Positions 1 through 64,000 of a stretch of DNA of 64,000 bases are shown here, piece by piece. The DNA is from Candidatus Binatia bacterium (GTDB taxonomy: Bacteria > Desulfobacterota > Binatia > UBA9968 > JAJDTQ01). The stretch lies in assembly GCA_963422385.1 (NCBI GenBank), contig OY729432.1, positions 818,467 to 882,466 on the forward strand, in the 5' to 3' direction. Within the stretch, counting starts at the first letter, position 1, and each line of letters opens with the position of its first letter. The notes beneath the pieces are model-generated. The model saw only the letters and a list, made by a program, of their open reading frames with translations, made no database searches and was not told the DNA's origin. The translations under genes were made by a program, and so were the position numbers.

Positions 1-496
1 GCACCGGCAGCACCCCGTGCATCGAACGGGTCAGGCCCCGCCCCAGCGGCACGGCGGAACAGGCGAAGCCGTCGACGTCCAGATGATACGTAGCGATGGC
101 GACGGCGACGATATCGACGATGGAGTCCACCGCTCCCACTTCATGGAAATGGACCTCATCCGGCGACACCCCGTGGACCTTCCCCTCGGCCTCGGCCAGC
201 TTCGAGAAGACGGTGATGGCCCGGTCCTTCACCTCCGGCGACAACCCGCTCCGCTCGATCAGCCGGCGGATGCCGGACCAACTCCGCCTCGACGGAGCCT
301 TCCCGGACAGCACCTGAAACCGGGTCGCCCGGATGCCGTTGACGGTCTTCCCGCCCACCCGGACTCGGAAGCTGACACCCTCAAGCTTCCCCAACTCCTC
401 CCGGAGTCTCTTGGCCGGAACCCCCAGGTCCAGCAGCGCGGCAACCGTCATGTCCCCGCTGATACCGGAGATGAGATCGAAGTACGCCGTTCTCAT
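1..496 (-). CDS. larC: LarC-like (DUF111) nickel-pincer cofactor insertion protein, N-terminal part; the gene continues past the window start
   Basis: Manual minus-strand translation from the ATG near 494-496 reads MRTAYFDLISGISGDMTVAALLDLGVPAKRLREELGKL...KVHGVSPDEVHFHEVGAVDSIVDIVAVAIA, the conserved LarC/DUF111 N-terminus. There is no stop before position 1, so it is absent from the ORF track. Confidence 0.55.
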   Translation of the reverse strand, partial: MRTAYFDLISGISGDMTVAALLDLGVPAKRLREELGKLEGVSFRVRVGGKTVNGIRATRFQVLSGKAPSRRSWSGIRRLIERSGLSPEVKDRAITVFSKLAEAEGKVHGVSPDEVHFHEVGAVDSIVDIVAVAIATYHLDVDGFACSAVPLGRGLTRSMHGVLPV

Positions 497-623
497 GCTG
501 AAGGCAGGCGTACGAAACTCGCCGGTGCCGTGTCAAGGGCGGGGGTAGATCACCCGCCCACGGTGGTGCATGCATTTACTTGTGGGTTGCGGAGTGCTAC
601 CTTTCAAGGACTGCGAGACACAT

Positions 624-699
624 GGGGCCGTAGCTCAGCTGGGAGAGCGCTAGGTTCGCAATCTAGAGGTCGTGGGTTCGATCCCCATCGGCTCCACCA
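624..699 (+). tRNA. tRNA-Ala (anticodon CGC)
   Basis: GGGGCCGTAGCTCAGCTGGGAGAGCGCTAGGTTCGCAATCTAGAGGTCGTGGGTTCGATCCCCATCGGCTCCACCA. Acceptor stem is 7 bp with the G3:U70 Ala identity pair. D and T arms are canonical. The anticodon loop TTCGCAA gives CGC, and the 3' end is CCA. Confidence 0.9.
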
Positions 700-1048
700 A
701 CAACCCATTCCAAGCCGTCGGGAGCCGGGGTTTTTCCATCCGCCGCCGGCCTTTCCTGCCGCCTATTCCTTTTCGAAGCCTTGGCTTGTAAACCTGAGCG
801 TGCGGCTGTTCTCGGTGACCGTGCGGACCACGTGATCGGGAGCGCCGTCCGGGATTTCTGCTTCGACCTCCAGTTGTCCCAGATCAGCTTGAGCAGCCTC
901 GCCGCATCCTGCTCCGCCACGGACTTGCCGGGCGAGGAAGACCAGTTGGTTACGTCTTTGCCCTCAACTCTCGCGCGACAAAGGGCACGAGACCCTCTCG
1001 GAGCAGGTCCATCGCCTTGCCGATCCGTTCGTGATTCGTGATCGCCAT
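663..1048 (-). pseudogene. Frameshifted fragment of an HEPN/Abi-like protein next to the tRNA-Ala 3' end
   Basis: The minus strand reads MAITNHERIGKAMDLLREGLVPFVARELRAK from an ATG near 1048. The frame then shifts into ...DVTNWSSSPGKSVAEQDAARLLKLIWDNWRSKQK, which is the C-terminal part of the 663..1175 ORF. The reading is broken and the 5' part overlaps the tRNA, so this is not a functional gene. Confidence 0.3.
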
Positions 1049-1146
1049 CAGTCGCCTCGGTCGATTTCTCGTTTCGTCGGGACGTGACCGCGATGGATCC
1101 TGTATTGTGCGGCAACCCGATCAGCCTGGGTTTGGTGGAAGGTGAA

Positions 1147-2253
1147 TCAGCCGGCATGCGGCCAGTCGATTTCAAGTCTGTGTTTCAGTGTGTTCAAGAA
1201 CGAATAACTGAGTCGCTTTTCCTTTTGGAGCCGACCCACGACGATACTCGGGGCAATGCTTTGGTCGTCGGCGAAGGCCCTTACCATCTTCTCGGAGACC
1301 CTTAGCGGCAGTGTTTCCACGAAACCACCCCAGTCCTTCTCTGGGATGAGGAAGTTCCCGGCCCAGCGGTTGGCCGCATCTTCCTTTGGGTCCTCCGAGC
1401 CACGAAACTCGAAGAAGACATCCTTCTTGCCGTGAAGAAGGATGTGGGCCGCTTCGTGGAAAAAAGTGAACCACAGAACATCGTCGGTCTTATAGCGGAG
1501 GCTGAGTTGGAGGAGCGCTTTGTTCTTGGTCAACCAGCGGGTGAACCCGTAGACATGGGTCTTGGGAAACTCGGGCATCAGCACAACCACGACACCCGCT
1601 TCTGCGCAGAGCCGGCAGACCCGTTTCCATACACTTGCGGGGTGCTGGCGTGTCAGTGACCGGATTTCCGACAGCGTCTTCTTGAACCGCGACATATCGT
1701 AGCTCTCGCAAACGCTTTCCCGTGCGGCCAATTCGCCAGCTCTCAGCCATGCGCTGAGATCGCCCGTCTCGCTCTTCAACCCAGCGGCCTCTCGCGCAGA
1801 TCCGGTCAGACTGGCATAAGTGGTTTGCCACTGTGCTTCCGAGTCGACACCAAAGAACCGCAACAGATTCTCGACCCGCTCGGTCTTGTCAGCGGATGCT
1901 GGAACCAATTGCAATTTGACCATCCTGCTATACGAGAAACATCTCAGCCACTCGGTCTGCGTCTCGATGCGGTGTCGTTCCTTCAACCGCGCCAAGCGCT
2001 CGCGGTAGTTGGCCTCGGCATTGTTCCAGAAAGAAGCCGGGACCCCCGTTACTCTCTCCAGTTGCAGGGACGTCTCGGCAGTAATGGCCGCCACCCCCTT
2101 GATGATCTCATTGATGGTCTTGACCGGGCGGCCCATACGCAGAGCCAGTTCCTTCTGCGTCAACTCCAACGACTTGATGGTTTCAAGCAACGTCTCGCCC
2201 GGCGGCACGGCGTAATCAGGGTTAAATTCTTGCTTATTCATGGGTATCCGCAA
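1147..2253 (-). CDS. HTH-XRE / ImmA-IrrE (COG2856) metallopeptidase fusion, HigA-like partner of the upstream toxin
   Basis: N-terminal helix-turn-helix (ELTQKELALRMGRPVKTINEIIKG). C-terminal HEXXH-type motif FHEAAHILLHG, typical of the ImmA/IrrE Zn-peptidase family. Overlaps the toxin gene by 20 nt. Confidence 0.7.
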   Translation of the reverse strand: MRIPMNKQEFNPDYAVPPGETLLETIKSLELTQKELALRMGRPVKTINEIIKGVAAITAETSLQLERVTGVPASFWNNAEANYRERLARLKERHRIETQTEWLRCFSYSRMVKLQLVPASADKTERVENLLRFFGVDSEAQWQTTYASLTGSAREAAGLKSETGDLSAWLRAGELAARESVCESYDMSRFKKTLSEIRSLTRQHPASVWKRVCRLCAEAGVVVVLMPEFPKTHVYGFTRWLTKNKALLQLSLRYKTDDVLWFTFFHEAAHILLHGKKDVFFEFRGSEDPKEDAANRWAGNFLIPEKDWGGFVETLPLRVSEKMVRAFADDQSIAPSIVVGRLQKEKRLSYSFLNTLKHRLEIDWPHAG

Positions 2254-2572
2254 TTTCGATAATGATGACCTTCACAACTGCCCGTAGGTCGGTTCCCCCT
2301 GAAGGAAGCTGGGGAACAGGGTCGTGGTCGGGAACAAGGATCAACCGATAGGGGTGGTCCAGATCGACAGAAAATTGGCCCCGGCGGTTTTCTTTGAGTG
2401 GATGCAATCGCGGTCCAGGAAGCTGGCCGAGGACATGGAGATTCGGTGATGCCTCGATCTCCAAAAGCCTCTGCTGGAGCAGCTTTGCTCGCCTAGGGCC
2501 ATGCGTGGCCATCATCGTCATTTTGGTCGTCAGTTGCTTCCTGAGCTTTGTGTTCCTGAAATATATTTCCAT
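2234..2572 (-). CDS. higB: HigB-like (RelE/ParE superfamily) toxin
   Basis: 112 aa. The N-terminus has the K-L-x-K-Q-L pattern. The core reads LHPLKENRRGQFSVDLDHPYRLIL, matching the HigB killer-protein signature (LxxLKGxRKGxxSIRIN..RI.F). It is the first gene of a two-gene operon. Confidence 0.65.
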   Translation of the reverse strand: MEIYFRNTKLRKQLTTKMTMMATHGPRRAKLLQQRLLEIEASPNLHVLGQLPGPRLHPLKENRRGQFSVDLDHPYRLILVPDHDPVPQLPSGGTDLRAVVKVIIIEIADTHE

Positions 2573-2584
2573 GCACGGAGGATG

Positions 2585-2620
2585 TCAATTATATTAACCC
2601 TCAAGGTTAATTATATTGAA
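2585..2620. promoter_or_regulatory. AT-rich putative operator/promoter with two direct copies of AATTATATT upstream of higB
   Basis: TCAATTATATTAACCCTCAAGGTTAATTATATTGAA sits immediately 5' of the toxin start. It is strongly AT-rich in a GC-rich genome. The repeat spacing is about 22 nt, roughly two helical turns. Confidence 0.4.
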
Positions 2621-2721
2621 TGGCTGCCGTTATTGCCAATTACGACCTACCTCTATCGCTGGTCCCTTGCTGCCCTCGCCTTCTGTATCCGATGTGCCTT
2701 GCTTGCCGGGCAACAGACTAT

Positions 2722-3135
2722 TCAACCCGGGCATCGGGCGAGGAACAATTCCCCTTGTTGTGCATCCCCGTGAATGGCGAGCAGCCTCTCCATGGCCGCC
2801 TCGTGGGTCTCCAATCCGCCATCCGCCAGGATGTGGCCGACCCCGACTTCACGGGCAGCGAGCACCTGGGCTATCAGCAGCGTGTGATGGCAGGAACGCG
2901 TACTCGATTCCGCAAGCCGCGAGGCCGCGTGCCAGTAACTCACGATTGAACTGCGGATTGAAGCGGCTATACGATCTTGAGCGGACATCCAGCACTTGGC
3001 CACCTCGTAACGCCTCAACAACGTAACGAATGCCTCCAGCGGATGCGTGGATTGCCCGATGGTGAGAACGGGACAGACTGCCACGCCCATGCTTCTGCTA
3101 ACGGTGGCAGGCGCCGGTGTCGTTGCATACCCCAT
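2722..3135 (-). CDS. DUF488-family protein (divergent)
   Basis: LTIGQSTHPLEAFVTLLRRYEV... followed by ...SCHHTLLIAQVL resembles the TIGHS...CHR pattern of DUF488. Confidence 0.35.
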   Translation of the reverse strand: MGYATTPAPATVSRSMGVAVCPVLTIGQSTHPLEAFVTLLRRYEVAKCWMSAQDRIAASIRSSIVSYWHAASRLAESSTRSCHHTLLIAQVLAAREVGVGHILADGGLETHEAAMERLLAIHGDAQQGELFLARCPG

Positions 3136-3216
3136 GGACCATTCCTTCCAATTACCGGCGTCTATTCCGCTGCCCAGATGACAAGCTGGAACTGGCTCTC
3201 GTCGATGAGCATGTAT

Positions 3217-3588
3217 TCAGGACGACGTCCCGACAGTTGCCGACTCTCCCGCAGGATGATCGGCACGCCGTCCCCTCGTCGCAGACAGCTCAACTTTTCG
3301 GATCAAAGCGTCGAGTGGGGGGATCACGGAGTCGTTACAGATCTCCCGGACCCAAGTCTCGACCGCATCAAGCTGGTCAATCGGTATCCCGATAACGTCC
3401 CGACCCTTCTCCTCAACCCCCAGCACAACAATTCCACCCCAACCATTAGCCATGGCGGTCAATTCGTCGGCAAATTCCTTTCGCTTGGGAGCCCTTACCT
3501 TAGAGATGGCAAGCAGCACGCGCTTGAGTTCCAAGGTTGAATCCTCGCCCAGGCGAATACGCCGCATCAAATCGTCACGTCCCATCAT
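3217..3588 (-). pseudogene. AlbA_2 (divergent AAA / Schlafen-like) domain protein, N-terminal fragment only
   Basis: LGEDSTLELKRVLL...ADELTAMANGWGGIVVLGVEEKGRDVIGI matches the N-terminal signature of PF04326. The ORF is only 123 aa, against roughly 400-500 aa for full-length members. Confidence 0.4.
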
Positions 3589-3746
3589 GGTCCCATTCCC
3601 TGCCGGCGCATGATCCGTTGGTAGCGGCTCTCGAACGCATCACGGCCACCCTCCATCACCCGGCAAACTTCGTCTCGAACCACCTGCTATTGTCACCCGG
3701 ATACTTGCATTCGATGTGTCCGTCGCAAAACTTTGTCGTCTAGTAC

Positions 3747-4085
3747 TCAGTTTGCGGCGTCGCGCCCGAAATTCGGCAAGAGTTTCGGGCGCCTCTTTGT
3801 CCAATTTCTCGGCACTTCCGTACCGCGGACAGCTTGACTATCGTCGATGACCGTCAATGATGCATTCGGATCCTGAGCGAGAGCGAAGAGTTGCTTTTGA
3901 CTGTAGATACGGATTGGAAAACGCTCTCGAATATCACCCGAACAAATCACGTAGCGATCCTGTTGGAGGGAAGCTGTGCCGTCCAGCAATGCCAAGCAAA
4001 GTCCTTCCAGGTTCGGATGCGTCATCTCCACCCAAGTGAAGCGTCGGCCCAACAGATCGAGGTGGTGACCATCGGAGGCATGCAC
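3747..4085 (-). CDS. Hypothetical protein, possibly the 3' part of a frameshifted gene with 4022..4591
   Basis: ORF with no recognisable motif. It overlaps the upstream ORF by 64 nt in another frame. Confidence 0.2.
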   Translation of the reverse strand: MHASDGHHLDLLGRRFTWVEMTHPNLEGLCLALLDGTASLQQDRYVICSGDIRERFPIRIYSQKQLFALAQDPNASLTVIDDSQAVRGTEVPRNWTKRRPKLLPNFGRDAAN

Positions 4086-4591
4086 CCGAGATATCCCGTG
4101 TCCGATCTCTCCCTTGCTTCCATCAAGCCAGCTTTCGTCGATTTAGTCGGGCGGTCTCGGGCCAGATCCGGACAAGGGCGTTGGGCGATGTTGCCGGCCT
4201 GCAGGTTAGCCAAAGCGTCGGGGACCTCGGCCTTGAGCACCGCGAGCGTGCGACGCAACCAAACATAGAAAAAATTCGATAAATCTGCGTAGCGGACGTT
4301 GTCGTAGTAGAGCGGATCGGTGGAGACCATCTTCGCCGCAGAGGTAAATTGTTTGGATGCGTCAGCTTGGGTAGACGAGCCCCATTCCATGGTAGGTAAC
4401 GTTGCAAGCGACTTGCAAACCCACTCAATACCGCCTGTCCAATTCCCGCTTGCATGGCCAAAGGGAGGAGCTTCCGCGTAATCCACGGTTACGAGGCTGT
4501 CGGTGAGAATGCCGCGTACGGCGGTGTTGGGTTGGAGATCTTCCAGCTTCACGGTCTGATCTCGCTTCCGATCATGGACTGACTCGTTCAT
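4022..4591 (-). CDS. Hypothetical protein
   Basis: 189-aa ORF with no recognisable domain. It lies in the island remnant. Confidence 0.2.
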   Translation of the reverse strand: MNESVHDRKRDQTVKLEDLQPNTAVRGILTDSLVTVDYAEAPPFGHASGNWTGGIEWVCKSLATLPTMEWGSSTQADASKQFTSAAKMVSTDPLYYDNVRYADLSNFFYVWLRRTLAVLKAEVPDALANLQAGNIAQRPCPDLARDRPTKSTKAGLMEARERSDTGYLGCMPPMVTTSICWADASLGWR

Positions 4592-4696
4592 ACCATTGCA
4601 TGACGACCTTCAACACCCTTCGCCCAACTCTCCCGTTTCGTGTATCGTGGCTGTCGGATCGACGGAACGACCTCAAGGACAACCAGGAGGAATCCC

Positions 4697-5869
4697 ATGC
4701 GCAACAACCTTCGAGGCCAATACGCCATCGCGGGAGTGGGACACAGCGCGCTGGGCAAGGTACCGGAGATGGGGCCCATCGGGTTGTTCGCAGTGGCAGC
4801 GAGGAACGCCATTGCGGACGCGGGCCTGACCAACGCGGACGTGGACGGGCTGATCACGCGGGGGCCGGATGACGTCTACTGCCACCACCAGCGGGTGGGC
4901 GAGGCGCTGGGGCTCAACGTGACCTACAGTACCTCCACGGACAACGGCGGGGCGAGTCAGGTGCTAGGGGTGGCGATGGCCTGCATGGCCATCGCCGCGG
5001 GGCTGTGCAACACAGTCATCGTCGGGTTCGGGCGGGATACCTGGTCCCGGACTCACCGCAACGAGACGGCGCGCAAGCGGGTCAACATCGGCATTCAGAA
5101 CCAGGGGGAGTTCGGCCCGGAGTTCGGCTGGTTCGGCGCGCCGTCCAACTACGCGGTGTCCGCCAGGCGGCACATGCAGATCTACGGCACCACCAAGGCC
5201 CAACTGGGCAGCATCGCGGTGGCGTTCCGGGACCACGCAAGCCGCAACCCCAACGCCTTCTTCCAGAAGCCCTTGAGCATGGAGGAGTACCTCAAGGCAC
5301 GGCTCATCGTCGATCCGCTATGCCTCTATGACTGCAGCGTCTACATCGACGGCGCGGCCGCGGTAGTGGTGACCTCGGCGGAGCGCGCCAAGGGACTGAA
5401 GAACCCTCCGGCCTATATCATGGGGTTCGGCTTCGGGAACCGTCTCAGTGGTTGGTTCGAACAGAGCAACATGCTCACCACGGGAGCCAGAGAGGCGGGC
5501 GAGGCGGCCTACCGCATGGCCGGCATCGGCCCCGAGGCCGTGGACACGGCCCAGCTCTACGACTGTTTCACGCAGATGGTGCTGCTCCAGCTCGAGGACT
5601 ACGGCTTCTGCAAAAAGGGCGAAGGCGGCCCCTTCGCAGCCTCGGGGGCCTTGTTGCTCGACGGGGCCCTGCCCACCAACACCTCGGGCGGGCAGCTTTC
5701 GGAGGGGCATACCGAGGGCATGCTGCAGATTGTGGAGGGCGTCCGGCAGATCCGGCACGAGCATGGGCCGGACCGGCAGGTGAAGGACGCCCAGGTGGCC
5801 CTGGTTAGCGGCCACGGCGGCAACACCGCCTGCCAATCGGCATTGATTCTGGCAAGGGAAGCATCATGA
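4697..5869 (+). CDS. Thiolase-like protein (SCP-x / lipid-transfer-protein type)
   Basis: MRNNLRGQYAIAGVGHSALGK... has the thiolase fold throughout. A conserved GHGGN-type motif sits near the C-terminus (ALVSGHGGNTAC). The likely start is the internal Met of the 4640 ORF. Confidence 0.8.
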   Translation: MRNNLRGQYAIAGVGHSALGKVPEMGPIGLFAVAARNAIADAGLTNADVDGLITRGPDDVYCHHQRVGEALGLNVTYSTSTDNGGASQVLGVAMACMAIAAGLCNTVIVGFGRDTWSRTHRNETARKRVNIGIQNQGEFGPEFGWFGAPSNYAVSARRHMQIYGTTKAQLGSIAVAFRDHASRNPNAFFQKPLSMEEYLKARLIVDPLCLYDCSVYIDGAAAVVVTSAERAKGLKNPPAYIMGFGFGNRLSGWFEQSNMLTTGAREAGEAAYRMAGIGPEAVDTAQLYDCFTQMVLLQLEDYGFCKKGEGGPFAASGALLLDGALPTNTSGGQLSEGHTEGMLQIVEGVRQIRHEHGPDRQVKDAQVALVSGHGGNTACQSALILAREAS

Positions 5870-6276
5870 GCGAGTATGCCAAACCGTTGCCGGTTCCCAC
5901 GGTGGAGTCCGAGCCCTTCTGGGAGGGCTGCAAACGCCACGAACTGCTGTTGCCGCAATGCCGCCAATGCGCCAAGTACTGGTTCCCGCCGGCTTCAACC
6001 TGTCCGCATTGCTGGAGCATGGAGTGGGACTGGAAGAAGGCCTCCGGCCGCGGCAAGATCTACTCGTTCGGTGTCTACCATCGAATGTACCACCCGGGCT
6101 TCGAAAGCGAGCTGCCCTACGTGTTCGCCGTCATTCAACTGGAGGAAGGGCCGCGGCTGGTGAGCAACGTGGTGAACGAGTCGCCGGAGAAGCTCGAGTG
6201 CGACCTTCCGGTGGAGGTGGTGTTCGAGGACGTGACCGAGGACGCGACGCTCTACAAGTTCAAGCCCGCCTGGTGA
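5866..6276 (+). CDS. DUF35 OB-fold / Zn-ribbon protein, the usual partner of SCP-x thiolases
   Basis: CxxC...CxxC zinc ribbon (CRQCAKYWFPPASTCPHC) followed by an OB-fold segment. The start overlaps the thiolase stop by 4 nt. Confidence 0.8.
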   Translation: MSEYAKPLPVPTVESEPFWEGCKRHELLLPQCRQCAKYWFPPASTCPHCWSMEWDWKKASGRGKIYSFGVYHRMYHPGFESELPYVFAVIQLEEGPRLVSNVVNESPEKLECDLPVEVVFEDVTEDATLYKFKPAW

Positions 6277-6344
6277 CCCGTCCCCAAAATTCGTCGATGA
6301 GGCTGCACCGGACTTTGGTTGTCGGCGAAACTCGATGACTTTGT

Positions 6345-6375
6345 GCGGACGGGTTTCAAGCCCGCCAGCGCCCGC
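6345..6375. repeat. REP-like GC-rich palindrome, degenerate copy
   Basis: GCGGACGGGTTTCAAGCCCGCCAGCGCCCGC lies between the convergent DUF35 and SYLF genes. Confidence 0.4.
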
Positions 6376-6376
6376 A

Positions 6377-7054
6377 CTACCGCGACGCCTCGGTGAGTGT
6401 CTTGATGAGGGTATCCGCCTGCTTGTTCTTGAACTTTCGTCGGAGCAGGATGTCTCGAGGTGAGACCTTGGGCTGCCCGTAGTAGGTTTGATTGTCGGTC
6501 CGGTTGATGACCACGCCGCCGCCCTCGATGGCCAGACCGGCGAACAGTCCCTTGATGCGGGAAAACGAAAAGATGTCGAAGATCTCGGCCTTGGCTCCGA
6601 TCCCCATGGGGCCTACACCGATGCTTGCGTCGGCGCCGAGATGGAACTTGTCCCTCAGGAATCTTCTCAAGCCCCTTTCCGTCATGATCATGAGGATGAC
6701 CTGCCCGCCCGCGGCGCCGAACTGAAGGCCGAAGGAACCGGAAGCCACATCGTAGAAGGCCGGATAGCTCCAGGTGCCGGCGCTGTCCTGGGCCAGCAGC
6801 ACGCCCTTGCCCCCCGACCCGCCGACGAAAAACCCTCCCTTGAGGAGCACCGGCATGATGAGCAGTCCCTTGGCGTAACGCACATTCTCCCGGAACCACG
6901 TCATCCGGGCATCCCTCTGGAAATCCCTGAACGCGAACTGGGCCTTGGTCACTCTCTGGGCCAAGTCCTCCTCGGTGACCTGCGCGCCCGAGGGGACGGC
7001 GGACAACGCGGCGCAAAGGAACAGGCCGGCAAATGACACCAGAATTTTTCGCAT
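6377..7054 (-). CDS. SYLF/Ysc84 (DUF500) domain lipoprotein
   Basis: Signal peptide with lipobox (MRKILVSFAGLFLCAALSA). Glycine-rich SYLF core (GGFFVGGSGGKGVLLA...GLQFGAAGGQVILMIM). Confidence 0.75.
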   Translation of the reverse strand: MRKILVSFAGLFLCAALSAVPSGAQVTEEDLAQRVTKAQFAFRDFQRDARMTWFRENVRYAKGLLIMPVLLKGGFFVGGSGGKGVLLAQDSAGTWSYPAFYDVASGSFGLQFGAAGGQVILMIMTERGLRRFLRDKFHLGADASIGVGPMGIGAKAEIFDIFSFSRIKGLFAGLAIEGGGVVINRTDNQTYYGQPKVSPRDILLRRKFKNKQADTLIKTLTEASR

Positions 7055-7188
7055 CGGACGCCTCTCTTTCGCTGGACCCTCGTCGCCCGTCGGAGACGGC
7101 ACTCGCAGGCTACCTGCCAATCATGATTAACATGTAGCGCAGGGATGGGAAACGAAACACGACCGGCGAGGTCTCACAGGACGCCACG

Positions 7189-8232
7189 CTAGCACTCCAT
7201 CCCGATGCCCGCGGCCCGGGCCTTGTCGTGGACCAACCGCGCCAGCGCCATGTACCCCACGCCCTGGTCGCTGTTCTGCTTGAACAGGGTGACGTCCTTG
7301 TCGCTGCGGCGTCCGGGGGTCTTCCCGGTCACCAGCGCGCTCAGGTCCTTGACGTCATTCCAGGCGAGAACGCCGTTCCGGACCGGCTCGAGCAGGTCCC
7401 CCTGCTCGTCCTGAATGCCTTGCTGCACCAGGGTCGCGACGATCACGTCCGCCCGCGCCAGCACCTCGTCGTCCAGCTCCCGGCGCGGCCGGCTGACCAG
7501 CCCTTCCATCAGCAGCTCCTTGTTGCTACCCACGATGGAGGTGACGTGGACTCCCTCCTCCAGCCACCGCCCGAAGACCACGGGCACGTTGCTGCCGGTG
7601 GCGCAAACGATGATGTCCACGTTCCGGGCGGCGTCCTCGGGCTGGTCCACGGGCTTCAGTTCCGCGTCCACGTGGGGCTGCATGGTGTCGCAGAAGGTGC
7701 GACGGTTGTCGGCGCTGCGGCTGTAGACCCGCACTTCCCGGATGGGTCGGATGGCGCACATGGCTTCGACGTGGCGGCGCGCCTGGCGGCCGGTGCCGTA
7801 GAGTCCCAGCACCGTGGCGTCCTCCCGGGCCATGCGCCGGGTGCCGACAGCGCTGGTGATGGCGGTCTCGGTGGCGAACTCGTCCCCGGTGGCTTGCCGC
7901 CGGTAGAAGGGCGGACAACCGGCGATGATCGCCAGCAGCGCGCCGGTCTCGCTGTCATAGCTAACGTAGACCCGCGTTCCCACCGCCGCGTAGCTCTGGT
8001 CCTGGGCCGTGTAGTTGTGCCGTTCGTAGTGGACGAAGGTCCCGGCCACCCCGAGGGGCACGCATCCGCCGGAATGAACGGTGATGCGACGGTCGTTCGC
8101 CAGCATCCGCTGGCGCGGCAGGCTGAAAACGGGATGGTCCTCCTGCGAGGCGAACCCCTTCTCGACGGCGTCGACCGCCTCGGTGATGGAGATAAGCCCG
8201 GTGAGATCTTCGGACCTGATGAACAGTGCCAT
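7189..8232 (-). CDS. Ornithine cyclodeaminase / mu-crystallin family protein
   Basis: Rossmann motif GLYGTGRQARRH inside an OCD-family fold of 347 aa. Confidence 0.8.
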   Translation of the reverse strand: MALFIRSEDLTGLISITEAVDAVEKGFASQEDHPVFSLPRQRMLANDRRITVHSGGCVPLGVAGTFVHYERHNYTAQDQSYAAVGTRVYVSYDSETGALLAIIAGCPPFYRRQATGDEFATETAITSAVGTRRMAREDATVLGLYGTGRQARRHVEAMCAIRPIREVRVYSRSADNRRTFCDTMQPHVDAELKPVDQPEDAARNVDIIVCATGSNVPVVFGRWLEEGVHVTSIVGSNKELLMEGLVSRPRRELDDEVLARADVIVATLVQQGIQDEQGDLLEPVRNGVLAWNDVKDLSALVTGKTPGRRSDKDVTLFKQNSDQGVGYMALARLVHDKARAAGIGMEC

Positions 8233-8250
8233 GGGCTTTGCCCCGCAGCG

Positions 8251-9099
8251 CTATATGTGGGCCCGGGTGAACTCCAGCGTGCGCTCGCACACGTTCCCGG
8301 TGGTCTGATCCGGCGGCATGACGTTCCAGAACTCCGGCTGAGGCAGACACTCGCGCAGGTAGTGGGCGCCCGAGGTGGCGTGGGACGGATCGTCACCCGG
8401 TATCACCAGCGCCGGCGCCTTGATGCCCATCAACTCTTCCGGCTCGGCGCCGGTGGCGGTATCCCGGTCGAACAGACCCGGGCCGCTGGTGGCGATGATC
8501 CCCGCGTAGCGCTCCGGATCCCCGGCCGCGAATTGCTCCGCGAACGCGATGTCCCGGGCGATCACCGACGCCCAGGGACCGGACGCGGGGTCGGTCCAGA
8601 AGGTCGTCCCCTTGGCCGCCCGGTCCACCACTCCCCGGAGACCGTTTTCCCGCACGAAGTCGAGATGGTTGGCGAAGCGCGCCCGGCTCGCGGACTTCCA
8701 GCGGTATCCGCCCACCGGCCAGTGGAGGATCATGCCCCGGGTCGTCTCCGGAAAGTTGACGCCGAAGGAAAGGGCCACCGAGCAGCCCATGCAGCCGCCC
8801 ATGACGAAGGCCGAATCGATCCGGAGATGGTCGAGAAGCTGTTTGCCCTCGCTGGCGTAGGCGATCCAGGTCAGGCGTTCCACGCGCCCGCCGGACTGTC
8901 CCGACTCGCGCCGGTCGTAGGCGATCACCCGATGCTCCGAGGCCAGCTTCGCCAGAGCGTCGATGCCGGTCCAGGCGCTGGCCACGCGCCACTTCTCGAT
9001 GGTGGAATCGAAACCTCCGGGCGCGAACATCAGCAGCGGCGTTCCGGAGCCGTAGGTTTCGTAGTGGATCTCGATCCCGTCGATGACGGCAGTCGGCAT
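8251..9099 (-). CDS. Alpha/beta-hydrolase fold protein
   Basis: LLMFAPGGFDS ... nucleophile elbow GGCMGCSVAL. Start taken at MPTAVIDGIE. Confidence 0.7.
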   Translation of the reverse strand: MPTAVIDGIEIHYETYGSGTPLLMFAPGGFDSTIEKWRVASAWTGIDALAKLASEHRVIAYDRRESGQSGGRVERLTWIAYASEGKQLLDHLRIDSAFVMGGCMGCSVALSFGVNFPETTRGMILHWPVGGYRWKSASRARFANHLDFVRENGLRGVVDRAAKGTTFWTDPASGPWASVIARDIAFAEQFAAGDPERYAGIIATSGPGLFDRDTATGAEPEELMGIKAPALVIPGDDPSHATSGAHYLRECLPQPEFWNVMPPDQTTGNVCERTLEFTRAHI

Positions 9100-9313
9100 G
9101 AAGCTCCTCCCGAATGGCCCATGAGCGCATGCAGACCGCGCGCAAACAGGGCGTCCATGATATTTTTCCACGATTAGCCCAACCGTGTGGAGTAGTCAAA
9201 TTCCCGGCGCCACGGCGGCCGCTGGACGGGTCATTGACCCGGCTCGGTTTCGGGTCCTATACTGCCCGCCTGAATATCGAGCGGCCGGCCGTACCGGCGC
9301 CACGGAGGAAACC

Positions 9314-10243
9314 ATGTTGATCGATTGGCATTCACACCACACGGCGCCGGAGGTGGTGGACGCGTTTCGAAAGAAGGCCGGGAAGTCGCCGAAGGTCGAC
9401 GCTTACGATTCAGGCAACTTCGACAAGAGACTTGCCGAGCTGGACCAGGCGGGGATCGACTTCCAGCTCGTCTGTCAGGGAGCCAGCGAGGACGCGGACC
9501 AACTCGAGGCGGGGGACGCCATCGAGATGGCGCGCCTGTCCAACGACGTGCTGGCGGAGCGCATTGCCGGGCACACGGACCGGTTCGGAGGTATCACCGC
9601 CCTGTCGCTCAAGAACGTGAGGGAGTCGGTGGAGGAGATCCAGCGCATGGACTCCCGGGGTTTCAAGGCGGTGCTCATCTACCCGCGGGTGGACGGCGCG
9701 ATGAAGGTGGACCTGCCGGAGCTCGATCCCGTTTTCGCCAAGGTGGCCGAGCTGGACCTGCCCCTCTTCCTTCACGGCAGCGGAGGCGCCAAGGATCCGA
9801 CGCTCAAGCGGCTGGAGGACGGCGGCGCCGGGGTCGCCTACAGCGTGCTGTCGGATGCCAGCGTGAACGAGTGCGTCATGCGCATGATCGCGGGCGGTGT
9901 CTTCGACCGTCATCCCAACCTCAAGGTGGTGATACGCAGCGGTGGCGGCGGCCTCCCCCTCCTGGTCCAGAGGATGTCCTGGAAGCACAAGGGGTCCCGG
10001 GGCGAGAGGCGCTACTCCGACATCTTCCTGGAGCACTTCCTCATCGACACGGCCAGCGTCAAGCCCGGCGCGCTGCCCTTCCTCACCGACGTGATGGGGT
10101 CCGGGGGCATCGTCTTCGGCTCGGATTATTGCGGCGGATTGGGGCCCCTCAAAAGGGCGCTCACGGTCGTGGACGAGCAACGGAACGCGTCGGAGATCCG
10201 CTCCTGGACGGAGCGGAATTCCCGCGAGATGCTGCACCTGTAG
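9314..10243 (+). CDS. Amidohydrolase-2 family (PF04909) metal-dependent hydrolase
   Basis: MLIDWHSHH N-terminal metal-binding motif. TIM-barrel amidohydrolase features run to ...GSDYCGG. Confidence 0.75.
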   Translation: MLIDWHSHHTAPEVVDAFRKKAGKSPKVDAYDSGNFDKRLAELDQAGIDFQLVCQGASEDADQLEAGDAIEMARLSNDVLAERIAGHTDRFGGITALSLKNVRESVEEIQRMDSRGFKAVLIYPRVDGAMKVDLPELDPVFAKVAELDLPLFLHGSGGAKDPTLKRLEDGGAGVAYSVLSDASVNECVMRMIAGGVFDRHPNLKVVIRSGGGGLPLLVQRMSWKHKGSRGERRYSDIFLEHFLIDTASVKPGALPFLTDVMGSGGIVFGSDYCGGLGPLKRALTVVDEQRNASEIRSWTERNSREMLHL

Positions 10244-10270
10244 TCGGCCGCGTGGTCTGCCGGAACCGGG

Positions 10271-10310
10271 CGCGGGCGGGTTTGAAACGTTTGAAACCCG
10301 CCCCTACATC
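10271..10310. repeat. REP-like GC-rich palindrome with a duplicated loop
   Basis: GCGGGCGGGTTTGAAACGTTTGAAACCCGCCCCTACATCC lies between convergent gene ends. Confidence 0.5.
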
Positions 10311-10391
10311 CTTGGTCGTAGTGGCCTGCCAAGACAGGCGGGGGTGAAACCCGTCTCTGCGGCATGGGGAGGGGCGGGCATGGGCAAGGTG

Positions 10392-11303
10392 CTATCCACC
10401 CGGCTTCACCTGGGCGGCGAAAACCTCGAGGGTGCGCAGGAAGCTCGGGTGCGACAGGGTCGCCATGTCCAGGACGACGTGCTCCACGCCAGCTTCCCCG
10501 AACTCGGCGATGCGGTCCCGGATCAACGAAGGGGTCCCGTTGAACGGCGTGTTGCCGGCCCGGCCCGCGTAAGGCCCCACCGGCTCCGAGACGCCTTCGA
10601 TGAGCAGGTTTGCGCGTAGCGACATGCTCGGGACCCGGGCGACCTGCCGCCGTTCACACAACCTGGCCATGTAGGCTCTTCCGTCCTTCATCTGTTCGGC
10701 GGTAAGCCCGATGGGGTGCCACCCATCGCCCAGCTCTACGGCCCGCCGCATGGCGCGCTTGCTTCTGCCGCCGATCCAGATCGGCGGTCCCGGCTGCTGC
10801 ACCGGTCTCGGCGAGGCATGGACCTTGTCGAAGTTGAAGTACCTGCCGGTGAAGCCCGTCTGATCGTGGGTCCACATCTCACGGATGATGCGCAGGTATT
10901 CGTCGCTTACGTCACCGCGATCCTCGAAGCGCGCCCCCAGGGCGTTGAACTCCCCTTCCATGTACCCGGCCGCGGCCCCGAAGATGACTCGCCCGCCGGA
11001 GAGGACGTCGATGCTCGCAAGCATCTTGGCCATGACGATGGGATTGCGGTAGGCCAGAACGATGATGCTGCTGCCAAGCTGCGCCCGGTGCGAAACCGCG
11101 GCCAGGAAGCTGAACACGGTGAACGCCTCGAGCATATGCTCGCGATAGATCAACTGCGCTTCACGGACGCCCTCCGGGATCACGATGTGGTCGGTGACCC
11201 AGATGGAATCGAATCCCAACCGCTCGATCTCGGTCACCGCCTCGACCAGCTCGGCGCGCCCGGTCTCCCGGCCGTAGTGCGTAAGACAGACCCCGAATTT
11301 CAT
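10392..11303 (-). CDS. LLM-class (luciferase-like) F420/flavin-dependent oxidoreductase
   Basis: MKFGVCLTHYG...WVTDH...GGRVIFGAAAGY are the typical LLM motifs. Confidence 0.8.
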   Translation of the reverse strand: MKFGVCLTHYGRETGRAELVEAVTEIERLGFDSIWVTDHIVIPEGVREAQLIYREHMLEAFTVFSFLAAVSHRAQLGSSIIVLAYRNPIVMAKMLASIDVLSGGRVIFGAAAGYMEGEFNALGARFEDRGDVSDEYLRIIREMWTHDQTGFTGRYFNFDKVHASPRPVQQPGPPIWIGGRSKRAMRRAVELGDGWHPIGLTAEQMKDGRAYMARLCERRQVARVPSMSLRANLLIEGVSEPVGPYAGRAGNTPFNGTPSLIRDRIAEFGEAGVEHVVLDMATLSHPSFLRTLEVFAAQVKPGG

Positions 11304-11342
11304 GGATTCCCCCGAAAGGTGGCTGTAGCGGCCGACGGTGCG

Positions 11343-11363
11343 GTGCGGGCGGGTTTGAAAGCC
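11343..11363. repeat. REP-like half-site
   Basis: GTGCGGGCGGGTTTGAAAGCC lies immediately 3' of gloA. Confidence 0.3.
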
Positions 11364-11367
11364 TCCT

Positions 11368-11754
11368 CTACTGTTTCCGCGTGGTCAGCTCGATCTTGTA
11401 GCCGTTGGGATCCTCGATGAAGGCGATGACCCCGCCGCCGTGCTTCATGGGACCCGCATCGCGAGTGATCTTGACTCCCTTCTTCCGCAGGTCGTCACAG
11501 GTGGCGTACACGTCGGGCACTCCGATGGCGATATGGCCGAAACCGTCGCCCACGTCGTACTCGTGGGTGTCCCAGTTGTAGGTCAGCTCGATGACGGCGT
11601 TGTCGTCCTCGGAGCCGTAACCCACGAAACAGTTGGTGAAGCGGCCGGACTCATAGTCCTTCTTCTTCAAGACATCCATCCCCAATCCGTCGCAATAGAA
11701 GTTGAGGCTTTCATCCAGGTGCTTGACCCGAATCATGGTGTGAACGATTCTCAT
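11368..11754 (-). CDS. gloA: Lactoylglutathione lyase (glyoxalase I)
   Basis: MRIVHTMIRVKHLDESLNFY...GHIAIGVPDVYATCDDLRKKG...IAFIEDPNGYKIEL. Confidence 0.85.
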   Translation of the reverse strand: MRIVHTMIRVKHLDESLNFYCDGLGMDVLKKKDYESGRFTNCFVGYGSEDDNAVIELTYNWDTHEYDVGDGFGHIAIGVPDVYATCDDLRKKGVKITRDAGPMKHGGGVIAFIEDPNGYKIELTTRKQ

Positions 11755-11767
11755 GAGATTCTCCTTC

Positions 11768-12388
11768 TCAGGCTTGCTCGCAAATTTGTGAGGGATCGGC
11801 CACCGCCTCCCGAATCTCCCAGCCCTTTGACCGCGTGAAGCTCACGTGGCTGAATTCACAGGGTTTCAGATGAAAGGCGCGATACTCGTTCAGCGGCGTC
11901 CGGCTGATGCGGCACAGTACGGAAAGGATGGGAAAACTGTGGCTGACCACGACGATGGTGTCCCCGTCGTCGTGACTCTCGACGATGCGGTTGAGCGCGG
12001 ACCGGACCCGGCGGTCCACGTCGAGCAACCGCTCTCCGCCCGGCAGGTCCACGGCCACGGGTTGCGAGCGCCACCGTTCGATCAATCCTCCGAACCTCTC
12101 ACGGACCTCGACGAACGTGAGGCCTTCCATCTCGCCATGGTCGAGCTCGCGCAGGTCGGGCTCGATCTTCACGGCGACGTCATGGGGTCCGCCGACAATC
12201 TCGGCGGTTTGCCGGGCTCGCTGGAGGTCGCTGGAATAGATCGCATCGATACGGCAGCGGCTCAGGTGCTCGGCGACCTCGTTGGCTTGCCGGTGGCCGA
12301 GCTCGTTGAGCTCGATGTCCGAGCTCCCTTGGCACCGGCCTTCCCGGTTCCAGCGGGTCTCGCCGTGACGCAACAGAAAAATCTGCAT
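11768..12388 (-). CDS. Histidine phosphatase family protein (phosphoglycerate-mutase-like)
   Basis: The RHGE catalytic motif is present (LLRHGETRWN). Confidence 0.8.
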   Translation of the reverse strand: MQIFLLRHGETRWNREGRCQGSSDIELNELGHRQANEVAEHLSRCRIDAIYSSDLQRARQTAEIVGGPHDVAVKIEPDLRELDHGEMEGLTFVEVRERFGGLIERWRSQPVAVDLPGGERLLDVDRRVRSALNRIVESHDDGDTIVVVSHSFPILSVLCRISRTPLNEYRAFHLKPCEFSHVSFTRSKGWEIREAVADPSQICEQA

Positions 12389-12403
12389 GGGAAGGGTGGC
12401 GCG

Positions 12404-14305
12404 TCAGATGAATTCCGGATGGATCTCTATCACGGCATTGGCCTTCAGGTTCTCGATCAACCTTCTCAACGCTCGCTGCCGCTTCTCTTCCCGTATCTGC
12501 TGCGTCAGGTCCTTCTTCTCCTTGGCCAGGCCGGCCGGATCGGCCTCTATGGTCTTCCTCAGCACCATGACGTAAACCGTGTCGTCCTGGAGGTAGGCGG
12601 TCTCCACCACCGGTTTCTCCTTCGTCACCGTGAGTCGTCCCAGTGGCAGCGGGAGAATCCCGATCTCGGGGATCTCGGCCTGCCCGCGCGGAAACAATCC
12701 GGTGTCTCCCACGTCGAGCCCATCGGACGCCGCCACCCTGGCCAGATCCGGCGTTTCCCTGAGCTCCGCAAGAAGTTCTTCGCCCTTCTTGCGGGCCATC
12801 TCTCGCGCCTTCCTTCGGGTGAGGGTCTCGGTGATCCCGTCCTTCACGTCCTCCAGGGGCGGGACCACGGGTTCCATCCGCTCGGCGCCCTCCATCAGGT
12901 ACAGCGCGTCGGGTGCCGAGACGATGGGCCCTACCTGACTCGGCTTGAGGGACAGGGCCACGCGGTAAAAGTCCTCCACGTCGCCGATCTCGTCCAGCGT
13001 ATCACCCGCGCTGAACAGTCTCGTTTCCGACAACGCGATCCCCCGTTTCGGGGCGACCTCGGCCAGCCGCGAACCGTCAAGCGCCCTTTCGCGGTCTTCC
13101 TCCGCCGCCCGCGCCGCCTTGGCCGCGCCGCGTTCACGCTTGAGCGCCTCGACGATCTCCTCCCTCACCTCATCGAGCTCCACGACCCCTTCCTCCTGTT
13201 TCTCCACCGCCTTCAACAGGTGCAGCCCGAGCGCGCTTTCGACGATCTCGCTCACCTCGCCTTGCTTCAGGACGAAAAGCGCCTCATCCAGCGCCGCCAC
13301 AAGCTGACCCCGGCCCACAAAGCCCATGTCGCCACCCTGCGCGGCGCTCTCGTCCCTGGAGTGCCGCTTGGCCAACTCGGCGAAGTCGGCGCCCTCACGG
13401 GCCTGCTTCAGAACGTCTTCCAATTGCTTGCGCGCCGCCGACTTGTCTTCCGGCGTCGTACCTTCGGCCGGCGCCGGGATGAAGATCTGGCTGAACTTCA
13501 CCGCATCCCGCCTGCGGAACCGGCGGTCACGGTAGACGTCGTAGTAGGCCCGCACTTCCTGGTCGGAGACCTCGATATCGGCCGCGAAGTCTTCCACGCG
13601 ATACGCCAGGTACCGTGCCTTGACCTTGAGCGGTTCCCGCAACAGCGCGCCGTTGCCGTCGTAGTAGGCCCTGATCTCCTCGTCCTCGACCTCGATGTCC
13701 TGGAAAAAATCCTCGGTCTTGAGACGGACGAAATTCAGCGCGATCTCCTGATTGTCCACCTGATAACGTTGCTCGACCTCGTCGGCCGTGACCGGGATGG
13801 AGTCCTGGATCAGATCCTGGAGTTTCCGGATCACCAGGGCCTCGCGCTGCCGGGCCTCGAACTCTCCCGGAGTCAGCCCCTGTCCGCGAAGCGCCTGCTC
13901 GTAGACATTCTTGTTGAACCGGCCCGCGGCCTGGAACGCCGGGTTGCGCGCGATTCCCCGCACCAACTCCTCATCGGTGACCTGAAGCCCCAGATCCTGA
14001 GCCGCCTGCAACAACAACCGTTGCTGGATCAGCTCCTCCAGCAACTGGCCCCTGAGATTGAGCGCCTCGATGTCGGCGGGAGAGAGCCGTCCTCCGGCCA
14101 GTTGCCGGTAGGTCTGCAGCATCCTGTAGTAATGGCCCTCGAGCTCGGTGTAGGTGATCTTGTCCCCGTTCACCTCCGCGATGGTGACCACCTGCTCCTG
14201 TCCTCCCTGGGGACCCACGCCGACCATGACGAACGCCAACACGCCGACCCCAAGCAAGAGCAGCACCAACCACGACCGTTTTCTCTTTCGTAGCGCGTCA
14301 AGCAT
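12404..14305 (-). CDS. ppiD: Periplasmic chaperone / peptidyl-prolyl isomerase (PpiD/SurA-like)
   Basis: N-terminal TM anchor, then SurA_N-like and parvulin PPIase domains (...DFAELAKRHSRDESAAQGGDMGFVGRGQLV...). Start taken at MLDALRKRK. Confidence 0.75.
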   Translation of the reverse strand: MLDALRKRKRSWLVLLLLGVGVLAFVMVGVGPQGGQEQVVTIAEVNGDKITYTELEGHYYRMLQTYRQLAGGRLSPADIEALNLRGQLLEELIQQRLLLQAAQDLGLQVTDEELVRGIARNPAFQAAGRFNKNVYEQALRGQGLTPGEFEARQREALVIRKLQDLIQDSIPVTADEVEQRYQVDNQEIALNFVRLKTEDFFQDIEVEDEEIRAYYDGNGALLREPLKVKARYLAYRVEDFAADIEVSDQEVRAYYDVYRDRRFRRRDAVKFSQIFIPAPAEGTTPEDKSAARKQLEDVLKQAREGADFAELAKRHSRDESAAQGGDMGFVGRGQLVAALDEALFVLKQGEVSEIVESALGLHLLKAVEKQEEGVVELDEVREEIVEALKRERGAAKAARAAEEDRERALDGSRLAEVAPKRGIALSETRLFSAGDTLDEIGDVEDFYRVALSLKPSQVGPIVSAPDALYLMEGAERMEPVVPPLEDVKDGITETLTRRKAREMARKKGEELLAELRETPDLARVAASDGLDVGDTGLFPRGQAEIPEIGILPLPLGRLTVTKEKPVVETAYLQDDTVYVMVLRKTIEADPAGLAKEKKDLTQQIREEKRQRALRRLIENLKANAVIEIHPEFI

Positions 14306-14496
14306 ATTCGAAACTCTCCTCGGAGCGCGACAACCTGTTTGGCAAACTCGTTCGCGATCCGCCCGGCACGCGGCAGAGATACGAACCAAAGCTCATTATA
14401 GGTAGCCCTGGTGATGAAATGAAGGGCAGCAGCGGCGCCGCGGCAGCCAACGCTTCTTTACCCTTCTCGTTTGTTGTACCACGGATTGACTTCTGA

Positions 14497-15585
<1,089 letters not shown>

Positions 15586-15602
15586 AAGGACAGAGGCTGA
15601 AC

Positions 15603-16586
15603 TTGCCCGCAGCCAGGACAGGGAGAACTGCGGACTCGCCCCGGTCAACGCAGCATCCATCCAGAAACCGCCAGCCGGACACCCGCTCGAGCAGAACCGG
15701 GTTTCTGGCCATCACGACACTTCGCCGGTATCGGATACCGATCCACTGCCTGTGCGCTCTGGCCTTGGCGTTCTACGTCGTAACCGTCTCATCCACCGTC
15801 CCTGACAAGGGAGACCCGGTTACCAGGTTCCTGTCGCAATCCGTGAGACCGCTGCAGATGTCACTCCACGCCCTGGGCGCGGCGATGCGAAACCTGCAAC
15901 TCAACTACGTGGCCTTCAAGGACATCTGGAACGAGAACCAGGCCCTGAAGGAACGGGTCGCCGCCCTGGAGGCCGAACGCAACCGGCTCTTCGAAGCCAA
16001 GCTCGCCAATGATCGCCTGACCGAGCTGCTGGAGATCCGAACGCGGATATTGAGGGAATCCGTGGCGGCCACGGTGATCAGCAACAGCGCCAGCAGTTGG
16101 TTTCGCACCATAACGGTAGGCAAGGGCAAGCGTGCGGGCATCCATCAGGGCATGGCGGTCATCACCCCGAAGGGCGTCGTCGGCAGGGTCGTGTCCGTGG
16201 AAGACGACACCGCCAAGGTGATGCTGTTGACGGACTACAAGAGCGGGCTTGATATCATCACGCAACGGACTCGGGTGCGCGGCATCGTCTCCGGATCGGT
16301 GGACGGAGAGCCCATCGTCAAGTACATGGGCCATAACGAGGACGTCCGTCCCGGCGACAGACTCATCACCTCGGGGCTGGATGGGACGTTTCCCAAGGGA
16401 CTTCTGGTTGGCACCATCGTCAACATCACGGATGACGGTCCCGGGCTTTTCCGGCGGGTTCGCGTCGCGCTGGCGGTGGATCCGTTGGTGATGGAAGAGG
16501 TGCTTTTCATCTCCGACAAACCCAGACCGGCGGTTTCCTCCGCATCGAGGGAGGACGGGGAGAAAACGCTCCCGGTTATGCCATGA
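15603..16586 (+). CDS. mreC: Rod shape-determining protein MreC (start uncertain)
   Basis: Coiled-coil followed by the MreC beta-domain (VISNSASSWFRTITVGKGKRAGIHQGMAVITPKGVVGRVVSVEDDTAKVMLLTD). Lies directly downstream of mreB. Confidence 0.8.
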   Translation: MPAARTGRTADSPRSTQHPSRNRQPDTRSSRTGFLAITTLRRYRIPIHCLCALALAFYVVTVSSTVPDKGDPVTRFLSQSVRPLQMSLHALGAAMRNLQLNYVAFKDIWNENQALKERVAALEAERNRLFEAKLANDRLTELLEIRTRILRESVAATVISNSASSWFRTITVGKGKRAGIHQGMAVITPKGVVGRVVSVEDDTAKVMLLTDYKSGLDIITQRTRVRGIVSGSVDGEPIVKYMGHNEDVRPGDRLITSGLDGTFPKGLLVGTIVNITDDGPGLFRRVRVALAVDPLVMEEVLFISDKPRPAVSSASREDGEKTLPVMP

Positions 16587-17107
16587 ACGTCTCCCTGAGC
16601 TTCTTCGGCATCGGCCTGGTCTTCGTTGTCCTGCAGTCCACGCTCCTGCACCTCGCAAGCTGGACGCCCATCACCCCCGACCTGACCCTGATCCTCTGCG
16701 TCTATTGGGCACTCAACCGCCCACGAGTAGAGGCCGTTTGGGCGACGTTTCTGCTGGGATACGCCATCGACATCCTGTCGAGTCCTCAACCGGGCTTGAA
16801 CGCCTTGGCCTTCTCCGCCGTCTTTCTGGTAGTATACGTCGTCTTTCGCTACGTCTGGGCCAACGGCCCCCTGGTCAGCGCCGTGACCGTATTCGTGGCC
16901 GTATGGCTGAAAGTCGGCACGCTGATCGTCATTTTCCCGCTGTTCGAGCTGTCCGCGGGCAGTTGGGTCGTCGTTGCCGACGCCATCTTGCGGGAAGCCC
17001 TCTTCTCTGCCTGTATCGCACCCTTGCTGTTCCCCATGCTTCGCTACATCCAGACCCGCATGGAGACCGTGAAAAAATCGTCCTTCCTCGCCAATGCTTC
17101 CTCTTAG
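16583..17107 (+). CDS. mreD: Rod shape-determining protein MreD
   Basis: Polytopic membrane protein of 174 aa. The start overlaps the mreC stop. Confidence 0.75.
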   Translation: MNVSLSFFGIGLVFVVLQSTLLHLASWTPITPDLTLILCVYWALNRPRVEAVWATFLLGYAIDILSSPQPGLNALAFSAVFLVVYVVFRYVWANGPLVSAVTVFVAVWLKVGTLIVIFPLFELSAGSWVVVADAILREALFSACIAPLLFPMLRYIQTRMETVKKSSFLANASS

Positions 17108-18977
17108 TTCCACCTCCCGTGCTCTGACGGAGTTCCGCGGGCGAATACGTATCTTCGGGCTGTTGATCCTTTTGGTTTTCGCCTTTCTGACGTACCGCCT
17201 GTGGACTCTCCAGATCCTGCAAGGCAAGCGTTACACCGTGATGTCCGAACACAACCGGATCCGGCTGGAACCCGTCCCCGCCGTCCGCGGCATGGTGTTC
17301 GACCGGAAACACCGGCTGCTGATCAACAGCCGCCCCTCCTTTGACGTGCGGTATCTGGCCAACGATTCGCAAGACCGGGAAACCACCCTGCGGCGCCTTG
17401 CGGACATGGTCGAGGGCGACGGGGCACGATTCCTCGAAGCAGTTAACCACAGCAAGGGATCGAGAGAATTCACGCTCATCCGCGACGTGGATTGGCCGTC
17501 CGTGGTGGCCGTGGAGACCCATCGACTGGATCTCCCGGGAGTGTACGTCAGCGTCAGAGCCCGGCGCAGATATCTGACCGACGAAATGACGGCCCACGTG
17601 CTCGGCTACCTGGGGGAGATCAACACCGAGCAATTGCGGCAGCTTCGCAGAAGGGGCTACCGGCGCGGAGACGAGATCGGACAGACCGGCCTCGAGAAGG
17701 GATGGGAGCTGCATCTGGCCGGCCGTAGCGGAGGCGAAAAGGTGGAGGTTGACGCGACCGGCCGCAAGGTGCGTGTGATCGATCGGCTCAAGGCGACCCC
17801 TGGACACAACGTGGTGTTGACCCTCGACGTGGACATTCAGCAAGTAGCGTACCATGCGTTGAAGGACAAGGAAGGCGCCATCGTCGTCCTCGACGTGAAT
17901 ACCGGCGCCGTCCTTGCCCTGGTGAGCACTCCCGCGTTCGACCCCAACTCGTTCGCGCGGGGCATGACGCCCGAGGAGTGGCGTCAACTGGCGGCCGACG
18001 ACGGAACACCGCTGCACAACAGGACGTTGCAGGGGCACTTCCCGCCGGGTTCGACGTTCAAGATCGTCACCGCCTTGGCCGCATTGCAGGAAGGCGTCAT
18101 CTCTCCTGATCAACATCTGTTCTGCGACGGCTCGTACAAGGTGGGCAATCGCGTTCTCCGGGATTGGAAGAAGTATGGACACGGCCGTATCGCCATGCAC
18201 CAGGCCTTGGTGCAGTCGTGCGACGTCTACTTCTACCAGTTGGCCCAGCGGCTCGGTGTCGAGAAGATTGCCAAGCACGCGCGGCGTTTCGGATTCGGCG
18301 CACCCACGGGCATCGAGCTCGACGGCGAAAGCGGCGGGTTGGTTCCCGACCGGGCGTGGAAGCGGCGCCGTTTGGGGGTCCGCTGGTATCCCGGCGAAAC
18401 TCCCCTCGTGGCCATCGGGCAGGGGTACCTCGGCGTGACGCCGCTGCAGATGGCAAGTATGGTCGCCACCGTGGCCAACGGGGGGACGGTGTATCGCCCC
18501 TGGTTCGTGAAGCAGGTTCTTTCGTCTGAAGGCGAGGTCATGGAAGAATATGGCCCGGTCCGTACCGGCACCGTGAACCTGCAAGAAGAGAACCTGAACA
18601 TCGTACGTAAGGCGCTTTTCGACGTGGTCCACGGAAGGAGAGGTACGGGCAAGCGGGCGCGATCGGGTATCGTCGACATTGCCGGAAAGACCGGCACCGC
18701 CCAGGTGGCCGAGATGCGTGGGGAAGCCGTCAAGAGCGAAGACCTGCCGTACGCGGTCAGGGATCACGCGTGGTTCGTGGCCTACGCTCCGGCTCGGAAT
18801 CCCGAGATCGCCGTTGCCACCCTCGTGGAGCACGGCGGACATGGCGGCGCCACGGCTGCGCCCATCACCAAGGAGATCATCGAAGCCTATTTTCGCCTTG
18901 AAGACGATGAGGCGGAAGACCCTGAAGGGACACACGGTCCGCTGGCGGTCTCGACCGGCGACAGGCCCCAAGGGTAG
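17094..18977 (+). CDS. mrdA: Penicillin-binding protein 2 (transpeptidase)
   Basis: PBP dimerisation and transpeptidase domains. SxxK (GSTFK) and KTGT motifs are present. Confidence 0.9.
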   Translation: MLPLSSTSRALTEFRGRIRIFGLLILLVFAFLTYRLWTLQILQGKRYTVMSEHNRIRLEPVPAVRGMVFDRKHRLLINSRPSFDVRYLANDSQDRETTLRRLADMVEGDGARFLEAVNHSKGSREFTLIRDVDWPSVVAVETHRLDLPGVYVSVRARRRYLTDEMTAHVLGYLGEINTEQLRQLRRRGYRRGDEIGQTGLEKGWELHLAGRSGGEKVEVDATGRKVRVIDRLKATPGHNVVLTLDVDIQQVAYHALKDKEGAIVVLDVNTGAVLALVSTPAFDPNSFARGMTPEEWRQLAADDGTPLHNRTLQGHFPPGSTFKIVTALAALQEGVISPDQHLFCDGSYKVGNRVLRDWKKYGHGRIAMHQALVQSCDVYFYQLAQRLGVEKIAKHARRFGFGAPTGIELDGESGGLVPDRAWKRRRLGVRWYPGETPLVAIGQGYLGVTPLQMASMVATVANGGTVYRPWFVKQVLSSEGEVMEEYGPVRTGTVNLQEENLNIVRKALFDVVHGRRGTGKRARSGIVDIAGKTGTAQVAEMRGEAVKSEDLPYAVRDHAWFVAYAPARNPEIAVATLVEHGGHGGATAAPITKEIIEAYFRLEDDEAEDPEGTHGPLAVSTGDRPQG

Positions 18978-18980
18978 ATC

Positions 18981-20081
18981 ATGCAAATCGACCGCCGGCT
19001 CCTGTCCAGCTTCGACTGGCCTCTGTTCGTCCTGTCCATCGGGCTGGCCTTGCTGGGTATCATGACCATCTATAGCGCCACGTGCAACGTCGACGAGGAG
19101 TGCTCGCGCTATTTGGCCACCAGGCAATCCTACTGGCTCGTCATCGGCTTGGTGCTGATGATCGCGACCTTTTCCGTGGATTATCAGCGCTTGAACCCTT
19201 GGGCATACCCCATCTACGCCGCGGTGGTCATTCTCCTCGCCCTGGTGCTGTTCATCGGCATCACCAGTGGAGGCTCCCAGCGATGGCTGGACCTGAGATT
19301 CTTCTCGTTCCAGCCCTCGGAGCTCGCCAAGCTCGTGCTCGTGCTCGTGCTGGCCAAGACGCTGTGCTACTACGAGCCCGGATATTCCCTCACGGCTCTA
19401 GGGGTGCCTCTGATGCTGTGTGCACCTGTGCTGGCGCTGGTGCTGCTGCAGCCGGACCTGGGGACGGCCGTGCTGATCTTTCTCGTCGCCATGGTGGTCG
19501 TGGTCATGTCCGGACTGCGCTTGCGGTCCCTGCTCTACTTCACGCTTGCCGCGGTTGCCGCCCTGCCGGCGGGTTGGCAGTTTCTGAAGCCGTATCAGAA
19601 AACCCGCATCTGGACCTTCATGAATCCGGAGTCGGACCCTCTCGGCGCCGGCTATCACGTCGTCCAGTCCAAGATCGCCATCGGCTCGGGGCGTCTTTGG
19701 GGAAAAGGATATCTTCAGGGCAGCCAGAACCGGCTGGAGTTTCTCCCGGAGCAGCATACGGATTTCATCTTCTCCGTATTTGCCGAAGAATGGGGGTTCT
19801 CGGGCTGCGTGCTGTTGCTGGCGGGGTATGTGTTGCTGATCCTGCTCGCGCTCCGGGCGGTGCGACGGGCTCAGGACCGTTTCGGAGCGCTATTGGCCGC
19901 GGGAATGACCGCCATCCTGTTCTGGCAGTTCACCATCAACATCGGCATGGTGACCGGCCTCCTGCCCGTGGTGGGGATTCCATTGCCGCTCATCAGCTAT
20001 GGCGGATCGTCCCTGGTTACGACCCTGGTGGCGGTGGGCCTGCTGATCAGCATCAGCATGAGGCGCAACACGCGGCCGTAG
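18981..20081 (+). CDS. rodA: Rod shape-determining protein RodA (SEDS family)
   Basis: FtsW/RodA/SpoVE polytopic fold, with ...PESDPLGAGYHVVQSKIAIGSG... Confidence 0.9.
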   Translation: MQIDRRLLSSFDWPLFVLSIGLALLGIMTIYSATCNVDEECSRYLATRQSYWLVIGLVLMIATFSVDYQRLNPWAYPIYAAVVILLALVLFIGITSGGSQRWLDLRFFSFQPSELAKLVLVLVLAKTLCYYEPGYSLTALGVPLMLCAPVLALVLLQPDLGTAVLIFLVAMVVVVMSGLRLRSLLYFTLAAVAALPAGWQFLKPYQKTRIWTFMNPESDPLGAGYHVVQSKIAIGSGRLWGKGYLQGSQNRLEFLPEQHTDFIFSVFAEEWGFSGCVLLLAGYVLLILLALRAVRRAQDRFGALLAAGMTAILFWQFTINIGMVTGLLPVVGIPLPLISYGGSSLVTTLVAVGLLISISMRRNTRP

Positions 20082-20111
20082 CGGCGGGTTTCAAACCCGC
20101 CCGTGCCCGCA
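20082..20111. repeat. REP-like GC-rich palindrome
   Basis: GCGGCGGGTTTCAAACCCGCCCGTGCCCGC lies between the convergent rodA and trxA genes. Confidence 0.5.
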
Positions 20112-20129
20112 CATCGCGCCGTGGGACAT

Positions 20130-20453
20130 TCAACCCAGGGCCTTGTCGATCTCGCTCACCAATCTGGCTTTGGAAGCCGCGCCCACGATCTGGCCCGAGA
20201 GGCCGCCTTCCTTGAAGATCATCAGGTTCGGAATCCCCTGTATGCCATAGCGGCTGGGTGTTTCCGGGTTTTCGTCGACGTTGATCTTCACCACCTTGAG
20301 CTTGCCGTCATACTCCCGCGCAAGCTCTTCCAGCACCGGCGCGATGGATTTGCACGGGCCGCACCAGGGAGCCCAGAAATCCACCAACACGGGCATGGAC
20401 GCGCGAATGACCTCTGCTTCGAACTCGTTGTCCGCTACATGGGATATGTCCAT
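20130..20453 (-). CDS. trxA: Thioredoxin
   Basis: The WAPWCGPCK active site is present. About 107 aa. Confidence 0.9.
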   Translation of the reverse strand: MDISHVADNEFEAEVIRASMPVLVDFWAPWCGPCKSIAPVLEELAREYDGKLKVVKINVDENPETPSRYGIQGIPNLMIFKEGGLSGQIVGAASKARLVSEIDKALG

Positions 20454-20509
20454 AGGACGTGCCTCCCTTTCCAAGCGCCCTCGACGAGGGCAGGATGCCC
20501 TCGCACCCT

Positions 20510-20540
20510 GGTAGGGGCGGGTTTGAAACCCGCCCCTACC
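20510..20540. repeat. REP-like GC-rich palindrome (full 12-bp stem)
   Basis: GGTAGGGGCGGGTTTGAAACCCGCCCCTACC sits 3' of pepA. Confidence 0.55.
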
Positions 20541-22023
20541 AGATTCCGGAGAGAAGATTCAACAGGGTCCGGACTCCGAACCCGGTTCCCCCTTTCGGGC
20601 ACGTAATGTGATCCTTGCTGGCAAATGCCGGTCCCGCGATGTCCAGGTGCGCCCAGGAAACTCCGCTGACGAATTCCTGCAGGAACAATGCCGCCGTGAT
20701 GGCGCCGGCCGAGCCGCCTCCCACATTCTTGATGTCCGCGACATGACTCTTGATGTCCTCGCGATACTCGGCTGCCAGAGGTAACTGCCAGAGACTCTCT
20801 CCGGCATCGCGGCCGCATTCGATGAGCTTCCCGGCAAGATCGCCGTCGTTGCTGAAGAGCCCCGCCAGCTCGTTCCCCAAAGCGACGATACAGGCACCCG
20901 TGAGGGTGGCGAGATTGATCATGCAGTCCGGCTTCTCCCGGGCCGCCAAGGCCAAGGCGTCCGCCAGAATGAGCCGCCCCTCGGCGTCCGTATTCATGAC
21001 CTCGACGGTCTTGCCGTTGAGGTACCGGATGACGTCCCCCGGTTTTTGCGCGCCCCCGTCCGGCAGGTTGTCCGTGGCCGGCACCATGCCCAGCACCTCG
21101 ACGTTGGGCGCCAGCTCGGGCAGCACGCTCATGACGCCGATGACCGCTGCGCCCCCCGCCATGTCCAGCTTCATGGTCTCCATGGAGCGGGGCGGCTTGA
21201 GGGAGAGTCCGCCGGAATCGAAGGTGATACCCTTCCCGATGAGAGCGATCTTCTTCTGCGGCCGGCCCTGGGGCTCGTAGCGCATGTGGATGAAACGCGG
21301 TTCCTCCCGGCTGCCCTGATTGACCGCCAGAAGTCCCGCCAATTTCATCTGCTCTATCTTCTTCTTGCCCCACACCTCCACCTTCAGCCCCTCGCCGCGG
21401 CAGTGAGCCGTGGCCTGCTCCGACAGATAGCTGGCGGTGGCCGTGGACGGCGGCTCGTTTACCAGATCCCGTGCCAGGCAGACTGCCGACGCCGACAGCC
21501 TGGCCTTCTTCACCGCCCGAGTCAGTGCGACGCTTCTGCCCGACGCGGTCCGGCCGAGAATGAGCGTGCGAACCCGACTCTTCTGGTTGTCGTTGGACCG
21601 ATACCTGGTGAAGCGGTAGGCGTTGAGCAGGGCACCCTCGGTGACCGCGGCCACGACGGGTCCCGTCTGTTGGTCCGGCGGCAGCATGAAAATCGCCTCG
21701 TCGGCCCAAACCCGCCCGGCCTCCCTGGCGGTGACGGCGCCGGCCACACGCCAGTCGTGGAGTCCTTCCTCCTCATGCTTGCCCAGTCCCACCAGCAACA
21801 CATGGCCCGCGGGCATCGCGCCGTGGGTCGCCACCAGCAGCGAGCTCCCGCGCCCGGCGACAAAACGGCTCTTCTTCACCAGCCCGCCCAACTCGCCCTT
21901 GAGTTGGCGGTCGAGGCGCCGTACCAAGCCATCCTTGAGGCTCTTGTCCGTCACCGGAACGGCCAGTAGCGCCGTATGGACCCGCGATGGGGCGATTTCT
22001 CTCAGCTTGATGTCCATGAACAT
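20536..22023 (-). CDS. pepA: Leucyl aminopeptidase (M17)
   Basis: NTDAEGRLILADALALA is the M17 signature. 495 aa. Confidence 0.9.
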   Translation of the reverse strand: MFMDIKLREIAPSRVHTALLAVPVTDKSLKDGLVRRLDRQLKGELGGLVKKSRFVAGRGSSLLVATHGAMPAGHVLLVGLGKHEEEGLHDWRVAGAVTAREAGRVWADEAIFMLPPDQQTGPVVAAVTEGALLNAYRFTRYRSNDNQKSRVRTLILGRTASGRSVALTRAVKKARLSASAVCLARDLVNEPPSTATASYLSEQATAHCRGEGLKVEVWGKKKIEQMKLAGLLAVNQGSREEPRFIHMRYEPQGRPQKKIALIGKGITFDSGGLSLKPPRSMETMKLDMAGGAAVIGVMSVLPELAPNVEVLGMVPATDNLPDGGAQKPGDVIRYLNGKTVEVMNTDAEGRLILADALALAAREKPDCMINLATLTGACIVALGNELAGLFSNDGDLAGKLIECGRDAGESLWQLPLAAEYREDIKSHVADIKNVGGGSAGAITAALFLQEFVSGVSWAHLDIAGPAFASKDHITCPKGGTGFGVRTLLNLLSGIW

Positions 22024-22026
22024 CGG

Positions 22027-22626
22027 TCAGGGGCGATGACCGCGGATGAGGGTCATGAACTCGGCGCGAGTCTTCTCCTCCGTGCGGAAGGCTCCCAACA
22101 GGGAACTCGTTATGATGGTGGAGTTCTGTTTCTGAACACCCCGCATGCGCATGCACATGTGCTCTGCCTCCATGACCACCGCCGCCCCCAGGGGTTTGAT
22201 GCGATCCATGATGGTATTCGCGATCTGGTTCGTCAGGCGCTCCTGGACCTGCAGGCGCCGGGCATAGGCGTCCACCAGCCGCGCCAGCTTGGAAACGCCG
22301 ACTATCTTCTTGCGCGGGATGTAGGCGACGTGGGCCTTGCCGTGGAAGGGCAGCATGTGATGCTCACAGAGAGAATAGAAGTCGATGTCCTTCTCGACGA
22401 TCATCTCTTCGTAGTCCTCGGTGAACAGGGCGCCGTTGATGATGGTATCCGGATCCTCCCGATAGCCGCCGGTCAGGAATCTCCAGGCCGTGGCCACTCG
22501 CTCCGGCGTCTTCTCAAGCCCCTCCCGGTCGGGGGCTTCTCCGAGGGACGCGAGGATGGCTCTAACGTGTACTTCCAGGGAATCCGGCGGTTTCTCCGTG
22601 CTCTCGGCAGGCTGCTGAACGGGCAT
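22027..22626 (-). CDS. folE: GTP cyclohydrolase I
   Basis: ...[18 protein letters not shown]...[20 protein letters not shown]...; start taken at MPVQQPAE. The long upstream extension of the ORF lacks homology. Confidence 0.85.
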
Positions 22627-22710
22627 CAAGGGAACGTAACATCTGCCCGAAAGCGGGTCAAATCGACCTCCGCAGCACCGCCGCGCCTTGCCGATAACGA
22701 GAAATCCTGA

Positions 22711-22729
22711 GTATATCTGCGTATATCTG
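22711..22729. promoter_or_regulatory. Tandem direct repeat GTATATCTG x2 in the folE/ptsP divergent intergenic region
   Basis: GAGTATATCTGCGTATATCTGTCC is AT-rich in a GC-rich background. It lies about 40 nt upstream of the ptsP start. Confidence 0.3.
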
Positions 22730-22764
22730 TCCACGAACTCCGGTTCAGACACGGAAATACAGCC

Positions 22765-25170
22765 ATGGCCCACATACCCGACATCATCACCGAGGACGAC
22801 ACCTCTCATCTCGTAACCCTTGAAGAAATCAGCCGGTTCGTGGACGAAGCCGAGGACCTGCAAGGCTGCCTCAACAGCATCGCGGGTATCGTGGCCAAGC
22901 GCATGCAAACCGAAGTCTGCTCGGTCTATCTCCACGATGCCGAGAGCGGGAAGTTGACTCTCAGCGCCACCAAGGGCCTGGACCCGGCGTCCGTGGGACG
23001 CGTGTCCATGCTGGTCGGCGAGGGCCTGGCCGGGCTGGTGGTGGAAACACGGGAACCCGTGATGGTCATGGACGCTCCGTCGCACCCACGCTTTCTGTAT
23101 TTCCCGGAGACCGGCGAGGAACGCTACCATTCCTTCTTCGGCGTTCCCGTCAGCGCCCAGAAGACGCCCATCGGCGTGCTGGTGGTACAGACTTCCCGCC
23201 CGCGTGAGTTCATGCACGAAGAGGTCCGGCTCCTCAAGGCCATTTCCGCCCAGGTTTCCACCATCATCGTCCATGCCCGGCTGGTGGATTCCCTCAAGGA
23301 CAAGGAGCGTGAACGCAAGCGGTCACGGCAACGCATGGTCAGCGCGCTGCGACGGCTGCGGTCTTACGAGGGAAAGGGAAAGGAACGAACCAGCGAGCCG
23401 ACGCGAAAGTTTCGCACCCGTCTGACCGGGCTTGCGGCCTGCCCCGGCTTTGCCTACGGCAAGGCCTACATCATGCAGCGCCTCATGGACCTGGACGCCA
23501 TCGGAAAGACCCACACCACCGATCCCGAGGGTGAGATCGAGCGTTTCCGTGCCGCGGTGCAACAAGCCGTGGGCCAGGTGCAAGAGATCAAGACCCGCAT
23601 GATCGCCCTCATTTCCGACGAGGCAGGGGCGATTTTCGACGTGCACCAACTGGTGCTGAAGGACCCGGTGCTGCAGAACGAAATCGAAAACCGGATCCTC
23701 GGAGAACACCTGACCGCATACTATGCCGTCAGCAGCGCATTCCGCGGACACATGCAAACCGTCAGCGAGGTCGGCGACCGGTACCTGAAGGAGCGGACGG
23801 CGGACATCCGTGACGTCGCCCAGAGACTACTGGACAACCTTTCGGGCTCCGAGGAAAGGCGGCTCGTGGTTCCGGACGGAGGCGCCATCCTGGTCGCCGA
23901 AGATTTCTCTCCCGCGGACCTGGTCCTGATCGAAGGCGATCGCTTTCAAGGTATCGTGCTCGCCACGGGGGGCGTCACCTCCCACGCGTCGCTGCTGGCC
24001 AAATCCTTCGAGATTCCCACCGTGGTTGCGGCGGAGGGGCTGCTGGAAAGCATCCGCAAAGAGGACTTGCTGATCGTCGACGGCAATTCCGGGGTCGTGT
24101 TCATCAACCCCAACAAGGAAATCGTGGGCGAGTACGACCGACTGGAGCGTCACTATCTCGCCGTCAACCGCGAACTCGACGAAATGCGGGATCTGCCGGC
24201 CGAAACCACCGACGGCCACCGGGTTCACCTGCTCGCCAATATGGGACTGCTCACGGATATCCGGTTTGCGCAGACCCATGGAGCGGAAGGCATCGGCCTC
24301 TACCGGACCGAGATTCCGTTTCTGGCGTATCATGACTTTCCCACCGAGGCGCAGCAGTTCACGCTCTATCAAAAGGTAGTGGAGGGCATGGGCGGCAAAC
24401 CCGTCACGATCCGGACGCTCGATATCGGCGCCGACAAATATCCCCCTTACGTGAGCATTGCCCGTTCCGAGCCCAATCCGTTCCTCGGATGGCGTTCCAT
24501 TCGCGTCTCGCTGGAGGTGTCCGAGACTTTCGAAATGCAGCTCCGGGCCATCCTGCGGGCGGGAGCGCTGGGCCCGGTGCGCCTCTTGATCCCCATGGTC
24601 TCCAGTCTGGAGGAGATCCTGCAGGTCAAGACCATGTTGCGGAAGGTCAGGGCCGATCTCGCGCGCAGCCGCCTGCCCTTCGACGCCAACATGGAGGTGG
24701 GAATCATGGTCGAGGTGCCCGCGGCGGTACAGATGGCGCAGCGGCTGATGGAGGAAGTGGATTTCGTCAGCATCGGGACCAACGACCTGATCCAGTACCT
24801 GTTGGCCGTCGACCGCGGAAATCGCAAGGTGGCGTCTCTCTACGAGCCCTTCCACCCGGCGGTCCTCTCCGCGCTCAGCCAGGTCATCCGGGCCGCCAAG
24901 GACAAGGGCAAGCGCGTCGCCATGTGCGGCGAAATGGCCGGGGACCCGTTATCGACCCTGTTGTTGATGGGCATGGGCCTCGAGGAGTTCAGCATGGAGT
25001 CCCTGTCCATTCCCGTGGTCCGGAAGCTGGTGCGCTCCGTGAGCCATGAGAGGGCCTTTGCCATCGGCCAGGCGGCTCTGCGCATGCACAGGGTCGATCA
25101 GATCAAACGCTATCTCTTCAGCGAAATGCGTGCCCTCGGTCTGGTGGAACTGATGGAGATCTACCGCTAG
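22765..25170 (+). CDS. ptsP: Phosphoenolpyruvate-protein phosphotransferase with N-terminal GAF domain (EI-Ntr)
   Basis: GAF domain, then the PEP-utilising enzyme N-terminal, mobile and PEP-binding TIM-barrel domains. 801 aa. Confidence 0.85.
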
Positions 25171-25335
25171 CGGGGATGATTTCCGCTCCGGGGCCGCCGA
25201 CCGAATGACGCCCGTTCCTCACTGTTGACACTCAAGGCGTTTGGTTCCCGCCCTCGGCCATCGCTAAGTGCCGGTGGTCTCTCGGTTCCTGATCCCTTCC
25301 ATCCGCTGGCACGGCCGTTGCTCTCTTGTTCGTTC

Positions 25336-26085
25336 ATGAAGGAGCCGCCGTCCAGGACCAGACCGGCAACGTATCCGGTGGTGGAGCAACACGACTCCCC
25401 GGCGGACGTAGTCACCACCTATCTGCCGCTCGTCCAACACATGGCTCGCCAACTCCATCGCCGGTTGCCGCCCGGCCACGATCTCGACTCGCTGGTGAAC
25501 TCCGGTGTGGTGGGGTTGCTCGAGGCCCTGGAGCGATACGACCCGGACCGGCGGGTATCGTTCCACGTCTACGCCCGACACCGCATCTACGGGGAGATGA
25601 TCCAGTGCCTGCGCTCCCTTGACTGGGTGAGCCGTTCGATCCGGGCCTGGGGACGGCGGGTCACCGTCGCGCGCAGACAACTCTCCGAACACCTCTGCCG
25701 CGAAGCCACTTCCGAGGAGATGGCGAAGGAGCTGGATTTACCGTTGGAGACCTATCACAAGATCAACTACCGGATCAGAGAGCACGGGTGGTTGAGCCTC
25801 GATGACCCGTCTTGCGGCGGGCCTGACCTGGTCCCCGAAGGGAACGTTTCGGGACAGGATCTCTATCAGGATCCGGTCGTGCAAGTGGAGCGCCGGGACC
25901 TGGTCGACAAGCTGAAACGCGCCGTGGCGCGGCTCCCGGAACGTGAACGTCTGGTGGTGACCCTGCGCCACTACCGGGAGCTCAAGTTCAGGGAGATCGG
26001 AGAAGGACTGGGAGTGACGGAAGGGAGGATCTGTCAGATCTACGTGCAAGCGCGCAAACGCCTGCGGAAGGCGCTCGGCGATTGA
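25336..26085 (+). CDS. Sigma-70 family sigma factor, FliA/WhiG-like
   Basis: Region 2 (YLPLVQHMARQL...DLDSLVNSGVVGLLEALERYDP) and region 4 HTH (LRHYRELKFREIGEGLGVTEGRICQI) are both present. Confidence 0.7.
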   Translation: MKEPPSRTRPATYPVVEQHDSPADVVTTYLPLVQHMARQLHRRLPPGHDLDSLVNSGVVGLLEALERYDPDRRVSFHVYARHRIYGEMIQCLRSLDWVSRSIRAWGRRVTVARRQLSEHLCREATSEEMAKELDLPLETYHKINYRIREHGWLSLDDPSCGGPDLVPEGNVSGQDLYQDPVVQVERRDLVDKLKRAVARLPERERLVVTLRHYRELKFREIGEGLGVTEGRICQIYVQARKRLRKALGD

Positions 26086-26110
26086 GCGCCGGACCTTGCC
26101 CTAGTGGCCA

Positions 26111-27481
26111 TCAGCCTCCGGCCCGTATGGCGGCGATCTCGTCCTTGATCACCTGCCTCCTCGGCGAATCCTCCGCGTACTGCTGGGCGGCACGCTCCAG
26201 GGAGTCGATGGCCTTGGGGGTCTCGTCCCGAAGCAGGTACGACTGCGCCAGGTAGTAGTGGGCTTTCCCGGGCTGATTCAGCTTCCGGTAGGCGTAGCCG
26301 AGCCGCCGGGCGGCTTCGGGCCAGAACGGCGCAAGTTGGCGCACCCTCAGATACGACCGCGCCGCTTGCCGGAAGCGCGATTCCTTTTCGAGGAGTTGTC
26401 CCCGGTACAGGTGGGTGATGGGGTCGTCAGGCTCCCGCGCCAACATGCGTTCGAAGGCGGCGTGGGCCTTGGCGAATGCTTCGGTGTGTACGTACATCAG
26501 TCCCAGATCCCGATCCAGGCCCGGCCTGACCGACTTGAATCGTGCCGCCCTTTCCAGCATTTCCCGTGCGCGAGCCCACCGGCCGGTGGCGGCATAGGCG
26601 ATGCCCAGGGAATACGCCGGCTCGGGCGCTTCGGGACGCCGTTCATGGGCCTTCCTCAGCCGCTCGACCGCTACCTCCGGCTCTTTTCGCAGCTCGATCA
26701 GAAGCTTGACCCGTTCGATATCATCGACATCCCTGAAACGGGGACGTGCGAGTCCAAGGGCCCGGATCGATGCTGTCAGATTGGCGATCCGTTTCCGGGT
26801 CAGAGGGTGCGTCAGCAGGTAGGAGGGTCTGCCCACGGGGTTCAGGGTACGTTCGCGATACATCCTCTTCATAAAGGCCACCGCGGCCTCGGGATCATAA
26901 CCCGCGCGTGCCAGGTAGACGACGCCCAGGTTGTCCGCCTGTTCCTCCATCTGTCGGCTGAACTCCAGTTGCTGGGTCATGGCGACGGCGGGGCCGGCAA
27001 GCGCCGCTGGCCCCAGGACGGGCGCCAGGAACACGCCAAGCATTCCGATCAGCATGGTCGCGTTCGTATTGGAAGACAGGGCGGCGAAGTGCCGCGCATT
27101 CACGTGGACGATCTCGTGGGCGACCACGGAAGCCAGCTCGTCGGACGTATCCACCCTCTGGATGAGTCCCGAGTGCAGGAAGATGCTGCCGCCGGGCACG
27201 GCGAACGCATTCAACGAGGAGTCTTCGATGACGAAGAAGCGGTACGGGTATCGGGTGTTGCCTATCGCTTCGAGGATCCGACGGCCGATCCGGTCGACGT
27301 ACAACTCGACTTCCGGGTCCTCGATGAACTTGAGCCGGAGACGGGCCTCCCGCCGGAACTGGCGGCTGACGCGGATCTCCTCGTCCTGGGAAAGGGCATG
27401 GGAAACGGGTACACGGAGAAACGCCGTGGCGTAGCACGCGAGCAGCAATGTCACAGCGCAACAGTGGAAGGCTCTCCGCAT
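26111..27481 (-). CDS. M48-family metalloprotease with TPR repeats (BepA/YfgC-like)
   Basis: Signal peptide, HExxH (VAHEIVHVNARH) and C-terminal TPR repeats. Confidence 0.75.
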   Translation of the reverse strand: MRRAFHCCAVTLLLACYATAFLRVPVSHALSQDEEIRVSRQFRREARLRLKFIEDPEVELYVDRIGRRILEAIGNTRYPYRFFVIEDSSLNAFAVPGGSIFLHSGLIQRVDTSDELASVVAHEIVHVNARHFAALSSNTNATMLIGMLGVFLAPVLGPAALAGPAVAMTQQLEFSRQMEEQADNLGVVYLARAGYDPEAAVAFMKRMYRERTLNPVGRPSYLLTHPLTRKRIANLTASIRALGLARPRFRDVDDIERVKLLIELRKEPEVAVERLRKAHERRPEAPEPAYSLGIAYAATGRWARAREMLERAARFKSVRPGLDRDLGLMYVHTEAFAKAHAAFERMLAREPDDPITHLYRGQLLEKESRFRQAARSYLRVRQLAPFWPEAARRLGYAYRKLNQPGKAHYYLAQSYLLRDETPKAIDSLERAAQQYAEDSPRRQVIKDEIAAIRAGG

Positions 27482-27631
27482 GTCCTGAACTCTATCCGAC
27501 GCCCCATACCGGGTCAATAATACGCCATCAGCCGCCGGCGGGCAGCAGTCCGTGGCGCCTCCGATCCCCTCCTCCAGCGAGGGGGAGTCGGAGGCAGCGG
27601 AATGGACCTTGGCGGCCCGGGCCGCCAGGTC

Positions 27632-29716
27632 TCACTCGAGCCCCAGCCAGACGAACAGGTCGCCCGGCGGAAACGGCAGATGCAGGATCATGTCGAAGAT
27701 GCCGGCGAAGAAAAGGTAGGCCACCGCCGTGAGGATGATGGTGATGCGCCAGCCTTCCCCGGCGCCGAACTTGAGGTAGAGAAAGGTCGCAACCAGCGAC
27801 GAGTACACGAACCCGATCAGCCATATGGAGACAAAGAAACCCACCACCCAGACACTGATGACCAGGGTTCGCCACCGGGTTTCCTCCGGAGATATTGCCT
27901 CGACTTCCTCGACGCCTTCCTCTCCGTGCATCACCTCCCTGGAGGTCTTCATGATCTCCTTCACGAACACCGCCGCGCTGATGAAAAAGGCCGGAAGCCC
28001 GATGATCAGCGGGAACAGGGCCGCGCGCTCCTCGTCGGCACCGAAGCCGAAGAAACATTCGCGCAGAACGTAGGCGAACAGCGCGACGAAGCAGAAGGCA
28101 AAGATGCCATTGGCCATGCGCTCGTTGCGTGAGATCGCTTCCACGGTCTTGGTGATCCCCGGCACCTCGAACCTGGCTTCGTGCCGCTCGAGACGTTTGC
28201 GCTCCAGGTAGGCCTGGAACATCGGGTAGCACAGCCCCGCGACAATCAGCAGCGCAATCAACAGCACCCCGGGCCGCAGCACGAACGCGGCGCCGTAGAC
28301 CTTGGTGGCGATGAAGAGGTTGTTTTCCGCGATGCCGCCGAGAACGAGCCCCAGCAGGAGCGGCGGCCGCTGCCAGTCGAACCGGACCATCAGCCATCCC
28401 ACCGCGCCGAATATCAGCACCATCACGATGTCGCCGAAGGCGTTGTTGACGGCAAAGCCCCCCAGATAGATCAGCAGCAGGAGGAACGGTATCAGGTAGG
28501 TTCCCTTGACGAAGGTGATCCTGGCGAGCTGGTTCAGGAACAGCAGACAGACGGCCACGGTGATGATGTTGGAGACGACGATGATCCAGACGAACGAGAA
28601 CGTGAGGTCCAGGTGCTTGGCGGGATCGAGCAGGTCCGGTCCCGGGACGATCCCCTGGATGATGAAGGCTCCCAACAGGATAGCCATGGAGACGCTGCCC
28701 GGGACGCCGAACGCGATGGTCGGAACCAGCGAGCCGCCTTCCTTGGAGTTGTTGGCCGCGCCTGGGCCGAGGACACCCTCGATGGCTCCCTTGCCGAAAC
28801 GGTCCTTGTCTCCCGGGGAGCTCTGCACCGCGTGGGCATAGGCCACCCACTGGGCCGGCCCACCGCCGAGTCCCGGAATGAGGCCGATGTAGGACCCGAT
28901 GGCGCTGCACGTCAGCACCAGCTTCCAGTGCCGGAAGGTATCAATGACACCCTGCATGACGCCGCCCAGCTTGCCGGTGGATGATTGGCGCGCGATGCTC
29001 GACCCCTGGACCGACAACTCGATGATCTCGGGAATGGCGAACAGGCCCACCGTCACCGACACGAGGGACAAGCCGTCCCACAAGAAAAGCGCGGCATCCT
29101 CCCCGATGACGGGGTCGAGGGTAAACCGGGGGACGCTCTCGATGGGGTCCAGGCCGATGGTGGCCAGAACGAGCCCGAAGGCGCCGGTGCACAACCCCTT
29201 GAGGATGTTGCCGCCGCTTAGAGAAGCCACGAAGGTGATCCCCAGGAGCGCCAGCATGAAGAACTCCGAGGATCCGATGGAAAGCACCAGCGGTTGGACG
29301 ATGGGGATGGCCAGAGCCAGGGCGAACGCACCGAAGACCGCCCCCACCAGCGAGCTCATGAGCGCGGCTCCCAAGGCGCGGCCGGCCTCTCCCTTCTTCG
29401 CCATGGGATGGCCGTCCACAATGGTGGCGGCGGTGATGCCCTCTCCCGGCACCCCGAACAGGATCGAGGTGATGTCCCCGGTGGTGGCGGTCACCGCGTT
29501 GGAACCCAGGAGAAACGCGAACGCGGTGGTGGGGTCCATCTTGTAGATGAAGGGCAGCATGAGCGCCAAGGTGGTGGCGCCCCCGAGCCCCGGCAGAATG
29601 CCTACGACAAACCCGATGGCGATGCCGATGAGCATGAACAGGAACGGGTCCTGTCCGGCGGCGGAGAACGGCAGGATGTTGGCCAGTCCGATGTAAAATG
29701 CGTGAAAGGTGTCCAT
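27632..29716 (-). CDS. tctA: Tripartite tricarboxylate transporter TctA permease fused to a C-terminal TctB-like domain
   Basis: 694 aa. The first 500 or so aa are TctA-like with repeated GxPG segments. The C-terminal 150 or so aa form four hydrophobic helices like the small subunit TctB. Confidence 0.7.
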   Translation of the reverse strand: MDTFHAFYIGLANILPFSAAGQDPFLFMLIGIAIGFVVGILPGLGGATTLALMLPFIYKMDPTTAFAFLLGSNAVTATTGDITSILFGVPGEGITAATIVDGHPMAKKGEAGRALGAALMSSLVGAVFGAFALALAIPIVQPLVLSIGSSEFFMLALLGITFVASLSGGNILKGLCTGAFGLVLATIGLDPIESVPRFTLDPVIGEDAALFLWDGLSLVSVTVGLFAIPEIIELSVQGSSIARQSSTGKLGGVMQGVIDTFRHWKLVLTCSAIGSYIGLIPGLGGGPAQWVAYAHAVQSSPGDKDRFGKGAIEGVLGPGAANNSKEGGSLVPTIAFGVPGSVSMAILLGAFIIQGIVPGPDLLDPAKHLDLTFSFVWIIVVSNIITVAVCLLFLNQLARITFVKGTYLIPFLLLLIYLGGFAVNNAFGDIVMVLIFGAVGWLMVRFDWQRPPLLLGLVLGGIAENNLFIATKVYGAAFVLRPGVLLIALLIVAGLCYPMFQAYLERKRLERHEARFEVPGITKTVEAISRNERMANGIFAFCFVALFAYVLRECFFGFGADEERAALFPLIIGLPAFFISAAVFVKEIMKTSREVMHGEEGVEEVEAISPEETRWRTLVISVWVVGFFVSIWLIGFVYSSLVATFLYLKFGAGEGWRITIILTAVAYLFFAGIFDMILHLPFPPGDLFVWLGLE

Positions 29717-29914
29717 AGGGTTGATCTCTGAACGATAGGTGTTCGAACCGAAAGGGACGGCCCCGCCCCCGTGTCAGGTAAGGGCCGTTTGGTGGTAACT
29801 TCTTGATATATATCGAGAGAAGGTCCGTTTTGAACGTGCCTTTATGGCTCAAAACCGGGGACCTGTCAAGCGACGGATACGCGCACACGCGCAACGCCGG
29901 TCATGCCGGCCGGC

Positions 29915-30349
29915 TCACCTCTTTCCGGCCGCCAGCGACTCGTAGCTCGTGCCCTCGCCGTTGTCCTGGCTCACCGGAAGACCCAGGCCCGCCCAGCCCT
30001 CGACCACGACTTGCCCGTAGGGATCGCGCATCCCGCCGAAGCCGCCGCGCACACTGGCCACGTCCTGGTAGCCCCGTTGCTCCAGGAGGTTGGCCGCGGT
30101 GTTGGATCGCGGACCCGCCTTGCAGCCCAGCAGCAGCTTCCTGTCCTTGGCGAAATGGCTTTCCACTACCTCGACGAAGTCCTGGTTGTAGACCATGCCT
30201 TGCGCCGGATCGTGAACCGCGACGGGGATGTTGACCGCCCTTTCCGGATGGCCGGCGGTGAACTCCTCCACCGTGCGCACGTCGATGTACACGGACTGGG
30301 CGTCCTGCCGTAACGTATCGTAGGCTTCCTGCGGCGTAATATCGTTCAC
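29915..30349 (-). CDS. Rhodanese-like domain protein
   Basis: Single rhodanese domain with the active-site Cys (LLGCKAGPRS). GTG start preceded by a GGGGAGAG RBS. Confidence 0.6.
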   Translation of the reverse strand: MNDITPQEAYDTLRQDAQSVYIDVRTVEEFTAGHPERAVNIPVAVHDPAQGMVYNQDFVEVVESHFAKDRKLLLGCKAGPRSNTAANLLEQRGYQDVASVRGGFGGMRDPYGQVVVEGWAGLGLPVSQDNGEGTSYESLAAGKR

Positions 30350-30399
30350 CGTCTCTCCCCTCGCATGTCGAACGGTTGCCTCTTTCAAGGACGCCGGCC

Positions 30400-31173
30400 T
30401 CACATGCCCATCACGTTGTAGCCCGCATCGACGTGGATCGTTTCCCCGGTCACTCCGCTTCCCAGGTCGCTCACGAGATAGACCGCCGTCCTGCCGATCT
30501 CGGCGGGCTCGACGTTGCGTTTGAGCGGCGCCCGTTCGCCGGCGTAGCGCAACATGTCCCGGAACCCCGCGATGCCGGCGGCCGCCAGGGTCTTCACCGG
30601 ACCGGCCGAGATGGCATTGACCCGTATCCCCTCCGGACCCAGATCGTGGGCCAGATAACGGACGCTGGCCTCCAGCGCCGCTTTCGCCACCCCCATCACG
30701 TTGTAGTTGGGCACCACCTTCTCGGATCCCATGTAGGTCAACGTCACCACCGCGCCGTCGCGCCCCTTCATGAGCCCGGCGGCGTGGCGCGTCAACGCCA
30801 CCAGCGAATAGCTGCTGATGTCCAGCGCGGTGTGAAACCCCTCCCGTCCGGTCTGCACGTAGGGTTGAGACAGGTCTTCCTTCCTGGCGTAAGCGATGGC
30901 GTGTATCAGGATGTCGAGCCCCCCCCACTCGCGGCCGACGGTGTCGAAGACCGCTTCGATCTCCTCGTCCCGGGTGACGTCACACGGCAGAACGAGGGTG
31001 GAACCGATGCCCTCGGCCAGCGGCCGGACGCGCTTCTCCAACACTTCTCCGGCATAGGTAAGGGCCAGCTCCGCCCCCTGGGCATGCAACTCCCGCGCCA
31101 CCGCCCAGGCGATGCTCCGGTCATTGGCCACGCCGAAGATCAACGCCTTCCTGCCTGCAAGGATTCCCGACAT
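30400..31173 (-). CDS. fabI: Enoyl-ACP reductase (NADH) FabI
   Basis: MSGILAGRKALIFGVAN... SDR fold. The Y/K catalytic region is present (NYNVMGVAKAALEA). Confidence 0.9.
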   Translation of the reverse strand: MSGILAGRKALIFGVANDRSIAWAVARELHAQGAELALTYAGEVLEKRVRPLAEGIGSTLVLPCDVTRDEEIEAVFDTVGREWGGLDILIHAIAYARKEDLSQPYVQTGREGFHTALDISSYSLVALTRHAAGLMKGRDGAVVTLTYMGSEKVVPNYNVMGVAKAALEASVRYLAHDLGPEGIRVNAISAGPVKTLAAAGIAGFRDMLRYAGERAPLKRNVEPAEIGRTAVYLVSDLGSGVTGETIHVDAGYNVMGM

Positions 31174-31225
31174 TTTCCACTCCCGTGCGGCCTTCCCGAC
31201 AACCAACCCGCGCCTTGTGCGCGCC

Positions 31226-31828
31226 CTACTTCGACCTCTCCGTCAAGCCCCTCTGCCAGAGGTACTCGGTCTCGCCGAGATTCTTTCCCACCCATCGTCC
31301 CAGCACGTAGAAGAGATCGCTCAACCGATTGACGTACTTGAGGGGCCCCTCGCCGATGTTCTCGACACGTGACAGCCGGAGGATCTCCCGCTCCGCCCGA
31401 CGGCACACCGTACGGCATTGATGGAGTTGCGCGCTGATGGGACCGCCTCCCGGAAGGATGAACGACTTGAGCGGCTTCAGCTCTTTTTGGCATTCATTGA
31501 TCAGCCGTTCGATGCGGGTCACTTCCTCCTCGCCCACGCGGTGCATGCCGTCGTAGGTGAAACCCTCCGGAGTCGCCAACTCGCTGCCCAGATCGAAGAG
31601 CACCTGCTGGATCTCCTGAAGCGTGTCGTCGAGCTTGAGGTGCAGCTCGCGTTGGCCCTTCCCCTGCTCGTTCCAGGCGCGCACCAAGCCCACCACCGCG
31701 TTGAGCTCATCGACGGTGCCGTAGGCCTCGACCCGGGCGGAGTCCTTGGGCACCCGCTCCCCGCCCACCAGACCGGTGGCGCCGTCGTCACCGGTCCGCG
31801 TGTACACGCGCGTTATCCTGATGGCCAT
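31226..31828 (-). CDS. PduO-type ATP:cob(I)alamin adenosyltransferase
   Basis: TRTGDDGATGL...RVPKDSARVEAYGTVDELNAVVG is the MMAB/PduO signature. Confidence 0.85.
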   Translation of the reverse strand: MAIRITRVYTRTGDDGATGLVGGERVPKDSARVEAYGTVDELNAVVGLVRAWNEQGKGQRELHLKLDDTLQEIQQVLFDLGSELATPEGFTYDGMHRVGEEEVTRIERLINECQKELKPLKSFILPGGGPISAQLHQCRTVCRRAEREILRLSRVENIGEGPLKYVNRLSDLFYVLGRWVGKNLGETEYLWQRGLTERSK

Positions 31829-31957
31829 CTCAAGACCCTCGTTCATGGCAGATCGATGCGCACCAGCGTATCGGGTTCGGCGAAAGAAAGCCAATCGTCT
31901 GGCGCCCCCGACGGCCTGTAGGGTCCGTTTCGTTCAAGCATCGAAGATGGTAGGAAA

Positions 31958-32419
31958 ATGGTGATGTTGACGAAGTCCCGCTACCGCAGGCTTCTCTTCC
32001 AGGGTTGGCTGGTACTGCTGGGCCTGACGGTCCTTTCCGGTTGCATTCGAGAGGAGGAGATGAAGCTCGTCTACGCGCAACGCTGCGCGAGCTGCCACGG
32101 CCCGGCGGGCAGGGGCGACGGCCCCATCGCCAAGGCGCTTTCGGCCAACGTGCCGGATTTTCGTCACACCGTGGACAACCGCGACGTGTTCGAGATCCGC
32201 CGGATCATCAAGGAAGGCAAAGGCATCATGCCCGCCTTCCAGCCTGCCTTGGAGAAATACCAGATCCAGGACATGGTGCGCATGGTGCGGGTGCTGAGCA
32301 TGGAAGGGCGTGACGTCGAGTGGTGGGAGAAGTTCGAGCCCCTGGTCTGGGCCCACTGCTCCGTGCCCTGGCAGGCCGTCTACGACTACGACACCGCCGC
32401 GAAAGACAAGCGGTCGTAA
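31958..32419 (+). CDS. c-type cytochrome (class I), probable lipoprotein
   Basis: Signal peptide with Cys. CASCHG haem-binding motif. Confidence 0.75.
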   Translation: MVMLTKSRYRRLLFQGWLVLLGLTVLSGCIREEEMKLVYAQRCASCHGPAGRGDGPIAKALSANVPDFRHTVDNRDVFEIRRIIKEGKGIMPAFQPALEKYQIQDMVRMVRVLSMEGRDVEWWEKFEPLVWAHCSVPWQAVYDYDTAAKDKRS

Positions 32420-32471
32420 CGCCGGTTCCGCGCGTCCGACTCCGAACCACCCTCGTTCGTTACACGGCCAC

Positions 32472-33794
32472 CTACGCCGTCGCCCCCGCGGGTGCCGGTC
32501 CCAGCGGCGGCACTGTCTTCCTGGGCCGGATGCTGAGGGCGAACGCCGCGGCCATCAGTCCCATCCAGCCGCCGGCGAAGAACGCCATCTCGTAGTTGCC
32601 GACGTAGTCGTACAGCAGGCCGCCGGCGTTGGCCATGGCGAACCCGCCTATCTGGTGCGACAGAAAGATCCAGCCGTAGATCCGGCCGATGGACTGCTTG
32701 CCGAAAGTCTGGCCAGCGAGGGTAACGACCGGCGGAACCGTGGCGAACCAGTCGAGTCCATAGATGACGGTAAAAATGAGGAGTCCACTGGTGTTGTCCA
32801 CCAGCGTCAGATAGAAGAGCGCCAATCCCCGCAGGGTGAACACCGCGGCAATCAGCTTTCGGGGATCGACCCGGTCGGTCAACCAGCCGGAGAACAGAGT
32901 CCCGACCACGTTCATGGTTCCCATGAGGGCGAACGCCACGCTGACGGTCCCCACCTCGAATCCCTGCTCCAGGGCATGGGGGATCAAATGGGTTCCGATG
33001 AGCCCGTTGGCGGTACCCCCGCAGATGGAAAATACCCCGCACAGGAGCCAGAAGGTAGGGGTCTTGATGGCGTCCCCGATGCCCATCACCGGCCCCGCGG
33101 GCTTCGCAGGCTCCGGCTTCCCGGATGCCGGGGCCTTGTCGGTCCCGGGCCCCTCGTTGTAGGGCTCCAGACCGACGTCCGCGGGTTTGTCGCGCATGAG
33201 CAGCCAGACCATCGTCACCGCCACGGCGGTGCAGGCGACCAGCACGTAAGAACTCATGCGCCAGCCGATGTATCCAATGATCAGGAGCATCAACGGGGCG
33301 AACACGATCTGTCCCGAAGAGCTGCCGCTGCTGAGAATGCCCACCGCGAGTCCGCGCCGGGCGTTGAACCAGCGATGCGCCACCGAAGCCGAGAGTACTC
33401 CGGACATGCCGCCGGCCCCCAGACCGACCATGACTCCCCAAGTCAGCCAGAACTGCCAAAGCTCGCTCACCAGAGTGGTGCCCAGAAGACCCGTCGAGAG
33501 CAGGGTCAACGAGGTCATCATGACCCGGCGCGGCCCGTACTTGTCCAGAATCCAACCCACCACCGGGGCGGCGACGCCATAGAGCAGAAGATTGATTGAA
33601 ATCCCGAATGTGATCGCTGATCGAGCCCATCCGAAGTCCGCCTCGAGTGGATGGATCAGCACGGTGGGAACCACACGGATGCCGGCCCCGTTGAAACTGG
33701 CGAAGAAGGTCACGGCCACGATGAGCCAAGCATAGTGGAAGGGCAACGGGATGGGGGGACGCGGCCCGGCATCCGGGCTGGCGGGATGATTCAT
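32472..33794 (-). CDS. MFS transporter
   Basis: 12-TM major-facilitator pattern. Start taken at MNHPASPD. Confidence 0.75.
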   Translation of the reverse strand: MNHPASPDAGPRPPIPLPFHYAWLIVAVTFFASFNGAGIRVVPTVLIHPLEADFGWARSAITFGISINLLLYGVAAPVVGWILDKYGPRRVMMTSLTLLSTGLLGTTLVSELWQFWLTWGVMVGLGAGGMSGVLSASVAHRWFNARRGLAVGILSSGSSSGQIVFAPLMLLIIGYIGWRMSSYVLVACTAVAVTMVWLLMRDKPADVGLEPYNEGPGTDKAPASGKPEPAKPAGPVMGIGDAIKTPTFWLLCGVFSICGGTANGLIGTHLIPHALEQGFEVGTVSVAFALMGTMNVVGTLFSGWLTDRVDPRKLIAAVFTLRGLALFYLTLVDNTSGLLIFTVIYGLDWFATVPPVVTLAGQTFGKQSIGRIYGWIFLSHQIGGFAMANAGGLLYDYVGNYEMAFFAGGWMGLMAAAFALSIRPRKTVPPLGPAPAGATA

Positions 33795-33866
33795 CCGATC
33801 TCGCTTTCTGTGGGAGCGGGGGAACGGGGATGCCTCCAAAGGCCGGCCCCTGTTCCCCGATTCCTG

Positions 33867-34844
33867 CTACTTCGGTAACGCGTCGCGCATCGCCTGGGTG
33901 TACTTGCTGTAGCTCTTCACGTAGTTGTCCAGGTCGGCCTGCGCCGCCTTGGAGTCGCCGGGGACGATGGGGCTCTTGGACTTCGCCAGGAACTCCCGGT
34001 ACTCTGGATCGTTCATGGTCTTCATGAACAGGTCCTCCAGGATCTTCTTCCTGTCATCGGGCAGACCCGGCGGCGCCACGATGCTGCGGCCGACGTAGAG
34101 GCGGAGGTCGATCCCCTTCTCTTTGGCAGTCGGAGTATCGGGAGCGTTCACCGGCCGCTGGTCGTGCAGGTGGAGCACCGGCCTCACGTCGCCCGACTTG
34201 ATGTAGGAGGCAGTGGTAGGATGGTCGATGGGTTGCAGGTACACGTCGAAGTCATTCCGGATCATGGACGGTATGCCCTCGCTGGTACCGCGATAACCCG
34301 ACACCACGTCCATCTGGATGCCGAGTTCCCTGGCTGCGACGAAGGTCGGGATCCAGCGCGAGACCCCGATGCCTTCCACGCCCCACTTGACCCGTTTCGC
34401 CTTCTGGAGATCTTCGAGCGTATGGAAACGGGAGTTCTTGCCCACGATGAGACTGTAGGGCTCGGCTCCAACCCGTGCGATATGGGTGAACTTGGTGACG
34501 TCGTAGCCGGTCTTGGCAACGCCGCTGATCAACTGCTTCCCGAGCATGCCGTCGGTGAAAAGGTGTCCCAGCGTATAGCCGTCGGGCTTGGCCCTGTACA
34601 TGGCCACCGTGCCGATGACCAGTCCGCCGCCGGTGATGTTCTTCACCACGAGATGGACGCCCTTGGGCAGGTATTTCCGCATGGTCCTGCCGATGCCTCG
34701 GGCCAGCCGGTCGAACCCGCCGCCGGGAGATCCCGCGACGACGATGATGATGTTCCTTTTCGGAAAGTCCGCTGCCGAGACAACGGTCGATTGCGCAAAG
34801 GCCACCAGAGTAAGCAACACTGCGATGGCAACCCACTTTCTCAT
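33867..34844 (-). CDS. tctC: Tripartite tricarboxylate transporter substrate-binding protein TctC (Bug family)
   Basis: Signal peptide plus Bug-family periplasmic binding fold. It is not linked to tctAB, which lies about 4 kb away. Confidence 0.8.
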   Translation of the reverse strand: MRKWVAIAVLLTLVAFAQSTVVSAADFPKRNIIIVVAGSPGGGFDRLARGIGRTMRKYLPKGVHLVVKNITGGGLVIGTVAMYRAKPDGYTLGHLFTDGMLGKQLISGVAKTGYDVTKFTHIARVGAEPYSLIVGKNSRFHTLEDLQKAKRVKWGVEGIGVSRWIPTFVAARELGIQMDVVSGYRGTSEGIPSMIRNDFDVYLQPIDHPTTASYIKSGDVRPVLHLHDQRPVNAPDTPTAKEKGIDLRLYVGRSIVAPPGLPDDRKKILEDLFMKTMNDPEYREFLAKSKSPIVPGDSKAAQADLDNYVKSYSKYTQAMRDALPK

Positions 34845-35024
34845 AACGGTCCTCCTGTTCGTAAGCGCCGTATCTACCCGATTTTTCGTAGTTCCCCAAG
34901 AAACAACATCGGGCAGGGGTTGTCAAACCAGGCAACAAGATCGTACATATGGGCATCACATACGGCCCTGAGCGTCGGGAAGCGGAGCACGGCGTGAGAG
35001 CGGTAGGGAAAAGGAGCACATCTT

Positions 35025-35810
35025 TCAGGTCGGTTTGCGTACAACGCGGGAGGCTGCATTGAAATGGGCAGACGCGCAGCGCAAGCAGGGAAACCCCACG
35101 GGACCGTGACGCCAACCGGAACACGCTCCCCAAGTCCGCGCGATCGAGCAGATGCGCGGCACCATGTCCCGATCCGATGTTGGACGCCGCCCCTGCGTTC
35201 CCCACTTGGATAAGGGGACATCCTGCAAGAACGCGGCGCCGGCGTGGTCGATGAAGGCGTCGACGTCGCGGATGTACTTCATGACCGTGGCCGGGTTGGT
35301 GTGGCGGGTAACCGCCATGATCTTGTCGAGGCGGGCACGGTGCGCCGCTGCACTCGTCACGAAGCCTGCCCGCAACGAATGCCCCGCCACCTCCTTCGGG
35401 TCCATGCCTATCAATGCAGCGTAGCGCTTGACCAACCATGGAACATCCGAATGGTGAAGCGGTCTCTCCTGCACCGACCCGCCACGTTTCATCGCCTGGA
35501 ACAGCGGCCCCTGTGTGATGCCGGAAGCCGCCAACCACGCCTGCACACGAGCAATCAGGCGGCCTTCCGGGATGGGAATCGTCCGACCCTTGCCGTTCCG
35601 GTCTGTCTTGGATCGGCGGATGGTCAGCAACATCCGCCGGGCGTAACCCCGGGTCCGTGGGATGACGGTCACATCGTCCACGCGTAGCCCGCAGAGTTCT
35701 GATCGCCGCAAGGCTGCGGCGAAACCCAGCGCGAGAAGAGCGGCGTCACGCAACCCGATCACCGAGTCGGGACATTGGGCGATCATGGCTTGCATGTGCC
35801 CTTCACGCAA
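35025..35810 (-). pseudogene. Tyrosine recombinase / phage integrase, C-terminal catalytic domain only (truncated)
   Basis: R..HxxR..Y catalytic residues are present (LRRSEL...; GHSLRAGFVTSAAAHRARLDKIMAVTRHTNPATVMKYIRD). The N-terminal SAM-like domain is absent. The gene lies about 800 bp from the tRNA-Ser 3' end. Confidence 0.6.
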
Positions 35811-35894
35811 TGCCTTGACCCGCCGCGGGGCTATCGATGACTATCCAGCAGTGAAAAGGCATTTACTGTCGTTCGGCAGTACGATACGGATGGA

Positions 35895-36335
35895 ATGTTC
35901 TGCGTGAACACGGCGTTTATGATATCTGGTCCATCAATCAGATACCTGTGTGCGTTACCAAACTCGAAACTGATGACATGGTTTATGAGCAACACGGCTC
36001 TGAATTCTGGAATGGGTGTGACGCGATGGATCAATGCTTCCGTTGAGGCCATCCCCAAAATATCCGGTGTGCAGCAACGCCCGTTTGTCCGTCGGGTCAA
36101 CTGCATCCTGAAGGCAAAAGCCTCCGACCCGTCAGTGGACACCAGCGAGCGGGAAACGGACATGGACCGGCTGGTGTACGCTCTTTACGGCCTTACCCCG
36201 GAGGAATCAGTTGCTGTCGTAGAGGGAGCCACATGGGTCAAACCAAATCCCGCGGGACACCGGGAACGATGTGCAAAGCGTGCTTTGGCGAGTCGTCCAG
36301 GGTCTGATAACACTGGCGTAAAGCCTCGGAGATGA
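35895..36335 (+). pseudogene. Fragment carrying the C-terminal tail of an N6-adenine DNA methyltransferase (type IIG/BREX PglX-like)
   Basis: ...ILKAKASDPSVDTSERETDMDRLVYALYGLTPEESVAVVEG matches the characteristic C-terminal motif of these MTases. No MTase core is present. The region has lower GC. Confidence 0.4.
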
Positions 36336-36531
36336 GCGAGAAGAGGATGAAGCCGAGGAAGATGACATCGAGCTTGTCGAAGCAGGAGAAGATTCGCCGG
36401 AATCCCTTGAGACGACGAAACAACCTCTCGATCTCGTTGCGGCGCTTGTACATGCGGCGATGGTACTTCCAAGGGTGGACTCGGGTGGACAACGGCGGCG
36501 CCACCGGTGTGAACCCCAGAGCCAGAGCCAA
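36238..36531 (-). mobile_element. IS5-family transposase, C-terminal fragment
   Basis: YKRRNEIERLFRRLKGFRRIFSCFDKLDVIFLGFILFSLI is the hallmark IS5 DDE C-terminus. Only 97 aa. Confidence 0.6.
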
Positions 36532-36610
36532 CGGGCGTGTCTCGTTACCTTCCTACGCCCGGTCCATGCTTACGCACTCTCGCCATGGTGTAACACGTCG
36601 GACCAGGTAC

Positions 36611-36700
36611 TGGCGGAGGGGGCGAGATTCGAACTCGCGGTCCACCGTTAAGCGGACGCCGATTTTCAAGACCGGTGCCTTAAACCACTCGGCCACCCCT
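36611..36700 (-). tRNA. tRNA-Ser (anticodon UGA), type II with a long variable arm
   Basis: Minus strand reads GGAGGGGTGGCCGAGTGGTTTAAGGCACCGGTCTTGAAAATCGGCGTCCGCTTAACGGTGGACCGCGAGTTCGAATCTCGCCCCCTCCGCCA. The anticodon loop is CTTGAAA. Confidence 0.85.
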
Positions 36701-36731
36701 CCGTTTTCGGGAAGACCCGGCGCGCCCCGTG

Positions 36732-37211
36732 TCAGGGGCGCTTATCGGAATTGTGCCACTTGGTGAAGGGATTTGCCACAAGGTTGGCGTTGTAGAAGCG
36801 GGGGTCGTCGGTGACCTCTTCGCCTACCCACGGGGGTTTGGTCAGGGGGCGGTCTTCCCGGTCGAGCTCGACCTCGGCAACGACGAGGCCCTGGTTGTCG
36901 CCGAGGAACTCGTCCACTTCCCAGACGAGGCCGTCGTGCTCCAGTCGCCGGCGCACCTTCTCGATGAGGGGCGGCTCGCACAGCCGCAGCAGCTCGGCGG
37001 CGTCCTCGGGCGGGATATCGTACTCGAACTCGGCGCGAGTGGCGCCCCGGGTGATGCCCTTGATGGTAAGTCGGGCCTTGTCGCCCTCGATGCGCACACG
37101 CACGGTGCGCTCCGGCTGGGTGCTGAGGTAGCCTTGACGGAGGACCACGCCCTCGGCGTTGCGCCATTCGTCTCCGGTGACCAGGAACTTGCGCTCGATC
37201 TCCAGCGCCAT
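36732..37211 (-). CDS. CYTH domain protein (CyaB / thiamine-triphosphatase-like)
   Basis: MALEIERKFLV... contains the ExExK motif. 159 aa. Confidence 0.75.
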   Translation of the reverse strand: MALEIERKFLVTGDEWRNAEGVVLRQGYLSTQPERTVRVRIEGDKARLTIKGITRGATRAEFEYDIPPEDAAELLRLCEPPLIEKVRRRLEHDGLVWEVDEFLGDNQGLVVAEVELDREDRPLTKPPWVGEEVTDDPRFYNANLVANPFTKWHNSDKRP

Positions 37212-37294
37212 GTGGGATCCTCGCTGCCGCGCCCCGCTCGTGCGAAGTGGCTGTTGGAGACCATCAGAAGGCCGAACGGGCTGGTAGCGGGGCA

Positions 37295-37327
37295 GCACGA
37301 GGGGTTTGAAACCCGCCCCTACATCCG
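37295..37327. repeat. REP-like GC-rich palindrome
   Basis: GCACGAGGGGTTTGAAACCCGCCCCTACATCC sits 3' of the LLM gene. Confidence 0.5.
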
Positions 37328-38311
37328 GTGCAGGACGTTCTCGGCCAGGGCCTGCAGGTATTCCTTTCGGCCGGAGAGGTCCTTGGGCATGTTGAGCAGG
37401 GTCATGCCCACGTACTCCACGCCGTCCTCGGCCAGCCGGCCGAGTCCTTCCAGGCAGTCGTCGCCGTTGCCTGCCACGGCCCATGCGCTGACCTCGGAGT
37501 CCGAGGCGATGTTGATCTTGACCATGGTGTCTTCCTGCATGTTCCAACTGCTGTACATCTTGTAGGAAGACGCCGCCGACTCCCGCGCCTGGGCGATGGC
37601 GGTCTCGCGGTCGCCGGCGAACGCCACCCCCCGGGAGATGGTGATGCGGCCGGGGTCCTGGCCGGTCACGCTGCGCTCGTCGCGGTAGACGGATATGAGA
37701 TGGGCCACGTCGTCGAAGCCCACCTGGGGCGCCAGATACGCGGCATCGGCGATGCGGGCGGACCGGCGCACCGCACCTTCGCTCTGGCACGCGATCCAGA
37801 TGGGAGGATGGGGCTTCTGAATGGGCGCAAAACCCATCCTGGCGCCGTGCACGGTCCAGTACTTGCCCTCGTAGTCGATCTCCTCGCCGGTCCACAGCCG
37901 TTTCATCACTTCGATGGATTCGGTGAGGCGGGAGACCCGCTGCTTGCGGTTGGAACCCACGGCTTCGAGCTCGGTATCCCGGTAGCCGAGGCCGACGCCC
38001 AAGACAAACCGGCCCTTGGCGATGTGGTCCAGGGTGGCCACGTCTTCCGCCACCTGGAGCGGGTTGTGCAGCGGCAGCAGCACGATGCCGGTCTGCAGCC
38101 GCATCTCGCCCACTTCAGGCGCCAGCCGCGCCAGCATCGGGAACGGCTGGGGCCAGATGGTGGGGTGCGACACCCAGTGCTGCGGCATGGTGACGGCGGC
38201 AAAGCCGCAATCCCGCGCCACGTGGCAGATCTCCACGGCGTCGTCGATCTGCTCGTGCAGCGGCCGCGTGGGATTGGTGAAGAAAGAACGAAGATAGATG
38301 CCGAGTTCCAC
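37319..38311 (-). CDS. LLM-class flavin/F420-dependent oxidoreductase
   Basis: Luciferase-like TIM barrel. The probable start is a GTG (VELGIY...) preceded by GGAGG. The ORF-track Met is 26 codons further upstream. Confidence 0.7.
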   Translation of the reverse strand: MELGIYLRSFFTNPTRPLHEQIDDAVEICHVARDCGFAAVTMPQHWVSHPTIWPQPFPMLARLAPEVGEMRLQTGIVLLPLHNPLQVAEDVATLDHIAKGRFVLGVGLGYRDTELEAVGSNRKQRVSRLTESIEVMKRLWTGEEIDYEGKYWTVHGARMGFAPIQKPHPPIWIACQSEGAVRRSARIADAAYLAPQVGFDDVAHLISVYRDERSVTGQDPGRITISRGVAFAGDRETAIAQARESAASSYKMYSSWNMQEDTMVKINIASDSEVSAWAVAGNGDDCLEGLGRLAEDGVEYVGMTLLNMPKDLSGRKEYLQALAENVLHRM

Positions 38312-38545
38312 TGGTGTCCTCCTGGGGCGGGAATGTGTAGAAATGGCCCCGGTAGAGTCTCGCGCGTTGCGCTCCTCCCTCTGGGCCATGAATACGGTGC
38401 AAGTTTCGGCGAACAGGGTCGAAAGGATGCCTCTACTTCATGGCAAGCAAGGGCCGCCCTTGTCAACTTGCGGCCATGCGGGGCAGATATCGGTAAAGGA
38501 TCGGACGTCGTTATTGAAAATGGCCGTCCGGCGGTCCAATGCCTG

Positions 38546-38569
38546 TATCCCGGGTCAAGCCCGGGATGA
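38546..38569. promoter_or_regulatory. Palindrome ATCCCGGGTCAAGCCCGGGATGAC in the LLM/tcuA divergent region
   Basis: Inverted repeat TCCCGGG(N5)CCCGGGA sits about 36 nt upstream of tcuA. A related copy is at 44989-45012. Confidence 0.35.
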
Positions 38570-38604
38570 CTAACTGCGGTCCGGGGTGAAGTTGACAGAA
38601 TCCC

Positions 38605-40047
38605 GTGCGTCCACTAACAGGTAGCGTCATGGCTTCATCATCCACCGGAGGCGGTTCGGGGCAGGCTCCCGAGGTGGACGTGCTCATCGCGGGGGGCGGG
38701 AACGCGGCGATGTGCGCGGCCATCATGGCCCGTCACGGCGGCGCCAGCGTACTGGTGCTGGAGGCGGCGCCCAAAGCGTTTCGCGGCGGCAACAGCCGCC
38801 ATACCCGCAACCTTCGCTACATGCACGAGGGCGAGGACGGGTTCCTCACGGGCACGTATCCGGAGGACGAGTTCTACGAGGACCTCCTGCGCGTGACCGG
38901 CGGCGACACCAACGAGGAGCTGGCCCGCTTCTGCATCCGCGAATCCCGGGACGCGGGCGAATGGATGTCGGCCCACGGGATCCGCTGGCAGCCGTCGTTG
39001 CGCGGCACGCTGCAACTGTCGCGCACCAACGCCTTCTTCCTGGGCGGCGGCAAGGCCCTGATGAACGCCTACTACGACACCGCCGGGAAGATGGGCGTGC
39101 GGGTGGAGTACGAGACCGAGGTGCGGGACCTGAACGTCGAGGACGGCATGTTTTGCTCCGCCGTGGTGGAACACCACGGCCAGACCCGAGAGGTGGCGGC
39201 CAAGGCTTTCATCGGCGCCTCCGGCGGCTTCGAGGCCAACGTCCCGTGGCTCAAGGAATACTGGGGCGACGCGGCGGACAATTTCATCATCCGCGGCACG
39301 CCCTACAACAAGGGTCGCGTGCTGCGGCAGTTGCTCGACGCCGGCGCGAAGCCGGCGGGGCGGGCCAAGGGGTTCCACGCCATCGCGCTGGACGGGCGCG
39401 CGCCCAAGTTCGACGGCGGCATCGTGACGCGGCTCGACTGCGTCCCCTTCGGCGTCGTGGTCAACAAGCACGCCGAGCGCTTCTACGACGAGGGCGAGGA
39501 CTTCTGGCCCAAGCGCTACGCCATCTGGGGTACGCTCATCGCCGGCCAGCCGGAGCAGGAGGCCTATTGCATCGTGGACGCCAAGTCCATCGACATGTTC
39601 CTGCCCTCGGTCTTTCCGCCCTTCGAGGCGGCCTCCATCCGGCAACTGGGCGCGGCCCTGGACCTCGACCCGGCCCGGCTGGAGGAGACGGTGGCGGCCT
39701 TCAACCGCTCCGTCAGGCCCGGCGCCTTCGACGCCACGGTGCTGGACGATTGCGCCACCGAGGGCATGGACCCGCCCAAGAGCCACTGGGCGCGTGCCAT
39801 CGACACCCCGCCGTTCTACGGCTATCCGCTGCGGCCGGGGATCACCTTCACGTACATGGGCGTCGCCGTGAACAAGGAGACGCAGGTCCTGTTCGGCGAG
39901 GACCAGCCGTCTCCCAACATCTTCGCGGCCGGGGAGATGATGTCCGGAAACATCCTCGGCAAAGGGTATCTGGCGGGATTCGGCATGACCATCGGAACGG
40001 TGTTCGGCCGCATTGCCGGAAGGGAGGCCGCGCGTGCCGTCGTCTGA
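38605..40047 (+). CDS. tcuA: Tricarballylate dehydrogenase, FAD-dependent (TcuA)
   Basis: DVLIAGGGNAAMCAAI...APKAFRGGNSRHTRNLRYMHEG matches TcuA closely. Confidence 0.8.
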   Translation: MRPLTGSVMASSSTGGGSGQAPEVDVLIAGGGNAAMCAAIMARHGGASVLVLEAAPKAFRGGNSRHTRNLRYMHEGEDGFLTGTYPEDEFYEDLLRVTGGDTNEELARFCIRESRDAGEWMSAHGIRWQPSLRGTLQLSRTNAFFLGGGKALMNAYYDTAGKMGVRVEYETEVRDLNVEDGMFCSAVVEHHGQTREVAAKAFIGASGGFEANVPWLKEYWGDAADNFIIRGTPYNKGRVLRQLLDAGAKPAGRAKGFHAIALDGRAPKFDGGIVTRLDCVPFGVVVNKHAERFYDEGEDFWPKRYAIWGTLIAGQPEQEAYCIVDAKSIDMFLPSVFPPFEAASIRQLGAALDLDPARLEETVAAFNRSVRPGAFDATVLDDCATEGMDPPKSHWARAIDTPPFYGYPLRPGITFTYMGVAVNKETQVLFGEDQPSPNIFAAGEMMSGNILGKGYLAGFGMTIGTVFGRIAGREAARAVV

Positions 40048-40072
40048 GCATCTCAGGGAAGCCGACCGGGTC

Positions 40073-41155
40073 ATGACCATCTGCAACGCCTGCCGCTACT
40101 GTGCGGGCTTCTGCGCGGTGTTCCCGGCCATGGAGCGACGGCGCACCTTCGACGGAAAGGACCTGGTCTATCTGTCCAACCTGTGCTTCGAGTGCCGCGC
40201 CTGCTTCTACGCGTGCCAGTACGCGCCGCCCCACGAGTTCGCGGTGAACGTGCCCAAGGCCCTGTCCCGGCTGCGGGCCGACACCTATGAGGACTACGCC
40301 TGGCCGCGGGTCCTGTCAGGCATGTACAAGAACAACGCCTTTCTGGTGGGGCTCATCACCACGGTGTGCATCGCCGTGGCTTTCGTGCTGACTCTGGCGT
40401 TCCAGGGCAGCGCGACGCTGTTCTCGGCCCACCAGGGCGCCGGCGCGTTCTACGCGGTGGTGCCCTACGGCGCCATGGTGTTCCCGGCTACCGTGATGTT
40501 CTTCTACGCGATCTTCGCACTGTTGGCGGGTTTCGTGAGCTTCTGGCGCCGCACCCGCGGCAGCATCTCCGACCTCGTCAACCCGCCCGCCTTCGCCCGA
40601 GCCATGAAGGACGCCTTCGGCCTCCAGTACATGAAGGGCGGCGGCGACGGCTGCAACTACCCCGACGAGAAGTTCTCCAGGAGCCGGATGTGGCACCACC
40701 ATCTGGTGTTCTACGGTTTCCTGCTGGACTTCGCGGCCACCACCACCGCGGCCTTCTACCATCACTTCATGCACTGGGACGCACCCTATCCCTACCTGAG
40801 CGTACCGGTGGCGTTCGGGACCGTGGGCGGCGTCATGATGTGCATCGGCACGGTGGGGCTGCTCTATCTCAAGTCCAGGAGCGACCTGGAGCCCGCCGAG
40901 GAGAAGATGCTCAGCCTGGACAGGAGCTTCCTCGTGATGCTGTTCCTGACGAGCTTCACCGGTTTGCTGCTGCTGGTGTTCCGGGAAACCGCGGTCATGG
41001 GAACGCTGCTGGTGATCCACCTGGGCGTCGTGGCCGGGCTCTTCCTCACCCTGCCCTACAGCAAGTTCGCCCATGCCGTGTACCGCTACGCGGCGTTGAT
41101 ACAGAACGCCGTCGAGATCCGCGAGGAAGAAGAGAGCCGCGTCGTCCCGGGCTGA
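40073..41155 (+). CDS. tcuB: Tricarballylate utilisation protein B (TcuB), membrane Fe-S protein
   Basis: MTICNACRYCAGFCAVFPAM...CFECRACFYACQY Cys clusters followed by TM helices. The start could also be the overlapping upstream Met at 40013. Confidence 0.8.
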   Translation: MTICNACRYCAGFCAVFPAMERRRTFDGKDLVYLSNLCFECRACFYACQYAPPHEFAVNVPKALSRLRADTYEDYAWPRVLSGMYKNNAFLVGLITTVCIAVAFVLTLAFQGSATLFSAHQGAGAFYAVVPYGAMVFPATVMFFYAIFALLAGFVSFWRRTRGSISDLVNPPAFARAMKDAFGLQYMKGGGDGCNYPDEKFSRSRMWHHHLVFYGFLLDFAATTTAAFYHHFMHWDAPYPYLSVPVAFGTVGGVMMCIGTVGLLYLKSRSDLEPAEEKMLSLDRSFLVMLFLTSFTGLLLLVFRETAVMGTLLVIHLGVVAGLFLTLPYSKFAHAVYRYAALIQNAVEIREEEESRVVPG

Positions 41156-41211
41156 CGCGGACGGGGGATGGGGCCTGCCAGCCGACGCCATGGAAAAGCG
41201 CCGGCCCAATC

Positions 41212-42210
41212 TCAGTATGTATCGAACATCCGCTGAATGGCGTCCGGATCCTCGGTCACGCTCAGGGCCAACGCCAGCAGTACCCGGGCCTTCCAGGGTT
41301 GGAGATTGTCCGCGGTGACGACCCCGCGGTCGCGCAGCTTCGGGCTCCGGGCCACCCGGCCGGAACCCACCCGGCTGCCGATGCACAGCGCCACCCCCTC
41401 TTGACGGGCGCGCTCGAAGGCCTCGTCCTGAGCCGGCGTGGGGCGGCCCGCGCCGGTGGCGGCGCACACGATGCCCTTGGCGCCCGCGGCCACGCTGGCG
41501 TCGATCATGGCGCCGTCCGCACCCGCGTGCGACACCACCACGTCCACCCGTGGCAGCGATTCCAGCCCCGACACGTCGAACTCGGTCTCGGTGGTGTGCG
41601 GCTTGACCGTGCGGTGATGGTAGCGCACCCGGCCGTCGGCGTCGGCAAAGCCCAGTGGGCCCAGATCCCGTCCCTGGAACGCCTCCACGCGATAGGTGGC
41701 CGTCTTGGTCAGATCCCGGGCGCCGTAGATCCGATCGTTCATCACCGCCAATACGCCGTGTCCACGGGAACCCGTATCCGCCGCCACCCGCACGGCGTTC
41801 AGCAGGTTGAGATAGCCGTCGGCGCCCAGCGCCGAGGCCGGGCGCATGGACCCCACCAGCACCACCGGCCCGTCGGTCTTGAGAACGAGGTTGAGGAAGT
41901 AAGCCGTCTCTTCGAGGGTGTTGGTGCCGTGGGTGATGACCGCGCCGTCGGCGCCGCCGCGTTCGAAGAGCCCGTGCAGCAACTCCGCCAGGTCGAGCCA
42001 GTCCCGATCCACCAGGGCATGGCTCGGCAACCGCCGAAACGGCACTTCCTCCACCTCGGCGATGTCGGCAAGCTCGGGGACGGAGCCCAACAACTCGCCG
42101 TCGTCGAGCCGCTTGTTGCTCTCGATGTACCAGGCGAGATCCAGGCGGTCGGCGCCGACGGAATCGATGGTGCCTCCGGTGATGATCAGGGCAACTCTGG
42201 GTACCGTCAT
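41212..42210 (-). CDS. L-asparaginase (type II family)
   Basis: ITGGTIDS threonine active-site motif and GxVxTHGTNTLEETA. Confidence 0.85.
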   Translation of the reverse strand: MTVPRVALIITGGTIDSVGADRLDLAWYIESNKRLDDGELLGSVPELADIAEVEEVPFRRLPSHALVDRDWLDLAELLHGLFERGGADGAVITHGTNTLEETAYFLNLVLKTDGPVVLVGSMRPASALGADGYLNLLNAVRVAADTGSRGHGVLAVMNDRIYGARDLTKTATYRVEAFQGRDLGPLGFADADGRVRYHHRTVKPHTTETEFDVSGLESLPRVDVVVSHAGADGAMIDASVAAGAKGIVCAATGAGRPTPAQDEAFERARQEGVALCIGSRVGSGRVARSPKLRDRGVVTADNLQPWKARVLLALALSVTEDPDAIQRMFDTY

Positions 42211-42267
42211 GTCACGGTCCTCGGAAGAGAATATTGAAAAATAGAAGCCTCAAAGCTTTATTCCTGG

Positions 42268-43173
42268 ATGGAATACCGACAGCGTCACCTTGAAGCGAAG
42301 ATTTCGCGCCTGTGTCACGCGGTGCCGGTCGTCCTCGTATTGGGCGCAAGGCAGGCCGGCAAGAGCACGCTACTGTCTCACTTGGCGCCGGAAGCCTCCC
42401 GTGTTGTATTCGACCCGGTCATCGACGTCAACAATGCGTGGGAAGATCCCGAGTTGTTCCTGGACCAGTATCAGCCACCGCTGGTTCTCGACGAGGTTCA
42501 GTATTCCCCTGACCTGCCTGGGGTCATCAAACGGCGTGTCGACGAAGACCCCAGCCCCGGCCAATACCTGCTCACCGGTTCTCGGAACCTCATGCTGCTC
42601 AGCTCCGTCAGCGAGAGCATGGCCGGGCGCGTGGTGGTACCGGACCTTCCATTTCTGTCGTTGGCGGAACGCTGCCATGGAGCGGCAACCAACAGCACAT
42701 GGGTTGAGGATCTGTTCGCATCCGACCCGGTGGATCGGTTACGCAGCCGCGGAAGGCTGATACCCCGGAGCGTCGAGCCGACTCTGGCAAGCCGCTTGTG
42801 GCGTGGTGGGTTTCCCGGTCACCTGGATAACGACGACGTGATTCTGCCCGACTTGTTCGCATCCTACATGCGCACCTACATCGAGCGCGACGTTCGACGG
42901 GTGGCCGCAGTCGAAAACGCGGGTCTCTTCGCCCGATTCGTCGGTCTGGGCGCCGCCCTTTCCGGCCAGGAGATCAATCACAGTCGGCTCGGGCGCGAAC
43001 TCGGTATCACGTATCACACGGCGCAACGCTGGCTCTCCATCCTCCCGCCATCAAGGCGCCGACCGGACGCGCAGCCGCACCAGGATCGGATCGTGGTCAC
43101 TCGCGCGCGCCGCGGTTTCCGCGAACTCCGCGTTGACGTGCACAATGTCCACCTCCGCCGATGGGCTCAGTGA
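42268..43173 (+). CDS. AAA_14 / DUF4143 ATP-binding protein, apparently C-terminally truncated
   Basis: Walker A (GARQAGKSTLL). Homology stops near ...ITYHTAQRWLSIL at about 43050. The last 40 codons or so overlap the convergent nuclease gene in antisense and look like read-through. Confidence 0.55.
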   Translation: MEYRQRHLEAKISRLCHAVPVVLVLGARQAGKSTLLSHLAPEASRVVFDPVIDVNNAWEDPELFLDQYQPPLVLDEVQYSPDLPGVIKRRVDEDPSPGQYLLTGSRNLMLLSSVSESMAGRVVVPDLPFLSLAERCHGAATNSTWVEDLFASDPVDRLRSRGRLIPRSVEPTLASRLWRGGFPGHLDNDDVILPDLFASYMRTYIERDVRRVAAVENAGLFARFVGLGAALSGQEINHSRLGRELGITYHTAQRWLSILPPSRRRPDAQPHQDRIVVTRARRGFRELRVDVHNVHLRRWAQ

Positions 43174-44913
43174 CGGGCTGACCAGGATATGGTCCAGGGA
43201 CTGCGCGTTGCCCTCGAAGATGTACGTGTACCGTTCGCTCGGAGGCAGCTTCCGGGTGAGGTTACGGAGGCTTCGCTCGAGGGTGCTTAACGGCGAGACG
43301 AACGCGAACTCGTTGAAGTCGCCGACCACGACGATACGAGCGTCGCTACCCGCCGCGAGCCGGCCGGCGACGAAATCGTGGACGGCGCGGGCCTGCCTCC
43401 GGCGGTGATCCACTCCGCTGTTGGCCCGGGGCGACTCCTGAAGTTCCGTGAAGGGCTGAATCCGTCCGAACAGCGGACTGCTGCCGCGCTTGGAGTTGAA
43501 ATGGTTGTTGACCACGGTCACGGGAGCGTGACCCGGAGAGCGGGATCGAAAGCTGGCGATCAGCGGCAGGCGGCCGTTGAAGAAAGGGTTTCCCGGATTG
43601 GTTCGCTGGTCCGCCGGGCCGGTGACCGTGGCCACCGAGCCCGGAATGAGCTCCACGCGGCGCGGATTGTAAAGGAACGCCACGCGAATGTTCCCGCCGG
43701 GCTGGCCGCCGTTGGTGTCGTCGCCGATGAACGGATGATCGATGAAACGGTAACGGACCGGCCCCAGGGCGGCGATGCGGTGCACCAGCAACCGTAGCGT
43801 GGCGTCAGCGGCCTTCACCGCCGTTTTGGCCGAGCCATCGTTGTCCTGTACTTCCTGGAGGGCGACGATGTCGGGATGCCGCAGGTTCCGCGCGATGATG
43901 GCCGCAACGGCGTCAAAACGGCCGCCGGCCACGTCCATATCCCCATCCGCATCGTTGGGGTCGAGGTTGAGCACGTTGAAGGATGCGATGGTCAGGTGTC
44001 CGTCGCCGCTCAGGCGCGTGGTCTCCGGTTCCAGTGGACCTCGCGTGGGGGTGACGGGCTCGGTGAACCGGATCTCGTAGTTGCCGAACCCGTAGCTCAC
44101 CACTCCCGTGACGTCACCCAGGGAATCGCCCACCTTGACATGCGGCGTCGCCATCGGACTGAGTCCGAAGTCGTCGTCGATCTGAATCCGCTCCGGGTTG
44201 AAGTCGTCCGGGCGGATGGTGAGGGCGCCGCGTTCGCTCAAGCCCGTCGGCACCGTGCCGCGGGCAAACACGAAGATCTCGCCGAAGCGGCTGGTGGGGC
44301 TTACGGCAACGGCGTCCTCTACCGTGACTCGCATGCCTTCGAGGGTCTCATAGAAGTCGATGCCGTCTTCACCCGGGTCGAAGACGGCGAAACCATCGTT
44401 GTCGATGATCCGGTGTGGGGGAACGCGCCCGCCCGCCCCCAGCGTCACCGGGGCGGGAAGCCGGTTGCGGCGGGACAGACGTGTGAGCGTTGGGCGGGTG
44501 ATCTGCGTGATCGTCAGGTTGCCGGTGGCCGCGCCGCCGGGTTGATATTCGTCCACCGGCCCGCGCACGCAGAGCCGGTCGCCCACGGCCACCGCCGGCT
44601 TCCTTCCGGTGAAGACGAACAGGCCGTCCGAGGTACGGGCGTCACCGTCCCCCACCGGGTCCTGCAGGTAGAAACCATCCGTGTCGACAGCGGTTACGAT
44701 ACCCGTTGTGGCGACCGTCCGCCCCCGGAAGGGCGAGGTATGCGCCGCGCCCTGGACCGTCCCGACCGAGGTCATGGCAGAAACGCCGGGCAGCCGACCC
44801 GGACACGCCGACCCCGCGCGGCCGGAACCCTCCGCCGACCCCGCGAGCAGCAGACCGCAAAGCCCCGCGAGGCAGGTCCACGACACAATTATTCGGATCA
44901 GGTTCCCCGCCAT
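43051..44913 (-). CDS. Secreted endonuclease/exonuclease/phosphatase (EEP) family nuclease (ExeM/NucH-like)
   Basis: Signal peptide (MAGNLIRIIVSWTCLAGLCGLLLAG) and an EEP catalytic domain (...TIASFNVLNL...SDHDPILVRL). About 620 aa. Confidence 0.7.
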   Translation of the reverse strand: MAGNLIRIIVSWTCLAGLCGLLLAGSAEGSGRAGSACPGRLPGVSAMTSVGTVQGAAHTSPFRGRTVATTGIVTAVDTDGFYLQDPVGDGDARTSDGLFVFTGRKPAVAVGDRLCVRGPVDEYQPGGAATGNLTITQITRPTLTRLSRRNRLPAPVTLGAGGRVPPHRIIDNDGFAVFDPGEDGIDFYETLEGMRVTVEDAVAVSPTSRFGEIFVFARGTVPTGLSERGALTIRPDDFNPERIQIDDDFGLSPMATPHVKVGDSLGDVTGVVSYGFGNYEIRFTEPVTPTRGPLEPETTRLSGDGHLTIASFNVLNLDPNDADGDMDVAGGRFDAVAAIIARNLRHPDIVALQEVQDNDGSAKTAVKAADATLRLLVHRIAALGPVRYRFIDHPFIGDDTNGGQPGGNIRVAFLYNPRRVELIPGSVATVTGPADQRTNPGNPFFNGRLPLIASFRSRSPGHAPVTVVNNHFNSKRGSSPLFGRIQPFTELQESPRANSGVDHRRRQARAVHDFVAGRLAAGSDARIVVVGDFNEFAFVSPLSTLERSLRNLTRKLPPSERYTYIFEGNAQSLDHILVSPSLSPSAEVDIVHVNAEFAETAARASDHDPILVRLRVRSAP

Positions 44914-44988
44914 CGCCCATCCCACATAACATGGCCGGCGCGTCGCGACGACCTCACCAGCGGCTGACCCGGGCCGCCCCCTTTTTTG

Positions 44989-45012
44989 ATCCCGGACCAA
45001 GTCCGGGATGAC
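44989..45012. promoter_or_regulatory. Palindrome ATCCCGGACCAAGTCCGGGATGAC in the nuclease/cmk-like divergent region
   Basis: Second member of the ATCCCGG(N8)CCGGGATGAC family. Preceded by a T7 run. Confidence 0.35.
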
Positions 45013-45137
45013 GGGGCGGCGAGGCCGGGTTCACCTGTTCCTTCGGGACCGTTGCCTATTACCTGTCCTGTAGTATGCTCAAGACGTGATGTGGGTCATG
45101 CTTGGCGTACCGTTCCTTACGGAAAGGAGAGATTGTC

Positions 45138-45953
45138 ATGTCTGTTATCGTGATCTACGAGGGCATCGCCGGGGCTGAGGGTGTCGCGGAACGAGTCGCG
45201 CAGTCCCTCGATTACCAATGCGTCGGCCGGCAGGAGCTGGTGGCCACTCTCGAGCACTACGGCATACCGCGAGCCAAGCTCGACGAGATCACCGAGAAGG
45301 AGCCCCACTGGTGGGAACAGTGGCTCCAGGACTTGCGGCCTTATCGGATAGCCCTTCAGGCCGCCATGTGCGAGATGGCTCAAGCCGGGTCGATGGTCTA
45401 CCACGGACACGTCGGACACGAGCTGCTTCCCGGAGTGGGCCATGTCCTGAAAGTCCTCCTGACCGGCTCCATGGAGTTGCGCGTTGCGGAACTCCGGTCG
45501 CGCCACGCGCTCGACGAGGGCGCCATCCGCAAGCAGATTGAGCACACCGACAGAGCCCGCAGCCGGCGGCTCATGTCTCTGTTCGGCAACGACTGGCAGG
45601 ACCCCACGCGGTATCACCTGGTGCTGAATCTCAACATGGGCGCCGAAGCCGCAAGCCAGGTGATCAGCACCACCGCCCGCCTCGCGGCGTTCACGGAGAC
45701 GCCGGCATCCAAGCAGTCGTTGGAAGACCTGGCTCTGGCCAGGAAGACGCAGACGACGCTGCTCCGGTCCGAGTTGTACCGTGACCTGCCCATCGACGTG
45801 AAGGCCCACAACGGGATGGTCACCGTCTCCGGCATGGTCTCCACGCCGATAACGGTGGACGGGGTGGTGGCGGTCATCAAGGCCATTCCCGAAGTCTCGG
45901 AGGTAACGGCAAATCTCCTGGTTGTTCCAAGGCGCCACTCGGACATCGAATAG
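45138..45953 (+). CDS. Cytidylate-kinase-like family protein with C-terminal BON domain
   Basis: MSVIVIYEGIAGAEGVAERVAQSLDY... matches PF13189-like proteins. The C-terminal BON domain reads LYRDLPIDVKAHNGMVTVSGMVSTPITVDGVVAVIKAIPEVSEV. Confidence 0.6.
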   Translation: MSVIVIYEGIAGAEGVAERVAQSLDYQCVGRQELVATLEHYGIPRAKLDEITEKEPHWWEQWLQDLRPYRIALQAAMCEMAQAGSMVYHGHVGHELLPGVGHVLKVLLTGSMELRVAELRSRHALDEGAIRKQIEHTDRARSRRLMSLFGNDWQDPTRYHLVLNLNMGAEAASQVISTTARLAAFTETPASKQSLEDLALARKTQTTLLRSELYRDLPIDVKAHNGMVTVSGMVSTPITVDGVVAVIKAIPEVSEVTANLLVVPRRHSDIE

Positions 45954-46153
45954 ACGGGCTTTCGGGATTCCCGCCCGCTGATGCCTCGCTGTGTCGCCCG
46001 AGGGTCCCCCGAGCATATGGCAGCACGAGAAAGATTCACCGACCGTGATCGGCCGCCGGGCCGGCCGCGGATGAAGGTAGAGGACTACATCCCCGGCGAG
46101 ATCCTGAAACACATTCCCGTGGAACGCACCACCTACCGGCCCTGACCCATCCC

Positions 46154-46411
46154 ATGCTCCCCGGGCGGAGTGCTCCGGATTTTCATATATTCCATGGTAT
46201 TTCCCGGCTCGGCCTCCAGGCATACTCCCTCGGCATCGCCTACGAGCTCGTCCCCTGCTCCGGGCTGTCCATTTCGCGGGCGGACCCGCTGCCCCACCGG
46301 ATCCAAGTCCCGGTAGCCACCGAAACCGACGACGAGGGCATCAACCTCCAGTGCCGCCACATTCTCTTCAACTACGACATTCCCTGGAATCCAACCGCCA
46401 AGAAGCTGTAG
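46154..46411 (+). pseudogene. SF2/SNF2 helicase C-terminal fragment (motifs V-VI only)
   Basis: ...TDDEGINLQCRHILFNYDIPWNPTAKKL is a helicase C-terminal remnant. Only 85 aa, with no upstream helicase core. Confidence 0.45.
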
Positions 46412-46449
46412 TTATTGCAAATCGATGTCACTGATGGCATAGTGCGTTC

Positions 46450-46686
46450 ATGCCGGTGCAGATTACGATAAGAGGTGTCCCCGAAGAAGTGCGGGACGAG
46501 CTTGCCGCTCGTGCCGCGCTCCAACGCCAGTCGATGCAGGAGTTCCTCCGCTTTGAGCTGCAGCGCATTGCATCGCGGCCTTCCATCGGCCCTCTGCTGG
46601 AAGAAATCCGTCGCCGCAAGGAAGCGGCAGGAACTCGGGTCTCGCCTTCCAGCATCCTGCACGCCCGTGACGCGGACCGGACGTGA
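46450..46686 (+). CDS. vapB: VapB/FitA-type antitoxin (ribbon-helix-helix)
   Basis: MPVQITIRGVPEEVRDELAARAA.. is an Arc/RHH N-terminus. A 4-nt overlap couples it to the downstream PIN gene. Confidence 0.7.
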   Translation: MPVQITIRGVPEEVRDELAARAALQRQSMQEFLRFELQRIASRPSIGPLLEEIRRRKEAAGTRVSPSSILHARDADRT

Positions 46687-47099
46687 CCGCAGTCGTTGAC
46701 GCCTCCGTGCTGGTCGCGGCCTTGGTCGACTCGGGACGCGAGGGCAAGTGGGCAGAATCCATAATGGCGGAAGGGCCGTTGACCAGTCCGGAGTTGGCGC
46801 TGGTCGAGGCCAGCAATATCCTGCGCCGGTTGGAGTTGACAGGGCAGGTGTCACGGCTCGAGGCTACCAGCGCGCACAAGGACTTGTTACGTCTCGACCT
46901 GGAGTTGTTCCCTTTCATCCCGTTCGCCGAGCGGGTATGGGCTTTGCGGAGCAACCTGACCAGCTACGACGCTTGGTACGTGGCCTTGGCCGAGGCGCTG
47001 GGTTGCCCCTTGATGACCCTTGACCGAAAGCTCAGCCGCGCCAGTGGCCCAGTCTGTGAAGTCATCACTCCGCCCCGTTCCCATGGAGAAGGCCCATGA
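46683..47099 (+). CDS. vapC: PIN-domain toxin VapC
   Basis: MTAVVDASVLVAAL is the PIN N-terminal acidic motif. 138 aa. Confidence 0.75.
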   Translation: MTAVVDASVLVAALVDSGREGKWAESIMAEGPLTSPELALVEASNILRRLELTGQVSRLEATSAHKDLLRLDLELFPFIPFAERVWALRSNLTSYDAWYVALAEALGCPLMTLDRKLSRASGPVCEVITPPRSHGEGP

Positions 47100-47440
47100 T
47101 TCATACGGGGAGAAGGGTGGGCCATGAAGAAGCCGATGCCGGAGACGCGGATGATGCTTGCCCAGAGCACTTTGGACGACGTCATCGAACGCATCACCGA
47201 GGTGGTGGAACCGCAGGAGCGTCTGTGGTCCCCAAGGAATGCAAGCGACCGCCATCCCGAGAGGACCGGTTGACCCGGCTGCCGGACCCGGCCAAGCCTG
47301 CGGCGCAGGCCGGGCAGGAGACCACCCTTCGCCTCACCGGCACCGTGCCTTACGGTCGGGCAGGAATGGCCTGCATCGTTCCGGTTTTCCGGTGACTCCG
47401 CCTCCTGTGCGACACGTAAGCACTGACGTATCAGGAACCC

Positions 47441-50188
47441 ATGAGCAAGATCGAGATTCAATTCGAGTTGAACGGCGAGACGCGCCGTGCCAACGTGACA
47501 CCCGAGCTGCTGCTGGCCGATTTCCTGCGCCACTCCCTGGGGCTCAAGGGCACCAAGACGAGCTGCGAGGTGGAGGTCTGCGGCGCCTGCACGGTGCTGC
47601 TGGACGGCCGTCCGGTGAGCGCCTGCGCCACCCTCACCCATGAGATCAACGGCCGCTCGCTGGCGACCATCGAAGGTCTCGGCAAGGCGGATGCGATGCA
47701 CGCGGTGCAGGAAGCGTTCTGGGAGGAAGGCGGCTTCGAGTGCGGCTTCTGCACCCCGGGCATGATCATGGCCGTCTGCGCCCTGCTCGACGAGAATCCG
47801 GAGCCCACGAAGGAGGACATCAAGACCGCCCTGGACGGCAATATCTGCCGTTGCACCGGCTACCTCTCCATCATCCGGTCGGTCAACCGGGCCGTCGAGT
47901 TGCTGCACGGGCGGGATGCAGCCCCCTCCCGGCCGGCGGAGGAGCGCCGCCTCGACGGCGCCGCCAAGGTCCGCGGCGAGCCGGTGTACACGGCCGACAT
48001 GACGCACCCGGGCATGCTCTACGGACGGATTCTGCGCAGCCCCCACGCCCACGCCCGGATCCTCGGCATCGACACGGCCGCGGCCGTGTCCCACCCCGGC
48101 GTGGTGGCGGTGCTTACCGCCGCCGACCTGCGGGACATCCCCGCCTACTACGGCCCGCTGGTGAAAGACATTCCCGTGCTGGCCACGGACAAGGTCCGGT
48201 ACGAGGGCGACCTCGTGGCGGCCGTGGCCGCCGAGACTCTGGAGGCGGCCACGGCCGCCACGGCGCTCATTCGCGTGGAGTACGAACCGCTCCCCGGACT
48301 CCTGACCATGGACGACGCACTCCATCCCGATGCCGCCCCGCTCCACGACTACGTGAGCGAGCACGGCACGAATTTTCCCGGATATCCCGGCGTCGACGAC
48401 GAGGCCAGGAAATACGCCAACGTGAGCTTCCACTACGAGCGCGGCAAGGGCAACGTCGACGACGGCTTCACCGCCTCGGAGCGAACCTTCGAGCACACCT
48501 TCGAGTTTCCCAAGATCGCCCACTACTCCATGGAGCCCCAACTCGCCGTGGCCGAGTGGCAGGAGGGCGGCTTCACGGTGTGGTCTTCCACCCAGCACCC
48601 GTTCATCATCCGCCAGGAGCTTGCGGAGATGTTCGGGGTGCCGCCGGAGCGGGTGCGGCTGGTCGTGCCGCTGGTGGGAGGCACCTACGGCAACAAGAAC
48701 CACACCAAGCTCGAGCCGCTGGCGGTGGCGCTGGCGCGCAAGGCCGGACGGCGGGTGTTCCTGCACCTGTCGCTGGAAGAAGAGTCCCGCACGGTGAGCA
48801 AGCCGGCCATGCGAATACGGCTCCGTACCGGTGTGGACCGCGACGGACTGCTGGTAGCGCGGGACTGCCTCGTGCACGTGGACGGCGGCGCCTACTCGGA
48901 CTCGGGTCCGCGAGTCACCCAGAAGGCGGGCTACCGGGCCCCCGGCCCCTACCGGATCCCGCACCTCCGCTCCCACTCGTACACCGTGTACACCAACACC
49001 GTGCCCGCCGGCGCGTTCCGCGGCATGGGCACGCCGCAGGTGGTGTGGGCCTACGAATCGCAGATGGACATGATCGCCCGGGAGATGGGTTGGGACCCGG
49101 TGGAGTTCCGGCTCAGGAATCTCCTCGACAAGGGCGAGGAGTTCGCGCCCGGTGAGACGCCCCTGGACTGCGACATCAAGGAGGGTCTCCTGCGCGCCGC
49201 CAGGGAAATCGGCTGGGGCGCGGAGGAACCGGGCCCCGATTGCGGCATCGGCTTCAGTTGCGGCGTCAAGGATGGCGGCGGCAACTACAAGATCTCATGC
49301 GCGCGGGTGGAGGTCGATGACGCCGGAGGGATCACTCTGCACGAGGGCACGGTGGAAATCGGCCAAGGGTCCCATACGGCCATGGCCCGCATCGCGGGGC
49401 ATGAGCTCGGGGTGCCGCCCACGGCCGTCCACGTGGCGCCCCTGGACACCGATTCGACGCCTTTCGACATGGGCACCTATGCCAGCAGCGCCACCACGGT
49501 CATGGGCCTGGCGGTGCAGAGGGCCGCCCAGGCCGTGCGCGGTCAGCTCATCGAGGCAGCCCGGTCACTGGGCAAGAGCCCCGACTCCGCCGCGACGCTC
49601 GCGGACGGCGAGGTGCGCCTGGGCGAGGTCGCGTTTCCTTTCTCGGCCCTGGTACGACACGTCAAAGGCGCCGGAGGCGTCCTTGTGGGAGAGGGCCGGC
49701 AGGAAAGCAGGCGGGACCCCAACGCGCCCCTCGGCGCCCGGGCGCCGTTCTGGGAAGTGGGATGGGGCGCCGCCAAGGTCCACGTGGACCGGGACACCGG
49801 GGATGTGCGGGTTCTCAAGTACGTCTCCATCGCGGACGCGGGCAAGGCCATCAATCCTCAGCAATGTCACACCCAGGAGCAGGGAGCCTTCCTGCAGGGG
49901 CTCGGACAGGCGCTGTTCGAGGAGACCATCTACGAGAACGGGCTGATGCTGACCCCCGACGCCCTGACCTACCGGCTGCCCAAAATTTCCGACCTGCCGG
50001 ACGACCTGGTCAATATCATCTTCGAGAACGGCAACGGCGCCGGCCCCTACGGCGCCAAGGGACTGGGAGAAAGCGGCATCCTCACCGTCCCGTCGGCCAT
50101 CGCCAACGCCGTGGCCCAAGCGGTGGACGTGCGCATCACCGACTTGCCGGTGACCGGCGAGAAGATCTGGCGCGCGCTGAAGAAGTGA
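47441..50188 (+). CDS. Single-chain aldehyde oxidoreductase (xanthine dehydrogenase family) with N-terminal 2x[2Fe-2S] fused to the Mo-pterin domains and no FAD domain (Desulfovibrio Mop-like)
   Basis: The N-terminal 155 aa have plant-type (CEVEVCGAC) and helical (CGFC...CRCTGY) 2Fe-2S motifs. The remainder is an XDH/CoxL-like Mo-binding large subunit. 915 aa. Confidence 0.8.
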   Translation: MSKIEIQFELNGETRRANVTPELLLADFLRHSLGLKGTKTSCEVEVCGACTVLLDGRPVSACATLTHEINGRSLATIEGLGKADAMHAVQEAFWEEGGFECGFCTPGMIMAVCALLDENPEPTKEDIKTALDGNICRCTGYLSIIRSVNRAVELLHGRDAAPSRPAEERRLDGAAKVRGEPVYTADMTHPGMLYGRILRSPHAHARILGIDTAAAVSHPGVVAVLTAADLRDIPAYYGPLVKDIPVLATDKVRYEGDLVAAVAAETLEAATAATALIRVEYEPLPGLLTMDDALHPDAAPLHDYVSEHGTNFPGYPGVDDEARKYANVSFHYERGKGNVDDGFTASERTFEHTFEFPKIAHYSMEPQLAVAEWQEGGFTVWSSTQHPFIIRQELAEMFGVPPERVRLVVPLVGGTYGNKNHTKLEPLAVALARKAGRRVFLHLSLEEESRTVSKPAMRIRLRTGVDRDGLLVARDCLVHVDGGAYSDSGPRVTQKAGYRAPGPYRIPHLRSHSYTVYTNTVPAGAFRGMGTPQVVWAYESQMDMIAREMGWDPVEFRLRNLLDKGEEFAPGETPLDCDIKEGLLRAAREIGWGAEEPGPDCGIGFSCGVKDGGGNYKISCARVEVDDAGGITLHEGTVEIGQGSHTAMARIAGHELGVPPTAVHVAPLDTDSTPFDMGTYASSATTVMGLAVQRAAQAVRGQLIEAARSLGKSPDSAATLADGEVRLGEVAFPFSALVRHVKGAGGVLVGEGRQESRRDPNAPLGARAPFWEVGWGAAKVHVDRDTGDVRVLKYVSIADAGKAINPQQCHTQEQGAFLQGLGQALFEETIYENGLMLTPDALTYRLPKISDLPDDLVNIIFENGNGAGPYGAKGLGESGILTVPSAIANAVAQAVDVRITDLPVTGEKIWRALKK

Positions 50189-50231
50189 GCGCGGCTCCGG
50201 GAGAGGCCGCCGGCACTCCCGCCGAGGCAAC

Positions 50232-50987
50232 GTGAACGAACCGGTGCGCAAGGACCGTTTCTACTTCAAGCTCTTCGACCGGCTCGACGCGCCCGGCTGC
50301 CCCATTTGCAGCATCGTGATCGAAGACAGCCGCGCCTATCTGGACAGCGTCCTCTACGAACGCGTTACCGACGTGCCTACGCGCGTGGGACTGCGGGACT
50401 CCTTCGGACTCTGCAACCTGCACACGTGGCAACTGCGCGACGTCCCGGCATCCAGCGCCCCGGACCTAGGCTTCGCCATCATCGCCAAGGACCTGCTGAG
50501 CCGGTTCCAGCGTTTGGCCGGAGAGCCCCCTGTTGTAGAATGGCGTACCCTGAAAGCCTGGCTTGGGCGCACACGATCACGCCTGCGCACCAGGCTCAAG
50601 AGGAGCCGCTGCCCCGCCTGCGTGCACGCCGCGCGTTCCGAGTCCATCCGCCTCCGGCAACTGCTGGACCTCTTCGGCGAAGTGGACTTCTTCGACGAGT
50701 ACCGGGCCGCCGACGGCATCTGCCTGCCCCATTTCCTCCTGGCCGAGGAAACCCACCCGGGCCACCCACACTCCGCGCGGCTCCGGGAACTCCAGCTCCT
50801 CAAGACGCGGGCCTTGCACGACACCCTCGACCAGTTCATCGAGAAAAACGACCACCGCGCGCGGGAGGAAATCACACCGGCCGAAGCCCGGGCCTGGACG
50901 GACGCCATGGAGCTCCTCCGCGGGAAGCGCAGCGTGTTCGACAGCGAGTTGCACCGCTCGTCGCCCCGACGTTGGAAGAGCCTCTGA
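50232..50987 (+). CDS. Cys/His-rich hypothetical protein with two CPxC...CxxH modules (possibly DUF6062-like)
   Basis: Two repeats each carry CPxC and a downstream CN/P-LH: GCPICSIV...LCNLHTWQL and RCPACVHA...ICLPHFLL. Lies 44 nt downstream of the Mop-like gene on the same strand. Confidence 0.4.
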   Translation: MNEPVRKDRFYFKLFDRLDAPGCPICSIVIEDSRAYLDSVLYERVTDVPTRVGLRDSFGLCNLHTWQLRDVPASSAPDLGFAIIAKDLLSRFQRLAGEPPVVEWRTLKAWLGRTRSRLRTRLKRSRCPACVHAARSESIRLRQLLDLFGEVDFFDEYRAADGICLPHFLLAEETHPGHPHSARLRELQLLKTRALHDTLDQFIEKNDHRAREEITPAEARAWTDAMELLRGKRSVFDSELHRSSPRRWKSL

Positions 50988-51009
50988 CGCGGAGTTTTCC
51001 CCTGCCGCG

Positions 51010-51411
51010 TCATCCCTCGGGAAACGGCATGACGCGGCGCAGGTAGGCGTCGAACAGCGGCACGGTAAAGGCGGTGTCGCCGTGGGCGGGGCTGTAGATC
51101 ATGCCCTTGCCGGTGAGCTTGGCACGGGTCGGGGCCACCACGCGAACGGACAGGGCGAGGACATGGGCGATCTCGCCAGAGCGGTGCGGGCCGCTACCGA
51201 GCTCGGCCATGGCTCGCAGGTAGCGCTTTTGGGATGGCGCCAAACGATCGAAGCGGGCGTGAAAGAAGCTGGCATCGAGTTCCGCCGTGGCCTGCCGGCT
51301 AGCGGTTTCGTCCCTATCACTGGATGAAGTCCCGCTCGCGCAGAGAGATGGCGAAGCCCCGAGCGATCCAGGCGAATCTCGGGGTAGCGGTATGCCCGGC
51401 AACAGCTCCAA
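51010..51411 (-). pseudogene. C-terminal winged-helix fragment of an archaeal-type ATPase (no ATPase core)
   Basis: ...LAPSQKRYLRAMAELGSGPHRSGEIAHVLALSVRVVAPTRAKLTGKGMIYS is wHTH-like. The upstream part of the ORF is low-complexity. Confidence 0.3.
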
Positions 51412-51717
51412 GGCCAGCCCCGAGACCGCGAGGGCCGCGTGTACGGGAGCGCCATCATAAGCTGCGGCAGGATGGGCCGCCGGTTGGCCAAGGAGATGAT
51501 CCGTCGCTCCTCTCCCTTGTGGCGTTCGCCCTTCAATCTGGCTTTACCCGGTGATTTCGGCTATAGGTAGCCCCCTTATGTCTCGGCATTCCGGCGTGCA
51601 GTGCCAGGTTGCAGTTGAGCAACGCCGTATCAAAGGGCACGACGCGCTGTCAACGAAGCATCTCGGCCTTGAATCACGCATCATGGAGCACGGGATTCGA
51701 CTTTCGCCCGGAGAGAG

Positions 51718-51939
51718 TTGCGCGTGATAAAGGTCGACCCCCACAAATGCGACGGCTGCGGCATCTGCGTCTACGACTGCGGCGCCGATGTCTTCCGCTT
51801 CACCAACAAGAAGGACAAGGTCTTTCCCTTCGGCAACAAGTACTGCGTCAACTGCTTCCTGTGCGAGCTCGTCTGCCCCGAAGACGCCATCGAGGTGGTG
51901 CTGCGGCCCAAGATGAAGCGCGCCGCCGCAAGCTCCTGA
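51718..51939 (+). CDS. 2x[4Fe-4S] ferredoxin
   Basis: CDGCGICVYDCG and CVNCFLCELVCP motifs. 73 aa. Confidence 0.75.
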   Translation: MRVIKVDPHKCDGCGICVYDCGADVFRFTNKKDKVFPFGNKYCVNCFLCELVCPEDAIEVVLRPKMKRAAASS

Positions 51940-51947
51940 GCGGACAC

Positions 51948-53624
51948 ATGACCGACTCCATCCCGACCACCGACTGCGACGTCCTCATCATCGGCGGCGG
52001 GTTGGCTGCCTGCATGGCGGCGCTGGAGGCGTCCAAGCGCAACATGGACGTGGTGCTGGTGGACAAGGGACGGCTCGGGCGAAGCGGCTCGAGCCCTACC
52101 TCCGGCGGGGTCCCGCAGGCAGCCTTCGGCCACGCCGACCCCCGCGACAGCAAGGAGATGCACTTCAAGGACACCATCGTCGGGGGCGACTTCATCCCGA
52201 ACCAGAAGATTGTCCGGGCCATCGTCAACGAGGTCACCGATCGGGTCATCGAGCTGGAGGAGATGGGGCTGCACTTCAAGAAGACGCCAGACGGCCGGAA
52301 ATTCCATCAGGAGAAACGTCTGGGCAGCTCCTACGCCCGCAGTTGCCCGCCGGTGGGCGGCAGCGTGGGGATGTTGGGCTCGCTGCGGAAAGAAGTATTC
52401 AACCGCGAGGTCCAGGTGCGCCAGTGGACCATGATCACGAAGCTACTGCGGCAGAACGGCCGGATCACCGGAGCCTTCGGCATCAACGTCCGGACCGGCG
52501 CTTACCAAGCATACCGCGCCCGGGCCGTGGTGCTGGCCGGGGGCAGCGCCATCGCCATCCAGAAGTACACCAGCGCCAACTTCCTGACCACGGGCGACGC
52601 CTACGTCGCGGCCTTCGAAATCGGCGCGCCCTTGGCCAACCTCGAGTTCCTGGAGTTCACGCTGATCCCGGCGCCCGGCGGCGAAGCCATCTCCATGGCC
52701 GGCCTGTCCCCTTTCACCAGCAAGGGCGGCCGCTTCTTCAACTCGCTGGGCGAACGGTTCCTGGAGCGGTACGATCCCGAGCGGCTGGAAGGCACGACCC
52801 GGGCCATCCTGGTGGGCGCCACCTACAAGGAAATGTTCGAGGGACGCGGCCCGGTCTACCTGGACCCGTCCTACATCCCGGACGAGAAGTGGGATGACGA
52901 AATCAGCTTCGAGTATTCCCCCAAGCTTGGCAAGGCCGGCGTCAACTGCCGCTCCGACCGGTTCGAGTGGGTGCCGGCGCTGCACACCTTCCTGGGCGGG
53001 CTTGACATCAACGAGCGGTGCGAGGTCCCAGGGGTGGAGGGTCTCTACGCGTCGGGTGAATCGGCCACCGGAACCCACGGCTCCAACCGGCTGTCCGGCA
53101 ACGCCATCGCCAGCGCCTTTGCGCTGGGCGCCCGGTCGGGCAAGTTCGCGGCCATCTACGGGGCGGACGCAGAGTTGGGCGAGGTGGACCCGGCGGAGAC
53201 CGCCGCGGAGGTCGCGAGGATCGAGGCCTTCAAGGGTGACGAAGGGCTGGATCCCACCGAGCTGCAACAGGAGATCAAGGAGATCGCGTGGGAGAGCACC
53301 GGCGTCGTGCGGAACGAGCGCGGGCTCACCACCGGACTGGAGCGCTTCCAGGAGATCCGCCGCGAAAAGGTCCCCCGGCTCAAGGCGGACAACATCCGCG
53401 CCCTCATCAAGTCCCTCGAATGCTCCAACCTTTCCTGGGTAGGCGAGATGGTCGCCCGCTGCGCCCTGGAACGCAAGGAATCCCGCGGCCAGCACACACG
53501 GGACGACTACCCGGAGAGGGACGACAAGAACTGCCTCAACTGGATCAAGGTGGAGAAGGACGGCGATCGGGTGAAGCCGATCATCAAGCCGATTCCGTTC
53601 GACGGGGCGGAGTTGAAACCCTGA
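51948..53624 (+). CDS. FAD-binding flavoprotein of the succinate dehydrogenase / fumarate reductase / AprA superfamily
   Basis: DVLIIGGGLAACMAA dinucleotide fold and the C-terminal RKESRGQHTRDDYPERDD signature. 558 aa. Starts 9 nt after the ferredoxin stop. Confidence 0.7.
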   Translation: MTDSIPTTDCDVLIIGGGLAACMAALEASKRNMDVVLVDKGRLGRSGSSPTSGGVPQAAFGHADPRDSKEMHFKDTIVGGDFIPNQKIVRAIVNEVTDRVIELEEMGLHFKKTPDGRKFHQEKRLGSSYARSCPPVGGSVGMLGSLRKEVFNREVQVRQWTMITKLLRQNGRITGAFGINVRTGAYQAYRARAVVLAGGSAIAIQKYTSANFLTTGDAYVAAFEIGAPLANLEFLEFTLIPAPGGEAISMAGLSPFTSKGGRFFNSLGERFLERYDPERLEGTTRAILVGATYKEMFEGRGPVYLDPSYIPDEKWDDEISFEYSPKLGKAGVNCRSDRFEWVPALHTFLGGLDINERCEVPGVEGLYASGESATGTHGSNRLSGNAIASAFALGARSGKFAAIYGADAELGEVDPAETAAEVARIEAFKGDEGLDPTELQQEIKEIAWESTGVVRNERGLTTGLERFQEIRREKVPRLKADNIRALIKSLECSNLSWVGEMVARCALERKESRGQHTRDDYPERDDKNCLNWIKVEKDGDRVKPIIKPIPFDGAELKP

Positions 53625-53672
53625 ACCAAGTGCACAATCGTCCCGCACCAGCCACGGCGAGAACCTCACCAC

Positions 53673-53962
53673 GTGTACGACTTCGAGTGGCATCCCGCCA
53701 AAGCCGCCAGCAACTTGCGCAAACACGGGCTTGATTTTAATCTCGCAGCCACGGTGTCCGAGGACCGACTCGCATCGACGGTGCGCGACGAAGACCACAG
53801 CGAGTCCGAGGACCGGTGGGTGACCGTAGGCGAATCCCGGAACACTGAGTTGTGGTTGTGTGTTACACTTCACGTCAAACCGACGACCGCACGACGGTGC
53901 GGATTATTTCGGCGCGACGGGCCACACCCAACGAACGACGCCAGTACGAGTCAGGCAAATGA
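53673..53962 (+). CDS. brnT: BrnT-family (DUF497) RNase toxin, reading frame interrupted by a shift in a GT repeat
   Basis: Frame 1 reads MYDFEWHPAKAASNLRKHGLDFNLAATVSEDRLASTVRDEDHSESEDRWVTVGESRNTE. At about 53846-53866 the BrnT-conserved end ...VVVVCYTSRQTDDRTTVRIISARRATPNERRQYESGK* continues in a different frame and stops at 53960-53962. The stop overlaps the next gene's ATG (ATGA). Confidence 0.6.
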
Positions 53963-56900
53963 AACGAGAGTACGACTTTTCCAAAGGTGAACGCGGCAAG
54001 TTCTACCGCCGGAACGCCAAGCTGAATATCCCACGCTCCACCGACAAGCCTGATTGGGCCGGGGCCGAAGGCCATCTTTGCGATTTCATGACCGCGGAGA
54101 CGGAAAAGACCCTCCGGGCCTACGGGGAACAACCGAGTCTGGTGACCGAGCATGCCAACCACGAACATGACACGGCCCACGGCGGCTATGCCCACCGGCA
54201 GCTCTTCGAGCTTGTCCAGAACAGCGCGGATGCTCTCGCCAACGCTCCCGATGGCAAAGGCATCCTGGTTCGCCTCACCGACGACTACCTCTATTGTGCC
54301 GATGACGGCAGAGCGATCGACGAGCCAGGTATCCAGGCGTTGATGTTCTCCCACATGTCGAGCAAACGAAACACCAGCGAGATCGGGCGGTTTGGGCTTG
54401 GCTTCAAGTCAGTGCTGGGAGTCACGAACGCCCCGGAGTTCTTCAGTCGGCCCGGTTCCTTTCGTTTCGACAAGAACCACGCGGCCAAGCGCATCGCCAA
54501 GGTCGCGCAAGCGGAACGCTACCCGGTGCTCCGGTTACCCATCCCCATCGATGCCCGTGAAGTGTCGGAGGACGACGAAGACCTTCGTGAACTCATGACC
54601 TGGGCAACTAACATCGTGCGGCTTCCGCTCAAACCGGGTGCTAGCGAGGACTTCGCTAAACAGGTTCAGGATTTCCCGCCAGAGTTCCTGCTGTTCGTCG
54701 ACCATGTCCGCTTTCTGAGCCTGGAACACAGGGAGCGAACGCGGGACTTCGTCCTCCAGAGATTAGACGGCGAGCTTCGACTCGACACGGACGAGGGATC
54801 TTCGCGCTGGAAATGCTTCAAGACCTACCACAGACTCTCTGTTGAAGCCCTCAAAGACCGGCGCTCGCTCGACGACAGCGGTGACGTGCCGATCTGGTGG
54901 GCGGCACCCCTGGACCGATTGGACTACCCAGGCTACTACTGGCACTTCTTCCCAACGAAGACGGCAAGTCTTCTGGCAGGTATTCTGAACGCACCCTGGA
55001 AGACCAACGAAGATCGCCAGAACCTGTTGCCGGGACCATACAACGACGAGTTGATCGATGTCGCGACGAGCATGGTGGCCAAGCGGTTGCCCGAGCTTGC
55101 CACTGACCAAGACCCCGCGTTGCACTTGGATGCCCTGCCGCGTCGGCATGAAGCCGGCGACACCGAGCACAGTGAGCGCCTCCGTGATCACTTGTATGAG
55201 AAACTGCGAAAAGGCCCCGTTGTCCCCGATCAGACCGGAACTTTGCGCAAAATCCAGGACATTTCCTATGCGCCCACAGCTCTGACTCAAGATCAAACGG
55301 GAGAAGCGTCGCTCAAGAAGTGGGCAGGCTTTGATCTGCGTCCAACGGATTGGCTTCACCACAGCACACTGACGCGTAATCGAATGGCCAAGGTCAACCA
55401 ACTTTTCGCCCAGGAACTTTTCGCCCAGGAACCTGCGTGGCAACAAGAGGCGCCTCGCGCATCCATAGCTAAGTGGTTGGAAGCTCTCATAGTAGAACGC
55501 GAGGGTCAAGCGACGATCATAGCCTCGAAGACGGCTCTTCAGGCGGCGGCAGCGATACCCGAGCGAAAGAGGACAGGAGAGCCGCTTGGCAACATTCTCC
55601 TGACGCAAAGCGACGACTGGTACGCGCCTGACCCGGAAAGCGTGTTCTTACCATCGTTCGATGATAGCGAAGGAGTTGACGACCGCTTGGTTCACAGGGC
55701 GCTGGTGTCTGATTCCGAGACTGCTGCGGCTCTGAACGTGCTGGGTATTAAGCACGTATCTCCCGAAGGCCGCTTTCGATCCCTTGCTAGGACATTGCTT
55801 ACTCGATGCACAAGCGAGCCGGACGAGACGCTGTGGGCCGACTTCTGGAGCGCGTCGCGTGCAGTGGAAACGGATCAGGCCTACATGATCGTCAAGAAAG
55901 TGACCGACCACGCATTGTCGATGACGACCGCCACATCCTGGCACGAGCAGGTCGTCATGACCATCAAGAAAGAGACCGACAAGGGACACGTCGATTGGAA
56001 CCCGTCGATTCATGCGCGTGCCCGGTCGGGCGATTGGCAACCCCTTCATTCGGTTCTGTTGCCTGGCGATATCGTGCCGAACGAAGGCGGCCGTGACCGT
56101 CGCGTCACAGTGGACACCGAGTTCCATGGTGCGGACTTGAAATTGCTCGACAGACTGGGGGCGACAGCCACGCCGAGGCAAGACCAGGATTTGTCGACCG
56201 ACCCTTGTTTCAAGTCGTTTTTGGTCGAATGCCGCCTTAAGTTCGTCGCCCGAGACCTTCCGAGGGACCCGCACTGGGGCAAACTGAATTTTGGTTCGAC
56301 AACAGGAAGTGGGCCGCTGCAAGTTCTGCCACTGCTCTCGAACGAAGGCAAGGCATGCTATACGGACGCCTTGTTGTCGCTGGAGACTTCCTTTGTCCGG
56401 TGGACAATGCGCCACGAAACCCAGAGCATCTACCCGCCACTCCCGTGTCAGAGTCCTGCCATCGCGTTGCTGCGCAAGCATGGCCGTATCCGTTGCGCTG
56501 GTGAATTCGTACCTTTAGCGGATGTGCTCGGTCCTCAACCGGCCAACCCTGCCGCACTGCAAGCTTTGCTGTCACACCGGATGGCGAACCGGATCAGGGA
56601 AGCCTTCGACCTTGCAGAACCGGTTGTGGAACCCGTCGGCGAAGAGGACTCGGTTCCTTTGACGGATGTGTGGCCCGGTTTGGCGCCGTACCTGACCGCG
56701 CACTCAAGGACATTCTCTCTCATCCGTTGCCAGCAACTTGCTGCTGGCGGCGGTACAAGTGGAGCCGAATGCATGCGGGTCGATGCCAGCATATACTTGG
56801 CTGGCACGGGTGATGAGGATTGCGACCTGCGGTTGGTTTCGCAGGAGCTCGGAATCGACCTGAATGACAACCAGCTTGAAGAGATCCTGCGATACGTTAC

Positions 56901-58521
56901 GCCGCAGGAAGTCGAGGCACAACGCGCGGCTATCCGGGAACTGACAACGGACGCCGAGAGGCTGTTCCACGCAGTAGGCGACGTCCGTCTGCGTTCATAT
57001 TTACCCGGATCGCTCTTGGCCGTGCTTGAGAGCGGCCGTGCGCCGCTGACTGGCGTTGAACTTGCGGAAGCGGCCATGGCCACATATCACACGGCGGCTC
57101 TCATGGAATATCGCCGGGCCTTGGATCACTTGGCCCCGCCCACGCGTTGGGCAGGGTCGCAGCCCGCGGTTGGCTTCGTCCAATCACTTGGATTCTCCGC
57201 GGAGTGGGCCGGACAACGGAGTTCACGCCATCCGCCGTTCCTGGAGGTAGAAGGCCCGTACTCGCTTCCGGAACTGCACGACTACCAGAAGTGCATCGTT
57301 GCCAGAGTGCGAGAGATGCTCTGCAATGGACGTATGGACGGTGGCGGGCGGCGCGGCATGATCAGTCTCCCAACCGGTTCGGGCAAGACACGCATCGCGG
57401 TGCAGGCCATCGTCGAGGCCATTTGCAGCGGTTTCACCGGCGGTGTCCTTTGGGTCGCAGACCGTGACGAATTGTGCGAACAGGCCGTGGAAGCATGGCG
57501 GCAGGTCTGGTCGAGCGTTGGCGCGGAAGGGAAGCGCCTGCGGGTTTCCAGGATGTGGGCCGGGCAGCCCCGACCTCTGCCGACAAGCGACCTCCACGTC
57601 ATTGTGGCGACGATACAGACGCTCAACGCCAAGCTGTCGAAGCAACCCGAAGATTACCGGTTCCTGGCTGACTTCAACTTGGTCGTTTTCGATGAGGCGC
57701 ATCGTTCCGTCGCGCCGACCTACACCTCTGTCATGCAAGAGATCGGACTGACCCGCTGGCAGCGAGGAAATGAACCCTTCCTGCTTGGCCTCACCGCGAC
57801 GCCTTACAGAGGGCACGATGAAGAGGAAACCGCCAGGCTGGTGCGTCGTTACGGCGGCAATCGCCTGGACGCCGGGGCGTTCGCCAACGACGAACCCTCA
57901 GAGGTCATTGGCGAGTTGCAGGAAATGAGCGTACTCGCGCACGCCGACCACCAGACCATCGAAGGCGGCGACTTCTCCCTGAGCCAGAATGAGTTGACGG
58001 AAATGCAGGCAATGCCCCATCCCGCATGGCTGCCACGCAGCATGGAGGACCGCATTGCCCGGGACGCGGACCGAACCAAACGCATTGTCGGTGCCTACAA
58101 GACCTTCGTTGGTAATGTTCACCGGGAGCAGTGGCCCACGCTGATCTTTGCCACTTCCGTGGAACATGCCAAGACGGTGGCAGCGCTGTTGAGCTCCGCA
58201 GGCGTCAGGTCCAGAGCCGTGAGTGGAGGGACAGAGACATCCGTTCGCCGAGACATTGTCGAGCGGTTTCGAGCGGGCCAGATCGACGTTCTCGTGAACT
58301 ACGGTGTATTCCGCGAAGGATTCGATGCGCCCAGGACACGGGTCATCATCGTGGCGCGGCCGGTCTACAGCCCGAACCTCTATTTCCAGATGATCGGCAG
58401 AGGGTTGCGGGGGCCGAAAAACGGAGGCAATGATCGCTGCCTCATCGTCAACGTGCGCGACAACATCGACAACTTCAACAAGGCGTTGGCCTTTTCCGAA
58501 CTGGATTGGCTCTGGGGGTAA
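53959..58521 (+). CDS. Large multidomain protein: BrnA-like N-terminal peptide, Hsp90/sacsin-type GHKL ATPase, about 900 aa unassigned, C-terminal SF2 DEAH helicase
   Basis: MKREYDFSKGERGKFY resembles the BrnA antitoxin N-terminus. Bergerat motifs follow: ELVQNSADA, YCADDGRAID and GRFGLGFKSV. The helicase motifs are I LPTGSGKT, II VFDEAH, III LTATP, V LVNYGVFREGFDAP and VI QMIGRGLRG. The ORF-track start is an upstream GTG at 53860. The ATG at 53959 is coupled to the brnT stop. Confidence 0.75.
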   Translation: MKREYDFSKGERGKFYRRNAKLNIPRSTDKPDWAGAEGHLCDFMTAETEKTLRAYGEQPSLVTEHANHEHDTAHGGYAHRQLFELVQNSADALANAPDGKGILVRLTDDYLYCADDGRAIDEPGIQALMFSHMSSKRNTSEIGRFGLGFKSVLGVTNAPEFFSRPGSFRFDKNHAAKRIAKVAQAERYPVLRLPIPIDAREVSEDDEDLRELMTWATNIVRLPLKPGASEDFAKQVQDFPPEFLLFVDHVRFLSLEHRERTRDFVLQRLDGELRLDTDEGSSRWKCFKTYHRLSVEALKDRRSLDDSGDVPIWWAAPLDRLDYPGYYWHFFPTKTASLLAGILNAPWKTNEDRQNLLPGPYNDELIDVATSMVAKRLPELATDQDPALHLDALPRRHEAGDTEHSERLRDHLYEKLRKGPVVPDQTGTLRKIQDISYAPTALTQDQTGEASLKKWAGFDLRPTDWLHHSTLTRNRMAKVNQLFAQELFAQEPAWQQEAPRASIAKWLEALIVEREGQATIIASKTALQAAAAIPERKRTGEPLGNILLTQSDDWYAPDPESVFLPSFDDSEGVDDRLVHRALVSDSETAAALNVLGIKHVSPEGRFRSLARTLLTRCTSEPDETLWADFWSASRAVETDQAYMIVKKVTDHALSMTTATSWHEQVVMTIKKETDKGHVDWNPSIHARARSGDWQPLHSVLLPGDIVPNEGGRDRRVTVDTEFHGADLKLLDRLGATATPRQDQDLSTDPCFKSFLVECRLKFVARDLPRDPHWGKLNFGSTTGSGPLQVLPLLSNEGKACYTDALLSLETSFVRWTMRHETQSIYPPLPCQSPAIALLRKHGRIRCAGEFVPLADVLGPQPANPAALQALLSHRMANRIREAFDLAEPVVEPVGEEDSVPLTDVWPGLAPYLTAHSRTFSLIRCQQLAAGGGTSGAECMRVDASIYLAGTGDEDCDLRLVSQELGIDLNDNQLEEILRYVTPQEVEAQRAAIRELTTDAERLFHAVGDVRLRSYLPGSLLAVLESGRAPLTGVELAEAAMATYHTAALMEYRRALDHLAPPTRWAGSQPAVGFVQSLGFSAEWAGQRSSRHPPFLEVEGPYSLPELHDYQKCIVARVREMLCNGRMDGGGRRGMISLPTGSGKTRIAVQAIVEAICSGFTGGVLWVADRDELCEQAVEAWRQVWSSVGAEGKRLRVSRMWAGQPRPLPTSDLHVIVATIQTLNAKLSKQPEDYRFLADFNLVVFDEAHRSVAPTYTSVMQEIGLTRWQRGNEPFLLGLTATPYRGHDEEETARLVRRYGGNRLDAGAFANDEPSEVIGELQEMSVLAHADHQTIEGGDFSLSQNELTEMQAMPHPAWLPRSMEDRIARDADRTKRIVGAYKTFVGNVHREQWPTLIFATSVEHAKTVAALLSSAGVRSRAVSGGTETSVRRDIVERFRAGQIDVLVNYGVFREGFDAPRTRVIIVARPVYSPNLYFQMIGRGLRGPKNGGNDRCLIVNVRDNIDNFNKALAFSELDWLWG

Positions 58522-58540
58522 CCACGCTGCACTCGACGTG

Positions 58541-58592
58541 CGGCAGGCTGCCGTCGTCGAGACACGCGCAAGAGGCTGCCTGACGCTGTCTC
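58541..58592. terminator. Possible bidirectional hairpin between convergent genes
   Basis: CGGCAGGCTGCCG palindrome plus the GAGACA...TGTCTC inverted repeat. There is no T-tract. Confidence 0.2.
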
Positions 58593-58619
58593 ACACGCAC
58601 TGGGTCCGAACGTAAGCCG

Positions 58620-59627
58620 TCACACCCGCGGCAGCACCGCCGCGCCGAACAGATCCATGGCCGCCAGGATGTCCTTCTGCTCCAACCCCGGAGTCCAGTC
58701 GAATCGCAGCAACAGCAGATCCGGCTTGAGGGATTCCTCGTAGGAGCGGATCTCCTCGATGCAGTCCACGGGGGAACCCAGGATGAAGCGATGGCGCGCC
58801 AGGCGGTCGAAGTCCCAGGTGAGTTCGTCGGGGTTGCTCATGGCATCGTCCTGGCCCCACCTGACGTAGACGTCGCGGTAGGGCTTGTCGAGGCAGGGGC
58901 GGGCCTTGGCCACGGCATCTTCCCGGGTGGGAGCCACGAAGCACTCCCGGACCATGACGACGGCGCCAGCGCCCGGCTTGCCGGTATCAGCCCACGCCTG
59001 GCGGAACAGCGCGATCTGGTCCCGCAGCTCCTCGATGGCCGAGTGGGGTGCCACCAGCCAGCCGTCGCTGATGCGGGCGGCGCGCCGGACTCCCTTGTCG
59101 CCGTTGGCCGCGATCCATACGGGTGGACGCGGCTGCTGTAGCGGTCGTGGCGCAATCGTTACGTCCTTCAACTCGAAGGCCTTGCCCGAGAACGAGACGT
59201 GCTCCTCCGTCCACAACCACTGGACGATCTCGACGCCCTCCACGAAACGGTGAAATCGCTGCTGCTTCGTCAGGTTGAAGGCATCCAGCTCCTGCTGCCG
59301 GTAACCGAGCCCGAAGGAGAAGAAGGAACGCCCTTCGTTCATGACGTCGATGGTGGCCAGCTCCTTGGCGATGATCACCGGGTCGTGGAGGCCGAGCAGC
59401 GTGGTGGCCGTGCCCACGCCGGCCCGCTTGGCTTCGGCGCAAAGCCGTCCCAGGAGCGGCACCTGATGAAGCCGCTGAAAGCCGGGGATGTTGTAGTGCT
59501 GGCCCATGGTGATGGCTTCGAAGCCGGCGTCGTCGGCGACCCGTGTCTGCTCCGCCAACGTGGGTAGAAGGCTCTCGGTGGGCTTGTCGATGGAAACCTG
59601 CGGATTGAACTGGATACCGAATTTCAT
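58620..59627 (-). CDS. LLM-class flavin/F420-dependent oxidoreductase
   Basis: MKFGIQFNPQ... luciferase-like TIM barrel. Starts at an internal Met of the 58620..60338 ORF, preceded by GGAG. Confidence 0.75.
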   Translation of the reverse strand: MKFGIQFNPQVSIDKPTESLLPTLAEQTRVADDAGFEAITMGQHYNIPGFQRLHQVPLLGRLCAEAKRAGVGTATTLLGLHDPVIIAKELATIDVMNEGRSFFSFGLGYRQQELDAFNLTKQQRFHRFVEGVEIVQWLWTEEHVSFSGKAFELKDVTIAPRPLQQPRPPVWIAANGDKGVRRAARISDGWLVAPHSAIEELRDQIALFRQAWADTGKPGAGAVVMVRECFVAPTREDAVAKARPCLDKPYRDVYVRWGQDDAMSNPDELTWDFDRLARHRFILGSPVDCIEEIRSYEESLKPDLLLLRFDWTPGLEQKDILAAMDLFGAAVLPRV

Positions 59628-61890
59628 GGTGTGCTCCTGTGTCTGTCGTGTCACGCGCTCCTCAACCCTTTCGGTTGAGGGCCCTCCAGACGCGCTCGGG
59701 CGTGAGGGGCAGCTCGCGGATCCCCACTCCCATGGCCCGAGCCAAGGCGTTGGCCACCGCCGGCGCCACCGCGACGATACCGGTTCGCCCATGCCCTTGG
59801 CGCCCCAAGGCCCCGGCCCATCGGCGTTTTCCATCAACGCGACCTCGAAACGGCGCGGCATGTCGGTGAAAGCCGGTACCCGGTAGTCGATGAGGTTGGG
59901 ATTGAGTGACTGGCCATTGTCGTAGAGCAGACTCTCACACAGGATGTGGCCCAGACCCATCATGGCCGCGTCCTCGGCCTGGAGCCGGTTGATGGCCTTG
60001 CCGACGTCGGCGACGATGGCGTAGTGTGGTACCCGTAGCTTGTTCGTCTCCTCGTCCACGATCACCGCAGCAGCCCCCATGCCGGTCTCCCAGAACACCG
60101 GGAAGTGCGAGGGAATCCTGCCGCCGGCACGCACGTAGCCACGGCCGATGCACTCGCCTCCGGGCATGGCGAAGTACGCCCGCACGACGGCGCCGTAGTC
60201 CATGCGTTGCCCGCCGGCCTTGGCCCGCCCGTCCTCCAGGGTCACGTTGCACGGGTCGCAGCCCATGACCTCGGCGGCGGCCTGCCGAACCTGCTCAAGG
60301 AGATCTTCGGCAGCGAACTTGACCGCCGTGCCCATCACCGTCGTGGAGCGGCTGGCGCCGGTGGAATGGCGTCACGTCGGTATCCGTGGCCCACATGACG
60401 ATTCGTTCCGGCGGAAGGCGAAGCCCCTGACCGCCACCTGACTCAGCACGGTCCGGGCCCCCTGCTCCACCTCGGTGCTGCCGGCCATGGGCACCACACT
60501 GCCGTCGCTCAGGAGACGCAGGATGGCGATGGATACGGGCATGGCCTCGGAGTCGGTGACGCCCACGGCGAGGCCCAGGTTGTCTCCCGGCGGACCCTGG
60601 TTCTCATCCCGGTCCACCATGAAGGCCAACTTTCGCAGGTCCATGTGCAGGTCCGCCCATGGGCTTGGCACCAAGCTTCAGGGGTTCGTTGCGGCGTAGC
60701 AGGTTCCGGAGGCGGAAAGCCAGCGGGTCGAGTTCCAGCCCCCGGCGGCGTCGTCCATGTGGGACTCCAGCGGGAAGATCGCATGGAGTCCGCCGATGGA
60801 TCGCATGGAGCCGGCAGGCGCGGTGTTGGTGTACACGGCGTAGACGCCGATGCGGTAATGAGGGATCCCGTAAGGGCCGTGGACCCGTGTGGCCACCCGC
60901 GGGCCGTTGTCGACGTAGACCACGGTGTCCAGGTGCACCTGCGCCTCACGCGCCACCACGGTACCGTCCCGTTGAACCCTGGTCCTCACGCGACAACGGG
61001 CCGAATGGCGCCGGATCGTCAGCATGGACTCGGACACGCTCTGGGCCAGACGGACCGGACGCCCGCCCGCGGTCCGGGCCAACGCCACCGCCAAGGGCTC
61101 GATCTTGAAATACGACTTGCCGCCGAAAGCGCCGCCGACGTAGGGCACCGTCACCCGCACGTTGGGCATCGGCACCCTGAACATCTGGGCGATCTCGGCG
61201 CGGACGAGGAACGGGTGAGCGGAGGAGGTCCAGAGCGAGATCTCGTCCCCCTCGAACCGGGCCACCGCGGTGTGAGGCTCGAGGGAATAGTGGCAGATCA
61301 TCGGGAACTCGAAGGTATCCTCGAACACCGCGTCGGCCTGCTGGAAGCCCGTGGCGACGTCGCCGGACTCGAGCTACTCGTGGTGACAGACGTTCCGCAG
61401 AGCTTCCTCCTCGACCGCGGGCAGATCATGGTACTACCCTGCCGAGGCATTGGCGTCATGCAGCACCGGAGCTTCCGGCGCCAATGCCTGATCCATGTCG
61501 GCCGCCATCGGAAGCTCTCGGTAACACACGCGCACCGAGGCCAGCGCATCTTCGGCGATATCGCCGCGCTCGGCCGCCACCGCCGCCACTGGCTCGCCGA
61601 CATAGCGTACCCGGTCCGTGGCAATGAGCGGCCGGTCCCGCAGACAGTGGCCGTAGTAGGGATCGATGTCCTTGACGGACTCACGGGTCAGAACGCCGTG
61701 AGCCCCTCGGCGTCGCGCACGTCGATGCTTTCGATCAAGGCGTGGGGAAACGGGCTCTGGAGCACCCGTCCCTCCAGTAGCCCCGGGAACTCCAGGTCGG
61801 CCGTGAACCGGGCCTTCCCGGTGACCTTCTCCACCCCTTCCGCGGCGGATGAATCGGCCGACGGTGGTGAAATGCGCCATCTGGCCGTAT
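59628..61890 (-). pseudogene. Xanthine-dehydrogenase-family Mo-binding subunit, a paralog of the Mop-like gene, disrupted
   Basis: Pieces collinear with the 47441 gene appear in ORFs 61688..62422 (N-terminus ...AEGVEKVTGKARF..., different frame), 61434..61880, 60678..61328 and the N-terminal third of 58620..60338. The last three share a frame but are separated by in-frame TAG and TGA codons. At least one frameshift lies near the N-terminus. Confidence 0.55.
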
Positions 61891-61899
61891 TCGGGCGGA

Positions 61900-62253
61900 C
61901 TACTTCTTGTAGTAGCGCAACTCGAAGGTGATGCAGCCGTTGGGGCTCTTGTAGGGCCCGTGCTTCATGCCCGGCGGGCGGCAGCCGTACATGCCCTTGG
62001 TGAACTCCTGGTTGAGCCGGGTGTCGATCAAGCTGCCTTCGACGATGATGACCTCTTCCCAGAAGTCGTGCTCGATGGTCTCGGTGGTCTCCACGCCGGC
62101 CGCGAAGTTGACCATGCGGGTGTAATTGCCGGTTTCCTTGTCCTCGCTCAGGATCTTTTCGGTGATCCCTTCGGCCGCGGCGCCCGAGTCGGCGCCCACG
62201 GGGCGCCAGCCGATGGTGTCGGTATCGAAAAACTCTCTTTCTTCCTTCGGCAT
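61900..62253 (-). CDS. Cupin-domain protein
   Basis: 117 aa with a cupin beta-barrel pattern (...TIEHDFWEEVIIVEGSLID...). Confidence 0.5.
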   Translation of the reverse strand: MPKEEREFFDTDTIGWRPVGADSGAAAEGITEKILSEDKETGNYTRMVNFAAGVETTETIEHDFWEEVIIVEGSLIDTRLNQEFTKGMYGCRPPGMKHGPYKSPNGCITFELRYYKK

Positions 62254-62295
62254 CTCTTTCCTCCCTTTGAATCTGAATCCGGGTCTGATCGTCCA

Positions 62296-63093
62296 CTAAT
62301 CGATGAGGACCCGGTCGTTGAACGCCGAGAAGACAGACCGGACCTTCGGGACCTGGGTCAGATCCATCTCGGCCCGCACCACACACTCGCCGTCGCCTCC
62401 GGCCGCCAACGGCGTTCCCCACGGATCCGCCACCGTGCTGTGCCCGACGAAGGCCTTGCCCCGGTTGCTGCCGGTACAGTTGCTGGACACCAGAAAGACC
62501 TGGTTCTCCAGCGCCCGGACGCGGTTCAGCAGGAGCCAGGCCTCAAGCCGGGGATACGGCCAGGCCGAAGCCACCAGGAAAGCCTCGGCTCCCATGACGG
62601 CCATCCTGCGGTACAGCTCGGGGAACCGCAGGTCATAGCAGGTGGACAGCCCGAACTTTCCCAGTTCGGTGTCCACCACCGTCGGCGCCTCGCCCCGGGT
62701 CAAGAGCCGCGCTTCCTCGGACTGGTACCCGAAGAGATGGATCTTGCGATAGGTCCCGGCGATGCCGCCCTGCCGGTCGATAAGGACGCTCGTGTTGTAG
62801 CAAGCGCCGCCGTCCGCCTCGACGATGCTGCCGCCGAAGAGAAAGCAGCCCTTGGCCGCGGCCTTCTCCCGCAGCATGGACACCGTGGGACCCGACAGGC
62901 CCTCGCTTTCGGCTCCATAGGCGTCGAAGGCGAAATAGCCGACGTTCCAGATCTCCGGCAGGAGGATGAGGTCGGCCCCTTCCACGCCGTCGATGAGGGC
63001 CGCGGCGCGACGCAGGTTAGCGGCCTTCCCTCCATCGTCCATGCCCATCTGGATGGATGCGACGCGAATGCGCCGGTCTCGATCCTCTGTCAT
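62296..63093 (-). CDS. Carbon-nitrogen hydrolase (nitrilase superfamily)
   Basis: E-K-C triad context: ILLPEIWNVGY ... GLSTCYDLRFPE. Confidence 0.8.
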   Translation of the reverse strand: MTEDRDRRIRVASIQMGMDDGGKAANLRRAAALIDGVEGADLILLPEIWNVGYFAFDAYGAESEGLSGPTVSMLREKAAAKGCFLFGGSIVEADGGACYNTSVLIDRQGGIAGTYRKIHLFGYQSEEARLLTRGEAPTVVDTELGKFGLSTCYDLRFPELYRRMAVMGAEAFLVASAWPYPRLEAWLLLNRVRALENQVFLVSSNCTGSNRGKAFVGHSTVADPWGTPLAAGGDGECVVRAEMDLTQVPKVRSVFSAFNDRVLID

Positions 63094-63130
63094 TGCATAC
63101 CTCGGATGCCGGAGTCGCGGATGCCGGCGT

Positions 63131-63835
63131 CTACGTCAGCCAGTCCATCGGGCGGATGCGGTAGCGGAACGACAGCTCCCGCCCAAGCACGTCGTCGGAA
63201 AGGCAGCCCTCGAAGGTGGGCGAGAACAGCAGCTCCTTGCCCAGGGTCGGCATGGTCCCCATGTATAGCACCATACCGTCCAGTGAACCGTCCCGGACCA
63301 CGGCCTTTACGCCGCCGAGAAAATCATCGACGGGAAGGAAGTCCGCCAGCGAACCCTCCTGGTACAGGGTACGCTCCCCGTCCAGCTCCACCCAGCTCCG
63401 GAGCTTCATCCGGTCCCAGTGCGGCTTCACGTCCGCGAGCTTCCACACCTGGCCGCAGACCACCTTGGGACAGATCACCTTGGACTTGGGAATGCTGTCC
63501 TTCTCCAACTCCCGGTCCGTGTGATCGCTGCCGACTCCGATGCAGACCTGATCCCCCTTGAACAGGAACACCACCTCCACCTCACCCGAGGTGGTATCGC
63601 CCAGCACCTCGATCTCGTCATCGGTGGTGACCATTTCCCGGGTCACCGCATAGTAGGCGGGGATGCGGTCCGGCGCGGCCACGCCGTGGGCCTTGAGCTC
63701 CTCCACGTGTTTCAAGGCCCCGGCCTGGTTCCGGCCCGTGAACCCCGCGTCCAGGATCCGCGCTACCGGGAACTCCAGGTCCGACCGGCCTCCGGCGGCG
63801 TCAACAAGTGTGAGATTCAAGGTACGCACGTTCAA
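63131..63835 (-). CDS. Conserved hypothetical protein (possibly DUF2848-like)
   Basis: 234-aa ORF with consistent codon usage. No motif is confidently recognised. Confidence 0.35.
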   Translation of the reverse strand: MNVRTLNLTLVDAAGGRSDLEFPVARILDAGFTGRNQAGALKHVEELKAHGVAAPDRIPAYYAVTREMVTTDDEIEVLGDTTSGEVEVVFLFKGDQVCIGVGSDHTDRELEKDSIPKSKVICPKVVCGQVWKLADVKPHWDRMKLRSWVELDGERTLYQEGSLADFLPVDDFLGGVKAVVRDGSLDGMVLYMGTMPTLGKELLFSPTFEGCLSDDVLGRELSFRYRIRPMDWLT

Positions 63836-63902
63836 CTCTCCTGTTCCAGGCCGCGGCGCCTCGTCTTCCGTCGTTCCGGGCTTGACCCGGAACGACGGAA
63901 GG

Positions 63903-64000
63903 CGAGCACCCTACGCGAAATGCGGCTTGATCTTCTCGGCAACCAGCTCCACCTGCTCGATGTCCGGCGCCGCGGGCTGCAGGGTCACGTGTTCCATGCC
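63903..64000 (-). CDS. C-terminal end of a gene that extends beyond the window
   Basis: Reads ...MEHVTLQPAAPDIEQVELVAEKIKPHFA* on the minus strand. Confidence 0.2.

Follow-up and report, generated by a model that had tools for sequence, protein, structure and literature searches.

The palindromes that recur at gene 3' ends in the window (the whole 64-kb stretch of DNA that was analysed) are very probably GTAG-footed REPs of the perfect-palindrome, 'double-foot' type, which belongs to RAYT/TnpA_REP (HUH-Y1) subclass 2.4 (Bertels Group 4). The original prediction had proposed a REP family with a connection to RAYT, and both parts hold. The repeats consist of a GTAG foot and a GC-rich palindrome, they are extragenic at 3' ends and they are absent from the matching sites of relatives. 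Identical sequence is found inside or beside PF01797 RAYT genes of other genomes.

Copies of the palindrome in the window

We found seven copies, one more than the six or so that had been predicted, while only 0.02-0.19 would be expected by chance. A single copy is perfect, a second carries a duplicated half, and the other five have decayed. Their consensus is GTAG-GGGCGGG-TTTSAAA-CCCGCCC(-CTAC), a unit of 25-31 nt with or without CTAC. A search with the 21-mer GGGCGGGTTTSAAACCCGCCC, allowing up to 3 mismatches, gave five sites (6347, 11347, 20082, 20515 and 37298) compared with 0.02 in shuffles. The 15-nt half-site gave 11 strand-hits against 0.35 expected and brought in the copy at 10274-10303. 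With the footed 25-mer GTAGGGGCGGGTTTSAAACCCGCCC and up to 6 mismatches we obtained 11 strand-hits at seven sites (0.19 for permuted control patterns), among them the degenerate copy at 10336-10360 as the seventh. All copies fall within 6.3-37.3 kb of the 64 kb, and six of the seven carry a GTAG or CTAC foot.

Two copies are double-footed, and their stems start with GGG. The perfect one (20510..20540, no strand assigned; GGTAGGGGCGGGTTTGAAACCCGCCCCTACC) agrees with the full form as it had been described. Its minus-strand TAG (20536-20538) is the stop codon of PepA, and it lies 57-87 nt upstream of the thioredoxin start. In the other one (37284..37322, minus strand) an arm is interrupted by an insert of about 8 nt, and the plus strand reads GTAGCGGGGC-AGCACGAG-GGGTTTGAAACCCGCCCCTAC. 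A luciferase-like monooxygenase gene (37319-38389) ends with its minus-strand TAG (37319-37321), and the copy occupies a same-direction spacer upstream of an ORF at 36732-37211(-). The near-perfect single-foot copy (20078..20112, plus strand) consists of GTAGCGGCGGGTTTCAAACCCGCCC with the extension GTGCCCGCAC; its foot TAG (20079-20081) terminates RodA/FtsW in a spacer that is convergent with the thioredoxin gene. A half-decayed copy (11343..11371, minus strand; GTAGAGGAGGCTTTCAAACCCGCCC on that strand) provides the stop of the glyoxalase gene with its foot TAG (11368-11370) and is located in a same-direction spacer upstream of the monooxygenase gene 10392-11303(-). The degenerate copy at 6343..6380 (no strand assigned; GTGCGGACGGGTTTCAAGCCCGCC with the extension AGCGCCCGCACTAC) contains a CTA (6377-6379) that is the TAG stop of a minus-strand Ysc84-domain gene, in a spacer convergent with the ChsH2-like gene 5866-6276(+).

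The remaining two copies form a direct tandem. The copy at 10274..10307 (minus strand; GTAGGGGCGGGTTTCAAACGTTTCAAACCCGCCC on that strand) has the duplicated loop half that had been predicted for one copy. It is positioned in the convergent spacer between an amidohydrolase gene (plus strand, stop 10243) and a luciferase-like monooxygenase gene (minus strand, stop 10392). Its neighbour (10336..10360, minus strand; GCAGAGACGGGTTTCACCCCCGCCT on that strand), with 6 mismatches to the 25-mer, is the degenerate copy that the original prediction did not include. Inverted REP doublets of the REPIN/BIME kind were not present in the window, only singletons and this one pair.

Every copy lies downstream of a real gene. 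The claim that copies directly follow a stop codon was correct, and in five cases (Ysc84, glyoxalase, RodA/FtsW, PepA and the luciferase-like monooxygenase) the TAG of the foot is itself the stop. Since three of the spacers are convergent and three are same-direction, with none divergent, the expectation that the copies usually sit between convergent genes was only half right. Outside the window, a long ORF spans 28% of 128 copies from other genomes versus 75.5% of random positions. The use of TAG as a stop is weak across all phyla, with 30 of 174 copies in the TAG frame versus 28 and 34 in the two other frames.

Empty sites in relatives

We compared the sites with those of related genomes. 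Two relatives (L256 and L257) keep the same gene order over 20.9 kb, which covers six of the seven sites, and no copy was found there within 6 mismatches. Three others (L176-L178) keep the pepA-trx-rodA order and also have no copy, so that two of the window sites are empty in them. The PepA empty sites in L176, L178, L256 and L257 end with TGA. When 30 nt (20510-20539) are removed from the window, the sequence becomes ATC TGA GGG and places the PepA TGA at the codon of these four relatives. The restored stop indicates that the copies are insertions, and we infer that positions 20510-20539 represent a 30-nt insertion. No target duplication was observed at pepA, the one clean empty site. Such clean empty-site comparisons are a rare case in which the sequence itself gives evidence for REP insertion into a stop codon (TG^A), with the REP supplying a TAG stop in return.

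The trx/rodA spacer measures 48 nt in the window versus 4-15 nt in L176-L178, and RodA ends with RNTRP* in the window versus RNTR* in L176 and L178. The converse case exists as well, as the relative L003 has a copy at a site that is empty in the window. At the position aligned to 10274, L256 and L257 carry a different double-foot REP, GTAGGGGCGACCGGCCGGTCGCCCCTAC. These alignments show that the copies were inserted into the lineage after it had diverged from relatives with a protein identity of about 80-92%. The REP-free relative L256 already has a GTAG stop at two of the sites: at the Ysc84 site an identical one is followed by unrelated sequence, and at the glyoxalase site it stands without a REP body. 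At these two sites the foot may have belonged to the host and not have been imported. Overall, five genes of the window with housekeeping or metabolic functions seem to have had their last codon and stop altered by REP insertions.

RAYT genes and occurrence across phyla

Neither tblastn nor a profile HMM detected a RAYT gene in the 64-kb window. In two other genomes (L017 and L080) the motif lies within a PF01797 RAYT ORF, directly past the HUH motif. Among the 120 best RAYT homologues, 63 have VGAG[LF]KPAPT or RGGFQTRPY at the motif position, exactly the peptides that the 29-mer encodes when read in frames 1 and 2. All nine RAYT genes examined at the DNA level contain a perfect GTAG-footed palindrome, with compensatory changes at 4 of 9 stem pairs of the RAYT-internal palindromes. 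External copies of the matching variant adjoin the RAYT gene in L121, L123 and L080. A RAYT gene flanked by or containing its own REP was seen in L017, L080, L121, L123 and L124, and RAYT genes with a REP are repeatedly located in operons for type I restriction-modification or helicases (L122, L173, L175 and L080). REPs explain the recurring peptides VGAGLKPAPT and RGGFQTRPY in RAYT proteins, which is of practical use for annotation. The same strings also occur in many spurious metagenomic ORFs. We know of no subclass 2.4 RAYT that has been tested biochemically. Both double-foot REPs and REPs lying in frame within subclass 2.4 genes have already been reported (Quentin 2018, PMC6006769), with the proposal that a doublet may have collapsed into the double-foot form.

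The family had been taken as specific to this genome, which proved wrong. Genome stretches with the exact 21-mer number at least 120 and come from more than 20 phyla; it is also present in 48 viral-contig stretches. A GTAG foot accompanies 129 of 149 (87%) exact copies from other genomes, 33 of which have a foot on both sides, and 75 of 90 viral-contig copies. In other genomes as many as 4 exact copies occur per 8 kb. The kind of element is otherwise well known, and the only unusual aspect is that its sequence is unchanged across phyla. REPs are usually viewed as species-specific, and low cross-taxon similarity has been reported for them (PMC12306157); an identical 21-29-mer shared by viral contigs and more than 20 phyla conflicts with this view. 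As a tentative and rather doubtful explanation, the near-invariant 29-nt REP might be kept constant across these phyla and viral contigs by the in-frame 'master copy' in the RAYT gene. Enzyme and substrate would then be transferred together horizontally and seed new REP families, and the placement in restriction-modification or helicase operons could be a sign that the system has a link to defence and is not purely selfish.

Competing explanations, related elements and a possible mechanism

Because every copy is found at a gene 3' end, the hairpins could be terminators or mRNA 3'-end stabilisers that the host evolved and that are kept by gene need, instead of being mobile DNA. The intact copy folds into a very stable hairpin (RNA -37.5 kcal/mol, z -7.5; DNA -21 kcal/mol, z -7.3). 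T-tract terminators are not enriched in the scanned GC-rich region 5000-24999 (15 versus 12.0 +/- 3.5 in shuffles), so hairpins without the tract might serve instead. However, no copy has a T/U tract. The scan called none of the five copies in that region, and the directly read flanks of copy 37284, which is beyond it, also have no T-run. Shuffled sequence folds as well as five of the seven copies do. Close relatives manage without the hairpin at the matching sites, and in L256 trx and rodA even overlap. Moreover, local evolution could not have produced an identical footed 21-29-mer that recurs across more than 20 phyla and within RAYT genes. The 'terminator-like' character suggested originally is thus not supported, and we consider such an origin quite unlikely. 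The perfect two-fold symmetry and the GC-rich sequence, in a genome with 63% GC, would also suit the sites of a dimeric DNA-binding regulator or chance palindromes. This is highly improbable and effectively already refuted by the counts (0.02-0.19 expected by chance) and by the positions, which are downstream of genes, with no copy in a divergent promoter spacer. Half-duplications and, on most copies, a single asymmetric GTAG foot are also unlike an operator.

The copies could instead be fossils of an ancestral REP burst whose RAYT has since been lost, decaying as neutral DNA without present mobility or role. Six of the seven copies have 1-7 mismatches, duplications or insertions, the window has no RAYT, and E. 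coli strains that lost RAYT still keep their REPs (Di Nocera 2013, PMC3733652). One copy is nevertheless perfect over 31 nt, which suggests recent insertion or selection, and we regard the fossil state as unlikely. It is a sub-case of the REP explanation, with the same origin and another present state; as only one copy in seven is intact, REP activity may have ended long ago.

The assignment to subclass 2.4/Group 4 REPs is consistent with what is known of them (PMC6006769, PMC5581495): the feet of the perfect copy are GT[AG]G on the 5' side and C[TC]AC on the 3' side, the stem starts from three G-C pairs (PMC6006769), and the taxonomic spread is patchy over many phyla. Unlike for those REPs, no cognate RAYT was detected in the 64-kb window. 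The exact 21-29-mer common to more than 20 phyla and viral contigs was not reported in PMC6006769 or PMC5581495. Flanking 16-mers of Group 4 had only about 14 occurrences (Bertels 2017, PMC5581495), whereas the window alone has seven copies in 64 kb.

Similarities extend to the GTAG-tagged REP superfamily (PMC3733652, PMC2817692), with its 20-40 bp palindrome and GTAG at one end. Such REPs lie downstream of coding regions, between same-direction or convergent ORFs, and the foot often provides the TAG stop (Di Nocera 2013, PMC3733652). Families of that superfamily were described as species- or genus-specific and are often dimers (PMC3733652, PMC2817692), while ours are cross-phylum and occur as singletons or as one direct tandem pair. 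E. coli REPs/BIMEs (PMC3333891, PMC3479197, PMC8266576) are likewise extragenic, with a GTAG foot and a hairpin; they are recognised as single-stranded DNA by the HUH-Y1 enzyme TnpA_REP and transcribed within 3' UTRs. They are, however, imperfect palindromes with a bulge, arranged in inverted pairs (BIMEs), whereas the window REP is a perfect palindrome with no BIME-like arrangement. It resembles the second, perfect-palindrome REP group of Corneloup 2021 (PMC8266576), where GTAG was described as guide-like and cleavage as occurring at CT. REPINs (Bertels and Rainey 2011, PMC3116915) are also non-autonomous, their copying being attributed to a single-copy RAYT, but they are inverted REP doublets with vertical, lineage-specific inheritance, and the window REP has no doublets and is not lineage-specific. 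We rejected REPIN/BIME since the only pair (10274, 10336) is direct and not inverted. A MITE (70-300 bp, with terminal inverted repeats and target-site duplication) was rejected as well, given the 25-31 nt unit and the lack of duplication at the pepA empty site. The subterminal hairpins of IS200/IS605, on which a Y1 HUH transposase acts, share with our repeats the 5' guide tetranucleotide and the absence of target duplication, as at the clean pepA site. Unlike in IS200/IS605, the window has no transposase gene between two hairpins, and a lone hairpin of 25-31 nt makes up the unit. Rho-independent terminators also have a GC-rich hairpin directly 3' of a gene, but the REPs differ by having no U-tract, no conservation of the hairpin at relatives' sites and a conserved GTAG foot.

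For other RAYT/REP pairs, in vitro work has demonstrated hairpin binding, cutting and strand transfer. By analogy, a RAYT would bind the REP hairpin in single-stranded DNA, use GTAG as a guide-like foot, and then cut and transfer the strand. As the window copies show, the REPs insert at or inside a stop codon, the foot TAG takes over as the stop, and most copies have decayed since. REP copies would survive only where they do little harm, at the 3' ends of genes and in spacers that are convergent or same-direction. When transcribed, the intact hairpins (20510 and, to a lesser extent, 20078 and 10274) would lie 0 nt from the stop codon and may stabilise the upstream mRNA, dampen read-through to the next gene or slow translation termination. 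Any such effects would be side effects and not the reason why the REP sequence exists. For the window itself, the REPs matter little for function; a very stable hairpin now stands between pepA and trx.

Palindrome copies and their position at gene ends

We scanned the window with the 21-mer GGGCGGGTTTSAAACCCGCCC (stem, loop and stem), allowing up to 3 mismatches, and found matches at 6347, 11347, 20082, 20515 and 37298, compared with 0.02 in shuffled sequences. The 25-mer GTAGGGGCGGGTTTSAAACCCGCCC, which carries the GTAG foot in front of the 21-mer, gave seven sites with 11 strand-hits at up to 6 mismatches, compared with 0.19 for permuted control patterns. Seven sites against 0.02-0.19 by chance mean that the palindrome family claimed in the original prediction is real. 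The 15-nt half-site gave 11 strand-hits where 0.35 were expected and brought in the copy at 10274-10303, in which the loop half is duplicated. The extra site from the 25-mer scan, 10336-10360, is degenerate. The perfect copy at 20510-20540 reads GGTAGGGGCGGGTTTGAAACCCGCCCCTACC and has a folding energy of -21 kcal/mol for DNA (z -7.3) and of -37.5 kcal/mol for RNA (z -7.5); none of the remaining window copies folded better than shuffled sequence. The copy at 37284-37322 is double-footed (GTAG...CTAC), and one of its arms carries an insertion of about 8 nt. Copies 6343 and 20078 share the 3' extension G[CT]GCCCGCAC, which is also present at Binatia and related loci. No other convincing family of GTAG-footed hairpins was found within the window. 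A hairpin at 535-561, AAGGGCGGGGGTAGATCACCCGCCCAC, has the GGGCGGG/CCCGCCC stem of the REP (repetitive extragenic palindrome) with a different loop, and is positioned between the end of a minus-strand gene and tRNA-Ala (624-699).

The copies are extragenic and lie at gene 3' ends. Frame-specific GC and Pfam showed that the flanking genes are ordinary (ChsH2-like, Ysc84, amidohydrolase, two luciferase-like monooxygenases, glyoxalase, RodA/FtsW, thioredoxin and PepA), and the ORF downstream of the last copy, 36732-37211 on the minus strand, has a coding-type GC pattern. Three of the occupied spacers are convergent, three separate genes of the same direction and none is divergent. At five window copies the upstream gene ends with the TAG of the GTAG foot as its stop codon. 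TAG ends 20 of the 47 predicted window genes, a share (43%) that is unusually high among bacteria, and five of those stops are REP feet. Since TAG is already so frequent, the coincidence of foot and stop is by itself only moderately significant. The use of the foot TAG as a stop codon holds in the window, though as a rule across phyla it was not clearly enriched (30/174 in the TAG frame, with 28 and 34 in the remaining two). Immediate adjacency of REPs to stop codons is a published trait (Di Nocera 2013, PMC3733652).

The suggestion that the palindromes are terminator-like was not supported. None of the window copies has a T-tract, the terminator scan passed over all five copies within its region, and terminator-like sites in that region showed no excess over shuffles. 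An Rfam search of the window returned two tRNAs only, and the repeats match no RNA family. Apart from the repeats, GC dips to 0.56 at 2001-4000 and to 0.587 at 54001-56000, compared with about 0.64 elsewhere. The second dip lies inside a 1553-aa ORF (53860-58521, plus strand) which failed the coding GC3 filter.

Occupied and empty sites in relatives

The window is related to the MAG OZ220712.1. At matching sites in relatives with shared gene order, the REP is present in some and absent in others. L003, which keeps the gene order of the window at about 85% nucleotide identity, carries a copy in one spacer that lacks it in the window. L256 and L257, whose monooxygenase is 92% and 91% identical to that of the window, keep the gene order over 20.9 kb, a stretch with six of the seven sites, and have no copy within 6 mismatches over this stretch. 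PepA was also used to scan metagenomes, and of the 80 loci obtained none (0/80) had a copy within 5 mismatches; the pepA-trx-rodA order is kept in three of the 80 (80-87% identity).

The end of pepA reads, in relatives, ...ATG TGA GGG (L176), ...ATA TGA (L178) or ...ATC TGA GTC (L256), and in the window ATC TG[GTAGGGGCGGGTTTCAAACCCGCCCCTACC]A GGG. Removal of the 30 nt brings the TGA stop back at the same codon, and therefore the REP inserted into the stop codon. The insertion added one residue (Trp) and made TAG the new stop; the stop codon now in use is donated by the REP. In the neighbouring trx-rodA spacer there are 48 nt in the window and 4-15 nt in L176-L178, while in L256 the two genes overlap; RodA ends in RNTRP* in the window and in RNTR* in L176 and L178.

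Two empty sites are clean, that of pepA (window 20509/20540) and that of L003 (window ~30362), and both have G^AGGG where the insertion took place. REP-free relatives already have GTAG at the stops of the glyoxalase and Ysc84 genes, and the glyoxalase stop in one of them, GTAGGGTG, resembles the REP's own 5' end. Insertion may thus have a target preference. A target-site rule could not be drawn from two G^AGGG sites and two with a pre-existing GTAG stop, since four sites are too few.

In L256 and L257 the monooxygenase-amidohydrolase spacer holds a different double-foot REP, GTAGGGGCGACCGGCCGGTCGCCCCTAC (10921-10948), aligned head-to-head with the window copy that occupies this spacer (10274-10307). 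The two families share the head GTAGGGGCG. This second REP also occurs at L182 (2423-2450 and 2876-2903), L183 (5125-5152) and L115 (6999-7026), and in more distant relatives it stands directly after pepA. A search of the window did not find it.

It is possible that intact copies affect mRNA stability, read-through or translation termination. Liang, Rudd and Deutscher reportedly found in 2015 that stop-proximal REPs affect translation. Since the hairpins are absent in relatives, a required regulatory role is argued against.

REPs inside RAYT genes

The link to RAYT transposases (PF01797), also part of the original prediction, was supported in other genomes, where the GTAG-footed REP sits both inside and beside RAYT genes and varies together with them. 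At the RAYT-bearing loci L017 and L080 the motif lies within the RAYT ORF, directly after the HUH motif. It is conspicuous in the AT-rich gene of L080 as ccGTAGGGGCGGGTTTCAAACCCGCCCttc, translated as RRGGFQTRP. The L080 protein has 2306 homologues (E <= 1e-10), and among the best 120 of them 63 read VGAG[LF]KPAPT, RAGLKPAPT or RGGFQTRPY in that loop, which are exact translations of the 29-mer in its two stop-free frames. Other homologues have the variants VGAGLRPAPT, VGAGSEPAPT, VETGFKPVST and RGGSRTAPT.

All nine RAYT genes that we inspected as DNA (9/9) contain a perfect GTAG-footed palindrome, with variants such as GTAGAGACAGGTTTGAAACCTGTCTCTAC, GTAGGGGCGGTTCGCGAACCGCCCCTAC and GTAGGGGCGGGTCTGAGACCCGCCCCTAC. 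Compensatory changes affect 4/9 stem pairs of these internal palindromes, and several genes have tandem half-duplications like that of window copy 10274. At L121, L123 and L080 copies of the gene's own variant are also present outside the RAYT gene. These findings match the description of TnpA_REP subclass 2.4 (Bertels Group 4), with 'double foot' REPs and in-frame REP insertions between HuH and Y (Quentin 2018, PMC6006769), and hence are already known. The window repeats are a genuine REP family of this known kind, the double-foot type that goes with RAYT subclass 2.4, and are seen in this lineage for the first time. No RAYT was found in the window itself by regex, by tblastn with two RAYTs or with a profile HMM of 120 homologues against six frames.

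By analogy with established work on other RAYT/REP pairs, the RAYT would recognise the REP hairpin in single-stranded DNA, with GTAG as a guide-like foot, and would cleave at a nearby CT before strand transfer.

The REP-bearing RAYT genes of L122, L173, L175 and L080 lie within operons for type I restriction-modification or helicases, in a sample where relatives of the L080 protein are over-represented. In L122 (10001-10618), L173 (10001-10552) and L175 (2679-3236) hsdS and hsdR flank the RAYT gene, whose stop overlaps the start of hsdR; in L080 (646-1263) the RAYT start overlaps the end of a gene for a 965-aa SNF2-like helicase. Further RAYT genes adjoin McrBC (L121) or KAP NTPase and toxin-antitoxin genes (L124).

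Spread across phyla and viral contigs

The palindrome had been thought specific to this genome. When one genome per species was scanned for exact matches, we found instead the 21-mer in at least 120 stretches of many phyla; it is also present in 48 stretches of viral contigs. One of the carriers is the cultivable Lewinella cohaerens DSM 23179 (L008). Among the matches listed are Chloroflexota (Dehalococcoidia, Anaerolineae), Binatia, Thermodesulfobacteriota, Nitrospirota, Alpha- and Gammaproteobacteria, Bacteroidota, Actinomycetota, Bacillota, Gemmatimonadota, Myxococcota, Omnitrophota, Fibrobacterota, Deinococcota, Planctomycetota, Acidobacteriota and others. By our own estimate, 596 Gb would give fewer than about 2 chance matches, even at 65% GC throughout. 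The sole conserved flank among the 149 copies listed is GTAG on the 5' side and/or CTAC on the 3' side, with at least one foot in 129 and both in 33. Long ORFs span 28% of the copies in other genomes and 75.5% of random positions, so the REP copies avoid coding sequence. The unusual feature is a sequence unchanged across phyla. It is undescribed in the REP surveys Di Nocera 2013 (PMC3733652) and RepRanger 2025 (PMC12306157), being absent from the main text of both, and a literature search for the exact sequence found no prokaryotic paper.

The viral contigs (IMG/VR, L125-L172; e.g. L171 3413-10677, L134 and L151) have up to 9 copies per 14 kb, and 75 of their 90 copies carry the GTAG foot. None of them encodes a RAYT. 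They may be prophages from hosts rich in REPs, or may provide a route of transfer.

Tandem arrangements were also observed. In a Binatia genome (L099, 4457-5045) a unit containing the REP is repeated in tandem, with five REP copies at an exact spacing of 142 bp, and at L117 (7442-7564) three exact copies lie in tandem, 34 and 68 bp apart.

Follow-up and report, generated by a model that had tools for sequence, protein, structure and literature searches.

A BrnA-like antitoxin peptide at the N-terminus of a GHKL ATPase-helicase encoded behind a broken BrnT toxin gene in Binatia

In the 64-kb window (the whole stretch of Binatia DNA that was analysed), a gene homologous to BrnT-family RNase toxins is followed, with overlapping stop and start codons, by a gene for a protein of 1,520 amino acids. 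The toxin gene is interrupted by a one-base deletion and the large gene is intact. The features of the locus are:

53673..53852, + strand: BrnT toxin pseudogene, 5' part (about aa 1-60, GTG start), matching Pfam BrnT_toxin profile positions 1-59
53850..53855, + strand: one-base deletion site that breaks BrnT (GTTGTTGG to GTTG-TGG), from a DNA alignment with L020, L001 and L002
53849..53962, + strand: BrnT pseudogene, 3' part in the shifted frame, ending with TGA at 53960-62, matching Pfam BrnT_toxin profile positions 53-77
53959..58521, + strand: intact 1,520-aa GHKL-helicase gene, its ATG overlapping the BrnT stop (ATGA), with more than 100 full-length homologues at 56-78% identity
53959..54045, + strand: BrnA-like N-terminal peptide (aa 1-29, MKREYDFSKGERGKFYRRNAKLNIP...), predicted disordered, without a following RHH (ribbon-helix-helix) domain, matching annotated BrnA N-termini
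54070..55308, + strand: sacsin/Hsp90-type GHKL ATPase and transducer-like domain (aa ~38-450), the portion of the protein with homology to Tiamat TmtA
55309..57243, + strand: family-specific middle region (aa 451-1095), folded, without family assignment
57244..58521, + strand: RadD/Hef/XPB-like SF2 helicase core (aa 1096-1520), matching Pfam ResIII, DEAD and Helicase_C, PDB RadD (E 4e-19) and, by Foldseek, RadD (E 1e-12)

The first-pass annotation had read the upstream gene as a BrnT toxin gene, and while the homology stands, an intact gene is not there. When the frame is repaired, the product scores 87 bits against Pfam BrnT_toxin (PF04365; E 1e-24, profile positions 1-77; gathering cutoff 34.5 bits), and the PDB 7vd7 toxin matches at E 7e-14. 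The window itself offers no uninterrupted frame for the whole domain. The frame opened by GTG at 53673 matches the profile up to position 59 only and then continues out of frame until its stop at 53988-90, and the C-terminal part (VVVVCYTSRQTDDRTTVRIISARRATPNERRQYESGK*) lies in the other frame at 53849-53962, which is closed upstream by a TGA at 53846-48. Alignment with three intact orthologues (in the related loci L001, L002 and L020, to which the 5' part is 76-82% identical) shows that a single T is missing at about position 53852. The residues important for RNase activity in the Brucella abortus toxin are Asp6, Glu7, Lys9, Arg41 and Glu78 (PMC5086665); by eye, equivalents of the Lys (WHPAK), the Arg (EDRW) and the Glu (NERRQYE) are present, the Asp6 position is a His in the window as well as in L001, L002 and L020, and the Glu7 position is a Pro. 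The ATGA overlap that had been described between the two genes exists (ATG 53959-61, TGA 53960-62), with the stop belonging to the second, shifted BrnT frame, and it is also found in L001, L002, L098 and L099. A promoter scan of 53300-58900 returned no sigma-70-like promoter. I rejected programmed frameshifting as a way to read through the break, as the site has no slippery heptamer and other lineages show stop codons or deletions.

The lesion looks real. It would be an assembly artefact, with the toxin intact and active in the living organism, only on a reading that I regard as unlikely, though it has some points in its favour: a single base is concerned, close relatives (again L001, L002 and L020) have an intact BrnT, and the source is a single contig of ~3.95 Mb from a metagenome-assembled genome, typical of indel-prone long-read assemblies, which is presumably how it was sequenced. 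However, the deletion falls in a TT dinucleotide and not in a long homopolymer, and neighbouring open reading frames of 4.6 kb, 2.7 kb and 2.0 kb are free of frameshifts. The adjacent Mo-enzyme gene is a clear pseudogene with four in-frame stops and two frameshifts, next to the intact 4.6-kb large gene, and these stops show that genes do decay here. Moreover, stop codons and deletions have also disabled BrnT elsewhere, and the lesions of these other lineages cluster in the same ~18 nucleotides as the deletion in the window. BrnT is probably dead in this genome.

The 1,520-aa open reading frame runs from the ATG at 53959 to the stop at 58519-58521, as first annotated, and is identical to a database protein. 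A later start at Met44 was considered and rejected, since 102 of 120 homologues share a conserved N-terminal peptide. Both ATPase modules seen in the first reading are borne out. The N-terminal one has a GHKL Bergerat fold with motifs I (ExxxNxxD), II (DxG) and III (GxxGxG), found here as ELVQNSADA (54208-54234), CADDG (54295-54309) and GRFGLGFKS (54385-54411), and it resembles SMCHD1, MutL and MORC. The C-terminal one carries SF2 motifs I, II, III and VI on two RecA-like domains, with PTGSGKT at 57370-57390, DEAH at 57691-57702, TATP at 57793-57804 and QMIGRGLR at 58387-58410; these motifs are invariant across 32 homologues, and the Foldseek matches are RadD and Hef. Pfam recognises ResIII, DEAD and Helicase_C at aa 1105-1484, and weakly SACS and HATPase_c at aa 81-173. 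The RadD equivalog model (NCBIfam NF053632) gives 107.5 bits, from the helicase core alone, against a cutoff of 720. The unassigned stretch between the two modules had been put at about 900 aa and is actually about 640 aa long (aa 451-1095). Neither Pfam nor PADLOC finds a nuclease family in the protein, whose C-terminus is the helicase, but the middle 640 aa may hold a divergent nuclease fold.

The first 60 residues had been singled out for co-expression with the toxin, and they do contain a peptide derived from BrnA. The first ~25 residues (MKREYDFSKGERGKFY...) share homology with the N-terminal end of BrnA antitoxins, and the BrnA ribbon-helix-helix domain is absent; aa 1-22 have a pLDDT below 50. 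In Euhalothece, BrnA begins with MRDEYDFSKGKRG... and the RHH domain then follows. A profile of the 27-aa peptide retrieves three BrnA proteins at E 1.8e-5, 0.017 and 0.37, whereas all ~10,700 decoy open reading frames remain above 0.7. In addition, the large protein at locus L034, likewise behind BrnT, carries a long-form BrnA N-terminal region. Searches of aa 1-62 against Pfam and NCBIfam give no match even at E<=10, including PF14384; control BrnA proteins match PF14384 through the RHH domain, and the Pfam model is blind to the peptide because it covers mainly this domain. A tblastn search of plasmids with the 62-aa N-terminus yielded noise only. A structure of the BrnTA complex is not on record.

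The peptide and the toxin gene occur together. Among 68 distinct related loci, 23 of those with the peptide have a BrnT match and two have none, while 42 of those without the peptide lack BrnT and a single one apparently has it (Fisher p = 9e-15). This single exception, L038, is spurious and comes from an N among its bases, and both peptide-bearing loci without a BrnT match keep traces of the gene, as judged by eye. Homologues are linked to BrnT in this set of loci, and the linkage is specific: every bearer of the peptide has BrnT or a remnant upstream, and no peptide-less homologue does. An intact BrnT without a downstream reading frame for the peptide was not seen, even at L013, where the large gene is internally deleted. 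The fused arrangement is found in Binatia, Acidobacteriota, Gammaproteobacteria, a Spirochaetia MAG and Gemmatimonadota. In roughly half of the loci with the peptide, BrnT has decayed beside a large gene that is still intact, which makes the toxin dispensable. In a syntenic clade of Acidobacteriota it has decayed in 10 of 10 loci, yet the peptide is conserved at 84.5%, compared with 82% for the rest of the protein; silencing of a toxin encoded in cis fails to explain this conservation. Loci L024-L032 form a group without BrnT that is nested between groups with the peptide, suggesting a joint loss of toxin and peptide.

Beyond these loci, the family comprises 492 clusters at 50% identity (E<=1e-30), mostly of 1,450-1,600 aa, and its distant members share the layout of GHKL module and helicase. 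About 95% of the clusters carry neither BrnT nor the peptide, so the motor works without a toxin. The genes of distant members (33-47% identity) belong to DISARM-like operons that also contain a C5 methyltransferase (DruM/DrmMII-like), a UvrD-like helicase and a DrmA-like protein (DrmA at E 1e-126 to 1e-141). By tblastn, none of these three genes is present in the 64-kb window or in any locus of the close clade, where the loci lie amid housekeeping genes and outside defence islands. The family is not phage-borne, full-length members being absent from 2.9 million viral contigs, and the N-terminal extensions of the members P0129, P0168, P0193 and P0220 have no Pfam assignment. Judged by association, the family most likely consists of ATP-driven motors that serve nucleic-acid surveillance or defence.

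The first reading had found no described defence system with this architecture, and indeed no named system covers BrnT together with the large protein; the PADLOC models for TmtA match aa 42-452/514 only. Like the BrnT/BrnA pair of Brucella abortus (PF04365, PF14384), the locus has the toxin gene first, overlapping the start of its partner; the toxin belongs to the BrnT family of RNases, and the partner gene opens with the BrnA N-terminal segment (EYDFSKGxRG...). Unlike in that pair, the toxin of the window is frameshifted, and the small BrnA partner of ~70-100 aa with its C-terminal RHH domain (PF14384) is replaced by the peptide on a 1,500-aa ATPase-helicase (1,520 aa in the window). As the RHH domain is absent, promoter autoregulation through it is impossible. 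The protein is similar in overall size to TmtA of Tiamat, a single-gene anti-phage system listed in PADLOC and DefenseFinder, and homologous to it over the N-terminal ~420-530 residues (E 2e-53), that is, the sacsin-type GHKL module and the next domain. However, the match to the best TmtA model (PDLC03964, 1,538 positions) is confined to positions 11-423, well short of full length, and the other TmtA models are matched at their N-termini only, which also holds for six distant family members. Tiamat has been reported with a PD-(D/E)XK nuclease (bioRxiv 10.1101/2024.10.26.620412) and has no toxin partner, whereas the protein described here ends in an SF2 helicase.

A further comparison is with DISARM and with the restriction-modification-like operons in which MORC and paraMORC GHKL ATPases accompany SF2 helicases (Iyer, Abhiman and Aravind 2008, PMC2292703). 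The present family resembles this group of systems in its functional pairing of a GHKL ATPase with an SF2 helicase and, for the distant members, in the adjoining C5 methyltransferase, DrmA-like and UvrD-like genes. It differs in that both modules reside in one polypeptide, with a GHKL module nearer to sacsin/Hsp90 than to MORC. DISARM is defined by a DrmA, DrmB, DrmC core and a methyltransferase in one locus; the window has no such set, and its clade has no methyltransferase, DrmA, DrmB or DrmC nearby. Two further likenesses are of design. In PrrC-EcoprrI, a type I restriction enzyme holds an anticodon nuclease in a latent state, and the nuclease serves as a back-up if this enzyme is attacked; the present locus might follow the same logic, an RNase toxin silenced by physical association with an SF2-helicase DNA-surveillance enzyme, though there is no sequence relationship and the association proposed here goes through a fused antitoxin peptide. 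In CapRel SJ46 and the toxin-antitoxin-chaperone systems, an antitoxin element is likewise joined to a larger sensing or chaperone-like module, but these involve other toxin families, the toxin is here a polypeptide of its own, and the carrier of the antitoxin peptide is an Hsp90-like ATPase-helicase. I found no description of this architecture in the literature on Tiamat/TmtA, on BrnT in connection with helicases or sacsin, and on DISARM in connection with GHKL, sacsin or MORC proteins, and the BrnT-to-GHKL-helicase arrangement appears to be undescribed.

The explanation that I favour, by a modest margin over even, is capture of a brnTA cassette by a motor of the defence type, which itself now bears the antitoxin peptide. 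In the sub-clade to which the window belongs, the cassette would have landed upstream of the motor gene, after which the antitoxin would have lost its DNA-binding domain, while its N-terminal segment of ~25 residues was joined, in frame, to the start of the motor protein. Given the homology of the peptide and its strict co-occurrence with the toxin, it may bind and silence the BrnT RNase, and it is then proposed that the motor itself plays the antitoxin. More speculatively, a change of state of the motor on foreign nucleic acid could free the toxin, or else a phage factor could destroy or block the motor with the same outcome, and release would act as an abortive-infection back-up, by analogy with PrrC and EcoprrI. 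Such a triggered release is plausible. The specific proposal, in which the ~25-residue peptide docks a free-standing RNase toxin on a GHKL-helicase immune motor and either the nucleotide state or destruction by phage decides on its release, is tentative. In the genome studied here, triggered release is probably defunct, and the motor alone, still bearing the peptide, probably remains functional.

Alternatively, the pair could be a selfish addiction module, in which brnTA inserted upstream and its antitoxin was fused by chance, giving a self-stabilising pair in which the ATPase-helicase exerts no control over the toxin. This is possible, if clearly less probable than capture by a defence motor. 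The toxin is lost often and independently, as in chromosomal toxin-antitoxin pairs, most of the family functions without it, the loci sit amid housekeeping genes, and the nested group L024-L032 suggests joint loss of toxin and peptide. However, a purely selfish module does not predict that the peptide remains constrained after BrnT is gone, and the fused arrangement has been retained in several phyla and arose at least twice, once with the short form of BrnA and once with the long form (L034). A different possibility is that the large protein is a non-immune factor of DNA repair or chromosome maintenance, combining a RadD-like helicase with a MutL/SMCHD1-like GHKL module, and that BrnT is an unrelated passenger. 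I consider this improbable, even though RadD, a repair enzyme, is the nearest helicase of solved structure, the GHKL module is similar to SMCHD1, MutL and MORC, and the chromosomal position beside core metabolic genes is kept within Binatia and within Acidobacteriota. Against it, the protein falls far short of the RadD equivalog cutoff, and its N-terminal third has a homologue in the defence protein of Tiamat. Distant members show tight linkage to methyltransferase, DrmA and UvrD-like genes, and the distribution over phyla is patchy, with decay of the whole gene in L013, L014 and L041.

If the peptide does silence BrnT, this fusion places the part of BrnA that neutralises the toxin in its ~25 N-terminal residues, and a toxin-antitoxin cassette could then be attached to a large enzyme by moving a short peptide alone. 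The repeated loss of the toxin with the peptide conserved raises the question of the role of an orphan antitoxin peptide. With its ~500 clusters, its Tiamat-related N-terminus and the DISARM-like operons in its deeper branches, the family is a concrete candidate for testing as a defence system, and should the reading of docking and release be true, it would contain a new class of toxin-armed defence enzyme.

The N-terminal peptide of the 1,520-aa large protein originates from BrnA. The sequence M[KR]xEYDFSxGxRG[KR]F[YFH], with which 102 of its 120 best homologues start, also opens annotated BrnA antitoxins adjoining BrnT on plasmids; in Euhalothece BrnA (MRDEYDFSKGKRGPAIPSKGKTRITIYLDD...) it is followed by the ribbon-helix-helix (RHH) domain, and in Agrobacterium BrnA the residues ...AVRGRFYKPTK stand immediately ahead of the RHH strand. 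With a profile of 27 residues of the family N-terminus, searched against about 10,760 open reading frames from all fetched loci and four BrnA proteins, three of the BrnA proteins ranked directly after truncated family members (E 1.8e-5, 0.017 and 0.37), and every decoy scored above 0.7. No RHH domain was found in the large protein with Pfam or NCBIfam. The peptide is predicted to be disordered (pLDDT below 50 for aa 1-22), in line with what an antitoxin segment folding on its toxin should show. A different BrnA fusion, the second in this protein family, is present in locus L034 (3019-3600), where a long-form BrnA N-terminal region of about 60-100 aa (...LTQAQKDELAGLDALPDDEIDTTDIPEVRDWSGAVRGLFH..., ...PDDEIDTTDIPEVRDWSGAVRG...) is joined to the N-terminus of the family member, directly behind an intact BrnT.

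The peptide is strictly linked to BrnT. I collected 15 genome, 75 metagenome and 9 exact-protein loci, and tabulated the distinct loci that contain the N-terminus of the gene and at least 330 nt upstream. A BrnT match lies upstream in 23 loci with the peptide and is missing in two (L009 and L096, with remnants visible by eye only); without the peptide, 42 loci have no match and one has (L038, an artefact of N in its sequence; p = 9e-15, Fisher's exact test on distinct loci). Among the collected loci, no intact BrnT was seen without a peptide-encoding reading frame behind it, including L013, whose large gene retains its first 428 codons despite an extensive internal deletion.

In the window, the large reading frame starts at ATG 53959 and continues without interruption as far as its stop codon, 58519-58521 (ORF list and translations), and BrnT-like sequence opens upstream of it at GTG 53673. 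The first-pass annotation took the latter for one toxin gene, but a single-base deletion splits it over two frames. The GTG frame covers positions 1-59 of Pfam BrnT_toxin and is nonsense afterwards, up to the stop at 53988-53990; the remaining residues (VVVVCYTSRQTDDRTTVRIISARRATPNERRQYESGK, then a stop; positions 53-77) are encoded in a second frame at 53849-53962. Joined, the pieces form a 96-aa BrnT with a Pfam score of 87 bits (cutoff 34.5) and a match to the solved toxin 7vd7 (E 7e-14). A DNA alignment with three intact orthologues shows one missing T at about 53852, GTTGTTGG having become GTTG-TGG. The ATGA stop/start overlap reported earlier does exist (53959-53962), but as part of the shifted C-terminal frame. 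The frameshift is probably a real lesion, as the deletion sits in a TT dinucleotide and no long homopolymer, about 9 kb of adjacent reading frames are free of frameshifts, and the adjoining molybdoenzyme paralogue is an unmistakable pseudogene. The toxin half is probably defunct in this genome. The flanking genes are:

47441-50188, upstream flank, intact xanthine-dehydrogenase-family Mo/2Fe-2S enzyme
50232-50987, upstream flank, DUF6062 protein
51609-53624, upstream flank, fumarate-reductase/succinate-dehydrogenase-like FAD flavoprotein
59665-61984, minus strand, xanthine-dehydrogenase-family molybdoenzyme paralogue, pseudogene

Compared with the L001 orthologue, which is intact at 790 aa, the pseudogene shows four in-frame stops and two frameshifts. 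Its 3' end continues in frame into a luciferase-like monooxygenase reading frame (58620-60338), which accounts for the odd pair of Pfam matches, MoCoBD_2 and Bac_luciferase, in the latter. Synteny with the Ca. Binatia genomes L001, L002 and L014 covers the flavoprotein flank and, downstream, the luciferase-like and molybdoenzyme genes, which makes a Binatia bacterium the most likely source of the window.

Decay of BrnT is frequent in peptide-bearing loci. Of the distinct loci, 14 have an intact reading frame (L001, L002, L005, L006, L013, L020, L021, L023, L033, L034, L036, L097, L098 and L099) and about 14 others a decayed one.

Decay of BrnT by locus
Window: one-base deletion
L015: one-base deletion
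L003/L095: TAG stop
L011: 5' truncation and TAA stop
L039: frameshift and TAA stop
L041: 5' truncation
L004, L014, L096, L183: C-terminal remnant only
L009, L180-L182: gene gone

Five of six inactivating point lesions, independent of one another and made up of three stop codons and two 1-nt deletions, fall inside about 18 of the 288 nt, just ahead of the LLVVxHT strand (window 53835-53860 and the equivalent positions in L003/L095, L011, L015 and L039/L040); this clustering may reflect a mutational hotspot or the outcome of selection. In a syntenic Acidobacteriota clade (SelR, UPF0102, gap, large gene, aminotransferase, CysS), none of ten sampled loci has a functional BrnT. Pairwise identity among 12 proteins of this clade, for some of which BrnT status was checked, is 84.5% in the peptide core (aa 1-17), 82% over the whole protein and 65% in the linker after the peptide. 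In L181 (959-1343), also from Acidobacteriota, a HicA/HicB toxin-antitoxin pair fills the gap where BrnT was lost, immediately ahead of the large gene; in L095, an AbiEi/AbiEii pair lies some 4 kb upstream.

The large protein combines a GHKL ATPase with an SF2 helicase, and all motifs quoted for it in the first pass are found and are invariant across homologues. Pfam matches SACS and HATPase_c weakly at aa 81-173, and ResIII, DEAD and Helicase_C at aa 1105-1484; in NCBIfam, the sacsin N-terminal ATP-binding domain scores over its cutoff, and RadD is the top helicase match, yet far under its equivalog cutoff. The predicted structure of aa 751-1520 resembles RadD, Hef, XPB, RIG-I-like helicases and the restriction helicases SauUSI and LlaBIII. 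The stretch without assignment, previously put at about 900 aa, comprises some 640 residues (aa 451-1095).

An exhaustive search with aa 33-1090 returned, in clusters at 50% identity, 492 at E<=1e-30 and 1,219 at E<=1e-10. Nearly all have a length of 1,450-1,600 aa, and among 2.9 million viral contigs not one carries a full-length member. Six distant members examined share the layout of N-terminal GHKL and C-terminal helicase, and models of TmtA, the Tiamat protein, match their N-terminus only. Family members differ ahead of the conserved W-x-G-x-x-G-x-L-G motif, where the slot is occupied by the BrnA peptide in 5 of 104 cluster representatives with a complete N-terminus, by a conserved domain of about 300 aa without Pfam match (P0168, P0193, P0209), by a TPR-like segment (P0129) or by tails (P0130, P0135, P0136, P0150), lysine/arginine-rich ones among the variants. 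Peptide-bearing members are nested within the BrnT-free family in a neighbour-joining tree, and a BrnT-free group sits between two peptide-bearing groups, so peptide and BrnT were either gained and then lost, or gained more than once; L034 adds a separate fusion form to this history.

The context of distant members is DISARM-like. Homologues at 33-47% identity always have a UvrD-like SF1 helicase and a DrmA-like protein (PADLOC DrmA, E 1e-126 to 1e-141) downstream in a conserved operon, and often a C5 DNA methyltransferase (DruM/DrmMII-like) or a divergent HTH-GHKL protein (PADLOC PDC-M33A) upstream (metagenome loci L043-L087; e.g. L084:10430-12598, L087:8710-10674, L054:477-1826, L080:871-3204). 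None of these partners was found in close-clade loci or the whole 64-kb window. Close-clade loci are embedded in housekeeping genes that vary between phyla, the position of the large gene being conserved within Binatia (window, L001, L002, L014) and likewise within Acidobacteriota.

In restriction-like systems, GHKL ATPases generally act together with SF2 helicases, cytosine methylases and nucleases (PMC2292703), a theme that fits the family as a presumed defence or nucleic-acid-surveillance motor. The peptide presumably neutralises BrnT, which could then serve as an abortive-infection back-up, freed once the motor is triggered or attacked. PrrC-EcoprrI, in which a restriction enzyme holds an anticodon nuclease latent, follows this logic. 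The main rival explanation is a selfish toxin-antitoxin pair whose antitoxin was fused by chance to the adjoining gene. The peptide is kept after BrnT loss, which agrees completely with neither the selfish pair nor the back-up reading; this retention suggests a further role, such as neutralising BrnT paralogues in trans.

In contrast to canonical BrnTA, the module lacks an RHH domain, its partner is not small and, in the window, its toxin is broken; homology to Tiamat is limited to the N-terminal third of the large protein, and, unlike in DISARM, there are no Drm partners at the module. The accessible literature yielded no account of a GHKL-helicase linked to BrnT or of this family, and the literature searched yielded none of a DISARM-like operon containing a GHKL-helicase component. 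I file the module as a type II toxin-antitoxin system grafted onto a Tiamat-related, DISARM-associated GHKL-helicase. The pattern at family level is well supported and open to experiment.

Follow-up and report, generated by a model that had tools for sequence, protein, structure and literature searches.

A BrnA-like peptide at the head of a large ATPase-helicase encoded next to brnT in a Candidatus Binatia bacterium

In the 64,000-nucleotide stretch of Candidatus Binatia DNA analysed here (the window), a brnT toxin gene overlaps the gene for a protein of 1,520 residues whose opening is the head of a short BrnA antitoxin and which continues as an ATPase-helicase. We consider it probable, though well short of certain, that the short-BrnA head on the ATPase-helicase and the overlapping brnT together make up a two-gene module resembling a toxin-antitoxin (TA) system, with the giant enzyme in the part of the antitoxin. 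Because the pairing with brnT recurs in many bacteria, a TA module seems, as judged from gene and protein comparisons, to have been reconnected to a large enzyme of a defence-like kind. A search of the literature on Tiamat/TmtA, BrnT, sacsin, helicases and TA systems found no description of a brnT/ATPase-helicase pairing.

The large gene occupies positions 53959 to 58521 (1,520 codons plus stop in the open reading frame call; all coordinates given here are on the forward strand of the window), and its translation from the ATG at 53959-53961 begins MKREYDFSKGERGKFY. A protein identical to this one (P0001) is present in public databases. As the initial annotation had pointed out, the gene starts with the BrnA-like motif at an ATG that overlaps the brnT stop codon: the start and the TGA at 53960-53962 form an ATGA overlap at 53959-53962. 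The identical 4-nucleotide overlap occurs at 10 loci with an intact brnT as well as at others in which brnT is degraded, and it would couple brnT to the large gene. A downstream start at Met45 was rejected, since the homologues share the Met1 start and the overlap with brnT.

Profile comparison, exhaustive search, alignment and conservation delimit a BrnA-type N-terminal peptide at residues 1-25 (53959-54033; MKREYDFSKGERGKFYRRNAKLNIP), the presumed BrnT-binding segment. It is followed by a poorly conserved linker (residues 26-41; 54034-54081), which occupies the place of the ribbon-helix-helix (RHH) domain of short BrnA, and by a Sacsin/Hsp90-like (GHKL) ATPase module (residues 42-452; 54082-55314), a homologue of the module with which the Tiamat protein TmtA begins. 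The PADLOC TmtA profile PDLC03964 aligns over its positions 11-423 with residues 42-452 (E = 1.9e-53), the NCBIfam model P_loop_sacsin also matches the ATPase module (E = 4.9e-17), the Pfam SACS and HATPase_c matches are weak, and a sacsin-like HATPase lies at residues ~80-173. The middle region (residues 453-1104; 55315-57270) is without a recognisable domain, gave no Pfam match, has the lowest conservation (majority fraction 0.59) and has been lost by in-frame deletion at two related loci (L013 and L021). The protein ends in an SF2 helicase core of RadD/Hef/HsdR/RIG-I-like type (residues 1105-1502; 57271-58464), in whose translation the Walker A (PTGSGKT) and DEAH motifs can be read. Both RecA-like lobes are matched by Pfam models (ResIII, E = 1.5e-26, and Helicase_C, E = 3.6e-14, together at 1105-1484), and the core also matches NCBIfam RadD and the PDB structure of RadD (6jde; E = 3.7e-19). 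The initial description of a protein that runs on into an ATPase-helicase and carries no RHH domain is therefore accurate: with Pfam and NCBIfam, neither an RHH family match nor a recognisable DNA-binding repressor domain was found in the 1,520-residue protein, which has the sacsin-like HATPase and ResIII/Helicase_C instead. The genes around the locus look like housekeeping genes and do not form a defence island.

Searches in both directions show that the peptide is homologous, in sequence, to the N-termini of BrnA, well beyond anything that chance would give. Residues 1-25 match the N-termini of ~130 small RHH antitoxins, with 70-84% identity to those of short BrnA. When a profile was made from the opening 25 residues of 133 small proteins, all from outside the large family, the large protein scored 64 bits against it (E = 1.5e-18). 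With residues 1-30 as query, an exhaustive phmmer comparison with 1.84 billion representatives returned 142 matches at E<=1e-3, of which the best has E = 1.8e-8; almost all are proteins of 35-140 residues aligned at their own N-terminus, with the consensus MKKEYDFSKGERGKFYRxNAKLNLP, followed by IYLD and the RHH domain. When the consensus head of the small BrnA-type proteins (MKKEYDFSKGERGKFYRPNAKLNLP) was in turn run against the window translated in all six frames, the sole match lay at 53959-54033 (E = 4e-13), the runner-up having E = 1.2. If short BrnA is defined as proteins of 60-90 residues that start MKxEYDFS, its characteristic segment E-Y-D-F-S-x-[AG]-x-R-G-x-[FY] is present in the large protein; the corresponding segment of the long type of BrnA is defined as D-W-S-x-A-V-R-G-x-F. 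The likeness to short BrnA runs as far as residue 25 and stops exactly where the RHH beta-strand starts (between LP and IYLD), a boundary that supports and sharpens the earlier proposal of an antitoxin N-terminus grafted onto another protein.

A comparison of the N-terminus with a BrnA family profile, suggested in the initial annotation, proved uninformative. Neither Pfam PF14384 nor NCBIfam gave a relevant match, whether with N-terminal segments (residues 1-60 to 1-81) or with the whole protein; the same models also miss a bona fide BrnT partner of 66 residues from a Leptospira plasmid, for which reason the missing match is not counted against homology. Curated BrnA models cover chiefly the RHH part.

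The view that a start of the form M-K-x-E-Y-D-F-S-K-[AG]-x-R-[GN]-x-[FY] is typical of BrnA is supported by gene order in viral contigs, where 27 of the 30 small ORFs beginning M[KR]xEYDFS are preceded by a BrnT homologue; in 24 it ends at most 60 nucleotides from the start of the ORF. All three of the motif proteins from these contigs that were scanned pass the PF14384 BrnA_antitoxin cut-off (35-48 bits against 26.1). A tblastn search of plasmids with the peptide gave weak matches only (E of 2-6), which nonetheless pointed to a neighbouring brnT in Leptospira, and BrnT genes, annotated or recognisable, lie directly upstream of the partners in Leptospira and Kovacikia plasmids. Plasmids and viral contigs often carry BrnT/BrnA pairs.

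The brnT gene of the window (53673-53962), which encodes a toxin of the RelE superfamily of RNases, has a GTG start, a TGA overlapping the next ATG and a broken reading frame. Its first 66 residues in frame match Pfam BrnT_toxin (PF04365; E = 8e-15, 55.3 bits against a cut-off of 34.5), and the C-terminus (VVVVCYTSRQ...RIISARRATPNERRQYESGK, then the stop) is encoded in a different frame. Alignment with three intact relatives (L001, L002 and L017) traces the frameshift, recognised already in the initial annotation, to a single T that is absent between 53852 and 53853, where the relatives read GTTGTTGG and the window reads GTTG-TGG. The mean column identity of the window gene to these three is 91%. 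The gene would thus be a pseudogene, unless a sequencing error lies behind the missing T. An AF2 model of the repaired protein (pLDDT 82-92 over the BrnT part) is matched by Foldseek to 7vd7_A (E = 5e-10, rmsd 1.6, TM 0.92 by target length and 0.65 by query length), so that the repaired window BrnT is predicted to have the BrnT fold. In BrnT of Brucella abortus, RNase activity is reported to require Asp6, Glu7, Lys9, Arg41 and Glu78 (PMC5086665). By a correspondence read by eye from the alignment, the counterparts of the K, R and E are kept (K10, R48 and E89; alignment A6), and that of Asp6 is His in the window and in L001, L002 and L017, where BrnT has WHPAK in place of the WD[PE]xK of other BrnT proteins. 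Loss of activity is possible in these His-for-Asp variants.

Within the family of large proteins, the peptide is present in 103 of 120 homologues (56-78% identical), and a one-off local fusion or deletion was rejected on the ground that it is kept in more than 100. It travels with the toxin gene. Among 60 loci that could be assessed, brnT or a remnant of it lies upstream at 21 of the 22 that bear the motif and at one of the 38 that do not (Fisher p = 6e-14, or 3e-11 with near-duplicates removed). The module occurs in Binatia, Acidobacteriota, Gemmatimonadota, Gammaproteobacteria and Spirochaetia. The lone motif-less locus with a brnT, L023, has an intact toxin gene and a large protein with an N-terminus of the long BrnA type (DIPEVRDWSGAVRGLF), which resembles Acinetobacter baumannii BrnA and 7vd7_B; it is placed in a different clade, and these features indicate a second, independent capture by the same enzyme family, this time of the long type.

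The pattern of conservation bears on what the peptide is for. The majority fraction is 0.81 in residues 1-16, compared with 0.69 over the full protein and 0.51 in residues 26-45. The first 16 residues are conserved about as well as the catalytic domains, whereas the 20 residues that follow drift freely. E4, Y5, D6, F7, S8, R12, G13 and F15 are invariant in the family, each being encoded by two to four synonymous codons, and the same eight are invariant or nearly so when bona fide small BrnA proteins are included in the alignment. Selection on the peptide acts at the amino-acid level; a conserved RNA element was rejected, given that synonymous codons vary at the invariant residues. It would be most surprising, in the light of this conservation, if the 25 codons were a functionless leftover of a fusion, kept for the sake of a start codon and translational coupling. 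Frequent death of the toxin gene and the lack of docking in the AF2 proxy described below would be in keeping with such a vestige, but some lineages have lost the peptide and start at the DWAG region, so that it is not needed for expression.

Decay of brnT beside a retained peptide is a recurrent feature, seen at ~7 of the 22 loci; next to the peptide, brnT is dead or nearly gone in the window, L003, L004, L009, L011, L014 and L015. Since brnT is broken while the peptide stays, the large protein can do without BrnT. Decay that spares the peptide accords with an antitoxin role for it. L013 has an internal deletion, yet the peptide, the ATPase module and an intact brnT remain. In the window itself, the module is probably toxin-less, with the large protein working alone as do its peptide-less relatives. 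Retention next to a dead brnT means that the peptide may also serve another role. One candidate, which we regard as improbable, is that it chiefly soaks up BrnT supplied by other chromosomal brnTA pairs, plasmids or phages. Such an orphan function would explain why the peptide persists at the loci just named, where the neighbouring brnT is dead or nearly gone, and the frequency of BrnT/BrnA pairs on plasmids and viral contigs would provide the toxin. However, strict adjacency and the ATGA overlap at most loci point to a toxin encoded in cis, no second brnT was found within the 64-kb window, and the dead brnT copies still look recent, the window gene being one base short at the 91% mean column identity given above.

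A structural precedent for binding is PDB 7VD7 from Salmonella Typhimurium, deposited under a title that describes a complex of toxin and antitoxin. Its chain A is homologous to BrnT (by sequence, E = 3.9e-13 against the repaired window BrnT; in the Foldseek alignment, 38% identity to the model in which that BrnT is joined to the peptide). Chain B, an antitoxin piece of 44 residues that lacks the RHH domain, has a C-terminal end (...WSEAVRGKFFRP) that aligns with FSKGERGKFYR / SKGERGKFYRR of the window peptide. By sequence, the match between the window peptide and 7vd7_B is modest (E = 0.002-0.005); chain B belongs to the long BrnA type and, unlike the window peptide, has ~28 extra residues ahead of the motif. 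It surfaced solely with a long-type BrnA query, and nothing relevant was returned from the PDB when the query was the peptide by itself or the Leptospira partner. In an AF2 single-chain proxy, for which the repaired BrnT was fused directly to residues 1-38 and modelled from a 97-row alignment that included 15 natural fusions, the BrnT part reached the pLDDT of 82-92 quoted above, and the peptide, at pLDDT 37-42, showed no confident docking; a single-sequence chimera of BrnT and peptide gave a pLDDT of 41. The assignment of the peptide as a putative toxin-docking segment is supported indirectly, by its co-occurrence with brnT, by selection on its amino acids and by the analogy with 7VD7.

Comparison with known systems helps to place the module. 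It shares its toxin family (Pfam BrnT_toxin), its toxin-first gene order and an ATGA-type overlap with the prototype BrnT/BrnA pair of B. abortus, but differs in the antitoxin and in the window's frameshifted toxin gene. BrnA dimerises and binds its promoter through the RHH domain, and autoregulates (PMC5086665, PMC11980606). In contrast, the window protein is not recognised by PF14384 or NCBIfam models, and where BrnA has its RHH domain it has ~1,480 residues of ATPase and helicase; nor does it resemble the small, labile, autoregulating antitoxin of type II TA systems in general. Natural single-chain BrnT-BrnA fusions exist (Gerdes, mBio 2025, PMC11980606). In one of these (P0273), the BrnT domain is followed directly by an MxxEYDFSKxERGKFY segment like that of the window, so that the peptide shows itself to be a modular unit next to BrnT. 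These fusions join toxin to antitoxin and keep an RHH/HTH domain, whereas in the window the two are separate and the DNA-binding domain has been swapped.

The enzyme itself invites comparison with TmtA of the anti-phage system Tiamat, likewise a single protein of ~1,500 residues built on a sacsin-like ATPase. The window protein matches only the first ~420-550 positions of profiles that are 1,300-1,780 positions long. A survey lists Tiamat among single-gene systems with the structure of a PD-(D/E)XK nuclease (bioRxiv 10.1101/2024.10.26.620412). By contrast, the window protein carries an SF2 helicase, and no nuclease can be recognised in it; Tiamat has no reported link to BrnT. Animal sacsin combines repeats of an Hsp90-like ATPase with a C-terminal HEPN domain, an RNase-type domain of TA origin (PMC3710099). 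The coupling of a sacsin-type ATPase to a TA-derived RNase-family domain is common to both, although sacsin is eukaryotic, has chaperone-related functions and carries HEPN as a covalent fusion, where the window protein would offer a putative docking peptide to a separate RNase of the RelE superfamily. In PARIS (AriA-AriB) and PrrC-EcoprrI, a large ATPase or restriction complex restrains a toxic RNase up to the moment at which infection is detected, and release of the RNase has been demonstrated for both. The principle proposed here is the same, but release is hypothetical in the window module, the proteins are unrelated, and neither of those systems is known to have a type II antitoxin peptide for a tether.

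In the mechanism that we propose, the DNA-binding RHH domain of BrnA would have been replaced in this lineage by the variable linker, the Tiamat/sacsin-like ATPase and the SF2 helicase. The peptide would bind and neutralise BrnT in the manner of the RHH-less piece in 7VD7, and because of this binding BrnT would be leashed to the ATPase-helicase. More speculatively, the ATPase-helicase might sense foreign nucleic acid and free or activate the RNase, leading to abortive infection. In its widest form, that a portable BrnA leash has at least twice turned a selfish brnTA into the effector arm of a Tiamat-like immune sensor, with BrnT freed upon nucleic-acid engagement, the idea is tentative, and we would sooner doubt than assert it. 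A rival account, which we think rather unlikely, is plain addiction: the peptide neutralises BrnT without sensing or release, brnT stabilises the big gene by making its loss costly, and the ATPase-helicase acts apart from the RNase. It draws on the peptide-less relatives, which look intact, so that the function of the enzyme would be autonomous; on the frequent decay of brnT while the large gene is kept, as would be expected if a selfish toxin has no further effect after it is broken; and on the lack of a third conserved gene, which was looked for in the peptide-bearing clade. What weighs against mere addiction is that one enzyme family has acquired the module on at least two occasions, as L023 attests, which suggests functional fit over hitch-hiking, and that relatives of the ATPase module bear nucleases in cis (PD-(D/E)XK in Tiamat, HEPN in sacsin), hinting that a nuclease partner belongs to it.

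At present, the large proteins are labelled merely as 'DEAD/DEAH box helicase', and short BrnA proteins often as 'hypothetical'. To our knowledge, the mechanism of neutralisation in the BrnT family has barely been studied. The observations indicate that the part of a type II antitoxin that recognises the toxin can be detached from the DNA-binding part and put to new use as a short tag, which would tie a toxic RNase to molecular machinery unrelated to it. Should the tag bind BrnT, it would constitute a compact, genetically defined binding element of 25 residues. If the proposed leash and release are true, the module would represent an uncatalogued two-gene defence system founded upon a poorly understood Tiamat/sacsin-like ATPase.

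The 1,520-codon open reading frame (ORF) at 53959..58521 (ATG at 53959), whose product starts MKREYDFSKGERGKFYRRNAKLNIP, shares an ATGA overlap with the toxin gene brnT, the A of its own ATG lying directly before the TGA stop of the brnT frame. According to the initial annotation, the motif of a BrnA antitoxin stands at this overlapping ATG and the frame then runs on as an ATPase-helicase without a ribbon-helix-helix (RHH) domain, and this description is borne out. No RHH domain was found in the large protein. A sacsin/GHKL-type ATPase signature (residues ~80-173; NCBIfam P_loop_sacsin, E=5e-17) lies within a wider N-terminal module (residues 42-452) matched by profiles of the anti-phage ATPase Tiamat TmtA (E=1.9e-53), and a RadD-like SF2 helicase occupies residues 1105-1502 (ResIII, E=1.5e-26; Helicase_C, E=3.6e-14); the region between these modules has no assignable domain.

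The likeness of the head (residues 1-25) to BrnA could not be read from Pfam PF14384, the profile originally proposed for the comparison, which gave no match to residues 1-60. This blank is uninformative because the same libraries miss the 66-aa protein directly 3' of an annotated Leptospira plasmid BrnT, which starts MRKEYDFSKGKRG and has an RHH-like segment at its end. A 25-residue profile of 133 small proteins, built without any member of the large family, does recognize the large protein (64 bits, E=1.5e-18; best decoy ORF, E=8.5), and the consensus peptide has a sole match in the window, at 53959-54033 (E=4e-13; runner-up, E=1.2). Searching residues 1-30 with phmmer against 1.84 billion representatives returned 142 proteins at E<=1e-3, the best at 1.8e-8; almost all are 35-140 aa long and align at their own N-terminus, with the consensus MKKEYDFSKGERGKFYRxNAKLNLP followed by the RHH segment IYLDxxV…VVNxLL. 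Among the PDB entries matched by a profile from 18 small proteins plus the window N-terminus are RHH proteins, ParG and VapB26 for example. Alignability of the large protein with the small BrnA proteins runs to Pro25 and stops exactly where the RHH beta-strand starts, a sharp boundary that, together with the profile and the exhaustive search, upholds the BrnA-like start. The same search returned the large-family fragments P0128, P0148, P0213 and P0214 and no full-length representative of ~1,500 aa; the 50%-identity cluster representatives of the family presumably lack the head. One further protein, P0218 (311 aa), apparently joins a short BrnA, head and RHH, to a histidine-kinase-like segment (…HDIKNPLSNVKLSLERL…), and may be either a true fusion or an error of gene calling.

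The motif M[KR]xEYDFS marks partners of BrnT, as the annotation had supposed: among 30 viral-contig ORFs that begin with it, 27 have a BrnT homologue upstream, in 24 cases ending <=60 nt from the ORF start, and all three of the encoded proteins that were scanned pass Pfam BrnA_antitoxin (35-48 bits; cut-off 26.1). The named plasmid antitoxin BrnA of A. baumannii carries a related internal version, DIPEITDWSNAVRQNQFYRP, immediately before its RHH. Since short BrnA proteins of 66 aa consist of the 25-residue head and an RHH only, elimination would leave the head as the best candidate for toxin recognition. A structural parallel is offered by PDB 7VD7 ('Toxin-Antitoxin complex from Salmonella enterica serovar Typhimurium'), whose chain A is a BrnT homologue matching the window BrnT with its frameshift repaired (E=3.9e-13 by sequence; in Foldseek, for the model of repaired BrnT plus peptide, 38% identity and a target-length-normalised TM of 0.92). 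Chain B, an 'antitoxin' of 44 residues without an RHH, ends …DIPASEDGQWSEAVRGKFFRP, which is identical to the window's FSKGERGKFYR at 6 of 11 positions (pairwise E=0.002); the small-protein profile also finds this chain, clear of decoys (E=0.005). Natural single-chain BrnT-BrnA fusions are known (PMC11980606) and carry the same peptide immediately after the BrnT domain. AlphaFold2, run as a single-chain proxy and not as a multimer, on repaired BrnT fused directly to residues 1-38 with a 97-row alignment including 15 natural fusions, gave a confident model of BrnT (pLDDT 82-92) and low values for the peptide (37-42), which does not speak for docking.

Homologues of the large protein are numerous (~1,480-1,520 aa, 56-78% identical in a whole-protein search), and 103 of the best 120 have the M[KR]xEYDF… start. 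Of the 22 motif-bearing loci in a sample of 15 genomic and 50 metagenomic ones, 21 have brnT, or what can be recognised as its remnant, directly upstream, most of them with the ATGA overlap; among the 38 assessable motif-less loci, one has brnT (Fisher's exact p=6e-14; 3e-11 with near-duplicates collapsed); no further conserved neighbour gene was found beside the motif-bearing clade. That single exception, L023, has an intact brnT and a large protein with a longer N-terminus (…LPDDEIDTTDIPEVRDWSGAVRGLF…) resembling the long BrnA type, and it stands apart from the motif-bearing clade in a neighbour-joining tree; at least two captures of a brnT plus BrnA-head module by this enzyme family thus seem to have occurred. 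Hosts include Binatia, whose loci are nearest to the window, Acidobacteriota, Vicinamibacterales, Pseudomonadales and other Gammaproteobacteria, Gemmatimonadota and Spirochaetia. Two homologues, P0089 and P0094, bear in place of the BrnA head a different extension of ~65 residues (MKENLSESQFALCVENSECEDLEKQKLYQILPDETAAQEGYLRIIDESEEDYLYPQSYFIL), without meaningful match in a Pfam scan, which may be another partner-docking module. In a distant clade that lacks the peptide (43-47% identical), a gene of >=568 aa with a weak DEAD-helicase match (E=0.017) is conserved downstream (L037:11328-13031; equivalents in L038-L064), and this clade may be a different two-gene system.

Across 103 aligned homologues, the mean majority fraction is 0.81 for residues 1-16, 0.82 for the HATPase core and 0.79 for the helicase, against 0.69 for the whole protein and 0.51 for residues 26-45. 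Tyr5 is invariant and E4, D6, F7, S8, G13, F15 and P25 nearly so, and these residues are likewise (nearly) invariant between the window and 18 small BrnA proteins. In 19 loci the invariant residues use two to four synonymous codons each (Ser8, TCC, TCG, TCT and AGC; Arg12, CGC, CGG, CGT and CGA), and selection must therefore act on the peptide; this variety rules out an RNA element or start context alone as the selected feature.

The brnT gene itself (53673..53962) is broken in the window. Pfam BrnT_toxin recognizes residues 1-66 (E=8e-15, 55 bits; cut-off 34.5), and the C-terminal third (…VVVVCYTSRQTDDRTTVRIISARRATPNERRQYESGK and the stop) is encoded in a different frame, one T being missing between 53852 and 53853 by comparison with three intact relatives (GTTGTTGG to GTTG-TGG). 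Mean column identity in the four-sequence alignment is 91%, and the lesion is either recent or a sequencing error. The 64-kb window holds no second brnT, and because its toxin gene is broken the module here is probably toxin-less. In the window, L001, L002 and L017, BrnT also has His (WHPAK, residues 7-11; window 53691-53705) where most BrnT have Asp (WD[PE]xK). In our reading of the alignment this would be Asp6 of B. abortus BrnT, a reported requirement for RNase activity (PMC5086665), and activity may be changed or lost in this subclade. Upstream of brnT, at 51609-53624 (+), lies a gene whose translation was assigned by eye to the FAD-dependent flavoproteins of the succinate dehydrogenase/aspartate oxidase type; a small 4Fe-4S ferredoxin-like ORF (51718-51939, +) precedes it. 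This flavoprotein gene also stands ahead of the module at the Binatia locus L014; the context is thus housekeeping, with no obvious defence island.

Among the 22 motif-bearing loci, brnT is apparently intact in 11, with three or four more ambiguous. Clear disruption is due to a frameshift in the window, a stop in L003 and truncation in L004 and L014, and is also seen in L009, L011 and L015. The peptide is kept in all of these disrupted loci. The large gene is also decayed at L004, L014 and L015, and in-frame internal deletions at L013:6001-7539, where brnT is intact, and L021:7001-8674 remove residues ~420-1415/1438 and keep the peptide, ATPase module and C-terminal tail. At L009:5600-6004 (Acidobacteriota), brnT is down to its last codons (…EYESRR and the stop) with the ATG overlap still there, and a HicB-like ORF lies just upstream. 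The asymmetry of decay is as predicted for a toxin and its neutraliser, and shows in addition that the enzyme can do without BrnT in its own role.

We consider it likely that the head is a BrnA-derived BrnT-binding segment, through which the giant enzyme would take the antitoxin's place. In the literature searched, of incomplete coverage such that an earlier description may exist elsewhere, BrnTA and BrnT-BrnA fusions are described, as are BrnT-like genes that lie upstream of CoCoNuT systems (PMC11980606, PMC11090510); a Tiamat-like ATPase-helicase with a BrnA head was not found there. A plain addiction module is less favoured than an enzyme that senses and releases, because capture apparently occurred twice and because sacsin-type relatives of the ATPase have nuclease-type domains in cis: Tiamat is among the PD-(D/E)XK-containing systems of one survey (bioRxiv 10.1101/2024.10.26.620412), and animal sacsin has a HEPN domain (PMC3710099). 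That the enzyme would act as a sensor and release the RNase is a speculative proposal to which we give rather less than even credence. We class the module as derived from a type II toxin-antitoxin system, its antitoxin having swapped domains.

What the first reader, a model, noticed from the sequence alone, without database searches (positions are those of the whole stretch)
53843..53962. brnT is split between two frames inside a GTTGTGGTTGTGTGTT repeat
- The conserved BrnT C-terminus (LVVVVCYTSRQTDDRTTVRIISARRATPNERRQYE) is encoded in a different frame from the N-terminal 58 aa.
- The switch maps to a GT-rich slippery run (GAGTTGTGGTTGTGTGTTAC).
- This could be a sequencing/assembly indel, an inactivating mutation of a toxin whose large-protein partner is retained, or a programmed frameshift / slipped-strand switch controlling toxin dosage.
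- Each alternative changes how the locus should be interpreted.
Basis: seen in the sequence. Interest (0 to 1): 0.55.

Follow-up and report, generated by a model that had tools for sequence, protein, structure and literature searches.

The report
One-base deletion breaks a brnT toxin gene
A small RNase toxin gene (brnT) lacks one T that every related genome has, so it is most likely a recently broken gene rather than a programmed frameshift. Its partner is unusual: a 1520-residue ATPase-helicase that starts with a short antitoxin-like peptide.

Summary
brnT starts at GTG 53673 and reads normally for 60 codons. Its last 35 codons, including the RIISAR motif, lie in the -1 frame and end at TGA 53960-62. 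That stop overlaps the ATG of the next gene.

Six distinct syntenic orthologous loci all carry one uninterrupted 96-codon brnT. L084 reads GAGTTGTTGGTTGTGTGTT where the window reads GAGTTG-TGGTTGTGTGTT, so one T is missing next to 53853.

I found no slippery heptamer, no nearby homopolymer, no unusual downstream RNA structure and no real repeat tract. The deletion itself created the (GTTGTG)2 repeat. Programmed frameshifting and phase variation are therefore rejected.

The segment after the shift is still under purifying selection (Ka/Ks 0.14), so the lesion is recent or an assembly error. A real mutation is favoured for two reasons:
- brnT is independently broken in 7 of 30 other loci of this module.
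- A multi-lesion pseudogene lies 1.2 kb from the module, while the other neighbouring genes are intact.

The wider context is more interesting than the frameshift. brnT is strictly coupled to a conserved N-terminal peptide (MKxEYDFSKGERGKFYR) on a large sacsin-like GHKL ATPase plus SF2 helicase. Relatives of that protein carry other antitoxin fragments, each with a matching toxin gene upstream.

The parts
53673..53852 (+). brnT 5' part: GTG start and codons 1-60 (MYDFEWHP...GESRNTEL)
   Evidence: Translation. Pfam BrnT_toxin profile positions 1-59. The GTG start is conserved in the syntenic orthologs.
53853..53854 (+). Site of the one-base deletion: 'TG' is what remains of codon 61 (TTG in the orthologs); one T is missing
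   Evidence: L084 reads GAGTTGTTGGTTGTGTGTT and the window reads GAGTTG-TGGTTGTGTGTT. L001, L003, L083 and L085 also have the extra base.
53855..53962 (+). brnT 3' part in the -1 frame: codons 62-96 (VVCYTSRQTDDRTTVRIISARRATPNERRQYESGK) plus the TGA stop
   Evidence: Translation. The repaired protein matches the full Pfam profile and 7vd7_A. Ka/Ks of this part against L001 is 0.14.
53846..53848 (+). TGA in the 3'-part frame: any frame change must occur downstream of it, leaving only about 53849-53856 as the possible shift window
   Evidence: translation and the sequence.
53757..53759 (+). TCC (Ser29) at the conserved hydrophobic 'ATVF.D' position: Phe in the 6 syntenic orthologs and most other brnT copies, Leu in a few
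   Evidence: A possible second damaging change; this is inference.
53988..53990 (+). TGA where the unshifted frame ends, giving an aberrant 105-aa product. Ribosomes now run 29 nt past the large gene's ATG instead of stopping in the ATGA overlap
53959..53962 (+). ATGA stop/start overlap between brnT (3' frame) and the large gene, conserved across the family
53959..54033 (+). N-terminal peptide of the large protein (MKREYDFSKGERGKFYRRNAKLNIP), antitoxin-like and conserved
   Evidence: Conserved in 103 of 120 listed homologs. It co-occurs with brnT (Fisher p = 2.5e-13). The top PDB hit of its profile is the antitoxin fragment 7vd7_B (E 0.15).
53959..58521 (+). Large gene, 1520 aa, intact. Sacsin-like GHKL ATPase at residues ~80-161 (54196-54441); ResIII/Helicase_C SF2 helicase at residues ~1105-1484 (57271-58410)
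   Evidence: Pfam, NCBIfam and PADLOC. Full-length single-frame alignment to the L001 ortholog at 77.5% identity. Ka/Ks 0.24.

Best explanation
brnT in this genome carries a genuine, recent, non-programmed one-base deletion. One T of the TTG-TTG pair encoding Leu60-Leu61 is missing, next to 53853.

Consequences for the toxin (inferred):
- Translation from GTG 53673 gives 60 correct residues and then 45 unrelated ones.
- The product lacks the conserved C-terminal strand and RIISAR...E..Y motif of the RelE-like BrnT fold, so the RNase toxin is most likely dead.
- Ribosomes also no longer terminate in the ATGA overlap that normally couples brnT to the next gene.

What the locus is (inferred): brnT is not part of a classic BrnT/BrnA pair. 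Its partner is an intact 1520-residue protein with a sacsin-like GHKL ATPase and an SF2 helicase. The first ~25 residues of that protein are a conserved peptide resembling the toxin-binding N-terminal part of BrnA. The likely logic is that the peptide holds BrnT inactive on the large protein until that protein is triggered.

Most relatives of the large protein carry no toxin at all, so the toxin is a dispensable add-on. Losing it is tolerated and has happened repeatedly.

Shown: the deletion, its absence from orthologs, the lack of recoding signals, the toxin-peptide co-occurrence and the repeated decay.
Inferred: that the lesion is real rather than an assembly error, that the truncated product is inactive, and that the peptide binds BrnT.
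For: - Six distinct syntenic loci have an intact 96-codon brnT and one more base at exactly this spot: L001/L002, L003, L048, L083, L084 and L085. All share the order FAD_binding_2 gene, brnT, large gene, luciferase-like gene.
- No slippery heptamer and no homopolymer. Downstream RNA fold z = -0.89. No tandem repeat.
- Among 30 other loci carrying the peptide-type module, brnT is disrupted in 7, by unrelated lesions, while the large gene stays open. L052 has a 1-nt insertion about 12 nt further downstream. L004 and L015 have lost the 5' part. L061 and L072 are nearly gone. L066 has an internal deletion that leaves 'VERSGMYESDV*'. L069 has a disrupted N-terminus.
- The Mo-hydroxylase gene at 59665-61843 (-) has 4 in-frame stops and at least 2 changes of reading frame, plus two locally scrambled stretches, relative to the intact 755-aa ortholog. 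Two of the stops are TAG codons within well-aligned stretches, so they look like substitutions. The FAD, luciferase-like, cupin and large genes are all full length. The genome therefore does accumulate pseudogenes, and the assembly is not generally indel-ridden.
- Ser replaces a conserved Phe/Leu at codon 29.
- Toxin-peptide coupling: 25 loci with peptide and brnT hit, 4 with peptide only (all with brnT remnants), 3 with brnT but no regex match, 47 with neither; p = 2.5e-13. Of the 3, L019 is a start-codon artefact of the regex, and L058 and L082 carry a longer BrnA N-half (E 4e-14 to a canonical BrnA).
- The solved complex 7vd7 pairs a BrnT homolog with a 44-residue N-terminal antitoxin fragment ending SEAVRGKFFRP. 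That fragment is the best PDB match of the peptide profile.
Against: - No reads and no second genome of the same species were available (P0001 is a singleton cluster; no exact-pattern hit in JGI metagenomes). A consensus indel error therefore cannot be excluded.
- The out-of-frame C-part shows no decay (Ka/Ks 0.14, no stops). That is what an error, or a very young mutation, would look like.
- The peptide's similarity to BrnA is weak at sequence level (E 0.15 against PDB, no Pfam or NCBIfam hit).
- The peptide is not detectably less conserved where brnT is broken (p = 0.11).
Confidence: 0.72

Rival explanations
1. Sequencing or assembly artefact: the organism has an intact brnT, and the consensus dropped one T from a TT dinucleotide.
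For: - Apart from the Ser29 change, brnT looks functional. All other conserved motifs are present, there are no stops in either part, and Ka/Ks after the shift is 0.14.
- The genome appears to be a long-read metagenome-assembled chromosome (single 3.95-Mb contig).
- Another such MAG (L052) also shows a lone 1-nt indel in brnT.
Against: - The site is not a homopolymer run, which is where long-read consensus errors concentrate.
- About 11 kb of flanking coding sequence aligns full length and in frame with orthologs.
- The only other broken gene nearby has stop codons within otherwise well-aligned stretches as well as frame changes, so it is a true pseudogene.
- Real, gross brnT decay is common in sister loci.
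Confidence: 0.2
2. Programmed recoding or a switch: -1 ribosomal frameshifting, transcriptional slippage or slipped-strand phase variation at the GT-rich run tunes the toxin dose.
For: - The two parts are otherwise intact, and the shift lies inside a GT-rich stretch containing (GTTGTG)2.
- A 6-bp GC hairpin exists at 53887-53902.
Against: - There is no X_XXY_YYZ heptamer.
- There is no A/T run for transcriptional slippage.
- The hairpin starts about 33 nt downstream rather than 5-9 nt, and the region's fold is not unusual (z = -0.89).
- A two-copy hexamer cannot change frame by unit gain or loss, and Tandem Repeats Finder sees no array.
- No ortholog has the shift. The only other frameshifted copy (L052) is shifted in the opposite direction at a different position.
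Confidence: 0.03
3. Split toxin: the N-fragment and a separately initiated C-fragment (GTG 53852, 36 aa) reassemble into an active or attenuated BrnT.
For: An in-frame GTG at 53852 opens the C-part ORF.
Against: - No recognisable ribosome-binding site precedes it (read directly from the sequence).
- No split arrangement exists in any relative.
- The N-fragment carries 45 unrelated residues.
Confidence: 0.02

Closest known systems
BrnT/BrnA type II toxin-antitoxin system (Brucella abortus, PDB 3U97; BrnT-like toxin with N-terminal antitoxin fragment, PDB 7VD7; plasmid brnTA pairs)
   Same: - The toxin is a clear BrnT (PF04365, 84.6 bits once repaired; E 9e-14 to 7vd7_A).
- The toxin gene comes first and overlaps the next gene, as in annotated plasmid brnTA pairs.
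- The partner starts with motifs found in BrnA N-terminal parts: E-Y-D-F-S, as in the Leptolyngbya BrnA that begins MRDEYDFS, and RGKFYR, compare RGKFFRP in 7vd7_B.
   Different: - There is no stand-alone BrnA and no ribbon-helix-helix/BrnA_antitoxin (PF14384) domain.
- The partner is a 1520-residue GHKL ATPase-helicase.
- The toxin gene is frameshifted here.
Tiamat defence system (TmtA; PADLOC models)
   Same: Residues 42-452 of the large protein match the TmtA model PDLC03964 (E 1.9e-53). Both share the sacsin-like GHKL ATPase region.
   Different: - Only the first ~423 of 1538 profile positions match.
- The C-terminal half here is an SF2 helicase (ResIII + Helicase_C).
- As far as I know, no toxin partner or antitoxin-like peptide has been described for Tiamat (own knowledge; nothing found in the held literature).
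BrnT-like toxins encoded immediately upstream of large defence proteins (RtcR-associated CoCoNuT type IV restriction systems; PMC11090510)
   Same: A BrnT-like RelE-family RNase gene sits directly upstream of, and in the same direction as, a large helicase-containing defence-type gene. The authors interpret it as a cell-death or dormancy effector.
   Different: The partner architecture differs (McrBC/CoCoNuT versus sacsin-GHKL + SF2 helicase). No fused antitoxin peptide is described there.
Decayed toxin genes in chromosomal toxin-antitoxin loci
   Same: The lesion is a single disabling indel in the toxin while the partner is kept. Sister loci show truncations and deletions of the toxin.
   Different: The retained partner is not a small antitoxin but a large enzyme. 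That enzyme also exists widely without any toxin (47 of 79 loci).

Membership tests
BrnT toxin (Pfam PF04365) | One ORF matching the whole BrnT profile, including the C-terminal RIISAR...E..Y segment | tested here: not met
   The native frame-a ORF covers profile positions 1-59 of 77 (55.3 bits). The gene is BrnT by descent, but as written it does not encode a complete BrnT.
BrnT toxin (Pfam PF04365) | Ribonuclease activity and growth inhibition | not testable with these tools
   Needs expression of the native and repaired alleles.
BrnT/BrnA type II TA pair | Downstream small antitoxin with a BrnA_antitoxin/RHH domain (PF14384 or PF12441) | tested here: not met
   The downstream gene is 1520 aa. 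It has no BrnA or CopG hit, even for the N-terminal 58 residues at E up to 10. Canonical plasmid BrnA proteins do hit PF14384.
BrnT/BrnA type II TA pair | Partner carries the toxin-binding N-terminal BrnA segment | tested here: inconclusive
   The peptide profile's best PDB hit is the antitoxin fragment 7vd7_B, but at E 0.15 over 11 residues. The co-occurrence with brnT is strong. The L058/L082 variants carry an unambiguous BrnA N-half (E 4e-14).
Programmed -1 ribosomal frameshift site | Slippery heptamer X_XXY_YYZ in the zero frame | tested here: not met
   None anywhere in brnT.
Programmed -1 ribosomal frameshift site | Stimulatory structure 5-9 nt downstream | tested here: not met
   The fold of 53846-53935 has z = -0.89. 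The only hairpin, at 53887-53902, begins about 33 nt downstream.
Programmed -1 ribosomal frameshift site | Two-frame arrangement conserved in orthologs | tested here: not met
   None of the 6 distinct syntenic loci has it, and 23 copies of the peptide-type module in total are single-frame.
Phase-variable contingency locus (slipped-strand mispairing) | Long homopolymer, or a multi-copy repeat whose unit is not a multiple of 3 | tested here: not met
   There are only two copies of a hexamer. Tandem Repeats Finder finds nothing and there is no homopolymer of 4 or more at the site.
Phase-variable contingency locus (slipped-strand mispairing) | Length polymorphism within a population | not testable with these tools
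   No reads and no conspecific genome. The exact-pattern scan of JGI metagenomes found nothing.
Tiamat (TmtA) | Full-length match to a TmtA model | tested here: not met
   Only profile positions 11-423 of 1538 are matched, by residues 42-452. The C-terminal helicase matches other families (ResIII, Helicase_C; PbeA, DpdF and REase models).

The most novel reading that the evidence does not exclude
The frameshift marks one decaying copy of an undescribed modular system. A giant sacsin-like GHKL ATPase plus SF2 helicase is spread by horizontal transfer through sponge-associated bacteria of at least ten phyla. Its N-terminus carries only the toxin-binding fragment of an antitoxin, and it is paired with the matching toxin gene immediately upstream.

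At least three versions exist:
- BrnT with a ~25-residue EYDFS...RGKFYR peptide.
- BrnT with the N-terminal half of BrnA.
- A Gp49/HigB-like toxin with the N-terminal half of its PF21716 antidote.

In this reading the large enzyme acts as a sensor that holds and releases interchangeable toxins, and the toxins are frequently lost.
Probability: 0.45. Interest if true: 0.6.

Novelty: new variant of a known kind. Interest (0 to 1): 0.3.

Why it matters
The frameshift itself matters mainly for annotation. The locus should be recorded as a brnT pseudogene, or flagged as a possible consensus error. It should not be recorded as a recoding site, and the large gene should not be called a BrnA antitoxin.

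The context matters more. It suggests that toxin-antitoxin parts can be split up and reused. Only the toxin-binding piece of an antitoxin is grafted onto a large ATPase-helicase of defence type, and different toxin families are plugged into the same scaffold. If confirmed, this would give a testable example of how abortive-infection effectors are recruited to, and shed from, a sensor protein. It would also explain an abundant, unnamed gene family in sponge symbionts.

Tried and rejected
- Programmed frameshifting, transcriptional slippage and phase variation were rejected.
- I looked for the source genome or conspecific sequences to test for polymorphism. The look-up of encoding contigs had no record for P0001. 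Its cluster is a singleton without names. An exact-pattern scan of JGI metagenomes allowing either T count found nothing.
- A tblastn search of plasmids with the 29-residue peptide found nothing. BLASTP of the peptide against a short BrnA gave no alignment, and against a canonical BrnA only a 6-residue match. Pfam and NCBIfam gave no hit for the peptide.
- I tested whether the peptide decays where brnT is broken. The result was not significant.
- A viral-contig scan found one distant full-length relative and otherwise only helicase-domain matches, so the module is not typically phage-borne.
- Literature searches found no description of this architecture: BrnT + helicase; Tiamat/TmtA; sacsin + helicase + TA; antitoxin fusions; 7VD7. 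The Heaton 2012 BrnTA paper is not held.
- MAFFT first placed the gap about 20 nt upstream of the true site. Codon-level comparison and the closer orthologs corrected this.

Full report
**1. The observation**

The sequence at 53673-53990 was read and translated in all three forward frames.
- From GTG 53673 the frame reads MYDFEWHPAKAASNLRKHGLDFNLAATVSEDRLASTVRDEDHSESEDRWVTVGESRNTEL. It then runs on as unrelated sequence to TGA 53988-90.
- The -1 (= +2) frame is closed by TGA 53846-48. It then reads VVVVCYTSRQTDDRTTVRIISARRATPNERRQYESGK* and ends at TGA 53960-62.
- That stop overlaps ATG 53959 of the next gene, giving an ATGA overlap.

Pfam BrnT_toxin matches the unshifted ORF only over profile positions 1-59 of 77 (55.3 bits). 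A one-base-repaired protein matches positions 1-77 (84.6 bits). The repaired protein also aligns end to end with the solved toxin 7vd7_A (E 9e-14).

**2. What the lesion is**

The large downstream protein has more than 1800 homologs. Its closest relatives lie in the same genomic context as the window: Fer4 gene, FAD_binding_2 gene, a ~335-nt gap, the large gene, then a luciferase-like gene on the other strand.

In all six distinct syntenic loci (L001/L002, L003, L083, L084, L085 and the Candidatus Binatia MAG L048), the gap holds one uninterrupted 96-codon brnT with a GTG start. L084 has the same local sequence as the window except for one extra T: GAGTTGTTGGTTGTGTGTT against GAGTTG-TGGTTGTGTGTT. 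The window has lost one T of the second TTG codon, next to 53853.

It is not a pre-existing repeat tract, and Tandem Repeats Finder reports nothing there.

**3. Is it programmed?**

The evidence says no.
- brnT contains no X_XXY_YYZ heptamer, and there is no homopolymer of four or more near the site.
- The TGA at 53846-48 confines any shift to about 53849-53856. There the codons G_UUG_UGG offer poor re-pairing (inference from the sequence).
- The downstream 90 nt fold no better than shuffled controls (z = -0.89).
- The single GC hairpin, at 53887-53902, begins about 33 nt away.
- A two-copy hexamer cannot switch frame by gaining or losing a unit.
- No ortholog shares the arrangement.
- The only other frameshifted copy found (L052) has a 1-nt insertion (CAC AACC for CAC ACC) about 12 nt further downstream, which shifts the frame in the opposite direction.

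**4. Real mutation or assembly error?**

This cannot be settled without reads.

For an error or a very young lesion:
- Codons after the shift are still under purifying selection against L001 and L003 (Ka/Ks 0.14; whole gene 0.23).
- Neither part contains stops.

For a real lesion:
- The site is not a homopolymer.
- Flanking genes align full length and in frame with their orthologs: FAD 94.8%, cupin 95.7%, luciferase-like 89%, large gene 77.5%.
- The Mo-hydroxylase gene at 59665-61843 (-) is an unmistakable pseudogene. It has four in-frame stops and at least two changes of reading frame, plus two locally scrambled stretches, against an intact 755-aa ortholog. Two of the stops are TAG codons within well-aligned stretches.
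- Codon 29 is Ser where the syntenic orthologs have Phe and other copies have Phe or Leu.
- Toxin decay is common in this family. Among 30 other loci of the same module type, seven have a broken brnT. The lesions include 5' truncation (L004, L015), near-complete loss (L061, L072), internal deletion (L066) and N-terminal disruption (L069). The large gene remains open in all of them.

I put a real deletion at about 0.72, an artefact at about 0.2 and recoding at about 0.03.

**5. What the locus really is**

The downstream gene (53959-58521) encodes an intact 1520-residue protein.
- It has a sacsin-type GHKL ATPase domain (NCBIfam NF047352, 62 bits).
- Residues 42-452 match PADLOC TmtA/Tiamat models at E 1.9e-53, but cover only the first quarter of that model.
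- It has a C-terminal SF2 helicase (ResIII, Helicase_C).
- Its GC3 (0.69) is well below that of neighbouring genes (~0.83).
- Its synonymous divergence from L001 (Ks 0.50; brnT 0.71) is two- to four-fold that of the Fer4, FAD and cupin flanks (0.13-0.25) and close to that of the luciferase-like gene (0.44). brnT is closest to L084/L085 while the large gene is closest to L001. The module therefore evolves fast or recombines.

The protein is not BrnA. It has no RHH/BrnA_antitoxin domain. Its first ~25 residues (MKxEYDFSKGERG[KR]F[YF]R..A.L.LP) are nevertheless conserved in 103 of 120 listed homologs.

**6. The peptide and the toxin go together**

In 79 loci from genomes of many phyla, mostly sponge-symbiont MAGs, the counts were:
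- peptide and brnT both present: 25;
- peptide without a brnT hit: 4, all with brnT remnants at the ATGA;
- brnT without the peptide by regex: 3;
- neither: 47.

Fisher p = 2.5e-13. Of the three exceptions, L019 merely has a non-ATG start. L058 and L082 carry a longer N-terminal extension that matches residues 12-58 of a canonical Agrobacterium BrnA (E 4e-14), which is the part before the DNA-binding domain.

The solved complex 7vd7 pairs a BrnT homolog with exactly such a 44-residue N-terminal antitoxin fragment, ending SEAVRGKFFRP. That fragment is the top PDB hit of the peptide profile (SkgeRGrFyrp; E 0.15, not significant on its own). A Leptolyngbya plasmid BrnA begins MRDEYDFS.

In L024 and L030 the same large protein instead begins with the N-terminal half of a PF21716 'addiction module antidote' (26.3 bits). 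It is preceded by a Gp49/HigB-like toxin ORF (PF05973, E 1.4e-6).

The scaffold therefore carries interchangeable antitoxin fragments, each with its cognate toxin upstream. About 60% of loci carry neither.

**7. Most likely mechanism**

- Shown: architecture, co-occurrence and repeated toxin loss.
- Inferred: the N-terminal peptide binds and neutralises BrnT on the large protein. ATP- or nucleic-acid-dependent events in the GHKL/helicase body release or activate the RNase. The large protein also works without a toxin, so toxin loss is tolerated.
- In this genome the toxin arm is disabled. The frameshift also removes termination at the ATGA overlap, which may lower translational coupling to the large gene (inference).
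- A test for relaxed conservation of the peptide where brnT is broken was not significant. This fits recent losses or an additional role for the peptide.

**8. Comparison with what is known, and novelty**

A frameshifted toxin gene is ordinary. The locus resembles BrnTA in toxin identity, gene order and overlap. It fails the defining test of a small RHH antitoxin, and it is not a full TmtA.

BrnT-like genes directly upstream of large defence proteins have been noted for CoCoNuT systems (PMC11090510). I found no description of antitoxin fragments fused to a sacsin-GHKL helicase in the held literature. That is absence of evidence in a limited library, not proof of novelty. The family is essentially absent from viral contigs.

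**9. Verdict**

- Observation: confirmed.
- Assembly error: not excluded.

Interest in the frameshift itself is low. The module it belongs to deserves a separate look.

Noticed in passing
window 59665-61843 (-): The Mo-hydroxylase gene (Ald_Xan_dh_C/MoCoBD) is a multi-lesion pseudogene. It has in-frame stops at 61434-36 (TAG), 61374-76 (TAG), 60678-80 (TGA) and 60372-74 (TGA), at least two changes of reading frame plus two locally scrambled stretches, and small deletions, relative to the intact 755-aa ortholog in L001. A 44%-identical paralog at 47441-50188 (+) is intact.
   Followed up: yes
window 624-4591: tRNA-Ala(cgc) at 624-699 (+) abuts a low-GC3 stretch (0.62-0.71 against ~0.83 elsewhere). 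The stretch holds an HTH_3 + Peptidase_M78 (IrrE-like) gene (1147-2253, -) and a short Schlafen/AlbA_2 ORF (3217-3588, -). It looks like an integrated island.
   Followed up: partly
L024:2533-3100 and L030:2532-3100; L058:2634-3150 and L082:153-700: Relatives of the large protein carry other N-terminal antitoxin fragments with matching toxin genes directly upstream. L024/L030 have a Gp49/HigB-like toxin plus the N-half of a PF21716 antidote. L058/L082 have a divergent BrnT plus the N-half of a canonical BrnA (E 4e-14). Several Chloroflexota copies have a Lys/Arg-rich N-extension instead.
   Followed up: partly
window 53756-53767 and 53804-53815; 53849-53860: A perfect 12-nt direct repeat (GTCCGAGGACCG) occurs 48 nt apart inside brnT. 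Its first copy contains the unusual Phe29-to-Ser change. The T deletion likewise creates a perfect (GTTGTG)2. Both lesions could be templated by nearby quasi-repeats, but this is speculative.
   Followed up: no
window 53673-58521 versus flanks 51724-53624 and 58620-62253: The brnT and large-gene module is much more diverged from syntenic relatives (Ks 0.5-0.7; 68-83% aa identity) than most flanking genes (Ks 0.13-0.25; 84-97% aa identity; the luciferase-like gene is intermediate at Ks 0.44). brnT is closest to L084/L085 while the large gene is closest to L001. This suggests fast evolution or allelic recombination of the module in place.
   Followed up: partly
L004-L082 (genome-contig hits): The large-protein family is concentrated in sponge-associated MAGs of many phyla, including Binatia, Acidobacteriota, Chloroflexota, Gemmatimonadota, Alpha- and Gammaproteobacteria, Spirochaetia, Latescibacterota and Acidimicrobiia. 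This points to horizontal spread within that habitat. Synteny with L048 suggests the window comes from a Binatia-like symbiont.
   Followed up: partly
L066:2960-3004; L072:2980-3004; L004:2900-3004: Where brnT has been deleted, its last few codons (…YES..*, GTACGAGTC…ATGA) are often retained just upstream of the large gene's ATG. The 3' end of brnT may therefore double as the large gene's translation-initiation region.
   Followed up: no
window 22024-22764 and 35811-36331: These are the two longest stretches without a confident ORF in my rough gene map (741 and 521 nt). tRNA-Ser(tga) lies just beyond the second, at 36611-36702 (-). There were no Rfam hits other than the tRNAs.
   Followed up: no
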